Source: Catajapyx aquilonaris
Lineage: Eukaryota
Assembly (NCBI GenBank): GCA_000934665.2
Contig: JYFJ02002857.1
Coordinates: 1-49,815 of the forward strand
Direction: 5' to 3'
DNA length: 49,815 bases
Positions 1 through 49,815 of this stretch are shown here, one piece after another. How positions within the stretch are numbered: position 1 is the first letter of the stretch; each line of letters begins with the position of its first letter. A model generated the notes under the pieces. That model saw only the letters and a list, made by a program, of their open reading frames with translations, did not search any database and was not told where the DNA came from. A program made the translations under genes and the position numbers.

Positions 1-1444
1 TCAGATCTTATTTGGCTCAGCTTCATTTTAAAATATAAATGTAATTTCTCTAACGTAAATTCTATTAATCGTTTGATTGGAGTTCCTTTTGTGAGGAGAG
101 TAAATGTAAATTCTTGTTCTTGATTAGCCTTTGAATAATTGTGGATGATGAGATACATTGGCGCGGGGCCTTTATGGTCGGGTCGCCGTAACTCTGACAC
201 AGTAATAATTCATGGTAATAACAATTCTGCTGCAAATTCTGCTGTGTCTGGGTTGTTTCTGCAGGTAAGTCCATTGCACAATCATTTCGCTTCTCGTGAG
301 AGGAAATAATAAAAAACACTCATTTTTTATAGATTACATCTGCTTGTTTCATTTTGAAACATTTGTTGGAAATGGTATCCGGATGATATTTACTAATTGG
401 CCAGGATTCGTCGAACGAAGACGAGTCAGCGCACCCGATTTTCGCTCGCTGCCGCCCAGAAAGTGGCGGGAAACCTAATGACCCGGCGGCTCTCTTAAGA
501 GTGAATCATAAATTAATAATCAATGGAGTGGATCTATGGAGAATAAACTCCTAATGCAGTCATATGGAATGTTGTCTTCCATGTTATGACACGGATATCT
601 ACAGTACTTGATGTGTTTGCAGAGATAACTGTGTTTCCACTTCAAAAAGCCTTTTTTAAAATTGCAGCACCTCCCGGCTGTACACTCACCACGTCTATTA
701 TTGTCACAAACCTTCGGCTCATTTAGCATGAATTTTGCAATATACTCTTCCTGTATGAAACCTGATGTAGTTACTCAGTCATAACCACCTGAATTGCCCT
801 TAGTGATTATTTCCTGCTATGATGATATCCAGTTGGTGACATCCAATGGTCCATCGTAAGGTTGAGCTTGATCAGAATGCATGTTATTGTTGTGTTTTGT
901 GACACTGGAGGTGGCGGTGTGGCTTTTGTGGAACCCTTAGCCGTTTTATTCGGGCCTTATTCCCGATAGTACCCTACGATCACATTTGACGTCAAAACAT
1001 CTGATAACAAGCCATGACGTGGCGTGGGCTTAGTGTGGCACAGATAGTAGAGCACCGTCAGGAATGGTATTTCAGGGTATGACAGCTAGGGGCCCCATTT
1101 GAAAGGTAAGTACCGGACATTGATTACTTCGTCAGACACAATAATAAGCAAGTGCTTGAAGACATATTCGACTGATATTAATTAATATTTTAACACAAGA
1201 AGTGTAAACAACTGCTGCGACAAGTCGATGACTAAAGTAGCATTAAAATTCACTCATTTTAAATGGACCTTTAGTGATTGGTATAGAGCCACGCATATGC
1301 TTCAAGAACAGATAATATATGTGCAAAAAATCAGTGAGTGATGAAGGCATACATTGACTTTTCCTAATGAGGTCTAGAGACCAATTAAAATTTAAAAGCT
1401 AAATTGAGCGTTTGAATCCTACTTGGAAAATATTGACTGCATCA

Positions 1445-3556
1445 TCAGTGAACAGGTCTAAACTTGAGGCATTTGGACAAGGATTTGTCATACTTGTGAC
1501 TCAGCATTTCTACTGCAAATGCTCCCAATGCAACGGCCAGTCCAACTAACCACATGTTGAAGATGGCAGAGAGTTTTGTCCTGGTCAACACTTCCTCTGC
1601 TTTTTGGGGGTTGTCCTTCTCCCTGGCCCGGATTCGATCTAAGGAACGGAGGAACATTAGGTACATGTTGTCACGCAAGATCACTGACATTAAATCATTT
1701 TCATTTAAAAATCTCTCGAATTTTCTTGCCAAGTAATATGCCATGGTTTGTCCACGGGGGTAACTCGCTCCAGTGTACGTCGGAAACACGTGGTCATATG
1801 AGTAACGGAATGTTGGCTGCCCAGAAGTGTCGCGAAAGAGGTAAATCTCCAGATCCAAGAGTAGGTTGATACCACTGCAGGCGAGTTGCTGGCTTTGCAT
1901 TTTCTCCAGGCAGTTCTGGGCACTTTGGCCCATATGTATCTTCGCATCCAAGGTATCATAGAGAGGGTCGTTGACATAGGAGAGGTATTTCTTCCAGATA
2001 AGAAAATTGATCAGGTCAGTTTCGATGGTCCAATCCGATTCCGCCAGTTCCCGGAAGTTCGTTGGGACAAACTCCCTCGGGGGAAAGGTAAGGAAGGAGA
2101 CCATCTTGGCCTTGTAGCCAGTGATAACCACGGTGGAGAAGAAGAGGAAGGAGGAGGCCAGGAAGAGAAAGCGGCGGGATGTGGGGAAGGCAACGGGCTG
2201 TTCTATCAGATGTCTGGCTAGGATATGGAGGGATCCAATTAAGGTCAGTTGCTGCCCTTCGACCTCTGACCTCCCTCCAGAAGGGTCGGAGAGGGAGAGT
2301 CTGCTCATCGCAATCGGGAGAATGGCGAGGGTGACCCCCAGGGACACCCAGAAGGTGAGGACGTAGGGTCGGTAGATGACCCTCCAGCTGATGACTCCTC
2401 CGGGTCTTCTGGTTATGAATGTCGCGTGTCCGTACAGATAGGGTGGGGTGAGGAGGGTGTGTCGATAGGATTCACTTGTGAAAGGCAAGGCACCTATCGC
2501 ATCTATACGTCCTGACAGCAAATCAGGTGTCAGTCCCACCCATGTTCCATTGTTCAGTCTTTGGTCAAAGTCTGCACTGGTGGGCTCCTTCAGGTAAATC
2601 TCAGTAATGAAATAGTTGTGGGTTTCTTCGGCGACGATGTACCCCCTTTCGGAGAGCGTGAGATAAACTTCACCCTGTTCTTTTTTTCTCCTTCGAACGT
2701 CCTCCATGTCGGCTGGAAACAAGTACATCCCAACAACAAATGGCTTCTTGTTCATCCTCTTGGCGTCGTAGTTTCTGAAGAAGGTGTCAGCTCTTGCTCT
2801 GTCCGCATGGTTGACACCCCCAAGATCGATGACCTCTGGTTGACCCCCTTCGCCGCAGAAGAAGCAGAGAGTCTCCATCTTCAACTGTCCATCTTCTTCC
2901 ATCCGGGTGGACACCTTCAGCCTGAGGGCACTGGCAGGGGGGGAGGTCAACACTCGATGGAGCTCTCTCTCCTTCACAGGATGAAGTGACCTCTGAGGGA
3001 AGTGGAGGAGGAAACGGTCGTCGAGTGGACTGACCTTGACCTTGAAGGCGGTGGACATGACCAGTTGTGGGAGGGAGGACGGGGAGGAGGGGAGAAGGAG
3101 GTGGAGGGTGCAAGCAGAGGATGACCAGGCAGAGGTCACGAGGAGGTCAGGAGGGACGGCGGTGAAGTCAAAGAGATCCGCTTGACCCTTGAGCCAGGGC
3201 TAGTCTGTGAAGGAGTGTGGAAAGGAGGTCATCCGGAGGGAGAAGGACGGGAGGTACTTGTCCGAGTGACCTTTAAGAAGAGGCCTCCACAATCCCTCCC
3301 AGACGCCCGATGACCCGATGAGGTCAGTGGACAGAACCAAGCCGCATCCCCGCATGTCCTCCCTCGTGTCCAGGATGCCCCTCACCAGTCTGGACACTAC
3401 CCACCACTCTCTTTCCTCCCCACCCTTCCTCTTTTCCTCTTCCATCAGACCAGACAAGTTCTTTCCAACACCCGATGATGATGATGATGATGAGGTATGG
3501 CCACCAAACATGGCCATGGCCACGGAGCAAACGACCAACACATGAAACAACGCCAT
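1445..3556 (-). pseudogene. Divergent ionotropic receptor IR-A, intronless, ~703 codons with one in-frame TAG (3200-3202); pseudogene or readthrough gene
   Basis: ORFs 3200..3556 and 1445..3139 are in the same frame, separated only by TAG. It has a signal peptide (MALFHVLVVCSVAMAMFG), a CFFC motif, S1 lobe NGTWVGL..L.SGRIDA, TPPYLY, M1 RPYVLTFW, M2 YKAKMVSFLTFP...PTNFRELA and a C-terminal TM ending AFAVE. Confidence 0.88.
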
Positions 3557-3845
3557 GCTTCGACTGATTACTGACGCTGACCTGGCCCAACACTACTCCA
3601 CCTGTTGTACTCGCACTTGCCTCGAATAATATTAAACACCAAATTGCCCGTCTAACTATCACTTGCCAAGACATTTCTATGTCATGTCAGACTATACCAT
3701 GCAGTTAGTGTCAATCAAATGTCTTTTCCATGACTTGATTGTAATATCAATAAGAGCATAAACAGTAGTAGGTTCTCCTCTGTCGGTGCTGTGACAAACT
3801 ATACGCCAATACCGGTATATTGTTTTAAAGTTTGGAACGGTTGGC

Positions 3846-3920
3846 TAGGGGTTTTTCCCAATTAAGTGGGCCTAATGTTTGCTAGACCATCTCGGATTTT
3901 GGCTAGAGAAATCGCAGCTG
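3846..3920. repeat. Dispersed repeat fragment, copy 1
   Basis: TAGGGGTTTTTCCCAATTAAGTGGGCCTAATGTTTGCTAGACCATCTCGG matches 48877-48948 with a few substitutions and indels. Confidence 0.6.
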
Positions 3921-4362
3921 TACACACCTATGTCATAACACTGCATATCAAGTTTCAGACATATTGCGTCATACCGTGGGGAGGGAAGAAATCGCGAAGT
4001 TTTGCTGAAAATGAGCCCTTTTTTGGATGATTTCTTTTGATTTGCACAGTCATTATGTAACTTACAGTATATACAGATCTAACACTCCCATACTATTATT
4101 ATGCCGGATCTTGCTTCAATTGCAGCATAGTATGTCGTCTCTTTATTAGATTGTTGCAATGTCTCAGCTTTCTTCCGACAAAGCAGGGAACTGTAGTAAA
4201 ACAATAAAAGCTTATCTTCTGAGATATTCAGACTTACAAAATTCCCCCGAAGCTATGGAAATTATCAAAATCTAAAACACTAGGATATAAAGGTAAGTTC
4301 GTAGAAAAATTGTGTCACTATTTTCGGATAGCTTTTGTGCTTGAAGGATACCCACAGTCGAA

Positions 4363-6263
4363 ATGGACCCATTTTTTCTCAGGACCTGTTGGACATTTCT
4401 GTTCTTATCAGCTTCTGCAGGCAAGGTTCCATTATTAACAACAACACTTCACTCTACTCCTATTGTCAGAAGGAAGTTTGGGACAAACACGTTTCTATTG
4501 CAGTTCTTTCAGCAAATGCGGATGTTTCCACCACAACAATATCTTCAGGAACCACTGTTAAACCAAGTAAGATTACAACAATAAGGATCGATCATAACAC
4601 ACGTCATACTCCCATTCTGTACCACATGGCATACATAATCAAACTGGATATATCCGTGTTTTACTATGGTAAGAATTCTTCGCATCTACTGCGAACACCT
4701 CCCCATTAGGCTATCTATTGCTGACAAAAAGATTGAGACAAATTTAAATGATGCTGACTTTCAACATTGTCTCAATCTTGTCCGTTACTATTGTGAACGA
4801 CCTCTTCAAATCAGGACATCAATGACTCATTAAACTAATTACTAATATGACTACAATACATTCACAGTAATGCCTACAGAAGTACGGTTTCTTCCACCAT
4901 ACCAGAAGAGTTACGACCCAATAACGTACGTTTATGACGACAAATCGCTCATTAAGATATCCATAGTATGCGAGGCACTTGGTGCATACCCTGAAGCAAA
5001 TCTGAAGTGGTACATTGGTATGTACAGCGAATGTTTACAACATACTTACCACTATTTTACTCGTTTATTTGACGGTTTATTACAGACGATGTACCACTAA
5101 CTAGAGATTTAAGTAAACCGAATGTGACCGGTACAGGCAAGAGCTTGTCTACATTCCAGTCATTTAATGGGATTTTTGAGCCGAAGGATGATAGAACGAA
5201 GCTGAAATGTGAAGCATCACAGCCTGGAGATAATCCGGACGAGAGGAAGAAGGCGATTAGAGATCTACAGGTGTCATGTAAGGGTCATACTGCCATGTTA
5301 TCAAAGATAGCCTGTACCGTTCAGTTTACACTGGTAGAATCAAGTTTGTTCCTGATTTAAAATCGGCCAAAAAAACCAAAAAAGTCTATTTGTTTACGGA
5401 TGGCGCTGCTGTGAGAGCAGATCCTGTCACTAGATGTCGCCCATTCCAGCAGTGAGTGTGCTGCTGACATCTGGTGGCAGGGCAATGTAGCATACAATTG
5501 AATGGTTTTGTAGTGACACTAACCCGTTTTCGTTGTGGATCCAGTTTCTCCCCAGAAAGCGACTCCGGAAGAGCCCCAGATATTTGACAACATGACCTTG
5601 GGCACAGTCGTGAGTTTCAAGGTCAAAGTGTATGCTAACCCTGGCGACTGTGTCATAAGTTGGAGGCTTCCCAGCAACGGAGAAATATTAACTGCAACTC
5701 AAAAATGGTCTACAGACTTCAGATTTTATGCTGGTCAACTGATATCGTCTGGAAAGGTACTGGACATGTACGATATTTCGACATGTGATATTTCAATATT
5801 TATAATATTTCGATATTACAATGTTTTGATTTTTCGATATTTGCGATATTTCGATACTTACGATATTTATTATATTTCGATACGTGCGATATTTCTTATT
5901 ATTACACGACTGCAAGAATTATCGTGGCATTAGTTTGTTAAGTGTACTACCAGGGATTTTCGATACTGAAATTTTAATATCGTGACGAATTACAGGGCGA
6001 TTACAATATTTTCCAGAATGTTTATTATGCACCGCTGAGGATATCACCTCTGAAGAAATCGGACCTGAACACCGTGTTTTATTTGGACGTGACAAATATG
6101 ATTGGAGATCGGGCCTACCCTGTCATCCTTTCTGCGGGTGTCACCAACATCGCTTTTGGTTTCATTACTCTTATGGTAAGTCCTGTAATGTTTGCAAAAT
6201 GACTTATGTAAATATTTCAACTTATTTCAGGCCACTACTGCCAGCATAATTATGATAAACTAG
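4363..6263 (+). CDS. Two-Ig-domain cell-surface protein, Fasciclin-3-like, probably GPI-anchored (7 coding exons)
   Basis: Exons 4363-4420, 4504-4566, 4868-5018, 5086-5277, 5545-5756, ~5995-6175 and 6231-6263 splice in frame. Features: signal peptide MDPFFLRTCWTFLFLSASAV, Ig C2 motifs CEALGAYPEANLKWYI and DDRTKLKCEA, a second domain VYANP...W...LDVTNMIG, and a hydrophobic C-terminus SAGVTNIAFGFITLMATTASIIMIN*. Confidence 0.75.
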
Positions 6264-6660
6264 TTCCAAATGGCATCTACATTATTCTAGTTATTGATAG
6301 AGCAGTTCACTCACATAGAGGGTCAATGCAGAAGGTACAATAGAGAGTGACCCAAATAACTGAAATTATGTTAATAAATTCTTTAAATGCCAATACTACA
6401 TTTCTTTGATTTAAAATAGTGTTATTACTATTTATTTCATATCCTGTCAAACCCTGTTCTAATTTGTGTAAAACCAGGCGGAAGTTAGATCGACTCTGAT
6501 ATTATATCACCGACCTGCATTAATTTGGATGATTGCTCCAATTATGCTAATTATAGTTTCCGCCTGTGTGACGTAATTTGAGCGTAACAATCTGATTACA
6601 ACTGGTTGGATAAATATGCTCCACATCTCGGGCATGTTAGTTACAGTCTAATCATCAACA

Positions 6661-7393
6661 ATGCAACTGATCATTCTGTTGGTGTTCTACTCTGCCTTTG
6701 TTGCTGCCGACGATATGGTAGGTCCATTTGACTAACGCTCTTCAGTATGATCATGCGCAATTGTTGCCAGCCAAGCCACTGCTACAGAAGATGGGGCACA
6801 AGTCCACAAGAAAGGGAGGCATTCTTGAGAGTGGAATCGCAGTGTGAACAGACTTTGATAGGAGGAAATCCAGATGTGAGTGTGTCTTTCTTCAACAATG
6901 AATTGGTTTAATTTCATTGAATTTCATTGCAGTGTGTTTTGCCATGCGTTTGGAATCACTTTGGTGTGGTGGGTGCACATGACAGCACTATTTTTGGATT
7001 GGAAATTAACATTATTTTTCCACATTAGTTGGACAACAATGGGAATATTATACCTGAGAGATTCGCAGAGATTTCATCACCAGGAGATGAATATGAAGAG
7101 TTTAGAGCATACGCTACTGACAATCTGATCAAATGTGCTCATGTCGGTGAGTACATTATTTTGTACATATCAACAGATGTACGGTAGGCCTACTGTAAAT
7201 GATGTAATGTTTGTAGTTCAGTCAGATAACAAGTGTGCGAAGTTACTAGGGGAAGTGGAGTGTGCATCTTACATATACACTCAGGTACTGTAATTTAAAT
7301 TAGTCATTTGCTTATAACTACTTGTTTCTGCTAACTATGGGTTGCGCACACTTTTTTTTACAGGAATGCGCACCGTATTACCAGAAAAAATAG
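6661..7393 (+). CDS. 8-Cys OBP-like protein 1 (~137 aa, 6 exons)
   Basis: Exons 6661-6717, 6771-6875, 6933-6968, 7029-7146, 7217-7284 and 7364-7393 give MQLIILLVFYSAFVAADDM|PSHCYRRWGTSPQEREAFLRVESQCEQTLIGGNPD|CVLPCVWNHFGV|LDNNGNIIPERFAEISSPGDEYEEFRAYATDNLIKCAHV|VQSDNKCAKLLGEVECASYIYTQ|ECAPYYQKK*. All introns are GT-AG; AATAAA lies near 7498. Confidence 0.88.
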
Positions 7394-7875
7394 CCGTATG
7401 ATGATGGTGGACGTATCATGAACATATGCTGTTTTGATGAAAAAAAATAGCTATGCGATGTAGTGCACTATTTTGTTCCATAGTCTACTAATAGTGAATA
7501 AATTAATAATATGTAATAGCAGCGACGATACAATTGACACCTGCACAAAAAATACACATGTTTATTAATTTTAAAAATTACACAACTGATGACGTTACAG
7601 TCTTTCAGTGTCATCAGCTTCAAACAGGCGACGGACGTTTTTCGAATGCTCGTTGTTCGAAAGTTGTTAATACAATCAGCAAGAGAAGGAAGTGTAGGGG
7701 GCTAATCAGTTCGAATACTATTATTTTAATCATTTAATTTATTTGCGCTTGGCAAAATGCCAGAGGGAAATAATATTAAGGATATACATTCTTTAAGTAT
7801 TTTTGACAATTGAAAATTTCAAACTCGACTTGTCACAATCCATGTCCATTACCGATGTACAGAGTCATCTGGCGA

Positions 7876-8782
7876 TTACCATCCACATTCCTGTAATGCA
7901 ACAAATACGAGGAGCATTAATAGTATGATCATAAGCTGGCCTATACAGAAAATAAGTTTCATTCAGTTGAAGCCTTCTACTCGTACAGGACTTACAAGCA
8001 TCATTTTTTTCGATGAGCATACTAGAGGTTTCTCGATTTCACATACCCCCCGACCACCACCTTCACCTGCAGTAAGGCAATGATGAATAATTTTCAATTT
8101 TAAAACATACTGCTGTGGGCACTGTTCAAATGTTGAGTACAAACAAACCTGTTTCAATGCAATGGTTAATAGATTCGACCATGAGCTCCTTAGTTTCTTT
8201 GTATTCGTCGCCTGGCATAATGAAGTCCATTATCTCCTGTGGTTTCACGTTTCCATCGCCATCAAGCTACAGCAAGTCAGTATAAGGTAGTATTACTCAC
8301 AAATACCAAGTTCAAATAATGTAATGATGTAGTTCACTGCACCCACACTGTACTACACCCTATACATACCAGGTCCAGCTGCTTTAATACGCACCTCATA
8401 AAATCACACTGAAAAGACAATGTAAATATGGCACTCAGATATTAACGGGGTTATTCCAAATTATGTAGGTCATTAAAATGGGTAAATATGGCACCATATA
8501 TTAGTCCTTGTTCAGTTTGGAAAAATTGACATGCAGGCAATGAAGAGTAGGCATTAGTCAAACTAACCTTATCCCCTTGATCGTGATGGCAGATCATCAT
8601 AGCTGCTGCCACTTCTTCTTCAAGACCTACGAAGAGTTCATCAGGGCGTCGGCAGTGAGCAGGCTGAATAATGAGAAGAAATGTGACAAAATATTTCTCA
8701 ACCATCACTTGAATGGACTTACCACGTCTTGGGCTGCTGCAAAGGCCAAGAGAAGAAGGAGGGTGGCTGCGAAGAACCTCAT
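7876..8782 (-). CDS. 8-Cys OBP-like protein 2
   Basis: MRFFAATLLLLLAFAAAQDV|PAHCRRPDELFVGLEEEVAAAMMICHHDQGDK|CDFMRCVLKQLDL|LDGDGNVKPQEIMDFIMPGDEYKETKELMVESINHCIET|GEGGGRGVCEIEKPLVCSSKKMML|ECGW*; same intron phases as OBP-like 1. Confidence 0.88.
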
Positions 8783-9244
8783 TGTTGCTCTCTGTTGTTC
8801 CAAAGGGGAATGAATAGTATTGTTCAGTATCTGTACTTAAGTAGTATGGATTATCTCTGGGGTTGTGGCAGCAGCTTTTCCTACACACATATGTGAGTGA
8901 TGATTAATATCCATGTCGCAGCTTCCTGGAGTCAGGAGTGTGTTCATATCGAGTTATGCCAGGTGGTGGGAGAACCGCAGAGAAGATTGTGAATATACTG
9001 TAAGCTTGACTGTAAGTAGCCTACACATTTTACGCCGATTCACCGGCATTAATGCCGGTTTCTACATTTTTAAAGATTGGGGATTGTAAGTAATTTGAAA
9101 ATAACAACTCATTCGAACTCATATCTTTGTTCCAATTTCCTGCACTTTTCCCCCACAAATCATTTTGTACACTCCTGCGCGGAAATGCAGGTTGATAATA
9201 TTTTAATCTCGCCATTGCTGGTTGTAACGCCAATATATTATGCA

Positions 9245-9350
9245 CTAGCAGAGGAGCCCGTTCTTCGCCCTGCCTGTTTCGATGGTAATCAACAAAATGT
9301 TGTTGTCATGCAAACAAAAAAACAAAGAAACTTTGCCTTACATACGTAGA
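9245..9350 (-). mobile_element. Non-autonomous mini-Helitron (~106 bp)
   Basis: On the minus strand it starts TCTACGTATG with a TTTG-rich tract and ends GGGCGAAGAACGGGC...CTAG. It sits between A and T. The paralogous flank at ~12141-12160 reads TATTATGCA|TTA without the insert. Confidence 0.65.
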
Positions 9351-9552
9351 TTATCAAAACATGTTAGTAATTAATTAATTAATAGCAGCAAACCCGTGTG
9401 TAGTGTCTGGTACATACGTTATTGAACTTGGTGTCAGTCAACGTACACAGAAGTGATCGAAAGCAGAGGGATAATTGGACAGTGTCGTGCAATAATGGGT
9501 CAACCCACAAAAATGCCAAAATTGAGCCAAGCCCAGGAACATACACCTAAAG

Positions 9553-9775
9553 CAGAGGTTCTTAACCTTTTCGGGCCTCCGCAACCCCTTTGTAGACAAT
9601 AATATGTGGGTCCTTGTCGCACCCCCTGTACCAGGGGTGATTGATAACGTTAATAGTTAGACCAGTTATTAGCTCTTGGTTACATTAAGTCCAGAGGTGC
9701 ACCTTGCTCGCACCCCCAGGGAAGCCACCTCGCACCCCCTGGAGGTGCGCGGGCACCCCAGGCCAAGAACCTCTG
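9553..9775. mobile_element. hAT-type MITE
   Basis: TIRs CAGAGGTTCTTAACCT / AGGCCAAGAACCTCTG (14/16 match). The 8-bp TSD ACCTAAAG / GCCTAAAG has a central TA, and there are internal CGCACCCCC repeats. Confidence 0.8.
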
Positions 9776-10226
9776 GCCTAAAGGATCCTACTTAATTCAG
9801 TTAAAATCACGCAGGTGAAATAATCTGCTTGCTTCTGCCACAAATGACAGAAAAGAACACTGAATTAATTTCACAGGTATGACCCTCAAAGCCCCTTTTC
9901 TCAAAACTGGTCTCATATGTGGGTTGACGCATTATAGCATAACCCTGTCCCATTATCAAATACAGCAGGTACCCGTTTTACACCGCTCCATTTTACGCCG
10001 TTTTACGTTAACGCCGGTTTGAAAATGACTTTATAAAAATTTTAAATTGAAAAATGGTGAAAAATATGACGATAACAACACAATCTGAACATAAGAACAA
10101 CACTTCAACACTTTTGAGTCCAAATGCACGACCATACAATAATGTGTGTTTTTTTGTCTTTCATGGTGCCTTATGGCGGGTTCTATTTATAAATACAGTA
10201 CCGTATTGTTGGTCTCATCGGAACCC

Positions 10227-10500
10227 GGAATGAAGAGTATTGCTCAATATTTGTACTCATGTATAGTGTGCATTATCTCTGGGGTTTCGGTTTTGAATGA
10301 TGGTTAGTGTTCTTTTATTGGGGTGTGTTCATATCGGGATATGAGACTATGAGAGCCAGGAAGAATTTATTGATACCGGTACTGATTTAGCTATGTATAG
10401 ACATGTATAGCTATGTATAGCGAAAAATATGTAGATATCCTGGCACACTGTTACAGTGTTACATAGTAATAGTAATGCGCATTACACTTTGCATTTACAA
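10227..10500 (-). pseudogene. Orphan OBP-like 5' flank with no attached coding exons
   Basis: Close match to the upstream region of OBP-like 5 (14852-15120: GGAATGAATAGTATTGCTCAATAT...GTGTGTTCATATCG...ATCCTGGCACACTGTTACAG), but the adjacent sequence is TE-like rather than exon 1. Confidence 0.6.
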
Positions 10501-10797
10501 TATTATAATAAATAAATATCAGTAGAGGCCTACATACTGTTGCTACCCACAATAATCTGCAATAACCTAAGAATAAAATAGTTTTTCGAATGATCGTTGT
10601 TCAAAATGGAAATTATCAAGGCAATCATCACGAGGAGGCTAATCAGTTTGAATATTATTATTTTAATCATTTAATTTATTTGCACATGACAAAATACCAG
10701 AGCGCACATACTTTACGTATTTTTGACAACTGAAAATTTCAAACTGGACTTGTCGCAATCCATGCCCATTACCGATGTACGGAGTCATCTGGCAATA

Positions 10798-11691
10798 TTA
10801 CCATCCGCATTCCTGTAATGCAACAAATTCGAGGAGTATCAATAGTATGGTCATAAGCTGGCAAGTCGCCTATACAGAAAATAAGTTTCATTCAGTTGAA
10901 ACATTCTACTCGTACAATAAGACTTACAAGCATGATTTTGTTCGCTGAGCATTCCAGAGGTTTCCCGAGTTCACATACCCTCGGACCATCACCTTCACCT
11001 GCAGTAAAGCGATGATGAATAATTTTCCATTTTTAAACATACTGCTGCGGGCACTGTTCAAATGTTGAGTACAAACAAACCTGTTTCCATGCAGTGGGTC
11101 ATAGATTCGACGAGGAACTCCTTGGTCTCTTTGTATTCGTCGCCTGGCATAATGAAGTCCATTGTCTCCTGTGGTTTCAATTTTCCATCGCCATCAAGCT
11201 GCGTATACAGCAAGTCAGTATAAGGTAGTATTACTCACAAATACCAAGTTCAAAAAATGTTATGATATAGTTCACTGCACCCACACTGTACCACACCCTA
11301 TACATACCAGGCCCAGCTGCTTTACTATGCATCTTTCAAGATCACACTGAAAAGACAAGGTAAATATGACACCATAATTATGAGTCCAATATGTATTTGT
11401 TCAGTTTGCAAAAATTGACATGCAGGCAATGAAGAGTCAGCATATTATTTTAACAAGACATAGTCACACTAACCCTATTATCCCCTTGATCTTTGCAGAT
11501 ATTCATAGCTGCTGCCAATTCTTCTGTATTGCCTTCGAAGGGTTGATCAGGGCGTCGGCAGTGAGCAGGCTGAATAATGAGAAGACGAAATGTGACAAAA
11601 GATTTCTCAACAATCACTTGAATGGACTTACCACGTCTTGGGCTGCTGCAAAGGCCAAGAGAAGGGCAAGGGTGGCTGCCAAGAACCTCAT
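10798..11691 (-). CDS. 8-Cys OBP-like protein 3
   Basis: MRFLAATLALLLAFAAAQDV|PAHCRRPDQPFEGNTEELAAAMNICKDQGDNR|CDLERCIVKQLGL|LDGDGKLKPQETMDFIMPGDEYKETKEFLVESMTHCMET|GEGDGPRVCELGKPLECSANKIML|ECGW*. Confidence 0.88.
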
Positions 11692-12631
11692 TGTTGCTCT
11701 CAAGTTGTTCCAAAGGGGAATGAATAGTATTGCTCAATAAGTAGTGTGGATTATCTGTGGGGTTGTGGCAGCAGCTTTTCCTATAGATACATGTGTGAGT
11801 GACGATTAGTGTCCATGTCGCAGCTTCCTGGAGTCTGGAGTGTGTTCATATCGAGTTATGCAATAATTGATAATTATACCGTTGGGAGGACCTATACGCA
11901 TAGAAGATTGTGCATAATATACTGTATGCGTAGTACACCTATTTTACGCCGATTCACATTAATGCCGGTTTCCACATTTTAAAAAATTGGGGATTGTAAA
12001 TAATTGGAAAATAACAACACATTCGAAAAATTAATCTTGTTCCAATTTCCTGCACTTTTTCGTCGCAAGTCATTTTGTACACTCCTGCACGGAAATGCAG
12101 GTTGATAATATTTTAATCCCGCCATTGCTGGTTGTAACGTCAATATATTATGCATTAAGATTGGAAAATCAAGAGCGCGTCATTATAGTAAACTTTTTCT
12201 TATTCTTTCATCGTGTAGGGGTCGACCACTCCTTCAGAAAATCCATGGTGTTGCATGATGAGGAATTTTACATGAGGTCTTCAGGTACGCAGTGTGAATT
12301 GTGGCATTCGGCGAAAAATATATAGATATCTTGTCACACTGTTTCATAATAGTAATGCGGATTACATTCTGAACTTATACAATATTATTTCGGATGGGTA
12401 ATACATGAAGTCCATATGAGGCTCATGGGGACTATATAGGAGGGAAGGAAGTGTTTCAGGCTAATCAATCAGAAGACAATGTTATCGTAATCATTTAATT
12501 TATTTTCACTCGACAAAATACTAGAGCGAAATTAAGGATATAATATACATCCTTTAAGTATTTTTGACAATATTAAAAATTTTAAATCTCCATGTCGCAT
12601 TCCATAATTACCCGCATGTATAATCATCTGA

Positions 12632-12888
12632 CTAGTGATATGGTGCGCATTCCTGTAACACAACAAATGCGAGAGGCATTAATGATGTAATACATAAGTT
12701 GGCAAATAATAATTTCATAAGTGCTCTTCAGTAAGTCTTACACTGCCGATTTTTTCCGACAGGCATTCTAGAGGTTTCCCCAACTCACATCCTTCAGGAG
12801 CATCACCTTCATCTGCAGTGAAGCAATGATTTTTGTGTGCACTGTTCAAAGTTTGAGTACAAACTAACCTGTTTCTATGCAATGAGTG
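12632..12888 (-). pseudogene. Truncated OBP-like 4 (only end of exon 4, exons 5-6)
   Basis: ..THCIET|DEGDAPEGCELGKPLECLSEKIGS|ECAPYH*. It is nearly identical to the 3' part of OBP-like 6; similarity stops abruptly at ~12888 and exons 1-3 are absent. Confidence 0.8.
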
Positions 12889-13004
12889 TGAGAATTGATA
12901 ATTAACTTATACTGGTGTGGGACAACCTATACGCATAGAAGATTGTGAATATACTGTAGTGCCTATTTCGCCACATTGGTATCGACTGTTGGCAGGTATA
13001 AAAA

Positions 13005-13077
13005 CTGGTTGAACAGGTCAACCAGTTTGTATACCTGGGTAGTGTCCTTGAGAGTAATGGTAAAATTGATGGGGAGT
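13005..13077 (+). mobile_element. Non-LTR retrotransposon (LINE) reverse-transcriptase C-terminal fragment
   Basis: Translates LVEQVNQFVYLGSVLESNGKIDGE, the E.V..F.YLGS motif of RTE/CR1/L2-type RT domain 7. Confidence 0.7.
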
Positions 13078-13942
13078 CATACGTAAAAGTCATTATTTTG
13101 TTGAAGTCAGGAAATGAAACGTGAGTTCCAACTAAACGTCTTGAAAGGACCTGTTCAAGGTTATCCTGACTAAGACAAGCAACCTGCATGGCACAATGAT
13201 TCGTTTCTTTAGATTGGAGCAGATTACTGAAACTTGGCAATGCAGGGGAGTTGGATCGAAATGGCTGCTGTCCAGCCACTCTAATTAGTCCGGGCCCTAC
13301 GCGTCTTAACCTTGAATTTTGTGATAAGAACGTGCCACTTGGCACATATGTTCCCTAGGCCTATAGGAGCAATTCCAGAGTTGCAGGCAACTGATCGGTC
13401 CCTTAGGTCACGAGTTATGCGGTGTTGCCTACATGGCCGGGGATGACCTGAGCGTTTTTAACGTCGCATTTTGCGATAAGAAGGTACCGCTTGGCAGTTT
13501 CAAAAAAGTGCTGCCATCAGGTAATTTATGTGCATCATTATGTGAATCATTAGATGTAGTAAGATCCAGGAGATGGCACACACCTCACGGAAACTTACGC
13601 CTGTGTTTCGCTTTGCCCTCCGTTTCACTTTGCCCCACCTGCCAATAACCTAAGAATAAAATCGTTTCTCAAATGATCGTAGTTGTTCGAAAGGGAAATT
13701 ATTATGGCATAATCATCAAGAGAAGGAAGTGCCGGAGGCTGTAATCATTTCGAATACTATTTTTTTAATCATTAAATTTATTTGCATTTTGCAAAATACC
13801 AGAGCGAAATTAAGGGTATACTATATTATACTTTACTTATTTTTGACAAGTTCAAGTCGATTAATAATGTACTAATGTGGCAAGCGATAAATTTCAAACT
13901 CGACTTATTGTCGCAATCCATGTACAGAGTCATCTCTGGCAA

Positions 13943-14826
13943 TTACCGCCATCCGCATTCCTGTGTAGAGGAGCATTAATAGTATGGTCATAAGCTGGCA
14001 AGTAGCCTACAGAAAATAAGTTTCATTGAGTTGAAGCATTCTACAGTAAGGCTTACACTGATGATTTTTTTCAATGCGCATTCTAGAGGTTTCAGGAACT
14101 CACATGCCCCCGGACCATCACCTTCACCTGAAGTAAACCAATGATGAGTAATTTTCCATTTTATAACATATTGCTATGGGCACTGTTCAAGAGTATAGTA
14201 CAAACTAACCTGTTTCTATGCAGCGGGTCATAGATTCGACGATGAACTCTCTGGTCTCTTTGTATTCTTCTCCTGGCAGGAGGAAGTCCAATGTCTCCTG
14301 TGGTTTTATGTTTCCATCGTCATCAAGCTACGTATACAGCAAGGCAGTAAGGTATTACACACAAAATACTTCAACTAATGATAGCCTATAGTTCACTTTG
14401 GTTCACTTCCCCCATGCTGTACAGTGTACACCATAATACATACTAGATCCAGGACCTCCATTATGCATCTTTCAACATCACACTGAAAAGACAAAGTAAA
14501 TATGACATCATAATTATTAGTCTAATATATTTTTGTTGAGTTTGCAAAATTGCTGTGAAGAGTCAGCATTTATTTAGTCTACATATTATTTTAACAAGAC
14601 AGAGTCAAACTAACCCTATACCCTTGATCCTGGCAGATATTCTTAGCTGCTGCCAGTTCTTCTTCATTTCCAACGAAGGATTCGTGAGGGTGTCGGCAGT
14701 GAGCAGGCTGAAAAATGAGAAGAAATATGACAAAAGTTTTCGCAACAATCACTTGAATCGATTCACCTTTTCTTCGGCTGCTGCAAAGGCCAAGAGAAGA
14801 AGGAGGGTGGCTGCGAAGAACCTCAT
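13943..14826 (-). CDS. 8-Cys OBP-like protein 5
   Basis: MRFFAATLLLLLAFAAAEEK|PAHCRHPHESFVGNEEELAAAKNICQDQGYR|CDVERCIMEVLDL|LDDDGNIKPQETLDFLLPGEEYKETREFIVESMTRCIET|GEGDGPGACEFLKPLECALKKIIS|ECGWR*. Confidence 0.88.
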
Positions 14827-15353
14827 TGTTGCTCTCTGTGGTTCCAAAATGGGAATGAATAGTATTGCTCAATATCTGTACTCATGTAGTGTGGATTATC
14901 TCTGGGGGTGCGGTTGCAGCCTGTCCAATGTGTTCGTTATGAATGATGATTAGTGCGCTCCTATATTTGGGTGTGTTCATATCGAGGTATGAGAGTCAGG
15001 GAGAATTTATTGATAGTGATTTAGCTATGTATAGACATAAGAGCGAAAAATATGTAGATATCCTGGCACACTGTTACAGTGTCACATAATAGTAATGCGG
15101 ATTAAACTGTGCACTTACAATATAACTTCAGATGGGTAATACATAAAGTCCACATGAGGCTGATGGGGACCAGGAGGGAAAAAAGTGTAGGAGGCTAATC
15201 ATTTCGGATTTTAATCATTTAATTTATTTGTACTTGACAAAATACAAGAGCGAAATTAAGGATATACATACTTTAAGTATTTTTGACAATATTGAAAATT
15301 TTAAATCTCCATGTCGCATTCCATAATAATTACCCGCATGTATAATCATCTGA

Positions 15354-16147
15354 CTAGTCATAATATTGTCTGCATTCCTGTAACACAACAAATGCGAGAG
15401 GCATTAGTGATGTAATACAGAAGCTGGCAAGTTCATTTGAAAATAATAATTCTCTCTACAGTAAGTCTTACACTGCTGATTTTATCCGATACGCATTCTA
15501 GAGGTTTCCCCAACTCACATCCTTCAGGAGCATCACCTTCATCTGCAGTGAAGCAATGATTTGTGTGTGCACTGGTTCAAAGTTTGAGTACAAACTAACC
15601 TGTTTCTATGCAATGAGTGAATGTTTCGACCAGAAACTCCTTGGCCTCTTCGTGACCTGCTTCGGGCAGAAAGAAGTCCACTGTCTCCTTTGGTTTTATG
15701 TTTCCATTATCATCAAGCTATGTACAGCAACGGAGTAAAACATTAAACATAACTGTTATAATGATGATTTGTTCACTGCTCCCACAGAGTGCATCCTATA
15801 CATACCAAGTCTAACACCTCGAGAATGCATCTGGTATAATCACACTGAAAATACAAATACGGTGTCGTAGTTAGCCCAATACACTGTATTTTTGTTCAGT
15901 TTGCAAATATATGTTACAACTCAAAATCAAACAAACCTCATTCTCTTGATCCTTGCAGATCATATGCGTTGCTTCCATTTCTCCTAGCACGCTCTCGGAT
16001 GGTTCAGGGAATTGGCAGTGAGCAGGCTGAATAATGAGAAGAAATGTGACAAAATATTTCTCAACAATCATACTTGAATGGACTTACCACGTCTTGGGCT
16101 TCTGCAAAGGCCAAGAGAATGGCAAGGGTGGCTGCGAAGAACCTCAT
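15354..16147 (-). CDS. 8-Cys OBP-like protein 6
   Basis: MRFFAATLAILLAFAEAQDV|PAHCQFPEPSESVLGEMEATHMICKDQENE|CDYTRCILEVLDL|LDDNGNIKPKETVDFFLPEAGHEEAKEFLVETFTHCIET|DEGDAPEGCELGKPLECVSDKISS|ECRQYYD*. Confidence 0.88.
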
Positions 16148-16545
16148 TGTTGTTCGCTGATGTTCCAAAATGGGAATGAATAGTACTGGACAACATTTGT
16201 ACTTATATGAGTTATGTAGTGTGGATATCTCTGGGGTTGTGGCAGCAGCATTTCCTGCACACATGTGTGAGTGACGATTAGTCGCAGCTTCCTGGAGTCA
16301 GGAGTGTGTTCATATCGAGTTATGCAATATTATACCGTTGGGAGAACCTCGCATTAAAGTCAATATGTGATTACCCAATATTTTAGCTTGGCCAATAGTA
16401 GAACCATGACTCTGTTGACGCATGAATGACAGCCATTGTGCACGATTCATTAAAGATTTAATGTCCTTTGACATATCCGGCTTTTATGATGATTCAGTAT
16501 TGACAGCTCGACAGTTTGAAAAAATTCAGGATGATGATCGGAAAT

Positions 16546-18387
16546 TTACGCAACACTTGAGCAGGATGAGGTGAATCGATGATCAGTTGTCTGAGACTGT
16601 TCAGGCTCCTGATCTTGTTCAGTCTGATTTCCATGGGAGTCACACTGTTCTGATGATTTCTTCCGTTTTGAACACAGTTCTTGACAAACAGAATTGTGAC
16701 CATTCCTGCACGAAAAGACACCAGAATTGCGTAACACTTCACACAATAAGCATATGAGAGACATGCAAGATCCTGACAGAAGAAGAACGAAAGGCACTAT
16801 CATATGGCTTAATTTCATAGGTTTGTAGCTGCTCAATGGCGCAGTGATCTTCCCAGATTTGAACCACTTCACCTTCTGAATCATGCTCTTCTGCTCGTTC
16901 ACCCTCTTCACGTCGTAGTCGTTCAGACCAGTGTCTACGTAGATCAACACTCCTTTGTTGACTGAATCGTATATGACCGAATGAAGCTCGGTGCTGAGGC
17001 TGACCATCAGGATTGGCAGGTCAGTCTCCACAACATGGAGTTGGTTCTGTTTCAGTTTGTTCTCAGGGTCATCGACAGTCAGGCCGAACCAAGGTGTCTC
17101 CTGTACGAAACATGCGTACTTATCAGTCAGTACTTTGCTGACACATTCCTTCTGGTAGTCCATGTAATCTTGAGGAAGGTCATACAAGTTGACTTTAAGA
17201 GCAATTTCTTTGTGGATTTCGCTCTCTGTTAGGTTCACAAAGGAGTCGAAGTACCACTTACCCCAACCGCCCCAAGTGTACCGCGTGTTTATTAGGTCCT
17301 GGAGGGTGTCCAGATTGGACATGGGTTTGTCCATGAACACTCCGATCATGTCAGAGGTGATGATGGTGGACATCAGGAGGCAGAAGAAGAGGTAGAAACA
17401 GAAGAGCCAGGTGGTAGGAGTGGTCAGCTTCTGGATGTTGACCGATTGGACAATCATTGCTGGAAAGGTCATGGTGGTCAGGATTGTTGTCCAGGACTGT
17501 CCTTTCAGCAGACAGAACATGATGGTGGTGATGATAACGAGTGATACCAATATGCATACAAAGGCTTGTGGCGAAACAGGTTCCCACACCATGTGAGGGA
17601 GGAACTTCTTGGTGACCATCAACATCTTGTCCATCCTGTACGGTTGGGTATAACTGCGGTTGGTGTCCAACCGCATTGTTTCCAACTGATGGATCCGGTA
17701 TCTTCCGTTCGTGTCACCAATCCAATACTTGTAGTTCAGATATTGCATAAGAAATATGTTCACTCCCACATTGTGATTCCATACCGAAATGTTCCGTCCG
17801 TTCATGTCCTTTGTTGTGTCCACAAATAGCGATTCATGAGGTGACCTGACCGTCCTTTTCCTGATCGTATAATGTCCATTGTTGCAAAAGTAGCATGGTG
17901 TGATTATCCTGAATGAAATTGTGTCACCTTGTGTTAAGTGATCGATCCCTGCTCTGTACTTTGTCTTTGATGATTCCCAGTCGATACAACTGTCAGCTGA
18001 TCCGTTTGTTACGTAAAACATGTGGTAATCGCCAGTTACTCGCCACTTACTTGTTCTGTAAAATTGGTCCAATACTTTTCCGCAATTACTTCGGTGCAAG
18101 TAATAGAGGGCCAGGACGCACTGCCCTGATCTTTGAAACACATTGTTGGTAATGTTTGGTAAGTGGTCAGTAGATATCATAACGACCGTATTGTTGCACA
18201 TTATCGGCAGTTTTTCAAGACGACCCGGATAGTGTTCGCTGTCGTAAATAATTGCTAAAGAACAGTTAGGCAGCAGGTTCATGGTTGCAGACACTACTTC
18301 AGATAACATGTCTGAATCACTATGGATGGACAGGATGGTCACCTCTGCCGCGTTTGCAACGTAAATTAGTAAAAGTAGAAATTTCAT
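16546..18387 (-). CDS. Divergent ionotropic receptor IR-B (intronless, 613 aa)
   Basis: Signal peptide, PCYFCNNG, D.TKDMNGR.I.V, YTQPY, M1 after WEPVS, M2 ..TSDMIGVF...LDTLQDL, DTGL, PMKLSHMIVPFVLLLSG...CE. Confidence 0.88.
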   Translation of the reverse strand: MKFLLLLIYVANAAEVTILSIHSDSDMLSEVVSATMNLLPNCSLAIIYDSEHYPGRLEKLPIMCNNTVVMISTDHLPNITNNVFQRSGQCVLALYYLHRSNCGKVLDQFYRTSKWRVTGDYHMFYVTNGSADSCIDWESSKTKYRAGIDHLTQGDTISFRIITPCYFCNNGHYTIRKRTVRSPHESLFVDTTKDMNGRNISVWNHNVGVNIFLMQYLNYKYWIGDTNGRYRIHQLETMRLDTNRSYTQPYRMDKMLMVTKKFLPHMVWEPVSPQAFVCILVSLVIITTIMFCLLKGQSWTTILTTMTFPAMIVQSVNIQKLTTPTTWLFCFYLFFCLLMSTIITSDMIGVFMDKPMSNLDTLQDLINTRYTWGGWGKWYFDSFVNLTESEIHKEIALKVNLYDLPQDYMDYQKECVSKVLTDKYACFVQETPWFGLTVDDPENKLKQNQLHVVETDLPILMVSLSTELHSVIYDSVNKGVLIYVDTGLNDYDVKRVNEQKSMIQKVKWFKSGKITAPLSSYKPMKLSHMIVPFVLLLSGSCMSLICLLCEVLRNSGVFSCRNGHNSVCQELCSKRKKSSEQCDSHGNQTEQDQEPEQSQTTDHRFTSSCSSVA

Positions 18388-18732
18388 TGTTGTATGATCA
18401 ACCTGGTACAGACATTATTGTTGATGGCAGAGTATCAATGAGAGCAACCTACCTGCAGCACAAATGTAGTGTACTGATGAGGCAACATTACTTGAATATT
18501 GATTTGCCATCAGGGAACGAGTGACATTAAGGCGCCTCATCGCGTGACCCAATAATAGTTATCGACAGTTAGAAGGACACCCATACATGCTGACAGAACT
18601 GATCATTATTTTTCTACGCTAATGATGTGTTTTAAAATGGTGTTAAATTGGGCTATGTTGCAACTGCAGTTTTATTATGCTGGCTTATGACAAAGAATAT
18701 AATATTCTGAAACAATAGCAATAATATTCTTC

Positions 18733-19507
18733 TTAGTCGAGATACTGCCCGCATTCCTGTAAATATTAATTGAAAATTATTTGGTGGAAGTTGGTAACAA
18801 TATATCTATTTGTTAAAGTAGAATGAAATGTACCTGAATATATGCTGCAATTTCGCAATCTTGTATTGCATTCACGTACTCACAAGTGGTTTCTTCCAAT
18901 GAAATTCCAGCTGAAAAAAATGGAATTATGGATTGGTATATAATGTTTGCTATGTGTTATGCATATAACCAAATTACCAGATGCGGAACACTTGCGAACA
19001 TTTTCAGCAATAAATTCCCTGGTATCTTCAAACCCTTCACTTGGAATTACGAACTTGGCAAATTCTTCAGGAATTAAGGCGCCTTGGTTATCAAACTGAA
19101 AAATTGTTTAATTAGACAGATAATTTTACTGATAATAATTGAAGGGTGCATACCGCTTCTAGTTCTTTTTCAAGTACACAGGCATCCATACACTGAAAAT
19201 ATGTTAGTTAATTTTTTACATTGTCATGAAACCATTATATTGCACCATATTGTATTAAGTGTATTGGACTACTCACATGGAGTTCGACCTTTTCCTTGGT
19301 GCATCTATGCTCACTGTTGTATAAAAGTCCATACTCATCTTCAGCCATGTCTATATCTGGCAAGCGGCAATGACTTGGCTTTGATGCCTTGAATTTTAAT
19401 TTTGAGTAATACATAACAATATGCTGTGAAACTAACAAATGAGAGCTTACCATATCTCCAGTGATCGTTGTCAACAATGCAAAGAGGCAAAAAAGTGTCC
19501 CCAACAT
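18733..19507 (-). CDS. 8-Cys OBP-like protein 7
   Basis: MLGTLFCLFALLTTITGDM|(ASK)PSHCRLPDIDMAEDEYGLLYNSEHRCTKEKVELH|CMDACVLEKELEA|FDNQGALIPEEFAKFVIPSEGFEDTREFIAENVRKCSAS|AGISLEETTCEYVNAIQDCEIAAYIQ|ECGQYLD*; the exon 2 acceptor is ambiguous by 9 nt. Confidence 0.85.
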
Positions 19508-19871
19508 GTTGGTTCCACTGATGTTGTACACTCAGAATATTGCACTATTTTGCTAGTGAGTAGTGCAATTCTGTAAATAGCTAAAAGTGATTGCTTTTAT
19601 CTGTTCACAACACTCGCGAGGAAATTAATTAGTAATAATCACTGAAATTGCACATAAGCACTTTAATATCAGGAGGAAAAAAGGGGCGTACAGTGTCAAA
19701 ATTTGTCTTGAAAAAAAATCGAAAAATTATCTGTGAAATCACATGTCAAAGCAATTTAAAATCATGTGATTTATAACAAAAATAAAATTTATTGAGAGCA
19801 AATTCTGCATTAAAATGTTGGTGGCAAAATCATATATTATGTAGCAGGTCTTCTTCACTTGAAAAATCTTG

Positions 19872-20649
19872 CTATTCGCATGCCTAAAAAGATTACAATA
19901 AATTAAAGATGTAGTAATTAATAAAATTTGTGAAGATGTTGAGAAAAACTGTTGCAAGAATATTTTAGCTCCTTTTGTTCAAATTCAATATTTTCACAAG
20001 AGGCATACCTCATACAAAGCTTGGAGTCCACACCACATGTGAGCAAGAGCCCCAGAGCATCTAGGATATTCTGGCATGGTCTGAGCTGAATTAGGAAACA
20101 CATGTCACTCATTTGAACAAGTTGTACATAATTATGGAGCATCCAAACTTACGTCCATTATGTTTGCAATCAGCAATTAGTTCTTCCAAGTAATCCTTTC
20201 CCTCATCAAATCCTTGCTCGGGGTAAAGAAAGTCCACATACTCACGCTCTTTCAAACCACCATTGTCGTCAATCTGAAACATTACAACAATGGATGTTAA
20301 TGAGTTATTATGTCCTTCTCGGGCATACCAGATCCATTGAGTTGAGGACACATTCTGCTGTTTCACACTGCAAATGTACAAGCCCATTATTACAAAATTG
20401 TTGACTTATTGTTTGACAGTAGTCATACCTGACCTCCAGCACCTCCGCAGAAGTTCATTCGAGCATGTCGTAGTTTATCAGTGGCTGCCTGCATATCATC
20501 TCCAGTTGGAAAGTTGCAGTAGCCTGGATCCTATAGTATAATAGGTTAGTATTCAACCTAAGAATCAAAATGAGGGGACTTACCGCATAAGTGGCTGCCA
20601 AACTTGCAAGTAACAGAGCTGAAGTCAGGAGGAACATGGCTGCTGACAT
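19872..20649 (-). CDS. 8-Cys OBP-like protein 8
   Basis: MSAAMFLLTSALLLASLAATYA|DPGYCNFPTGDDMQAATDKLRHARMNFCGGAGGQ|CETAECVLNSMDL|IDDNGGLKEREYVDFLYPEQGFDEGKDYLEELIADCKHNG|PQTMPEYPRCSGALAHMWCGLQALYE|ACE*. Confidence 0.87.
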
Positions 20650-21115
20650 GATGGATCAGAAATGTATGCCCTTCATGACTTGTGAAGAAGAGACGATAGC
20701 TACAACGGAAGTAGTGATTTGGAAGGGTAAATTTGGCATATCCCTAGTCTATTTTAAAACAAACGGTGGCATCACTATTGATGCGCAGAACCCTGCTGAT
20801 AATATTTTGTTACATGGAATGACATAAAATTAGAATAATTATTATGACTCATGTACATTGCTCAATTCGATTGAAAAATGCTTATGATAAATGACCACCT
20901 AATGCATGCTACTCTACAGTACCACTGAAACGAGAGAAATGGTGTGATTATTGACAAACAATATGCGGATTTTTCTTCAAGAAATAGAGAAGGCTTCCAA
21001 TAGTAGTGACGGAATCGATAGGGTGCACCATATGTCTCACTTGGAAAGTTGGAACACACACTTTCATAGGTGTACAAACCAGAAGATACAATCAGCACTT
21101 CGCAGTGAGCCCAAA

Positions 21116-22536
21116 ATGTTCAGCAAGAGATCTAGAGTGATTCAGATGGAAGAGGGCAGACAGAAAGATGCTGAAGACACATTCTGGACCGCCTTCAGAC
21201 CACTGGCCATCTTGGCCACCTTTGGAGGAATCGCTCCTTGTCCTTGGCCCAGGAGGCCAAGTTGGAAGTGGTACCAACGGTGGCCAACACTGGTGCATTT
21301 CCTTCTGCTGGCCACTTGGATCATAACAATGAGCATTTATCCATCAAAGTCATGGAGCATTTTTAACAAAATGGGTCCAACAGAAAAGGCCAACTTAATA
21401 GTGTCCGTAATGGCAACATTTGCCTGCCCTTGGATCGCCTACATTTTGATTCAACTGAGCCTCTCGAAAATGTGGAAATTGCTTCATCGCTTCTCACGAT
21501 TGGATGTCACCAAACACATGAAGATCCTGAGAAGATGTTCTCTAATATTGGCAGCCAGTCACATCTTGCTGCCTGCAGGGGAGCTGATAAGTATTGTGAT
21601 TTGGCGATTGGAACGAGGCAGCTCATGGGAACTGAGCGATTTGTGCTCTTTGCTCTTTCATGGTCACAGTCACTTTCTGTCGTGCCTGATCATTGCACCG
21701 ATTACATTCTTGGCAATTGTTGTCTGGCTGCTGATGAACGACTTCAATGACAAAATAATTGAAATGTCGGATTCAGTTTGTTCGTCCACAGCAGGACAAC
21801 AGAAAGAGAGCACGGTTCTTAACAGTTTGGAAGCGCGTTCTCACCAATTCTACGAACTCTGCCTATTAGTGGAAGCTATGAATGACGTGTATGGGCTGAC
21901 AGTTGCAACTACGTACTTGATATTAGCCATGAAGATAGTGTGTTACATTTTTATAATGGTTTACAAAGAATTCAGCAGTGTGACAATGACAATGACGATG
22001 ACGATCGTCGCCGTGTCCACTGTCGCTTCAATGATTGCTGTGACACTGATTCTGGGGTCCATACCACGACAGGTACGTGACATAAGACTACGTTTTACTG
22101 TCTTATTATAAGACCAGCAGTTACGGTATATTACGTTACACTTTCACAGCACACGTTCGCTGACTCATCTGATCCGTGCATGTCCTCTGGTCACCAACCC
22201 CAAAATCAGGATTCATGTAAGTACAGTATTGCAATTGAATAAAGTATTGTAATATATTATTATACAGACATGAAATTCGAATTTAAAATGCCAATTAATA
22301 TTGTCCACTAATTTACGGTTCAGATGGAATTTCTGCTCCAGAAGTTGACAGGTCCTCCCATCGAGGTAACTGCGGCCAGTTACTTCTCAATAAATAGAGG
22401 CCTCTTGACTGCTGTAAGTTGTGCAAAAAAATTCAGACTAATATTTTTCTAACAGCTATTCCTTCCAAATTCGCAGATGGCAGGATCGATAACCATTTAT
22501 ATCGTTATCATGGTACAGTTCAAGGGGAGCGAATAA
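21116..22536 (+). CDS. Gustatory receptor GR-1 (4 exons; exon 2 acceptor mutated, possibly pseudogene)
   Basis: Long first exon to 22072, then phase-0 exons 22148-22216, 22324-22413 and 22477-22536, ending TAASYFSINRGLLTA|MAGSITIYIVIMVQFKGSE* (TM7 TY/IYxxxxxQF). The start is uncertain because upstream in-frame ATGs exist. Confidence 0.82.
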
Positions 22537-22950
22537 TCACCGTAAGAACTACACTATAACCTCAACAACACCAAAGAAACATATTGTTACGATTGTATAT
22601 ACTCGTAATTATTATGATACATGATCTGCATAGGATGGGATTACGTTTTTAAGTGGCCTTCAGCGTCGACTTGTGCAAGGATATTATTTTGTAAAGATTA
22701 CTGAAAGATATTTATTTTTTGAACAGTACAGGTAATGATAAATGACCAACCTAATGTACCAAGCTGGAAAGAGAGAAATGGTGCCATTATTGACAAACAA
22801 AAAGCTGATTTTTCCTCAAGGAATATAGCAGGTTTCCATTAGTAGTGACGGAATCGATAGGGTGCATCATATGTTTCACATGGAACACACACTTTCATAT
22901 GTGTACAAACCAGAAGATCCGCAGGCTGAGCACTTCGCAGTGTGCAAAAA

Positions 22951-24428
22951 ATGTTAAGGAAGAGATCTAGAGTTATTCAGGTGGAAGAGGGCAGAGAGCA
23001 AGATGCTGAAGACACATTTTGGACCGCCTTCAGACCACTGGCCATCTTTGCCACTGTTGGAGGAATTGCTCCTTGTCCTTGGCCCAGGAAGCCAAGTTGG
23101 AAGTGGTACCAATTGTGGCCAACAATGGTGCACGTCCTTCTGCTGGCCACGTACATAATAACACTGAGCGCTTATCCACCCAAGACATGGAGATTTTATA
23201 GCCAAATGAGTCCAACAGAAAAGGCAAGCTTTATAGTGGTCCTAATGGCAACATATGGCTGTCCTTGGATCGCTTACCTCTTGATTCAACCGAGCCTCTC
23301 AAAAATGTGGAAATTGCTTCATCGCTTCTCACGATTGGATGTCACCAAACACATGAAGATCCTCAGAAGATGTTCTCTAATATTGGCAGCCACTCACATC
23401 TTGCTTCCTTCAGGGGAGCTGATAAGTATTGTTATTTGGCGATTGGAACGAGGCAGCTCATGGGAACTGAGCGATTTGTGCTCTTTGCTCTTTGATTGTC
23501 ACAGTCACTTTCTGTCGTGCCTTATCATTGCACCGGTTACATTCTTGGCAATCGTTGTCTGGCTGCTGATGAACGACTTCAATGACAAAATAATTGAAAT
23601 GTCCGATTCAGTTTGTTTGTCCACAACAGGACAACAGAAAGAGAGCGATGGAAATATTCTGAATAGTTTGGCAGCTTGTTCCCAGCATTTTTATGAACTC
23701 TGTCTATTAGTGGAAAATATGGATGACGTGTATGGGCTGACAGTGGCAACTACTTACTTAACATTATCGGTGAAGATAGTAGGTTTCATTTTTCGGGTAT
23801 TTTACTCAAAAATCGCCAGTGCGACGTTTACCGTGACGGTGACGATCGTCGCCGTATCTACTGTCGCTTCAATTATTGCTCTCACACTGATTCTGGGGTC
23901 CATACCACGGCAGGTAAGTGACATAAGACAACAATTTACTGTCTTATTTTGATAGTTTATAGGAATAGTAGGCCTATTGCTGTAGCCTAATCTATAGTTC
24001 ATTACTTATTAAAACCACAGTGATCTTAATTGTAGCATAACACTTTCAGAGCACACGTTCGCTGACTCATCTGATCCGTGCATGTCCTCTGGTCACCAAC
24101 CCCAATATCAGGATTCATGTAAGTCTCGTAATTGCATAAAGACAAGGTAATAAATTATTATGCAAATGGGAAGCAATTAATATTGTTCACTAATTTGTGT
24201 TCAGCTGGAATTTCTGATTCAGAAGATGACAGGTCCTCCCATAGAGGTAACTGCTGCCAGTTACTTCTCAATAAACAGAGGCCTCTTGACTGCTGTAAGT
24301 TGTGCAAAATATTTTACACCAATAATGCCGTATGTATTATCTAACTACTTTTACTTCCAATCTCGCAGATGGCAGGATCTATAGCCACTTATATCGTGAT
24401 CATGGCACAGTTCAAGGGGGCCGAATAA
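22951..24428 (+). CDS. Gustatory receptor GR-2
   Basis: Exons 22951-23913, 24050-24118, 24205-24294 and 24369-24428. Multi-TM protein with the three C-terminal phase-0 introns typical of GRs; ends ATYIVIMAQFKGAE*. Confidence 0.9.
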
Positions 24429-24718
24429 TCATCTGTTCAGAAACGGATTCTGACAAACTTCAACAATTCAAAAGAAAAATTTTGTGATGAACTTTTAGTT
24501 AATATTTGTATATTTTCGGTGCATTAATAATTAAAATAATGTATTTTGGACATCCATTGCTTTTGAAAGTAAAGCAAGTGATAAATGGCCAACCTAATGT
24601 ACAGTACCACTGGAAAGAGAGAAATGGTGCCATTATTGACAAAGAAAAAGTTGATTTTTCTTCAAGAAGTAGAGCAGGTTTCCATTAATTAGTATGTGAC
24701 GGAATCGATAGCCCTAAT

Positions 24719-26305
24719 ATGAGTGCACCGTCTGTTTCACTTGGAACACACACTTTCATAGGTGGACAAACCAGAAGATCCACAGATTCAACATTTCGCA
24801 GTGAGTCCAAAATGTTAAGCAAGAGATCTAGAGTGATTCGGTTGGAAGATAGCAGGCAGCAAGATAATGTTGCTGAAGACACCTTTTGGACAGCGTTTAG
24901 ACCATTGGCCATCTTTGCCACTGTTGGAGGAATCGCTCCTTGTCCTTGGCCCAAGAACATTCCAAATTGGAGGTGGTACCAACGGTGGCCAACACTGGTG
25001 CACGTCCTCCTGCTGGCCACGCACATCATAACAATGAGCACTTATCCACCCAAATCATGGAGCTTTTTTAACAAAATGGGTCCAACAGAAAAGGCCAACA
25101 TAATAGTGGTCCTAATGGCAAAACATGCCTGTCCTTCGATCGCCTATATTTTGATTCAACTGAGCCTCTCGAAAATGTGGAAATTGCTTCATCGCTTCTC
25201 CCGATTGGATGTCACCAAACACATGAAGATCCTCAGAAGATGTTCTCTTATATTGGCAGCCACTCACATGTTGCTGCCTGCAGGGGAGCTGATAAGTATT
25301 GTGATTGGTCGATTGGAAAGAGGCAGATCATGGGAACTGAGCGATTTGTGCTCTTTTCTTTTTGGTGGTCACAGTCACTTTCTGTCGTGCCTGATCATTG
25401 CACCGGTTACATTCTTGGCAATCGTTGTCTGGTTGCTGATGAACGACTTCAATGACAAAATAATTACAATTTCCGATAAAATTTGTTCGTCCACAGCAGG
25501 ACAACAGAAAGAGAGCGATGGAAATATTCTGAACAGTTTGGCAGCTTGTTCTCAGCATTTTTACAAACTCTGTCTATTGGTGGAAAATATGGATGACGTG
25601 TATGGGCTGACAGTTGCAACTACTTACTTGATATTATCCTTGAAGATAGTAGGTTCCATTTTTTGGGTATTTCACAAAGACATGGTCAGTTCGACGTTTA
25701 CAGTGATAGTGACGATCATCGCCGTAACTACTGTTGCTTCAATTATTGCTCTCACACTGATTCTGGGGTCCATACCACGGCAGGTAAGTGACATAAGACA
25801 GCACTTTACTGTCTTATTTTGATAGTTAATAGCAATAGTATTGCTGTAATCTAGTTCATTACTTATTAAAACCACAGTGATCTTAATTGTAGCATAACAC
25901 TTTCAGAGCACACGTTCGCTGACTCATCTGATCCGTGCATGTCCTCTGGTCACCAACCCCAATATCAGGATCCATGTAAGTATTGTAATTGCATAAAACA
26001 TTGCAATAAATTCTTATGCAAACATGAAATTTCAATTAAAAATGGGCAATTAAAATTGTTCATTAATTTGTGTTCAGCTGGAATTTCTGATCCAGAAGAT
26101 GACAGGTCCTCCCATCGAGGTAACTGCTGCCAGTTACTTCTCAATAAACAGAGGCCTCCTGACTGCTGTAAGTTGTGCAAAATATTTTAGACTAATAATA
26201 CCAAATATTATATAACTACCTTTCCTTCCAATCGCAATCTCGCAGATAGCAGGATCTATAACCACTTACATCGTGATTATGGCACAGTTCAAAGGGGCCG
26301 AATAA
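24719..26305 (+). CDS. Gustatory receptor GR-3
   Basis: Exons 24719 (or 24812)-25783, 25907-25975, 26078-26167 and 26246-26305; ends TTYIVIMAQFKGAE*. Confidence 0.9.
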
Positions 26306-26576
26306 TCATCGGAATTGATGAGAAACTGTCTGACTAACTTCGACAAAACCGAATAAATATTTTGTGATGTGTATTTTTAACTAGTGTCGTCTAGCTGCAG
26401 CAAAACTATTTCAACAAAAATATGATAGAGACACTCAACAATATTTCAAGATTAGTGTAGTGGTGGAAGATTTGACAACGGAAACAGCTTTCCTGTTGTG
26501 ATTACTTCCACAATTACATCACAGCTGCAGAAGGACTCTCCATTCCATATTTTCAGTGCCTTATGCACAGTTAACT

Positions 26577-28330
26577 ATGTTACTTTTCTCTCTAAAATAC
26601 CTATTGTGCCTCCTCCCTTTTTCACTCTTTGTGACAAGTGTCCTAAGTTCAGATGAAGAATCTCTCCAAGATGCTCAAAACGTTTCAGTGGTCATCATTG
26701 GAGCAGGCATGTCAGGCATTTCTGCTGCTCTCAGGCTGTATCAACATCACGGAATCGACAGTTTTCTGATTTTGGAAGCATCTAACAGGTAGGCCTATGT
26801 CAAAAACGGGAACAAATTTACCAACTTCATTTTGAAAAAAATGCCCAAAATGTTTATTTTGCAAATATTTTAAAGGACTGGAGGTCGACTGCACACTGTG
26901 ACGTATGGTGATTCTTTGGTTGAAATGGGCGGCAATTGGATCCATGGAGGAAGTAACGCAAATCCTCTCTTCAACCTGGCCAACCAATATGGCCTTATAA
27001 ATTCGCTAGACTCACTATTAGGACATCCTGAAGATACAATTGTATACACATCCGATGGAGGTACTGTGAATGAGGAGGCCAGAAGTAGGGCAACTGAGGC
27101 CATTCATAAAATACACGACCTTGAAACAGGAGATGTTCCTACGAATATAACATCTCAGGAATATCTGGACCAAAAATGGGCGTCCTTTCTCCGAATGTAT
27201 CCAGAGGAGGACTGGGATGATATGGATCGAATCTGGATCAATCATCTTTGCGGATACAGAGTGTTCGAAGGAGACTCATTAGAACTAGTCAGTCCATCGA
27301 GTTCTTACGTTTTCATACCAGGATTGGATGTGGTCATACCCACAGGGTACTCCAGTCTTCTGGAAAACATGATGAACGAGCTGCCCTCTGATCGAATCAT
27401 GCTGGACACTCCAATCACTTCTATCGAATGGAACCCTGATGGGGTCAAAGTGTCTACTGGCAGCAAGATCATAAGAGCCAAGGCTGCAATAATCACCGTG
27501 TCTGTTGGAGTGCTAAAGTCGGATGCCAGTATGTTCAAGCCTAGACTTCCAGGGAAAAAGAGGAAGGCCATAAGCAATCTGGCATTTGGGAAAGTTGTCA
27601 AAATCTTCTTGGAGTTTGAACATCCTTTCTGGACACCAGGACACGGCAGAGTTCCTTTGGGTTGGACCAGAGAGGAGTACACGGAGGCTATGAATGATCC
27701 CAGCAAGAAGTGGTTCCAAGTTATGCCTGGATTTACTGAAGTGTACAACAATTCCAGGGTCCTTATGGGCTGGGTGACCGGACCACAGGTACAGTACAGG
27801 TCCTATTATTATATTAAAACAGTTTCTGCCATGAAGGCGAGTGGAGAGGGCAAAATGAGGGTGTTAGGCCCAGCTAGCAGGACCACGTGGAGCTAGGCCT
27901 AGGTAGGCCTAGCTTCACGTGGTCCTGCAGAGTAACCGGGCCACACACTGTGTAATTAATTACTTCTTTCCTTTTACAGGCTATAGTTGCAGAAGAACTG
28001 AGCGACGAAGAGGTATTGCAAAAATGCATTCTAATATTACGGCAGTTCACAGGCGATCCTACTCTGCCAGAACCAGTGTCGATCCGAAAGTCGTCATGGT
28101 GTACCGACCCACATTTTAGAGGAACATATTCGTACCCGAGTGGACTGGATGGACATGACCAGATCTTTCGAAGCTGGTTGGGGGAACCTCTTCCGAATTC
28201 GAAAAATCCGGTGGTTCTCTTCGCTGGAGAAGCAACTCATCCGAAGTTTTTCTCGACTGCTCATGGAGCTTACTTATCTGGAGTTCGAGAAGCTGATAGG
28301 ATTGGAGCGATACTATCGGCTAAAAATTGA
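26577..28330 (+). CDS. Flavin-containing amine oxidase (polyamine/spermine oxidase-like) with N-terminal signal peptide
   Basis: Exons 26577-26788, 26876-27788 and 27980-28330. Motifs VVIIGAGMSGISAA, ILEASNR|TGGRL, EMGGNWIHG, VTVSVGVLK-like, KIFLEF, W..DP.FRGTYSY and FAGEATH....STAHGAYLSGVREA. Confidence 0.92.
27877..27928. repeat. Near-perfect palindrome in oxidase intron 2
   Basis: 25-bp arms GCAGGACCACGTGGAGCTAGGCCTA / TAGGCCTAGCTTCACGTGGTCCTGC, with one mismatch and a 2-nt spacer. Confidence 0.85.
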
Positions 28331-28610
28331 TAAGCACATGGACAGCAGATTATTGAATTGCAGCGTCTAAGTGAAATGTATGTGACATGAAATATCTGAA
28401 AATAAATGTCAAAGTGACAGGTGAATAAAGAGAAATGCTGTCAATATTCGCAGCTTGGAACATTAGTCAATGTTAAGTAAGCCCATTAGTTTTGTGACTG
28501 GATCGTGTCATAGCAACCATGTCCCATATGATGCAGTCTAGGAGTGAAACACTTGTGCTATTCGACATAGTCCTGTGGTGGATGCGAAAAATGGTACGGT
28601 GCGTCACAAG

Positions 28611-30090
28611 ATGACTCGTCGTACAGTGATTCAGGTGGAAGAAGCCAGACCCTCCGATGACGCGTTTTGGACAGTGTTCAGACCACTGGCCATCTTGTCA
28701 ATCATCGGAGGAATCGCTCCTTGTCCGTGGCCCAGGAAAGAGCTGAGTTGGAAGTGGTGCCAACGGTGGCCAACAATGTTGCACATATCATTTTTGATCA
28801 TATGCGGTGTCATATTCATCATGTTCACGCCAAATTTATTAGTTGACTTGGTCAACAGTCGTAATGTTGACACTGTTAAAGTCATGACCATTATTTTGAC
28901 ATCAGCAATGGCAAGCGGAGCGTGGGTCACATTCATTCTGATTCAATCAAGAGTGTCCAAAATTTGGAAACTGCTTCACCGTTTCTCCCTGCTGGATGTG
29001 AGTGGACACATAATAAAATTGCGAAATTTATCTGCGATGCTGGTCGTGGTTTGCGTTTGTCTGCCAGCACTTCAATTAATTTATGTGATTGTCCTTTTAG
29101 GACAAATAGGTCAACTCTTTGAACAGCAAAATTGGCTCTTTGTATTGTTTTGTTGGCATTGTTTATTTTTACTGCATCTGATTCCGGTTCAAGTCGTATT
29201 TCTGGCAGTCGTTTTGAGATCGCTCCTGAAAAATTTTAATAGAGAAGTTCTGAATATCTGCATGATCCAAACCGATCAGAAAGGCATCCAGCTGAGCAAA
29301 TTGTCCTCTTATGCTGACCAGTTCCATGAAATATGCATCTTAGTAGAGCATGTGGACAGAACGTTCGGAATATTTTTAGTGGCAACATACATGATATTTC
29401 TGACATGGAGCGTTGGATATCTCTTTCACTTGTTTTATTTCCCATTAACCATCACACATATTATATGCAAGATCATTTCAATCACATCCGCATCAGTTTC
29501 ATTAATTGTTTTCACCATGATGTTAGGATCCATCCCTCGAGAGGTAAGCTTATCTTGATTCATAACTGACGAAAAATATAATCGTGTGATGATCGTGTGA
29601 TCGTGTGATCGTGTGATCGTGTGATCGTGTGATCGTGTGATCGTGTGATCGTGTGATCGTGTGATCGTGTGATAATCGTATAGTGATGACTTTATATTCT
29701 CCTATTCTGAATGTTGTGTTTTCAGAGCACAAGGACACTGAGACACCTGGTACAAGTCAATCGCTTAGTGACCAATCCAACTATCACTGCAGATGTGGGT
29801 TACCTTATGTCTCATAGCTATTTTCGCGTATTTTCGACATTATGAACATGCCTGGTCTTCTTTACAGGTCCAGTCACTTATTCAGAATATGACAGGTCCA
29901 CCTATAGAGATAACTGCAGGCAGTTACTTCAGTATCAAGGGAGGACTTTTGACCTCGGTAAATGTTTGGACAGTGTTTTGCAATAATTCCAATTTTCCAA
30001 TATTTCAAAATGACGTATCTTCTGCAGATAGCTGGAGCTGTGACGACCTATCTAGTAATTTTGGCCCAGTTCAGAGGTGCCGAAAAATAG
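28611..30090 (+). CDS. Gustatory receptor GR-4 (more divergent paralog)
   Basis: Exons 28611-29543, 29726-29794, 29868-29957 and 30028-30090. Shares FRPLAI...GGIAPCPWP with GR-1 to GR-3; ends TTYLVILAQFRGAEK*. Confidence 0.9.
29581..29672. repeat. (ATCGTGTG)n tandem repeat, ~11 copies, in GR-4 intron 1
   Basis: The 8-bp unit is directly visible. Confidence 0.95.
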
Positions 30091-30502
30091 TATTGTTCTA
30101 TTCAAGGAAGAGAATCAACAATATTAATCACCTCTTGGGATAAAAGCAACTATTGGATTCGACTAAATGTCAAGTAATCTTCCTGGAAAGATAGTTTTCA
30201 TTGTGTTTTATAGAAGTTACCATCACATGACAACATAATGTACACATTTATACTCCAATAGGCGATTTATTTACGTAATATTGTATTTTTAGGGTTACAA
30301 TGATTGTGAAAATATTGTATACAGTACATTTCCATAATTTAATTTTGAAAAGAATTGATACGAATTACACACTGTAATATGCAGATATAATTCAGCGTTT
30401 CACAAAGTGTTTTCAAAATATGTTCGGCAAATTCTTGAAGAAGGCTTGTTTCAAAATAATGTATTTCCAGAACTGGTCCACACTCGGTAGTTAGCAATCT
30501 GG

Positions 30503-31349
30503 TTACGAGCATGCCTGAACAAAGAATTGCCATATGAAAGGCAATTAAATAGATTATAAAACTTAATACATAAAAATTTAAAAAAATAGTTGAGGTCTTG
30601 TCTTACCCTTTCCAAATCATGAAACGCACACATCATGTCACCAGGAGCCCCTGTGCACTTTATCCCTCTATTACCTATAAGAGAATAACATATTGACATG
30701 AACTATTTTAAACCATATTCAACTTACCGTTTCTGCATTCGGTGATAATGCCCGCCATATATTCCTTTGCTTCATCATATCCTTGATCGGGATAAATCAG
30801 GTCTACAAATTCTGTCTTTAAATGGCCATCTTCGACCTGATGAAAGATGACCGTAGTGTTATAGGAAAACAAAAGCCTCTTGTATTATACATACCAGATT
30901 CGCCGCATTGAGTGTACATGCTGCCGTTTCACACTGTAAATATTACATATCTTATTTATTATTTTGAACAGTATTTTGGTGTCAAATGTCGAAAAATGTT
31001 TTGGACACATAAATATTTAGAACTGTTCTTACCTCGCCTCCAGCATTTGTGCAGTGGGTCAAACGGGCATTTGTCAGGGTGACACGGGCTCTGTTCAGTT
31101 CTTCTCCTGATGGAAAGTTGCAGTAGGGTCGCCTCTACACAACAATGAAATGGTAAACTGTTAGTATGAATTGTCACAATCTATACATATTTCAAAACAA
31201 TTCACAAGTTTAAATTGCTCCTTATCAGGAAGTCAAAATCATGTGGAATTGCACAGAAGTTTAACAATGGAAGGTTTTCTCACCCTATCGGAGGCTGCGA
31301 AACCTGCAAGAAGCAGCAGTGAAGCCAGGAGAATCATTGTTGCTGACAT
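30503..31349 (-). CDS. 8-Cys OBP-like protein 9
   Basis: MSATMILLASLLLLAGFAASDR|RRPYCNFPSGEELNRARVTLTNARLTHCTNAGGE|CETAACTLNAANL|VEDGHLKTEFVDLIYPDQGYDEAKEYMAGIITECRN|GNRGIKCTGAPGDMMCAFHDLER|ACS*. Confidence 0.87.
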
Positions 31350-31654
31350 GATGGATTCGATAGCTGAACTAACTTTATTGGCGAATTCACAGGTGATTGT
31401 TATATCAATTAGTTCAATGCGAGTGTTCAAAGAGATTGATACACACCAGCTGCAATAACTGCTACGGAAATAGTGATTGGAAATGGCTAAAAATAACCAT
31501 GCACATATCGAGAAGTAACAGGCTTCTTTTAACCCGAATCATTGTTGATACATATCAGCTAGCTTCCGGAATGTAATCATTGTGACAATGCAGCACTGGC
31601 TTTCATTCCTCCCATGTTATTTATGTCATTATTATAATTTTTGACATTTTCTCA

Positions 31655-32020
31655 TTAAAAACGTAATATATAGTGCGGATCTGTCTGTCTGTCCGTCTGT
31701 GGACAGGTATCAGGGCCCAAACCGCAAGATATAGCGACAAACTGTTTTCGAATTCGGATTCAGCGTGACCTAAATCATAGTCAACTTCCGGTTTTCCGGG
31801 TTCACTCCATCCGCCAAGGTCATGTCTACAGACGTTCTTGGGTTTCTTTGCAACGGGAAATGGCACTGAAAACCTTTTTAATATGTCGTTGCCCAATTGG
31901 AATTTCTTAGAAATGAGAAAAAAAATCTGCTCGAATCACGCTCGCATGATTTGCCAATCTTGTTTAAGTAAGATCTGAAAATAAATGCCAATTTTTGGCC
32001 ATCTATTTTGGAGCACCACA
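31655..32020. mobile_element. Probable non-autonomous Helitron/Helentron-like (DINE-like) insertion; ends approximate
   Basis: A TCTGTCTGTCTGTCCGTCTGT microsatellite near one end is followed by GC-richer sequence that is absent from the paralogous flank of OBP-like 10. Confidence 0.4.
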
Positions 32021-32266
32021 CCACACATGTTTTATTGGTTTATTCATTAAGTTCAAATTTACAGGTACGGTATAACCTAAAAATTTAATCAAATTGTGAA
32101 ATTGTGAATTGTATGCATTATTGCTTTTGAAAATAATTACAGACTGTAGTATTCAGGAATAATTTAGAGTTTTGCGAAGTTAAATCTGTTCTGCAAATTC
32201 TTGAAGAATGTTTGTTGCAAATATATATTTCCAGAACTGGTCCATACTAGGTAGTTAGCAATCTGG

Positions 32267-33132
32267 TTATGAGCATGCCTGAAAAAGAGCGAAAATATTT
32301 TAGCATATTATTAATATACTGAAAGTTAAAATAATTAGTGGATCCCATGCCTTCTCTTACCCTTTGCAAAGCATGAAACGCACAAATCATGTCACCAGGA
32401 GCCCCTGTGCATATCGACACTCTCTGGCCTAAAAGAGAATAACATATCGAAATGCATGAACTATTATACTCAACTCAACACTTACTGTTTCGACATTCGG
32501 TGATCCTGTCTGCCAAATATGCTTTTGCTTCGTCATATCCTTCATCGGGATAGATAATGTCCACGAACTCTGCCTTTAAGTGGCCATCGTCGACCTGAAA
32601 AATGAAAACCGTGGTATTATAGGAAAACAAAAGCGTCTTGTACAGTACTACATACCATATCCAACGCGTTGAATGTGCATGTTGCAGTTTCACACTGTAA
32701 ACAATACAGAAGTTATTATCTCGTATAGTACTGCACTTCTTCTTACAGCGATTGATGTCAAAAAATGTTTCGGACAAATGGTACACATCATGTCCATTTT
32801 GTTTCATATTTTTACCTCGCCTCCAGCATTTGTGCAGTAGGTCAATCTAGCATTGCTGAGAGTGTTCGTGGCTCTGTCCAATTCTTCTCCTTGTGGAAAC
32901 TTACAGTAGGCTGGATCCTACATAACAATGAAGTACAACACATGAAATTATAATCGCGAAGTGTGGGTATGGTTTCAAAACAAATTGCTTCAAGTGCTCA
33001 TTAGTAAGAAGTCAAAATTATGTATAATTGAACACTGATTAGAGTAACAATGGAAGGTTTTCTTACCTCATCGGATGCTGCGAAACCTGCAAGAAGCAAC
33101 AGTGAAGCCAGGAGAATCATTGTTGCTGACAT
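32267..33132 (-). CDS. 8-Cys OBP-like protein 10
   Basis: MSATMILLASLLLLAGFAASDE|DPAYCKFPQGEELDRATNTLSNARLTYCTNAGGE|CETATCTFNALDM|VDDGHLKAEFVDIIYPDEGYDEAKAYLADRITECRN|SQRVSICTGAPGDMICAFHALQR|ACS*. Confidence 0.87.
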
Positions 33133-33471
33133 GATGGATTCGATAGCTGAACTAACTTTATTGGCGAATTCACAGGTGGTTGTTATATCAACCGCATATG
33201 CAATGCTAGTGTTGAAAGCGATTGATACATACTAGCTGCGATAATTGCACGGAAATAGTGATTGGGAATAGCAAAAAATAGCAATTCACATATCTAAAAG
33301 TAACAGGCTTATTTTAAGCCCCAGCATTGTTGATACATAGCCACTAACTTCCGGAATGCAATCTGAAATGGTTACTCTACAGCACTGGTTACATTTTTAT
33401 CTTAATCGCATTATTGTTCGTATTTATATGTTTCGACACAGCTCGTATTAATTGACATCCTATCGTAATTT

Positions 33472-33733
33472 ACCGAAGCAGGTTGGTGTAGGGGTCACGG
33501 AGTCGGACTGCTATAATCGGGAGGTCCTGATGGGTTCGATTCCCGGGGCCGGCGATCCTGACAGTGGTTTTCCTGTGGTTTTCCACGGTCCTCCCAGGAG
33601 AATTCCGGGGTCGTTTCCATATAATAGGCCTCAGCCGCTTCCTTCCTTCCATATCCTTGGCCTCATCCAATGGTGGTATTCCACCCCCCTAATGGAGAGC
33701 AGATTCTCCCAATGGAGTATAAACAACAAACAA
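33472..33733 (+). mobile_element. tRNA-derived SINE, full length
   Basis: A box TGGTGTAGGGG, B box GGTTCGATTCC and a (CAAA)n tail, with a perfect 17-bp TSD ACATCCTATCGTAATTT at 33455-33471 and 33734-33750. Confidence 0.9.
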
Positions 33734-33881
33734 ACATCCTATCGTAATTTGAAAGATATGCAATTTACTGATGTAATCGTAGAAAGAGCAGGAAACTGAT
33801 AGGCCATTAATAATTTGCACTAATTTTATTCATTCTAAAATCGTGTCAGGACATCAAGGGAAGATCCAGCCAATCGCATTG

Positions 33882-34917
33882 TTACTCTTCATCAGAGACA
33901 TTGTTGCACTCCTGAAAAAGTAATTGAAAATTTAGACTCAATTTGTTTATCTATAAGAAAGTGCATTTTACATTCACATAGCATACTTTGCAAAATTTAT
34001 TTATAATATTTTCTGGTAGAATTGAATACAAATAAAAATTTATTGAATTTGATCATTTTTTTTCAGATGCTGATCTCCACATACGGTACCTGATTTCTAA
34101 AATCCATTGCACAATCAGAGGCAGCGAGAGGTTGATAAGGACACCAATCATCGTAGTCTTTCAAATAGTTTCTCAACAATTCGGCTGAGAATAACCAACA
34201 ATGTTACTTTGCACCATTTATGTCCAAGTATTTATAACTTACGATCGCTTTGACATTCGATGATTTTTTCTGCCAAATAGTTCTTAGTTGCATCAAATTC
34301 TTCACCATCAGGAAACATGAAGTTGACAAACTTACGCGGATTCAGGTTCTCAACATCATCAAGCTGAAACCGGTTCCATTGATGAGACAATGCTTGGTAC
34401 GACGTCACATGTACTTACCAGTCCCAGCTCATTAATGGTGCAATGGGTCGAAGCACACTGTAAAATTTATAATATAAAGTTTAACTAGTTATCTGGTGTA
34501 ATTATAACATTACTGTACCTGATGGGCAGCCAAATATTTACAAACTGTTGATTGAACTTGCTGCATTTGGCTAGTTACTACATTCATGTGCTCTGGAGTC
34601 GTATATCTGCAGAAGTCCTATAGGAATAACAGTGTAAGTATGTAAGGGGTAAGTCTGGGGTAAGTAAGTGGTAAGTAAGGGGTAAGTAAGGGGTAAGTAA
34701 GGGGTAAGTAAGTGGTAAGTCAGGGGTAAGTCAGGGGTAAGTCAGGGGTAAGTAAGTGGTAAGTAAGTGGTAAGTCAGGGGTAAGTCAGGGGTAAGTCAG
34801 GGAATAACAGTGAATATTTTTAAAATATACTTGCAGCCTACTTACTTCATCATCAGCTGAAGTCAAACTTGAAATAAGAAATATTGGAGCCAACAAGAGG
34901 ACCATTGTTGTGGCCAT
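33882..34917 (-). CDS. 8-Cys OBP-like protein 11
   Basis: MATTMVLLLAPIFLISSLTSADDE|DFCRYTTPEHMNVVTSQMQQVQSTVCKYLAAHQ|CASTHCTINELGL|LDDVENLNPRKFVNFMFPDGEEFDATKNYLAEKIIECQSD|PELLRNYLKDYDDWCPYQPLAASDCAMDFRNQ|ECNNVSDEE*. Confidence 0.86.
34635..34800. repeat. (GGGGTAAGTCA/GTGGTAAGTAA)n minisatellite in OBP-like 11 intron 1
   Basis: 11-bp degenerate unit, flanked by the direct repeat GGAATAACAGTG (34623-34634 and 34801-34812). Confidence 0.9.
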
Positions 34918-35194
34918 GGCGACACTGGAAAGACAATGTGGATGTCTCTTGGCTGTGGCTATATTTCGACTATTGTATCTGCTTCTGGTTAATCTAGCAT
35001 GGTGTGTGACTGATTCTGACTGCGGATGCTGCACAGCGATTACACTATTTTAGTTGGACCATCACTATCGATATCATTTACGTAATCAATTGCATGTTGG
35101 ACCACAATTTATTATTGAGCACATATTGATCTCTAGTACAGTATAACAAGAGATTCCGTGAGCAACCTTGCACTTATAGGGAATACATTTATCA

Positions 35195-37012
35195 TTACTC
35201 AATGTCCGTTACATGAATCTCTGTCGTATCAGTTGCAGGCATACAATCACGTTCGTTGCTATCAGCACAATCCTTAATGCTGTGTCTTTTTATCACTTCT
35301 AATATTAAGAAACATATAGACAGGCAACAACCAGAGAATAGGAAGAAAAAGGCTGACTTAAGAATAGCCAGAGTCATAACTTTTGGCCCCGTTTCTTCCA
35401 TAATAATTTTCCCAGAGTTGTACCACTTTCTTCTCTGAAGGTCCTGCTTCTGCTTTGCTAACACATGCTCGTCATGATCATGCAAACCAGAATCCACATA
35501 TGTTTGTAGACCTCTCTTTATAGACTCGTAGGTCACTGAGTGTGTCTCAGTGCTGATACCCACAATCAGAGTGGGTAGGTCTGACTTAGCAACGTAGAGA
35601 AGTTCCTGTCGATACTCGTTGTCAGGGTCGTCCAGGGTGTACCACGGTGTCTGTTGGGCCAAACAGGCGTACTTTCCGTCTAGTGTCTTCAGCACACATG
35701 TCTTCAGGAAGTCCCAGTATTGCAGTTCGAATATCTCGACCTCTGATGCAATCTTTCTGATGACTGGACTTTCGGTTAGGTTCACGAACTTGTCGTAATA
35801 CCAGTCCTTACCGAAGCTGCCCCATTTGTACTGCATGTCCACTAGGTCTTTTAGTGACTCCAGGTTCTTCGAAGTGGAGTCCAGGAACACTCCGACCATG
35901 TTTGAGGTGAAGAAGGTGGACACCAACATGCAGAAGTAGACGTACAGAAAGAAGAGGCAGTTTGTTGATGATGTGAAGTTGCGAGTGTCCACTGATTCGT
36001 CAAACAGTACTGGTATTACATAGTTTGTCAGAATCATGTACCATGACTTGTGATGTCCGATTCTACCAGGTTTTGTTCTGGATAGGAAGTAAATGGCTGT
36101 TGTCACCATGCATATTGAGACAATGAGGCTGAGAAAAGCATTCCATGTGAACGGCACCAGAAGAAGACCCTTGGACATCTTGGGAGGAAACTTCTTGGTG
36201 ATGATGAGCATACCGTCGATTCTGTATGGGTTTGTGTAGCTACAGTTGCTGTCCAGTACCATCGTTTCTACCTGACAAATCCAGTACATGTGTTTAGGGA
36301 CAGTGTTAGTAATATCTACCCAGGTGTAGTTGAGATGCTCGGCTAGCCACTTATTCATAAGATCTTTACGATTACACACTTGGATAGTTCTTCTGTGCCA
36401 GTTCTTTGTGGTGTCTGGAAACAACTCGTCAACAAATGAGGTGACAGTGGTGTGTGTGACTGTGTAGGTACCGTTGTCACAAAAGTAGCATGGTGATAGC
36501 ATCCTAAGTGCCAAACCATTTTCACTTGTGATGTTGGCAATACCCAATCGGTGTTTCAACGTGTGAGATTCCCATCCAATACACTCTTCGATTGATCCAT
36601 TTTTAATGTGGAATATGTGGTAATCACGTGTGCCTCTCCAAGGCCGTAGTGTTACTAAATACTGTTGAACTAAACTGTGGTAAGAAGTGATCGTGGAGTG
36701 ATACAGCACCACGAAGCACTGTCCCGATTGTTGAATCACCAATGTGTTTCTCACCTTCTTTGTGTTGTTTGAAGCGATCACCACTGGTGTTTTGACCATT
36801 TTTGGCAGTCCTTCCAGTTCATAATCCAGAAACTTATTGTCGTGGAGAATAGCAAGTGAGCAGTCCTTCACTTGGTTATTCTCTGCCATTATCCTTGACA
36901 CTGCTTCTGACAACAGTTCAGTTTCTGTCTGATAAGCATTGATCTTGATTGCACTAATTTTGTTGAAAATTATGCTGATTATTAGACAAGTCACTATGTA
37001 CGCCATTTGCAT
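35195..37012 (-). CDS. Divergent ionotropic receptor IR-C (intronless, ~605 aa), paralog of IR-B
   Basis: Signal peptide, PCYFCDNG, LFPDTTKNWHRRTIQV, YTNPY, LLVPFTWNAF, FTSNMVGVF...LESLKDL, DSGL and a final TM ending FLILE; colinear with IR-B. Confidence 0.88.
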   Translation of the reverse strand: MQMAYIVTCLIISIIFNKISAIKINAYQTETELLSEAVSRIMAENNQVKDCSLAILHDNKFLDYELEGLPKMVKTPVVIASNNTKKVRNTLVIQQSGQCFVVLYHSTITSYHSLVQQYLVTLRPWRGTRDYHIFHIKNGSIEECIGWESHTLKHRLGIANITSENGLALRMLSPCYFCDNGTYTVTHTTVTSFVDELFPDTTKNWHRRTIQVCNRKDLMNKWLAEHLNYTWVDITNTVPKHMYWICQVETMVLDSNCSYTNPYRIDGMLIITKKFPPKMSKGLLLVPFTWNAFLSLIVSICMVTTAIYFLSRTKPGRIGHHKSWYMILTNYVIPVLFDESVDTRNFTSSTNCLFFLYVYFCMLVSTFFTSNMVGVFLDSTSKNLESLKDLVDMQYKWGSFGKDWYYDKFVNLTESPVIRKIASEVEIFELQYWDFLKTCVLKTLDGKYACLAQQTPWYTLDDPDNEYRQELLYVAKSDLPTLIVGISTETHSVTYESIKRGLQTYVDSGLHDHDEHVLAKQKQDLQRRKWYNSGKIIMEETGPKVMTLAILKSAFFFLFSGCCLSICFLILEVIKRHSIKDCADSNERDCMPATDTTEIHVTDIE

Positions 37013-37463
37013 CAACTTACATGAAAGTAGTTCCGGTTAGAGCTAACAAGTCTGATCGTGATGTAAATCACTGACAAACTGACACGTCCTGTACTCATAA
37101 TATCGACATGTTGGTTGCGGAATAGCATTGATTTATCTTGAGTAATGGCCAGGTTTCTAGGAAGAGCTGAAGAAATATTGCGGCGAACAGCTCTAAGCCG
37201 AAGTGTAAATAAGAGAAGAGGATGGCCTGTCAATAAGTTGTCAACTGGCTTTTGATACACTCCTCACCCACTTTGTTCTGGTTTTGTTGCGACAACTCAT
37301 CGGGTGTTACAAAAGATGTTGAGCCGAGGTAATAAGACAAGGACAACACTACCGTTGACCACTTTATTACAGACAGGGCTAAATATATTAGTCAACCTAC
37401 ATACTATAGCTATGTGATGCTATTATGGCATAGTTGCGGTTTCTCTATGTTACATGTAGTAAG

Positions 37464-38251
37464 CTAGTCCATTGCAGAGTCCATGTACTCAGAACACTCC
37501 TGAAATATGATTCGAGTTGAATATTTGATTGCTCTCATTAGTAAGTCAGATTGTTAAATACCTGAGTGTAAGCCCTCCATTCGCAGTCGATCACTTTTGT
37601 CGCTTTCTTGCAGACGTCATCGCCATGAGAAGCAGCTGGGTGTAGGTAATATATAGCAACATTAGTCTAATCCATGGTTTGTGACAGATATTTCAAATAT
37701 AGAGAAAAATCATTCTATGTGAAGATAATGACGTACCTCCCAGGCACCGTTGAGTGTTGGCAGCCACTAGTTCCCTGAAGTTCTCATATTTATCATTAGG
37801 CATTACTATTTTTGCGTATTCTTCTGGTATTACATTATCATCATAGCCCATCTGTAAGAGATTAGAGAAACACATCATCCCATAATGTGTCTACCCTATA
37901 TGAATAATGGTGTGAAATTGTCCTACCGCTCCGTAACGGTCCAACACACATGCATCGAGGCACTGGAAAATAATCCAAACAAATTAATACACTAATATGT
38001 AGACTGAGCAAAATGGTTACTTACATTTGGTTCAATCCCAGCATGCTGGCATATGTGCTCATTATTTACCCACATGTCGAATGCACTATTGCCTACTTCT
38101 CTGGGAAATGTGCAGTAGCTTTCCGTCTGTGGTATTACAAGATTGAACATACCATTTATATGTACTATACTTGCACTGTACCTACATCATCAGCTGCTGC
38201 ACCAACAGCGAAGAACAGACAGAAGACCAGAATCATACCAGTAGGATTCAT
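37464..38251 (-). CDS. 8-Cys OBP-like protein 12
   Basis: MNPTGMILVFCLFFAVGAAADD|TESYCTFPREVGNSAFDMWVNNEHICQHAGIEPN|CLDACVLDRYGA|MGYDDNVIPEEYAKIVMPNDKYENFRELVAANTQRCLG|AASHGDDVCKKATKVIDCEWRAYTQ|ECSEYMDSAMD*. Confidence 0.86.
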
Positions 38252-38701
38252 TGCAGGACACTACTATAAATACAAGTCGGTTCAATAACTAGCTGGAACT
38301 ACACATTTGCGCACTAATATATGCTAAAATATATCACTAAATTGGGCTCTCATTTCCTGGCTTGGGTCATTAAAACTTTGCTATACATAATTAATATCAT
38401 TTGCATTAGATTGATGTTGATGAAAACGGAAATTGATCAGATTCTATGCAAAACAGTGTTAATTGTCAAAACTATCGCAGCTTTAAATTAGACACTATCC
38501 AGGTGGAGCTACCGGATATCCTCTAAAAACTGAGTACATATCTGTTGTTATTTCACTGAATAATAATTATATATAATTAATGGCTAGCGTTACATTTCAC
38601 ATTTTATGTAAGTCCTGTAATTGGTCATTCATGCAGTTAGGATGGTGCAATGTAAACAATGAGTAAGGTTCATGCAGTTGTTTATTCAGATCTTTCAGTG
38701 C

Positions 38702-39404
38702 TCACATGAAGCTACCGCATATCTGTAAAAATGAAGTTACACATGTACGACTCATACTAAAAATTACAATGTCACATAACTTATTACCTCTACAAAAGTG
38801 TCCATTGCACACACGATGACTTCTATTGGTCGAACTGTGTCTCCACATTCATCTTCAGAGCCATTTGCCTCTGCAATTGTTCGCATTTTAACATGAGAAC
38901 ACCATTTAACTTAAGCCAAACTCACCTTCTTGAGCACAGGTGGCAAGTGTCTCTGTTGCAAACTCTTTGAAGTCATCATAACCTTCGCCTGGGATTAGGA
39001 AGTCAATATAGGCTTCTGGTTTCAGTTGGCCTTCATCATCAACCTGCCTCGGAACATTATTACTCACACTGTATGTCCCCAAAAAAATGGTCACCAGCTT
39101 ACCAATTGGAGTTCCTGGAATACGCATGCCTGAGCAGCACACTGAAAAGACACAATTATTAGAACATGTGACACAGTATATGATTTAGTTTCAAACCGCA
39201 TCTGGCAGATCCTGACACTTGACACCGGCTTCATAGATGTGCATTCTAGATGCTTCAGATAGGCCTTCAGGGTAGTGGCAGAAATCTGGCTGAAATGTTT
39301 TTTCCATTAAATGGCAACAATCATTAAACATTTGAATCACTTCTTACAATGTCTTCTGCAGCCACAACAGCTGAGAAAACAAGCAACGACACGAGGAGGA
39401 TCAT
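38702..39404 (-). CDS. 8-Cys OBP-like protein 13
   Basis: MILLVSLLVFSAVVAAEDI|PDFCHYPEGLSEASRMHIYEAGVKCQDLPDA|CAAQACVFQELQL|VDDEGQLKPEAYIDFLIPGEGYDDFKEFATETLATCAQE|EANGSEDECGDTVRPIEVIVCAMDTFVE|ICGSFM*. Confidence 0.86.
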
Positions 39405-39840
39405 TGTCGACAATGTGATGAGCGTCTTCTTCATCCAAATGATGCACTATTGACCTATTTTGGTTGCACCATTTCCGCATATAAGTGATTGCATTTTAGG
39501 TGCAGGAAATTATATAATTTGTTTGCTCATTTGCTTACGGAAATGCGTCTCTCAGTGAGGTCATCCGTATATTTCCCTAATAATAGAGAGATATTAGCAG
39601 CCCATGTTGTGTACACTAGTGGTTGTGCAGTAGTGATGTAGATATTGCACTCATAAATAGAGTACAGAGTGACACTATTTGCAGGATGACTAATTCAGGA
39701 ACTCAAAATATTTTTCACTTTAATTAAATCACCACTATGCAAGTTTACAAAAAATCATGTAACTAGTGACATTCTACACATTGTTGAGTGTTGCTATAAG
39801 CAGCTCCAATTTTCATTGCAGTCACTGTTTCTTCTGCAAC

Positions 39841-40798
39841 TTATATTCTGACGCATGCCTGAAAGTAAGGTAAAAGGTAATGTTACATTGGAGTGCAACA
39901 TACTGTACAACAAGCCGCACCTGAAATCTGGCTTCTATTGCACAATCCAATGTAGACACTGGTCTTGGACATGCCGATGTGGGTGAGATGTCTGCATAGG
40001 CTGTAGAGTAGTTAAAAATTAATTGTGATTTTAGGAAAGACAATGCATTGACACAAAGTGAATTAGCAGTCACTTACGGTCAAGTTTGCATTTGGCAATT
40101 TTCTCGGCAAAAAAGGCTCTTGCTTCATCATAGCCGTCCTTAGGATACATTATATCCACAGCCTTATCTATTAATAAGTCTCCATCCTCACCAACCTGAA
40201 GTGCAATGCAATGCAAACAATTACAAGTGTTTGTATTACATTAATTTCAACGGAAGTTAACATTCATACATACCAGGTGAAGTGTTTCCATCACACATTT
40301 TGTGACCTTACACTGTAATGATAACATTAATAAACTAAAGTAAAATGCAGTTGTCATGCATAAATCTTGTACGTAAAGCATAGGTGAACTAGTGTGAAAT
40401 GTTTTCTTTTGTCATAAAATGTCACAGTAATTTGACCTTATATTTGGTAGAAACTCGACACATTTCTTTAGCTGCAACCATTGCTCCAGCTTGATCTTCT
40501 TGCTCAGACTGAGAAGGTACGGCACAACGGCTAGACTAAAATATAAAAAATAGTGACCAAAAAAGTACAGGATATGCAAAATATCAGATTGTTAATAGCA
40601 GATCAATATTATGCTGTAAAAGAGATATAAAGTAATCAGAAATATCTTACATGCAGCCGCCTGTACTGAAGCTAATGAATAATTTCATAATGAACTGATG
40701 AGTAATGAGTGTCAAGCTATTTTACTTACAGCATAACCTGCTACCAAATTTGCAGTAATAAGCATGGAAGCCAAAATTCTGATGGCTGTTGCCTTCAT
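39841..40798 (-). CDS. 8-Cys OBP-like protein 14 (possible extra 15-nt microexon)
   Basis: MKATAIRILASMLITANLVAGYA|(YRRLH)|SSRCAVPSQSEQEDQAGAMVAAKEMCRVSTKYK|CKVTKCVMETLHL|VGEDGDLLIDKAVDIMYPKDGYDEARAFFAEKIAKCKLD|PYADISPTSACPRPVSTLDCAIEARFQ|ACVRI*. Confidence 0.85.
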
Positions 40799-41670
40799 GA
40801 TGGTGTAAACAGTAATGTAGCAGATTGTGCCAAAAAGGTTGTTTCCACATTTACATGCATTATCAAAAGTTCACTAATAATTAGTATGAAAGGAAGCATG
40901 CTATCGATAGGCTACGCAGTTCTGCATGTTGATTCTGAAGATATTTGCTAGCATTTCCTGAATAGTGGTCGTATAGTGTGGATATTATGTTGGTTTTAAT
41001 TGATCGATAAAACGACTTATGAACATTTTAGCTACTCGAAGCTTGAAAAGTACACATTATATGAAATTCTCAATTTTTCGATGTCGATAATTAAAATTGC
41101 CGATGTTAGAGACCGATACTAATAGTAGTATGCGAATGTATCAGTTCACATGCCTGACTATAACATTCTTATAAGTTAATCTTTGATGTGAAAAATGCAA
41201 AATTTTCAGTGTATTATTATGCTGCATATTTCCAGTGGTTCAAAAACAATGAGAAATGACAATGATTGTTTCGTCTGAACTTTTATTTAGTACTTTCATT
41301 TCCAATGCAGTTCCAAATAGTACATTCAATCCTGATCCTTTCTAATATATTGCTTCACATCGGATATTGTAGGGACTCTGATTGGGGTTATTACAAGATC
41401 CAGAAAAAAATTATATTACTACATTAGCTTACAAATGAGCAATGATAAAAGTCTAAAGGTTGGGTTCATTACTGAAAATATTGAAATGACATTGTTAAAC
41501 AGAAAACACGATGCGGAATGTGCCTGTTTGAATAAAAAAATGATCCTCCACACTTTACACTCCCATCAAATTCCCCAATATCACACTCTCATCGCTTTTA
41601 ATATATATTTTTTCATATGACAATACTAAGATTACAAATTTGTAAAATAAAATTGTCAGTCACATCAAGC

Positions 41671-42255
41671 CTATGAAGGTTGCTCTAATTTTATCTTCTT
41701 ACGATTGTCCAAGCTTACAAATTCAGATATCCCATCATGTGAACACAACATTTCCTCTGGTCCTAATTCCAGTTCATCTATGATAGATGGCACATCATTT
41801 CCCTTCCTAACATTTTCACACTCTGGAAGTTCATGCATTAGAGTTGGCTTCACATCACAATCATAACTATCTGTTTGGCAGGCTGCTTCCTTGGTGAAAG
41901 GATGGGCCATTTCAGTAGAAGCATCTTTCATGCCAGTCTCCGCTAAAAAAGTCATTGTGGACTGAAGTAGTTTCTTCCTTTGGCAACCTGATCTTCCACG
42001 AACAGCTGACCTCTTGAATCTCACTGCTATCATGATGTTTGATCTGTTACGCTCTGAGAGAACAATCTTCAATTCATCCTCCAAGACTGTCCCCAGGTCC
42101 AACTTGGCTTCTTGACATTTCTCTGCGACACTCAGCAAAGTCTCCGCTGGCACCCTAACACGCAGCCTTGAATTTTCCTCACGTATGGAAAAGGTCTTTA
42201 GTAAATCCTTCGAGATCATTGGCATCTTCTTCACATTCATGGCGCACATTGTCAT
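41671..42255 (-). CDS. Uncharacterised protein, copy A (194 aa), putatively nuclear
   Basis: The frame is conserved with paralog 43902-44633 despite many substitutions and in-frame indels. There is a splice acceptor just upstream (~42305) and a C-terminal RKKIKLE. Confidence 0.6.
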   Translation of the reverse strand: MTMCAMNVKKMPMISKDLLKTFSIREENSRLRVRVPAETLLSVAEKCQEAKLDLGTVLEDELKIVLSERNRSNIMIAVRFKRSAVRGRSGCQRKKLLQSTMTFLAETGMKDASTEMAHPFTKEAACQTDSYDCDVKPTLMHELPECENVRKGNDVPSIIDELELGPEEMLCSHDGISEFVSLDNRKKIKLEQPS

Positions 42256-42417
42256 TCACATGAAACTCTTCACCACCCACCAGGCTCTGTCCGTTCTTCC
42301 ATCTCTGAAATACAGGAATTATTGTAATGTAATATCTAAAAGCGAAGTCAGCACAACTTTGTACAGTAAGTAAGTAAGTTTATTACCACACACCCCAGCG
42401 ATGTGACTACATCAAAG

Positions 42418-42447
42418 TGGGGGGGGGGGGGGGGGGGGGAGTCTCAN
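42418..42447. other. Poly-G run and N base: probable assembly junction or low-quality site
   Basis: About 22 G followed by an N at 42447. Confidence 0.7.
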
Positions 42448-43901
42448 GGGGAGGTTCAAAATTAAAACATGATTGAATCGGTCTGGAGGTGAATTCGGAA
42501 AATTCTGTAAATACTTCAATCTTGGCGCTGAGCCAAAAGTACACTCATAGATCACATGGAACAGGTCAAATCTGTCCGGGATATTACATAAGGAAGTGTT
42601 TTCCTCTGAATTCAGCGGAATCCTATAGCCATTTATAAATAAATAGTGTGAGCTGTTACGTAAATTTATTATGACACACAACTTTGTACAGTAGTCTCTG
42701 GATATAACAGACAGGGACCGCAGAAATCAGTTTGCCGTCTAATATCAACAGCATTTCTTGTAATAACATGAAGCATGATAAAGAAATAATAATAATTGTA
42801 CGAATACACATGTACAATACACATGTCTCATGTGCAGAGATATAAACTGGGTATTAATAAAAGATTCAATTTCATGGAACATTTTGTAAGCATGGCAAAT
42901 ATTGCGAACTGAGCATTCGCAATCCCCGTCGGCTTACATATTTGCCGCAATACCGACTGTCAACATACCAACAGTGTAGGTACGACCCACAGGCATTTTT
43001 GTACAGGCCCCCACCATCCTGCAGCACTTACCAGGAGACTTTTATGGCATCAAAAAGGAATGCTGAAGACTCAGCATGTAATTTTCTCTCTCCAACTGAC
43101 CATGGTGTCAGTCCTGTCACCTCTAGTAAGCTTATTCGACACTCCTTCTGCACTATTTTCATGCTTGTAGTCCCCCACCCCACTCGTTATCTGCGAATTT
43201 TTTAAAAAACTGAAATTTTAAAAATATCCAGCACACATTTTTATTTCAATTCATTATGCCAAATTGATGTGTTTCAACTTTCTTAACCCCCGAAAGTTAC
43301 AGCCACTACAGTCACCAGTGTATCAGTTCACATGCCTATAACATTATTGTACTAACTGTAAGCTAATTTTTGATATGACACAATCATGCTGTTTTTTTTT
43401 TGGTGAAATGTAGTATAAAATATTAGTCATATTACAGTGATTCCACCGACTGGCCAAGGTTCGAAAATGATGAGAAAATAGAAAACGACAATTTCTTCTG
43501 AACTTTTATTTAGTAACTGTTTCAGCCCAGCCAGATTATTTCCCATTGATTCATGTCAGATATACTGTAATAGGAAATCTGGGGATACAAGTTCACTTAC
43601 AGTCAGATTCAGAAATAAATTACATACTCCACTAGCTTACAGATAAACAAAGGTAGGGTTTATTTGTTACTAAAAAGTTATTAGCTAGGATGGTATAATG
43701 GAAAAGACATGATTTTTAAACAGCAGGTATGTGATGCCGAATGTGCACGTTTGAAGTAAAAATGATCATCTGCACTTTACACTCCCATGAGATTCCCCAA
43801 TATCACTATCATTGCTTTTAATTCCTTAAAAAAATATTATAGTACTAAGATTACATAAAAAATAAAATTGTCAGTGTCTAATAAGAGTCACATCAAGCCT
43901 A

Positions 43902-44633
43902 TCAAGGCTCCTCTAATTTAATCTTCTTACGATTGTCTAAGCTTACAAATTCAGATATCCCATCATGTGAATACAACATTTCCTCTGGTCCTAATTCCAG
44001 TTCATCTATGATAGATGGCACATCATTTCCCTTCCTAACATTTTCACACTCTGGAAGTTCATGCATTAGAGTTGGCTTCACATCAAAATCATAACTATCT
44101 GTTTGGCATGCTGCTTCCTTGGTGAACGGATGGATCATTTCAGTAGAAGCATCTTTCATGCCATTCTCGGCTGGGAAGTGGCCTGCTGGTTTCTTGGTGA
44201 CTCGACGGGTCATTTGAGTAGAAGCAACTTTTTTGCCCTTCTTGGCTGGAAAGCTGCATGTTTCTTCCTTGGTGACTGGATGGGCCATTTGAGCAGAAGC
44301 AACTTTCTCCGCTAGAAAGGTCGTTGTGGACTGAAGATGTCTTTTCCTTGCGTTACCACCCCTTGTTCTACGAATGCATGACCTCTTGCATGAGACATTT
44401 ATCATGAGGCTCGATCTGTTGCGCTCTGAGAGAACAATCTTCAACTCATCCTCCAAGACTGTCCACAGGTCCACCTTGGCTTCTCGACATTTCGCTTCAA
44501 CACTCAGCAAACTCTGCACTGGCACCCTAACACGTAGTCCTGAATTTGCCTCACATATGGAAAAGGTCTGGAGTAAATCCTCCGAGATCACTGGCATCTT
44601 CACACTCATGGCACACATTTTCATTCGCATGAA
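43902..44633 (-). CDS. Uncharacterised protein, copy B (~243 aa) with three ~23-25-aa internal repeats
   Basis: Paralog of 41671-42255. Repeats are AEKVASAQMAHPVTKEETCSFP / AKKGKKVASTQMTRRVTKKPAGHFP / AENGMKDASTEMIHPFTKEAACQTD. Confidence 0.6.
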   Translation of the reverse strand, partial: FMRMKMCAMSVKMPVISEDLLQTFSICEANSGLRVRVPVQSLLSVEAKCREAKVDLWTVLEDELKIVLSERNRSSLMINVSCKRSCIRRTRGGNARKRHLQSTTTFLAEKVASAQMAHPVTKEETCSFPAKKGKKVASTQMTRRVTKKPAGHFPAENGMKDASTEMIHPFTKEAACQTDSYDFDVKPTLMHELPECENVRKGNDVPSIIDELELGPEEMLYSHDGISEFVSLDNRKKIKLEEP

Positions 44634-44934
44634 ACTAGTCACCACCCACCTGGCCCTGTCCGTTCACCCCGCTCGCTCTCTGAAATACAGGAATTATTGT
44701 AATGCAATTTCTATAAGCCTAATCCTAATTTGTCCCCAATTGCGCACTTCTTGCATCTCTCATATTCTGCGGCATGCACGGCGTCTAACATCAACCACAT
44801 TTTTTGTAAAAACATGACGCATGGTACAAGAATAATTGTACTACAAGTACGCTTGTACATAGTGTACAATACCCATATCTTATGAGCCGAGATATAAACT
44901 GGGTATTCATAAAAGATTCAATTGTATGCAAATT

Positions 44935-47875
44935 TTAGTCCAACCGGCAGGCACCATAACAAACCGCAAGGCTGCAAACCGGTAGGCATACACTTTCGCC
45001 AATACTGACCTGGTGGGTACGACACACATACATTTTCGTACACACCTTCCTGCAGCAATTACCAGGAGACTTACGGCAACAAAAGGGAGTACTCTGAGGA
45101 CTCTTCAGCGTGGGGTCTTCCTTCTCCAACAACAACAACTGACCATGCTGTCTAGCTGTCAGCCTGTCACAAGACAAGCCTGGTAACCTAATTCGACACC
45201 AGATGGCTCTGGCGGGCACTTTTGTCTCCACATGAAGGTGAAGGAGGTGTCGCCATCTGCCAGAAACTGAGTTTGTTACATTGTCAACGCCATGATGGTG
45301 GCCAGCAACGAGAGGCCGGATGACCCCAATGGTGACCCTCGTCCGACTCCCATGCCCTCCGGGGTGAGAGACGCAGTGCATCTTGTGCAGAGGCATGTTC
45401 CGGAGACGGTAGTGGTGTCCGTCGGCAGGGAAGGTGCATTGGGTGTCCTTCAGCACGGGACGCGGAGGGTACTTCATCAGTGACATCACATTGTCCTGCT
45501 TGCCCTCCAGCCACTCCTTGTACCAGCGTAGCTCACAGTCGCACACGAGAGGGTTGTCTGATAAGTACCAAAAGACCGGGGTCAAAAAGTGGTACCCACA
45601 ACATCAGGACTCGCTCCCATTATTGTATGACCAGAGCATCAAGTCATGATTGGTTAATTTGTTTGCATTTGCTTGATGACAGCGACCAATGTTGTCAATA
45701 ATGTAACAGTTTAACAGGACATTAATCTTGTCATGGCCTGTGCATTAGCCCTCTGTAGGATGGAAATTAATGTTACTGACATTGAGCAGTGCAATAGTGA
45801 AACACATCGTCATTATCATGTCCATGTCCATCATATAATAATTATCGTCATGAAATGAGACTTGATTTCCAGAATGATCATATCAGTCATTTTTCTTCAA
45901 ACACTTTTCATCAGCAGATAATAACAGACTTCATTATCAAAAAGTGGTAATCAATATCTAACTTAAATTCCCCCAATATGTGACTGATTTTTCGGCAATT
46001 ATCAGCAACCAACCGTGCAAATCGATAACTTCAAGGGTGTCAAGCAAGGGTTCCATCACTTCATACATCAAGTGACTGATGTTGTTGTTGGAGAGATACA
46101 GCCACTCCAGAGAGTGCAGATCAACAAGGGCCATCGTGGCTATGGTCTTGATCCTGCATGGAGTGTAAAGACCCATACACACAGGCCGTCGACGGTTTTG
46201 GTCTTTGGTCGCATTGACCCCGCGGACCAATCATGACTCATGCAAACAAGCTCAACACTTGTGTTGCGCTTGTTGATTGGTCCGCGGCGCCAACGCGACC
46301 AAAGACCAAAACCGTCGACGGCCTGTGTGTATGGGCCTTAAGGATAACTACTGTCCACAAACCAAGACAACAATCAGACTTACTTGTTCTCCTGAAGGAA
46401 GAGAATCTTGATGGTATCTCCGTATCCTTGGAAGGCGTCTTCCTGGATGTGGGATATGTTGTTGCAGCAGAGCTCCAGCCGAGGAAGGTGGTACAGACGA
46501 CGGAGCGGGGCCGAAGGGATCACTTGGATGTTGTTGTGACCCAAGTAGAGCCACGTCAATTGATCTGCAGACAGGCAACAAAAAACAAGATGTTTGTATG
46601 ACATGTGGAGCTGGAGTCACGCCATACCTTCCAGCCCTTCGAAAGCATCATCGTCTAAGTGCGCAATGTTGTTGTACTCCAGATCCAAGTCTTTCAGATT
46701 TTTCAGATCGTTGAAGACTCTTCCGTTCAATCTGGACAGCTTCTTGTGCCTCAGGTTCAAGGTGTCCAATTTGGATAAACCTATGGAAATGTTGGTGTTA
46801 CATGCACCGTTGCGTCATATCAACACCTCTGCTCCTCTACAGACCTCTTTCACTTTCTTAAAAACAATTCAGATAATAAATTCAGCCACAAATCACGTAC
46901 ACCTACGAGTACTCAATATACCTATGAAGTGTCCTTCCTCAATGTTGGTAATCTGATTCTCTTGCAGTTCCAACCTCTCCAAGTTGGACAGCCTGGACAG
47001 AGCCACGGTCGGAATGGACGACAGCTGGTTTTTGCCTACATTCAGCCGAGTCAATTTCCTGCCGTACAAAAATAATTGATGCTCATCATTATCATGCCAA
47101 CTTTGTCAGGAAAATATTGCCCACTTATCTTGTTCGACTGACCTTTCCAAGCCGATGAAGGAGCCGTCTTCTACATTGCTGATCATATTGCAGTAGAGAG
47201 TGAGGGACTTCAACTTGGCCAGGCCATCAAAGGCTCGGTCGTGCAGTCCTGTGATCTTGTTGTAGCTTAGAATCAAGTAGGTTAGCTGGTGGAGTTTGTG
47301 AAGAGCCGAAGACGGAGGAACGGTGCTCAACATGTTCTTGTACAAATCTAGACTTTGCAAGCCGGTTTCTATGGACGAATCTTCGATCATGGCCAGGTTA
47401 CTGGGATGTGGAAAACAAAACAGTGACACCTTGTATTGCACTCTTTTACATTATTTTGTAAAATGGCCAGTAAACACAAAATGATCCTGACCTGTTGGTG
47501 ATTTGCAGGTGCCTGATGTCCACCCCGAGGAAGATGTGATCCTGCAGAGTGGACATGTTGCTCTGCTTGACTTTGAGGTAGATGATGACCACAGGCTTGT
47601 CCTTGAACACACTCATTGCCTTCTTGACATGATCCCCATCAGTGTTCTCGCAGGTCACGTCCAAACCCCTGCTCTCGACGATGCACAAACAAGGGTAGAT
47701 CTCCGTCGAGACTGGACATGTTGACTGACCTTTCTGTTTATGACATCAACATTAATATTCCGGACATGGCCAATTGTGTTTTCAAACTGACCGCAGCACA
47801 GGTGAGGACAACCAGAAGCCCAACCAGCAGCAAGTGATGGTCTCTCCTGGACCATTTCCTGCTTCCCAGCCACAT
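44935..47875 (-). CDS. Extracellular leucine-rich-repeat protein (signal peptide, LRRNT, multiple LRRs, LRRCT), 8 coding exons; C-terminus probably frameshifted
   Basis: MWLG...LLLVGLLVVLTCAA|KGQSTCPVSTEIYPCLC...LDVTC, repeated LxxLxLxxNxI units, and DNPLVCDCELRWY...C. Exons splice in frame with GT-AG. The likely ancestral stop is at 45276-45278. Confidence 0.82.
46169..46338. mobile_element. PIF/Harbinger-type palindromic MITE in LRR intron
   Basis: ~60-bp inverted arms (CCCATACACACAGGCCGTCGACGGTTTTGGTCTTTGGTCGC...) flanked by a TAA TSD at 46166-46168 and 46339-46341. Confidence 0.82.
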
Positions 47876-48191
47876 GATCACCACTGGAATAAGCTTACGA
47901 GGGCCAGAAACCACAACTCCCGAAGGAGGATGTGATCAAATATACATTATTTTTGTCAGAAGGCATATGGCTCTTCTTATTCGCACAACATCAGTTGTTA
48001 TTAATAGGAATACATCCGGCAGATAAGGGGCCGCACACATATTACTGCAACTACTTGCTAAGGGTTGCTTTCTCGAGAATCTGGAATAGCACCTGCTGAT
48101 ATTAGGTCCAATGCCTATGTACCAATTAATGACCTATTTATTTACACAACCAGGTCTGTCCGGTTCGACGGGTTAGCCCTCTGATGGGCAG

Positions 48192-48270
48192 CTCGTGACC
48201 TCTTCTGAATCCCTCCAGCGAACACCAAAATGGGCCGTGTTCGCTGGAGGGATTCAGATGAGGTCACGAG
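48192..48270. repeat. 79-nt hairpin (34-bp stem, 1 mismatch, 11-nt loop)
   Basis: CTCGTGACCTCTTCTGAATCCCTCCAGCGAACAC pairs with GTGTTCGCTGGAGGGATTCAGATGAGGTCACGAG. Confidence 0.9.
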
Positions 48271-48876
48271 GTCTTGGTGAAAAAGTAACGTTTGTTGTTC
48301 TTATTTATTTATTTTATTTTATCCCCTCTCATTAACTCATCATCTCAACATTATTTTTCTTTGAACTTCTGTGGGGAAGAATGTTACATGGTCAACTCCA
48401 TCTATACCTTAGTAATTAATCTCGACTTTAATGATAAGTCGAGAGCTCGTGATGAAAACTTTGTAATAGCCTACCTCAGGCTACTACACCGCTTCTTGGG
48501 TAAACTTTTAAAAAAAAAGTGCCCCTCCTTTCGAAAATAAAAACAGTCTCTGCAGTTCCTCAGCAGCTTCTGACGTCACAGCACAAGAAGGAAGTCATCT
48601 TATCACTCCCAGTCTCCGAAGAATCTTACCTATACTTCTTGCCTGGAGAGAAAAGCGAGGAAGAAACTAGCTCCAAGTATCGTGTGTTTCATAAGTAAGA
48701 TCACGTCCGTATAAGGGTTGAATATGATAATAATCACTATGCAATACAGCATTTGTCCATGGAAATTCATCGTCATATTCGTGTTTCTTAGGTCACAATG
48801 ACTCATAATTACCATTCCTTTTGTCTTCGATCAGTGTTTGACCTCGGGGCAGTCAAAACACAAAAATTCTCAAATG

Positions 48877-48948
48877 TAGGGGTTTTCCCAATAAAGTGGG
48901 CCTAAATGTTTCTAGACCATCTCGAATTTTGCTGAAAAAATCCCAACT
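48877..48948. repeat. Dispersed repeat fragment, copy 2
   Basis: Matches 3846-3920. Confidence 0.6.
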
Positions 48949-49009
48949 GGTGACCGGTACTGAGATCAGTAATTTTTCTTCAAATATTTGGACGGTGTGA
49001 TCAGCAACC

Positions 49010-49320
49010 AACAGTGCAAATCGATGACTTGAAGGCTGTCAAGCACTGGTTCCATCACTTCATGTATCAAGTGATTGATGTTGTTGGTGGACAGATACAG
49101 CCACTCCAGAGAGTGCAGGTCAGCCAGGGCCGTTTTCTACCAGATTGATCATATTCTCATAGAGATTGAGTTCCCGCAGCTTGGCCAGTCCATCGAAGGC
49201 CCTGTCGTGCCGTACCGTGATCTTGTTATGGTTCAGATTCAGGGAGTTCAGCTCGTGGAGATTGTGAAGAGCCGAAGACAGAACGGCGCTCAACTTGTTC
49301 GAAGACAATGCTAAACACAT
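49010..49320 (-). pseudogene. Internally deleted duplicate of the LRR gene
   Basis: The 5' flank 49320-49480 matches 47875-48030. The ATG is joined directly to exon-3-like sequence, which is fused out of frame to exon-7-like sequence (GACCTGCACTCTCTGGAGTGG). It stops at 49120 and has no signal peptide or LRRCT. Confidence 0.8.
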
Positions 49321-49815
49321 GATCGCCACTGGAATAAGCTTACGAGGGCCAGAAGCCACAATTCCCAGAGGAGGATGTGATCAATTATACATCATTTTTT
49401 ATCAGAGGGCATATGGTTCTTATTCGCACAACACCGGATGTTAATATTAATACATCAAGCAGATAACTCTGCAAACGCCATAAGCATGGTGTGACATAAT
49501 TATTATTCGTAAGAACATTTACAAACCTTAGAAATTTAAGATTAAAATATTAAAATATTCACTCGATGATCTATAATCTCTCAGATTGTAAATAGCAAAA
49601 TAATCAATTAATCATTTATCACCTAAAATTTACGAAGACAATTATCCTATGTAATAGATGACATTAATGCGTAGTGTGTCTGACTTAATTACCAATTTAC
49701 TACTTTTGTAAGAAGTGACTATTACTTTCAACCCAGAACTAACTCTCCTGTCTATTTCCCCATCAATTCTACCATTACTCTCAAGGACACTACCCAGGTA
49801 TACAAACTGGCTGAC

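Follow-up and report, generated by a model that had tools for sequence, protein, structure and literature searches.

For the classic odorant-binding proteins (OBPs) of insects, PMC7414794 quotes the motif C1-X22-32-C2-X3-C3-X30-47-C4-X8-10-C5-X8-C6. OBP-like proteins of Minus-C-like or six-Cys type are on record for chelicerates and myriapods (Vizueta et al. 2017, 2018; PMC5381604, PMC5952958), where weak resemblance to the insect proteins in BLAST or profile searches revealed them. Chelicerates have 1-4 each and the centipede Strigamia maritima has 21, a variation that provides a precedent for lineage-specific expansion. With regard to genomic context, Drosophila OBP genes are described as being kept beside non-OBP genes, often encoding plasma-membrane proteins, for which chromatin domains are offered as the explanation (Librado and Rozas 2013, PMC3845639).

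The window analyzed here, a 49,815-nucleotide stretch of DNA from Catajapyx aquilonaris, contains a 39-kb span (1445..40798) that interleaves three ionotropic receptor (IR) genes, four gustatory receptor (GR) genes, a polyamine oxidase, and 13 intact genes for small secreted Cys-rich proteins. With a gene roughly every 1.8 kb, the span has 22 genes, 20 of them of the IR, GR, or small 8-Cys kinds. The locus is real and unusual, which confirms the observation made in an earlier note on this DNA. The gene order given there (IR, Ig, OBPx6, IR, OBPx2, GRx3, amine oxidase, GR, OBPx3, IR, OBPx3) was reproduced with three qualifications, and its end coordinate, 40798, marks exactly where the last small gene has its start codon. 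First, the initial block of six small genes holds five intact copies, the sixth being a 5'-truncated fragment (12526-12888), which brings the total to 13 intact genes and one fragment rather than 14. Second, the exons ascribed to an Ig-domain gene do lie at that place in the order (4846..6249, plus strand), but their Ig matches are weak (C2-set_3 at 15.5 bits, below its cut-off of 27, with E=0.018; CD276 in the PDB, E=0.26), and no Ig family was detected in the other four ORFs tested. Third, a family of small secreted Cys-rich genes does occupy the places where OBPs had been named, but membership in the OBP family is a label based on pattern. The single N within the window, at 42447, falls outside the span.

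An all-against-all ORF comparison recovered one exon family at 13 loci, and exon chaining assembled 13 complete ORFs, each of six exons. In every one, the frame is open, the introns have GT/AG splice sites and phases 0,0,0,1,0, and the eight cysteines are kept. Exon 1 encodes a signal peptide, and the mature proteins have 109-127 aa, are acidic (pI 4.05-5.4), and share eight invariant cysteines with the spacing C-x19-22-C-x6-10-C-x3/4-C-x40-43-C-x6-17-C-x7-11-C-x8-C, the short third interval being C-x4-C in 10 copies and C-x3-C in 3. The sole plus-strand copy is G1 (6661..7393; six exons, of which 5 and 6 were read by eye); all others are on the minus strand. In the tree, clade A (support 100/99) comprises G2 (7876..8782), G3 (10798..11691), G4 (13943..14826), and G5 (15354..16147), and clade B (96/97) comprises G7 (19872..20649), G8 (30503..31349), and G9 (32267..33132), the models of G2 and G8 being backed by direct reading of the sequence as well. 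Clade C has the form G1,(G6,G11), with support of 96/96 and 95/94, and includes G6 (18733..19507) and G11 (37464..38251). G12 (38702..39434) is sister to clade C (84/86), G13 (39841..40798) sits on a long branch, and G10 (33882..34917) has no placement. The minus-strand fragment at 12526-12888 retains exons 5 and 6 with 3' flank but, of exons 1-4, only the end of exon 4, and is 89.6% identical over 375 nt to 15250-15619, the 3' part of G5. It adjoins an unrelated inserted repeat.

Several of these models find support in public reads. All five introns of G11 were confirmed by GT..AG joints, on the gene strand, within one contig of the RNA-like run X5; the joints coincide exactly with the predicted exon borders, and none of the five is present in the DNA run X1. 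Pieces of X5 also lie on exon 4 of G8, G9, and G13, and X5 contigs lie on exon 3 of the oxidase. For G9, the pieces end at the boundaries of exons 4 and 6, and the 68-nt gap in the record corresponds to exon 5. Over 20900-40850, where reads were checked, no RNA cover of receptors was seen.

The three IR genes appear as long minus-strand ORFs (1445-3199, 16546-18414, and 35195-37036), for each of which Lig_chan was the best Pfam match, at 21.8, 15.4, and 22.3 bits, respectively, all under the cut-off of 30.8 bits. The first, IR1 (1445..3555; Lig_chan E=1.8e-4), is a divergent gene of iGluR type that matches GluN1 in the PDB (E=5.4e-7) over S1-M1-pore-M2 and has hydrophobic segments at 278-303, 343-362, and 542-568. 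Its signal-peptide ORF (3203-3555) and main ORF (1445-3199) share one frame and are split by a single TAG at 3200-3202, and the gene is either affected by a pseudogenizing or polymorphic stop or encodes a shorter product starting from a Met near 3058. IR2 (16549..18387; 613 aa, the N-terminus being a hydrophobic leader; Lig_chan E=0.017) and IR3 (35198..37012; 605 aa; Lig_chan E=1.2e-4) are intronless divergent IRs with hydrophobic segments. They are 40% identical over 586 aa, and neither matches IR1 significantly. GluA2 accounts for all three PDB matches of their joint profile, the best at E=0.05. Among 5.8 billion clusters, a word-based search detected no relative.

On the plus strand, four four-exon GR genes of the 7tm_7 family were identified: GR1 (21116..22536, 43.9 bits), GR2 (22951..24428, 58.4 bits, splice sites read), GR3 (24812..26305, 64.6 bits), and GR4 (28611..30090), whose 23.5 bits are under the cut-off of 26.6 and which is 37-39% identical to the other three. 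The TYxxxxxQF motif is present in the last exon of three of the four, while GR1 has I for T. Between GR3 and GR4 lies the gene (26577..28330, plus strand; exons 26577-26788, 26876-27788, and 27980-28330) that had earlier been called an amine oxidase, an identification that Pfam Amino_oxidase scores of 123.9 and 74.5 bits bear out. Its 491-aa product is a flavin polyamine oxidase with Rossmann matches in exon 1 and best PDB matches, over about 300 residues, to PAOX (5lae, E=2.7e-32) and SMOX (7oxl, E=4.1e-30). Its N-terminus is a hydrophobic leader of about 24 residues, its last residues are -AKN, without a PTS1, and on these two grounds it may be secreted.

We favor the view, with a probability of roughly 60%, that this is a duplication-prone neighborhood of fast-evolving peripheral chemosensory genes, most of the interleaving being explained by a few events of gene and block duplication. 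The tandem arrays are 55-87% identical, the tandem repeats at the DNA level 65-87%, and local tandem duplication would have produced G2-G5, G8-G9, and GR1-GR3. The stop codon of G6 lies 345 nt upstream of the start of IR2 in the same orientation, that of G11 lies 451 nt upstream of the start of IR3, and the two pairs are alike in order, strand, and short spacing, suggesting that an ancestral pair, an IR preceded directly by a clade-C small gene, may have been copied as a unit. The duplicated unit is supported for these two genes only, as the next neighbors are not sisters in the tree (G5 versus G10, G7 versus G12). The opposite-strand GR-oxidase block splits the clade-B small genes and, in the proposed history, would sit within their array, with G7 on one side and G8/G9 on the other. 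A separate promoter for each gene is probable. The alternative raised in the earlier note, in which chemosensory duplicates build up in the region, fits the tandem arrays, the copied two-gene unit, and the truncated copy beside an inserted repeat; taken as a whole, the interpretation in that note is partly supported.

From their pattern of features, we infer that the small proteins act as soluble, OBP-like carriers of ligands and are released into the fluid surrounding sensory dendrites. They might instead belong to another secreted Cys-rich class, such as EF-hand-like calcium binders or salivary, seminal, or immune proteins, with the locus mixing unrelated fast-evolving families, a possibility that we regard as unlikely but tenable. 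At the exon level, no homology to OBPs was detectable: PBP_GOBP matched none of 26 single exons and none of three exon-4 ORFs, an exon-4 profile found no OBP among 177,635 PDB sequences (best match calmodulin, E=0.091), the same profile found no relative among 1.84 billion representative proteins, where its sole match was an unrelated 3,083-aa repeat protein, and word-based searches found nothing. Three tools gave weak EF-hand-like signals for exon 4, namely the calmodulin match, EF-hand_STIM1 at E=0.059 and 0.17, and a language-model atlas look-up (0.90, 123/256 features shared), and the high dN/dS of the youngest gene pairs (0.8-1.0), which allows for relaxed constraint, also accords with a non-carrier role. 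Against an EF hand, every score is far under cut-off. When the copies are read in HMMER's alignment register, the 11 that align gap-free all place a hydrophobic residue (L, V, A, or M) and none a D or N at loop position 1, and 5 of them lack E at position 12, while in G8 and G9 a deletion shortens the loop by one residue. No canonical loop exists in any of the 13 copies, and such residues make the usual calcium coordination impossible. Size, acidity (pI), signal peptide, and Cys spacing agree with OBPs, as presumably does the position of a D-x-x-G turn after the C-x3/4-C pair, and the genomic neighbors are chemoreceptors. The spacing overlaps the classic motif as quoted in PMC7414794.

A further explanation for the locus takes up the first suggestion in the earlier note, a co-regulated sensillum module. 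Joint expression in the same sensory organs, through common enhancers or a chromatin domain, would keep carriers and receptors linked to a secreted enzyme that clears amines, and each IR would use the carrier encoded just upstream. Support for it is indirect: small gene and IR keep their order, strand, and short spacing although G6 and G11 are down to 35% identity and the IRs to 40%, the oxidase may be secreted, both the small genes and the oxidase have contigs in X5, and the conserved arrangements of Drosophila OBP clusters with membrane-protein genes have been ascribed to chromatin domains (PMC3845639). Nevertheless, no upstream 7- or 8-mer common to the families exceeded the 95th percentile of random windows, and the single enriched motif, ARTAGTG, is missing upstream of IR2, IR3, GR3, GR4, and the oxidase and is inconsistent in position and strand. 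The oxidase is closest to the general (housekeeping) polyamine-catabolic PAOX/SMOX, the carrier identity is pattern based, and the third IR, the one outside the two pairs, has another gene between itself and the nearest small gene and lies on the opposite strand. As the pair occurs just twice, a single duplication is enough to account for the adjacency, with no need for selection. We consider the module doubtful, both in its shared regulation and in the use by each IR of its upstream carrier, and offer the functional pairing of a carrier with its neighboring IR as a hypothesis.

That the interleaving reflects mis-joined contigs, collapsed repeats, or chance is highly improbable: independent contigs do break at high-copy repeats at about 31.6-32.0 kb and 33.5-33.7 kb, but a single 6,968-nt DNA contig of X1, which may be the assembly's own source sample, spans 34773-40850 with two differing letters and joins G10-IR3-G11-G12-G13 within the right half covered by the read check (20900-40850), and the paralogues, at 20-87% identity, are too diverged to be collapsed copies.

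Compared with insect OBPs (Pfam PBP_GOBP, PF01395; classic and Plus-C), the small proteins are alike in having a signal peptide, an acidic mature chain of ~110-130 aa, x40-43 before the next cysteine, many tandem copies, and transcription, and three copies share C-x3-C; they differ in having eight conserved cysteines rather than six, C-x4-C in the other ten, and exons without a Pfam or PDB match to OBPs. The conserved Pro after C6 that PMC7414794 quotes for Plus-C OBPs is also absent. The chelicerate and myriapod OBP-like proteins, compared here by their published descriptions in PMC5381604 and PMC5952958, are likewise very distant from insect OBPs and occur in lineages relying on IRs and GRs, but the small proteins differ from them in their eight cysteines and the absence of detectable OBP similarity. 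The IRs resemble divergent (lineage-specific) IRs in being ~600 aa, intronless, and locally arrayed, and in channel-domain similarity to iGluRs, the three hydrophobic segments following the S1-M1-P-M2-S2-M3 layout, while IR2 and IR3 depart from them in scoring under the Pfam cut-off and IR1 in its in-frame stop. The oxidase has the FAD Rossmann motif and animal PAOX/SMOX as its best PDB matches but differs from these in its hydrophobic leader and in the -AKN end that replaces PTS1. Finally, as in the Drosophila OBP clusters described in PMC3845639, small OBP-like genes stand beside genes for membrane proteins; in this case, known from one locus, the neighbors are chemoreceptors of two families, at a density of about one gene per 1.8 kb.

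The interleaved order of iGluR-type receptor genes (IRs), gustatory-receptor genes (GRs), an amine oxidase, an Ig gene, and OBPs that an earlier note had read between positions 1445 and 40798 is borne out by our analysis, but it needs three corrections, in that the fourteenth OBP is a fragment, the Ig assignment is weak, and the OBP label is unproven. The DNA of the window is eukaryotic, has ~40% G+C, and carries very short introns. ORFs were listed from stop to stop under the standard code and then scanned against Pfam, in which Lig_chan (PF00060) was the best match for three long minus-strand ORFs (21.8, 15.4, and 22.3 bits, with a cut-off of 30.8) and the sole match for IR2 (16549-18387) and IR3 (35198-37012). 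The gustatory-receptor family 7tm_7 (PF08395) was found in four plus-strand ORFs, at 43.9, 58.4, and 64.6 bits and, for GR4, at 23.5 bits (gathering score, 26.6), and the flavin amine oxidase family (PF01593) was found in two ORFs at 123.9 and 74.5 bits (cut-off, 19.8). The Ig profile amounts to a C2-set_3 match in one of five ORFs at an E value of 0.018, below the cut-off, and a PDB match to CD276 at an E value of 0.26. Scans for tRNA and Rfam families across the window gave no matches. Just beyond the cluster, a tandem pair of minus-strand ORFs (41510-42343 and 43733-44718, encoding 194 and 253 aa) shares 81-87% DNA identity and has no Pfam family, and one or more leucine-rich-repeat genes with duplicated segments inside (LRR_8, up to 69.9 bits) occupy 44935-49380 on the same strand.

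With regard to the reliability of the assembly, one contig from the DNA sequencing run X1, which is possibly the sample behind the window's own assembly, differs from the window at two letters over 34773-40850 and joins the small genes G10 and G11-G13 to the intervening IR3. The comparison with sequencing runs covered the right half of the cluster (20900-40850). Other X1 contigs break at two high-copy short repeats (31680-31966 and 33531-33660), where the summed contig depth reaches ~5,000 and ~19,000, respectively, compared with ~30 in the flanking sequence; neither repeat has a tRNA or Rfam match.

The genes labeled as OBPs in the earlier note form one coherent family. When all ORFs of at least 30 aa in the window were compared with one another, a single exon family emerged at 13 loci, and two copies that were read base by base have the same six-exon plan, in which the first exon encodes a signal peptide, the next four are short, and the final one has 3-11 codons. 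A chaining script that required intron phases of 0,0,0,1,0 and GT/AG borders recovered a complete ORF at all 13 loci (G1-G13). The products are 131-151 aa long, exon 1 encodes a predicted hydrophobic leader of 19-24 codons in every copy, and the mature proteins would be 109-127 aa with a pI of 4.05-5.4. Eight cysteines are present in a fixed order in 13 of 13 products, with a spacing of x19-22, x6-10, x3 or x4, x40-43, x6-17, x7-11, and x8. The 14 OBPs originally counted therefore comprise 13 intact genes, whereas the fourteenth (12526-12888, minus strand) is a truncated copy without exons 1-4 and with 89.6% identity to the 3' part of G5. This fragment adjoins an unrelated repeat (12893-13650), of which a 59-nt stretch recurs inverted at the window end (49645-49815) with 96.6% identity; the 150-aa ORF of the repeat has no Pfam match.

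Transcript-like sequence agrees with these gene models. None of the runs recorded as RNA covers the region. X5 is a small run from the same organism for which the kind is not recorded, and it was counted as RNA-like because its contigs are spliced. One 490-nt X5 contig covers G11 with five GT..AG joints on the gene strand, exactly at the modelled exon borders, and none of these joints is present in the DNA run X1. In G8, G9, and G13, further X5 pieces end at the borders of exon 4, the stretch missing from the X5 record of G9 equals exon 5, and exon 3 of the oxidase likewise carries X5 pieces. The GRs, IR3, G10, and exons 1-2 of the oxidase are without X5 contigs, a blank that carries no information on expression, and contig depth is unsuited to ranking genes or giving copy number.

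It is somewhat probable (roughly 0.55 to 0.6) that the small proteins are OBP-like carriers, representing a variant of the family beyond the reach of sequence search. The leader, size, acidity, overlap in cysteine spacing, and occurrence as many tandem copies beside chemoreceptors speak for the OBP label, although at the exon level there was no match to PBP_GOBP or to an OBP in the PDB, and no relative in the protein database. Specifically, in searches at the level of single exons, PBP_GOBP (PF01395) matched neither exon 2 nor exon 4 of any of the 13 genes (0 of 26 at E<=10) and none of three exon-4 ORFs at E<=0.1. A 13-sequence profile of exon 4 retrieved no OBP chain from 177,635 PDB sequences, with calmodulin as the top match (E=0.091), and no relative from 1.84 billion representative proteins, where the lone match was an unrelated repeat protein of 3,083 aa; word-based homologue searches with exon 4, both singly and as the 13-sequence profile, returned nothing. 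The EF-hand identity hinted at by the calmodulin match and by leads from the atlas look-up, all with weak scores below cut-offs, does not stand up to a look at the loop. An EF-hand loop spans 12 residues, of which the first is Asp or Asn and the last is Glu. In the register of the HMMER alignment, all 11 gap-free copies carry a hydrophobic residue (L, V, A, or M) at the first position, and the loops of G8 and G9 are shortened by a deletion, so that D or N opens the loop in none of the 13 copies; a residue other than E takes the last position in 5 of the 11 gap-free copies. Insect OBPs bind ligands and fold into six helices with three interlocked disulfides. For the OBP-like reading, the relevant standard is the classic six-cysteine motif, given in PMC7414794 as C1-X22-32-C2-X3-C3-X30-47-C4-X8-10-C5-X8-C6. 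When the second and last cysteines of the small proteins are left out, the remaining spacing of x27-33, x3 (3 of 13) or x4 (10 of 13), x40-43, x6-17, and x7-11 (x8 in 7 of 13) overlaps this motif in part. PMC5952958 and PMC5381604 describe OBP-like proteins very distant from insect OBPs in chelicerates and myriapods, including 21 copies in the centipede Strigamia maritima.

The receptor genes differ in how securely they can be assigned. IR1 (1445-3555, minus strand) matches GluN1 and other iGluRs in the PDB across S1-M1-pore-M2 (E=5.4e-7). For IR2 and IR3, both also on the minus strand, the iGluR match is only suggestive, with Lig_chan E values of 0.017 and 1.2e-4, respectively, below the cut-off, and three PDB matches for a profile of the two sequences, all to GluA2 (best E=0.05). 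These two genes are intronless and 40% identical. Ionotropic receptors have three membrane segments and a pore loop, split ligand-binding lobes, and no large amino-terminal domain. The three IRs are 584-613 aa long, and hydropathy places hydrophobic segments, three as expected, near residues 280-310, 320-375, and 525-575 in each. An AlphaFold2 model of IR3 from a two-sequence alignment had a mean pLDDT of 32.1, which is too low to use, and none of 2,469 candidates scored in a word-based homologue search with IR2. In IR1, an in-frame TAG (3200-3202, minus strand) divides a 130-aa signal-peptide part from the 584-aa main part, and a search for an intron able to remove it found none. IR1 also lies in a bin (2001-4000) with 52% G+C, the one G+C-rich bin in a window that otherwise has ~40%. 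The plus-strand genes GR1-GR4 have four exons each, and the motif of the last transmembrane helix in gustatory receptors, TYhhhhhQF, is present as TYxxxxxQF in the last exon of GR2, GR3, and GR4, with I in place of T in GR1. GR4 is 37-39% identical to the other GRs. X1 contig depth rises to 880 (20900-21565), 144 (24896-25561), and 238 (28226-28891) along the conserved 5' region of the GR genes, compared with ~30, and many further GRs of the same subfamily may be present elsewhere in the genome, contig depth not being equivalent to copy number.

To trace the origin of INTERLEAVING, the 13 small proteins were placed in a maximum-likelihood tree, which resolved three supported clades: clade A, with G2-G5 (support of 100/99); clade B, with G7,(G8,G9) (96/97); and clade C, with G1,(G6,G11) (96/96 and 95/94). 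On the minus strand, G6 is followed after 345 nt by IR2, and G11 is followed after 451 nt by IR3 on that same strand; neither IR2 nor IR3 has a close relative other than its counterpart. A single ancient duplication of a two-gene unit would be the simplest origin of G6/IR2 and G11/IR3. GR1-3 and the genes of clades A and B form tandem arrays of the ordinary kind, at DNA identities of 65-87%, and the plus-strand block of GRs and oxidase lies between the clade-B members G7 and G8/G9. Given the pair duplication, the tandem arrays, and this block, the ten apparent switches between families therefore reduce to about three independent juxtapositions. Values of dN/dS are 0.25 for IR2/IR3, ~0.5 for the GRs, 0.44-0.45 for clade B, and 0.66-0.99 for clade A, which is typical for young chemosensory duplicates and also allows for relaxed constraint.

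The earlier note had interpreted the interleaving as either a co-regulated sensillum module or a chromatin domain that gathers duplicates. A duplication-prone neighbourhood fits the data, whereas the co-regulated module stays hypothetical, its best clue being the duplicated arrangement of a small gene followed by an IR. Among upstream 7- and 8-mers common to several families, the top k-mers reached, but did not exceed, the 95th percentile found for random windows. The motif ARTAGTG, with sites, for example, at 19549, 20779, 35049, 38265, and 39451, has 14 of its 32 sites in the window within the 3.25 kb formed by the 250 nt upstream of each of the 13 small genes, compared with ~2 expected, for what is a merged motif picked after inspection and inconsistent in position and strand. 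It is absent upstream of IR2, IR3, GR3, GR4, and the oxidase. A precedent is given in PMC3845639, according to which OBP genes of Drosophila keep a conserved arrangement with genes for membrane proteins, an association ascribed to chromatin domains. In the full-text literature searched, including the accessible part of PMC11236287, we met no description of a mixed IR/GR/OBP cluster, which is not to claim that there is none.

The remaining member of the cluster is the oxidase (plus-strand exons 26577-26788, 26876-27788, and 27980-28330; 491 aa). Its nearest PDB entries are 5lae, PAOX (peroxisomal N1-acetyl-spermine/spermidine oxidase; E=2.7e-32), and 7oxl, SMOX (spermine oxidase; E=4.1e-30), while monoamine oxidase B reached only E ~9e-5. 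The proximity to PAOX and SMOX and the distance from MAO-B thus identify it as a relative of the polyamine oxidases rather than a classic amine-transmitter or odorant oxidase; an atlas look-up returned a family assignment only. A hydrophobic leader of ~24 residues precedes the FAD-binding motif at the N-terminus (26577-26650), and the C-terminus, -AKN, is not a PTS1. From these features of the sequence, it is possible that the oxidase is secreted.

A more ambitious joint reading, which we regard as improbable as a whole, is that the eight-cysteine proteins are new lineage-specific OBP-like carriers, that the small gene and IR constitute a conserved cassette, and that a secreted oxidase clears amine ligands. 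Under this reading, a carrier gene with an IR 350-450 nt downstream would be a conserved carrier-receptor cassette, each IR would work with the soluble protein of the adjoining gene, and the leader-bearing oxidase among the GRs would be the secreted enzyme that clears amine ligands. If true, the locus would represent a genomically hard-wired peri-receptor unit for transport, detection, and inactivation. How soluble carriers come to be matched with individual chemoreceptors is, to our knowledge, unsettled, and for IRs there is next to no information. A small gene and an IR copied and retained as a pair would offer a concrete candidate for such a pairing, for which thirteen neighbouring genes provide natural controls. 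Should the small proteins fold as OBPs, the superfamily would gain a form that sequence searches miss, with a bearing on the date of OBP origin; should they not be OBPs, the locus would still be a compact case of birth-and-death evolution with four families side by side.

In comparison with known systems, the leader and missing PTS1 of the oxidase are unusual among its animal PAOX and SMOX relatives. The small proteins resemble insect OBPs in being predicted to be secreted, small, acidic, and encoded in many tandem copies, but they have eight cysteines where insect OBPs have six, and the paired cysteines are separated by x4 rather than x3 in 10 of the 13.

Follow-up and report, generated by a model that had tools for sequence, protein, structure and literature searches.

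A chemoreceptor-linked tandem array of secreted eight-cysteine genes that look like divergent odorant-binding proteins

The window, a stretch of arthropod chromosomal DNA of 49,815 nucleotides, carries between positions 6661 and 40798 a compact gene family whose products, to judge from their sequences, resemble insect odorant-binding proteins (OBPs) but in an unusual form. The locus raises the question of what kind of protein this family encodes. We favour, with moderate confidence, the reading that it is a lineage-specific tandem expansion of small, secreted, acidic, mostly helical four-disulfide proteins that most probably belong, in divergent form, to the insect-type OBP superfamily.

Gene models and structure of the array

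Thirteen intact six-exon genes were rebuilt from splice-site-bounded exons in this interval together with one 5'-truncated copy, the same count as in the original prediction, and all 13 have the intron phases 0,0,0,1,0 that it had described. The density is 13 copies in 34 kb. The 65 introns measure 53-228 nt (median 75); each ends in an AG acceptor (65/65) and the donors listed all begin with GT. Exon 1 starts with Met and encodes 19-29 mostly hydrophobic residues in 13/13 genes, and is directly followed by a phase-0 intron in every one; judged by eye it is signal-like, in line with the signal peptides claimed earlier. What remains of the products without exon 1 has 109-127 aa, a mass of 11.9-14.7 kDa and a pI of 4.05-5.40. 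AATAAA or ATTAAA lies 16-178 nt past the stop codon in 13/13 genes; the background density of these hexamers is 1.43 per kb per strand. An exon-chain search recovered 13 loci in the real sequence, and when the window was searched by tblastn with the 13 proteins, no further copies turned up outside the models.

The first gene, G01 (6661..7393; 136 aa; C-X3-C type), is on the plus strand, with exons at 6661-6717, 6771-6875, 6933-6965, 7029-7146, 7217-7284, and 7364-7393. All other members are on the minus strand. Subfamily A comprises G02 (7876..8782; 132 aa; C-X4-C; exons 8723-8782, 8568-8663, 8370-8408, 8149-8266, 7996-8066, and 7876-7890), G03 (10798..11691; 132 aa; exons 11632-11691, 11474-11569, 11308-11346, 11081-11198, 10928-10998, and 10798-10812), G05 (13943..14826; 132 aa; exons 14767-14826, 14615-14707, 14444-14482, 14210-14327, 14057-14127, and 13943-13960) and G06 (15354..16147; 133 aa; exons 16088-16147, 15937-16026, 15806-15844, 15600-15717, 15472-15542, and 15354-15377). 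In the truncated copy, G04 (12632..12908), exon 5 (12742-12812) and exon 6 (12632-12652) survive, but of exon 4 only the tail. It was matched by tblastn at 12742-12831 and 12867-12908, it shares 95% identity with G06 over the exon-5 region, and upstream no exon 1-3 was found, the sequence being unrelated from about 12909.

Subfamily B consists of G08 (19872..20649; 138 aa; exons 20584-20649, 20429-20530, 20329-20367, 20153-20273, 20009-20085, and 19872-19883), G09 (30503..31349; 131 aa; exons 31284-31349, 31033-31134, 30895-30933, 30728-30836, 30607-30674, and 30503-30514) and G10 (32267..33132; 131 aa; exons 33067-33132, 32816-32917, 32656-32694, 32486-32594, 32361-32428, and 32267-32278). 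Two more genes are of the C-X3-C type, namely G07 (18733..19507; 141 aa; exons 19451-19507, 19277-19387, 19154-19192, 18978-19095, 18834-18910, and 18733-18756), which was read by hand, and G12 (37464..38251; 142 aa; exons 38186-38251, 38025-38126, 37927-37962, 37737-37851, 37562-37635, and 37464-37499). The remaining genes are G11 (33882..34917; 151 aa; exons 34846-34917, 34519-34617, 34419-34457, 34243-34363, 34090-34184, and 33882-33911), in which placing the end of exon 4 at 34243 gives intron 4 the donor GTAAGT, G13 (38702..39434; 146 aa; exons 39348-39434, 39197-39289, 39103-39141, 38926-39043, 38788-38870, and 38702-38722) and G14 (39841..40798; 140 aa; exons 40730-40798, 40437-40535, 40274-40312, 40078-40195, 39921-40000, and 39841-39858). 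An alternative 3' end of G13 needs a 43-nt intron and was judged less likely. G14 has two weak donors, GTCAAA and GTGCGG.

The cysteine framework and known binding-protein classes

Over their last eight cysteines the 13 intact copies follow the pattern C-X19-22-C-X6-10-C-X3/4-C-X40-43-C-X8-17-C-X7-11-C-X8-C. These are the spacings described earlier except in the first gap, which had been given as 20-22 and widens since G06 has 19. The last gap is indeed X8 in 13/13, and C-X4-C does predominate (10/13), the C-X3-C form being found in 3/13 (G01, G07, and G12). All eight cysteines and one proline are invariant, at 16-34% identity between subfamilies. The first cysteine stands in a C..P motif in 11/13 copies, the strict turn [LVIFM]D..G.[LIV] is present in 8/13, and the chains end 1-9 residues past the last cysteine. 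A crude Chou-Fasman average over the family alignment gave 46% helix and 20% strand.

Insect OBPs are secreted and usually acidic, have about 110-150 residues and fold into six helices with an internal cavity and three interlocked disulfides. In common with the classic OBPs (Pfam PBP_GOBP, PF01395) the family has a signal peptide, a mature product that is acidic and about 110-125 residues long, predicted helical character and an organisation in tandem arrays that turn over fast. In many insect OBPs a hydrophobic-D-x-x-G-x-hydrophobic turn follows C3 at a distance of about eight residues, with a Pro some 16 residues further on; a similar arrangement is seen in this family. A phase-0 intron past the signal exon is common to both, being described for insect OBP genes in PMC6175461. 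The classic framework C1...C2-X3-C3-X36-46-C4-X8-14-C5-X8-C6 and the spacings published for Coleoptera, Diptera, Hemiptera, and Hymenoptera, in the form in which PMC2808328 gives them, fit G01, G07, and G12 in full (3/13). The hemipteran pattern from the same source accommodates 13/13 once C2-C3 is taken as X3/X4 and the gaps towards the C-terminus may span the ranges seen in the family (C4-C5 X8-17 and C5-C6 X7-11, or X17-29 then X8). By contrast, C2-X3-C3 is the most constant OBP spacing, and the strict six-cysteine arrangement that includes it fails in the 10/13 copies with X4 in its place. The family also has two extra cysteines of its own, 6-10 residues before C2 and exactly 8 past the sixth. 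Neither the narrower motif that Zhou gives for OBPs in general (C3-C4 X21-38) nor the dipteran eight-cysteine pattern fits any copy (0/13 each).

Searches by profile and structure were weak because the query pieces were only 31-40 residues long. Nine exon-4 and two exon-2 translations (single exons of 32-40 aa) gave no match to PBP_GOBP at E<=1; one unrelated weak Pfam match (E 0.28) was seen among these 11 translations. In the PDB, the exon-4 profile retrieved 25 chains at E<=10, none of them an OBP, and none was retrieved by the exon-2 profile or by three single exon-4 queries. No arthropod relatives came up in searches of large protein libraries. The earlier OBP reading draws on the cysteine spacings, strict in three copies and relaxed in all 13, on the phase-0 intron that follows the signal exon and on the acidic products of 12-15 kDa. 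The exon pieces gave no profile-level match, and OBP identity is a plausible hypothesis.

A kinship to Plus-C OBPs had also been proposed. The family resembles that class in the number of its cysteines (eight), in the length of its C3-C4 gap (40-43 here) and in a terminal C-X8-C, but the Plus-C motif, given in PMC2808328 as C1 X8-41 C2 X3 C3 X39-47 C4 X17-29 C4a X9 C5 X8 C6 X9-11 C6a, fits 0/13 copies in that form. The family has no C6a at X9-11, it carries an extra N-terminal cysteine between C1 and C2, and it ends shortly after the last cysteine. Plus-C OBPs have a Pro directly after C6; here the residue that follows the seventh cysteine is never Pro (0/13), nor is the one that follows the eighth (0/13), so that neither candidate C6 agrees and the proposed kinship was not upheld. 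The OBP-like proteins described from chelicerates and myriapods such as Dysdera, Ixodes, and Strigamia (Vizueta et al., PMC5381604) are similarly small, secreted, and outside the well-studied insect OBP classes, and were recognised through their cysteine pattern and weak similarity. As that paper describes them, they are, like Minus-C OBPs, devoid of two of the cysteines and present in a few copies per genome, whereas the present family has the six classic cysteines and two more in its dense array. Chemosensory proteins (OS-D/CSP), with C1-X6-8-C2-X18-19-C3-X2-C4 in Table 2 of PMC2808328, were rejected as an identity, since a gap of X18-19 followed by X2 is absent from the family spacings.

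Receptor neighbourhood, divergence, and rival readings

The array is interleaved with four gustatory receptor (GR) genes of the Pfam 7tm_7 family and with intronless arthropod-type ionotropic receptor (IR) genes. The long first exons of the GR genes are on the plus strand at 20951-22111, 22933-23952, 24692-25822, and 28551-29558 (7tm_7 E-values 2.6e-11, 1e-15, 1.3e-17, and 4e-5). A flavin amine oxidase gene is found on the same strand at 26502-28330 (Amino_oxidase, 5.9e-35 and 1.7e-20), and the plus-strand region (20951..30143) contains units of about 1.84 kb repeated in tandem. Two intronless open reading frames lie on the minus strand, the ionotropic-receptor-like IR1 (16549..18414; 622 aa) between G06 and G07 and the ionotropic receptor IR2 (35198..37036; 613 aa) between G11 and G12. 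They are 40% identical, and their Pfam Lig_chan scores are below the cut-off (E 0.017 and 1.2e-4, respectively). Arthropod ionotropic receptor clusters come first among the Atlas matches listed for IR2 (score 0.98, 231-234 shared features). Apart from the amine oxidase, all non-family genes called between G01 and G14 are chemoreceptors. This neighbourhood and the phase-0 intron past the signal exon fit a chemosensory carrier; genomic linkage to receptors does not in itself demonstrate co-expression.

One rival, which we consider quite unlikely, is that the family is unrelated to OBPs and consists of secreted, disulfide-stabilised helix-loop-helix proteins, EF-hand-derived or convergent and possibly calcium-binding. 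It starts from D-x-D-G at the exon 3/4 junction, a possible calcium loop, which the original prediction had taken as an OBP signature; two tools score the turn, weakly, as EF-hand-like instead. The best PDB match of the exon-4 profile was a calmodulin EF loop (E 0.09), and the 25 rows include eight calmodulin chains (E 0.09-0.6) and two other calcium-binding proteins. In the Atlas, EF-hand families (PF00036, PF13405, and PF13499) account for eight of the 10 matches listed for G02 exon 4 (0.90-0.91), scores that by the tool's own rating amount to no more than a lead. Subfamily A and G08 share with the EF-hand loop D-x-[DN]-G-x-[ILV]-x-x-x-E between predicted helices. G02, G03, G05, G06, and G08 match 5/6 of the scored canonical positions (oxygen ligands at 1, 3, 5, and 12; Gly at 6; hydrophobic at 8). 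However, the position-1 ligand (D/N/S) is replaced by a hydrophobic residue in 13/13, no copy has all six, the motif is decayed in 8/13, and G09, G10, and G11 retain 1-2 of 6. Moreover, the nine exon-4 and two exon-2 translations matched no Pfam EF-hand model at E<=1, every EF-hand score is below significance, and the Atlas shared features (102-136) fall short of the 170 given for true family members. An EF-hand in a secreted, disulfide-rich protein would also leave the OBP-type cysteine spacing unexplained.

The other rivals turn on how the copies diverge. Identity is 73% for G02 and G03, 76% for G09 and G10, 44-47% between G08 and G09/G10, and 34% between G07 and G12, and amino-acid divergence between young duplicates is fast, at or above the neutral rate. 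In the G02-G03 pair the nonsynonymous difference reaches 0.146, compared with 0.071 for intron cores (Fisher p=0.0023, uncorrected, for one of seven pairs tested), and subfamily A exons are less similar than introns (87.6% vs 93.9% in this pair). With dN/dS of 0.44-0.99 across the seven pairs (0.99 for G02-G03), such values would suit proteins of OBP or similar fold outside chemosensation, namely fast-evolving salivary, seminal, venom, or immune effectors diversified by interaction with other organisms or the other sex, whose linkage to receptors would be coincidental. Non-chemosensory roles are documented for many OBPs in PMC6303780 and PMC6175461. Against this, G09-G10 shows purifying selection (nonsynonymous 0.167 vs 0.246 in introns), chemosensory binding proteins also usually turn over rapidly, and the genes among the array are nearly all chemoreceptors; we regard the effector reading as improbable, if less so than the EF-hand one. 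That the copies are non-functional, as chance chains of reading frames or a decaying pseudogene array, is very improbable. The dN/dS of G02-G03 and the truncated copy could be cited for it, but frames remain open across six exons and 65 splice sites in 13/13, eight cysteines and downstream poly(A) signals persist between distant subfamilies, and the exon-chain search found 0 chains in two reversed strands and in 10 first-order Markov random sequences. Exons changing faster than introns likewise indicate that the array is not in neutral decay.

Proposed function and wider meaning

Under the favoured reading of divergent OBPs, exon 1 would supply a signal peptide that is cleaved, leaving a mature protein of 109-127 residues that would fold into a compact helical bundle of OBP type, locked by its eight cysteines in presumed disulfide pairs. 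From sequence we infer that it would serve as an extracellular carrier or buffer of small, mostly hydrophobic ligands. The site of expression and action is probably the lymph of contact-chemosensory sensilla, because gustatory receptor genes and intronless ionotropic receptor genes are physically linked to the family.

The combination of a host outside the insects and other hexapods with true OBP-fold proteins is rather doubtful. If both were true, OBP-type genes would for the first time be seen to have expanded on a large scale outside Hexapoda, here clustered with GR and IR genes. The origin of insect-type OBPs would then predate the hexapods, and their earliest tie would be to contact or aquatic chemoreception. 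A further bold possibility is that the four-disulfide framework with C-X4-C and an EF-hand-like loop represents a new structural class of carrier.

Gene models and cysteine framework

The window has a G+C content of about 40% and contains eukaryotic intron-bearing genes. In G07, one of the tandem genes for eight-cysteine secreted proteins (G01-G14), six exons were read by hand on the minus strand (18500-19700). A Met-initiated hydrophobic exon 1 is followed by five exons which contain eight Cys codons, and the GT-AG introns are 58-84 nt long with phases 0,0,0,1,0. A script which seeks AG/GT-bounded exons with the expected cysteine patterns and then chains them identified 13 complete chains, of which one lies on the plus strand and the other 12 on the minus. 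The outermost first ATGs of these chains coincide exactly with the limits of the original prediction, 6661 and 40798. All 13 spliced models are stop-free and encode 131-151 residues; the length of their 65 introns is 53-228 nt, with a median of 75. The intron 4 donor of G11 is a canonical GTAAGT located six bases beyond a GC alternative. In the ORF list, intron 1 of the same gene contains a coding-looking minisatellite of repeated LTPxLPLTY units (34571-34741, minus strand).

The final spacing across the 13 genes is C-X19-22-C-X6-10-C-X3/4-C-X40-43-C-X8-17-C-X7-11-C-X8-C. The pattern first proposed agrees in every gap but the first, which had been given as X20-22; its invariant last gap (X8) was found in all 13 intact copies, and the C-X4-C form attributed to most copies is present in 10. 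The truncated copy, G04 (12632-12908), consists of the end of exon 4 and exons 5 and 6 only; in the exon-5 region it shares 95% identity with G06. Its 5' part has given way to unrelated sequence of about 740 nt (12909-13650), which may be an insertion or a deletion scar. Together, the chain search and the reading of G04 confirmed the predicted tally of 13 intact genes and one truncated gene, and tblastn with all 13 proteins revealed no further family pieces in the window.

Subfamily A comprises G02, G03, G05, G06, and the truncated G04 (identity 55-73%), while subfamily B comprises G08, G09, and G10 (44-76%). G01, G07, and G12 form a loose C-X3-C group (24-34%), and G11, G13, and G14 each stand alone outside the subfamilies. 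Protein identity between subfamilies is only 16-34%, and despite this divergence eight Cys and one Pro are invariant across the 13 proteins. The same chain search which found 13 loci in the real window found none on both reversed strands and none in ten first-order Markov random sequences. Moreover, AATAAA or ATTAAA occurs 16-178 nt past the stop codon in all 13 genes, against a background of 1.43 per kb per strand.

Possible relation to odorant-binding proteins and rival classes

Without the signal exon, the products are acidic (pI 4.05-5.40) proteins of 109-127 residues and 11.9-14.7 kDa. Their secondary structure is predicted, by a crude and rough propensity average over the family, to be mainly helix. 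Cysteine patterns available from excerpts of one source, including its Table 2, were tried on every ordered cysteine subset of the 13 proteins (PMC2808328). The classic Coleoptera, Diptera, Hemiptera, and Hymenoptera patterns fit three proteins (G01, G07, and G12), and the Lepidoptera pattern fits one. As excerpted, the dipteran eight-Cys pattern fits none of the 13, nor does Zhou's narrower general odorant-binding protein (OBP) motif, which fails because C3-C4 is 40-43 in this family. Once X3 or X4 is accepted at C2-C3 and the family's own ranges are allowed for the C-terminal gaps, the Hemiptera pattern fits all 13, and either of the two final cysteine pairs can serve as C5-X8-C6. The arrangement favoured is one in which the six classic Cys positions would be retained, with extra cysteines between C1 and C2 and eight residues past the sixth. 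In all 13 genes the first intron is in phase 0 directly after the signal exon, and a phase-0 intron at this point is stated for insect OBP genes in the excerpted text of PMC6175461.

Framework, gene structure, and physical properties favour a divergent OBP-type family. That the genes encode divergent members of the OBP superfamily is considered moderately probable, a reading which rests on these three features and on genomic context rather than on profile or fold evidence.

Excerpted descriptions assign six Cys to Classic, four to Minus-C, and eight to Plus-C OBPs (PMC6303780; PMC6175461). The 'minimal Plus-C'-like kinship suggested in the original prediction was not upheld: the Plus-C motif, as excerpted from PMC2808328, fits none of the 13 proteins and no Pro follows the seventh or eighth Cys in any of them, and Plus-C membership as published was rejected. 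Membership of the chemosensory proteins (CSPs) was also rejected on a membership test. In the portions of the literature consulted, OBPs are reported in hexapods only (PMC5850775), a few OBP-like genes with a Minus-C-like pattern are described from chelicerates and a centipede, and crustacean proteomes are reported to have no OBP-like genes (PMC5381604). Judged by these partial published descriptions, the family differs from Classic, Minus-C, or Plus-C OBPs and from chelicerate or centipede OBP-like proteins in that it exactly matches none of them. Six peptide motifs of the family, the neighbouring gustatory receptors (GRs), and the ionotropic-receptor-like IR2 were absent from the main texts of 8.1 million papers plus preprints, a scope which lies outside the supplements where sequences are usually placed.

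A less likely alternative reading would have the family derive from, or converge on, an EF-hand. Against the OBP reading stand Pfam, PDB, and Atlas comparisons, each of which used one unspliced exon of 31-40 residues. No PBP_GOBP or EF-hand Pfam match at E<=1 came from any of nine exon-4 and two exon-2 pieces. A 13-row exon-4 profile matched 25 PDB chains at E<=10, none of them an OBP; calmodulin EF-hand loops ranked best (E 0.09-0.6), the alignment covering the first 17 positions. In the Atlas, exon 4 of G02 is nearest to EF-hand clusters (0.90-0.91, 102-136 shared features), which by the Atlas's rating is a lead only. The exon-2 profile returned one irrelevant PDB row, and single exon-4 queries returned none for G07 and G01 and one irrelevant row for G12. 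After splicing, none of the 13 proteins has D, N, or S at loop position 1, and no copy has all six canonical positions; five copies have five of six, and G09-G11 have one or two. Canonical EF-hand membership was rejected on the missing position 1 ligand and the absence of a six-position loop, and from the loop scores a canonical calcium site is no family feature. The subfamily A loop appears close to a canonical EF-hand, enough to merit a binding test.

Wider searches were also performed. Exon 4 of G07, taken with five flanking codons as a 44-aa query, gave no candidate in a word-based search of longer proteins. Exhaustive HMMER comparison of the 13-row exon-4 profile with 1.84 billion representatives gave one match at E<=0.001, a 3083-aa bacterial Big_1/CHAT giant repeat protein which was judged spurious (positions 3-21 only, six repeats). 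In large protein libraries, the amine oxidase ORF of the same cluster matched one distant JGI protein at 28% identity; such libraries are evidently poor in arthropod proteins, and absence of matches in them is little informative. Metagenome contigs searched with four subfamily A rows gave 595 pattern matches, none confirmed by tblastn, and Rfam gave no matches within the window.

Receptor neighbourhood

Between G08 and G09, Pfam detects 7tm_7 chemoreceptor domains in four ORFs arranged in tandem on the plus strand. Three of these GR genes repeat almost perfectly in tandem (20925-26213), about every 1.84-1.87 kb, with segments 82-98% identical. The fourth, more distant GR (28551-30143) lies past a flavin amine oxidase gene (26502-28330, plus strand), which sits among the GRs, midway through the chemoreceptor cluster. 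The first ORF of the oxidase has a hydrophobic, signal-like start and then a GAGMSG dinucleotide-binding motif. The first exons of the GRs are uninterrupted over 335-386 codons, and the GRs do not show the mid-gene phase-0 intron which excerpts of PMC2680840 give for 49 of 58 Daphnia pulex Grs. The ORF list also contains a coding-looking minisatellite of repeated HDHTITRS units on the minus strand (29435-29756).

Inside the array, the intronless ORFs IR1 (16549-18414) and IR2 (35198-37036), of 613-622 codons, gave sub-threshold Lig_chan matches in Pfam, and the 613-residue IR2 reached 0.98 with arthropod ionotropic-receptor clusters in the Atlas feature search, a match which also establishes that the host is an arthropod. 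A third long ORF (584 codons, 1445-3199, minus strand), which resembles both, lies outside the interval first delimited, within a stretch of 52% G+C. With 7tm_7 GRs and IRs as its neighbours, the array is part of a mixed chemoreceptor cluster. Two C-X3-C genes lie directly upstream of the intronless IRs on the minus strand, G07 before IR1 (16549-19507) and G12 before IR2 (35198-38251). G07 and G12 are mutual closest relatives (34%), and IR1 and IR2 are 40% identical. The paired arrangement suggests that a carrier-plus-receptor unit may have undergone an old duplication.

On the minus strand, two paralogous ORFs of 194 and 253 codons (41671-42255 and 43902-44663) have long identical stretches near their C-termini. 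The only ambiguous base of the window, a single N at 42447, adjoins a run of proline codons. Several minus-strand ORFs with leucine-rich-repeat (LRR)-like text (LxxLxLxxNxI) at 44935-47745 suggest a putative LRR protein gene downstream of the array.

Divergence of the copies and implications

Nei-Gojobori dN/dS was 0.44-0.99 in the seven pairs with estimable dS. In subfamily A (7876-16147), exons are more diverged than introns (for G02-G03, 87.6% versus 93.9% identical). Apart from the short last exon, no coding exon of the subfamily is better preserved than the signal exon. This pattern resembles accelerated evolution of the mature protein. In the mature region of G02-G03, nonsynonymous difference (38.8/266 sites) is twice that of the intron core (27/379; Fisher p=0.0023, uncorrected, one among seven pairs tested). 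The nonsynonymous rate is nominally above the intron rate in G02-G06 and G03-G06 (p about 0.03), below it in G09-G10, and no different in three other pairs. From these comparisons, amino acids change fast between young duplicates, yet the cysteine scaffold stays intact. Such a pattern rules out simple decay and is consistent with proteins that bind ligands or have other interaction roles.

No part of arthropod chemoreception is less well understood than its soluble carriers. A family with the classic framework in a few members and C-X4-C in place of the hallmark C-X3-C in most illustrates how much the scaffold may change and yet stay under selection, and its location among GR and intronless IR genes offers a testable pairing of putative carriers with taste-type receptors. 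If the host were an ordinary insect, the array would add another OBP expansion, specific to its lineage and marked by an unusual cysteine pattern. The family would gain much interest if its fold were new or if the host were not a hexapod, in which case the origin of OBPs would be directly testable with these genes.
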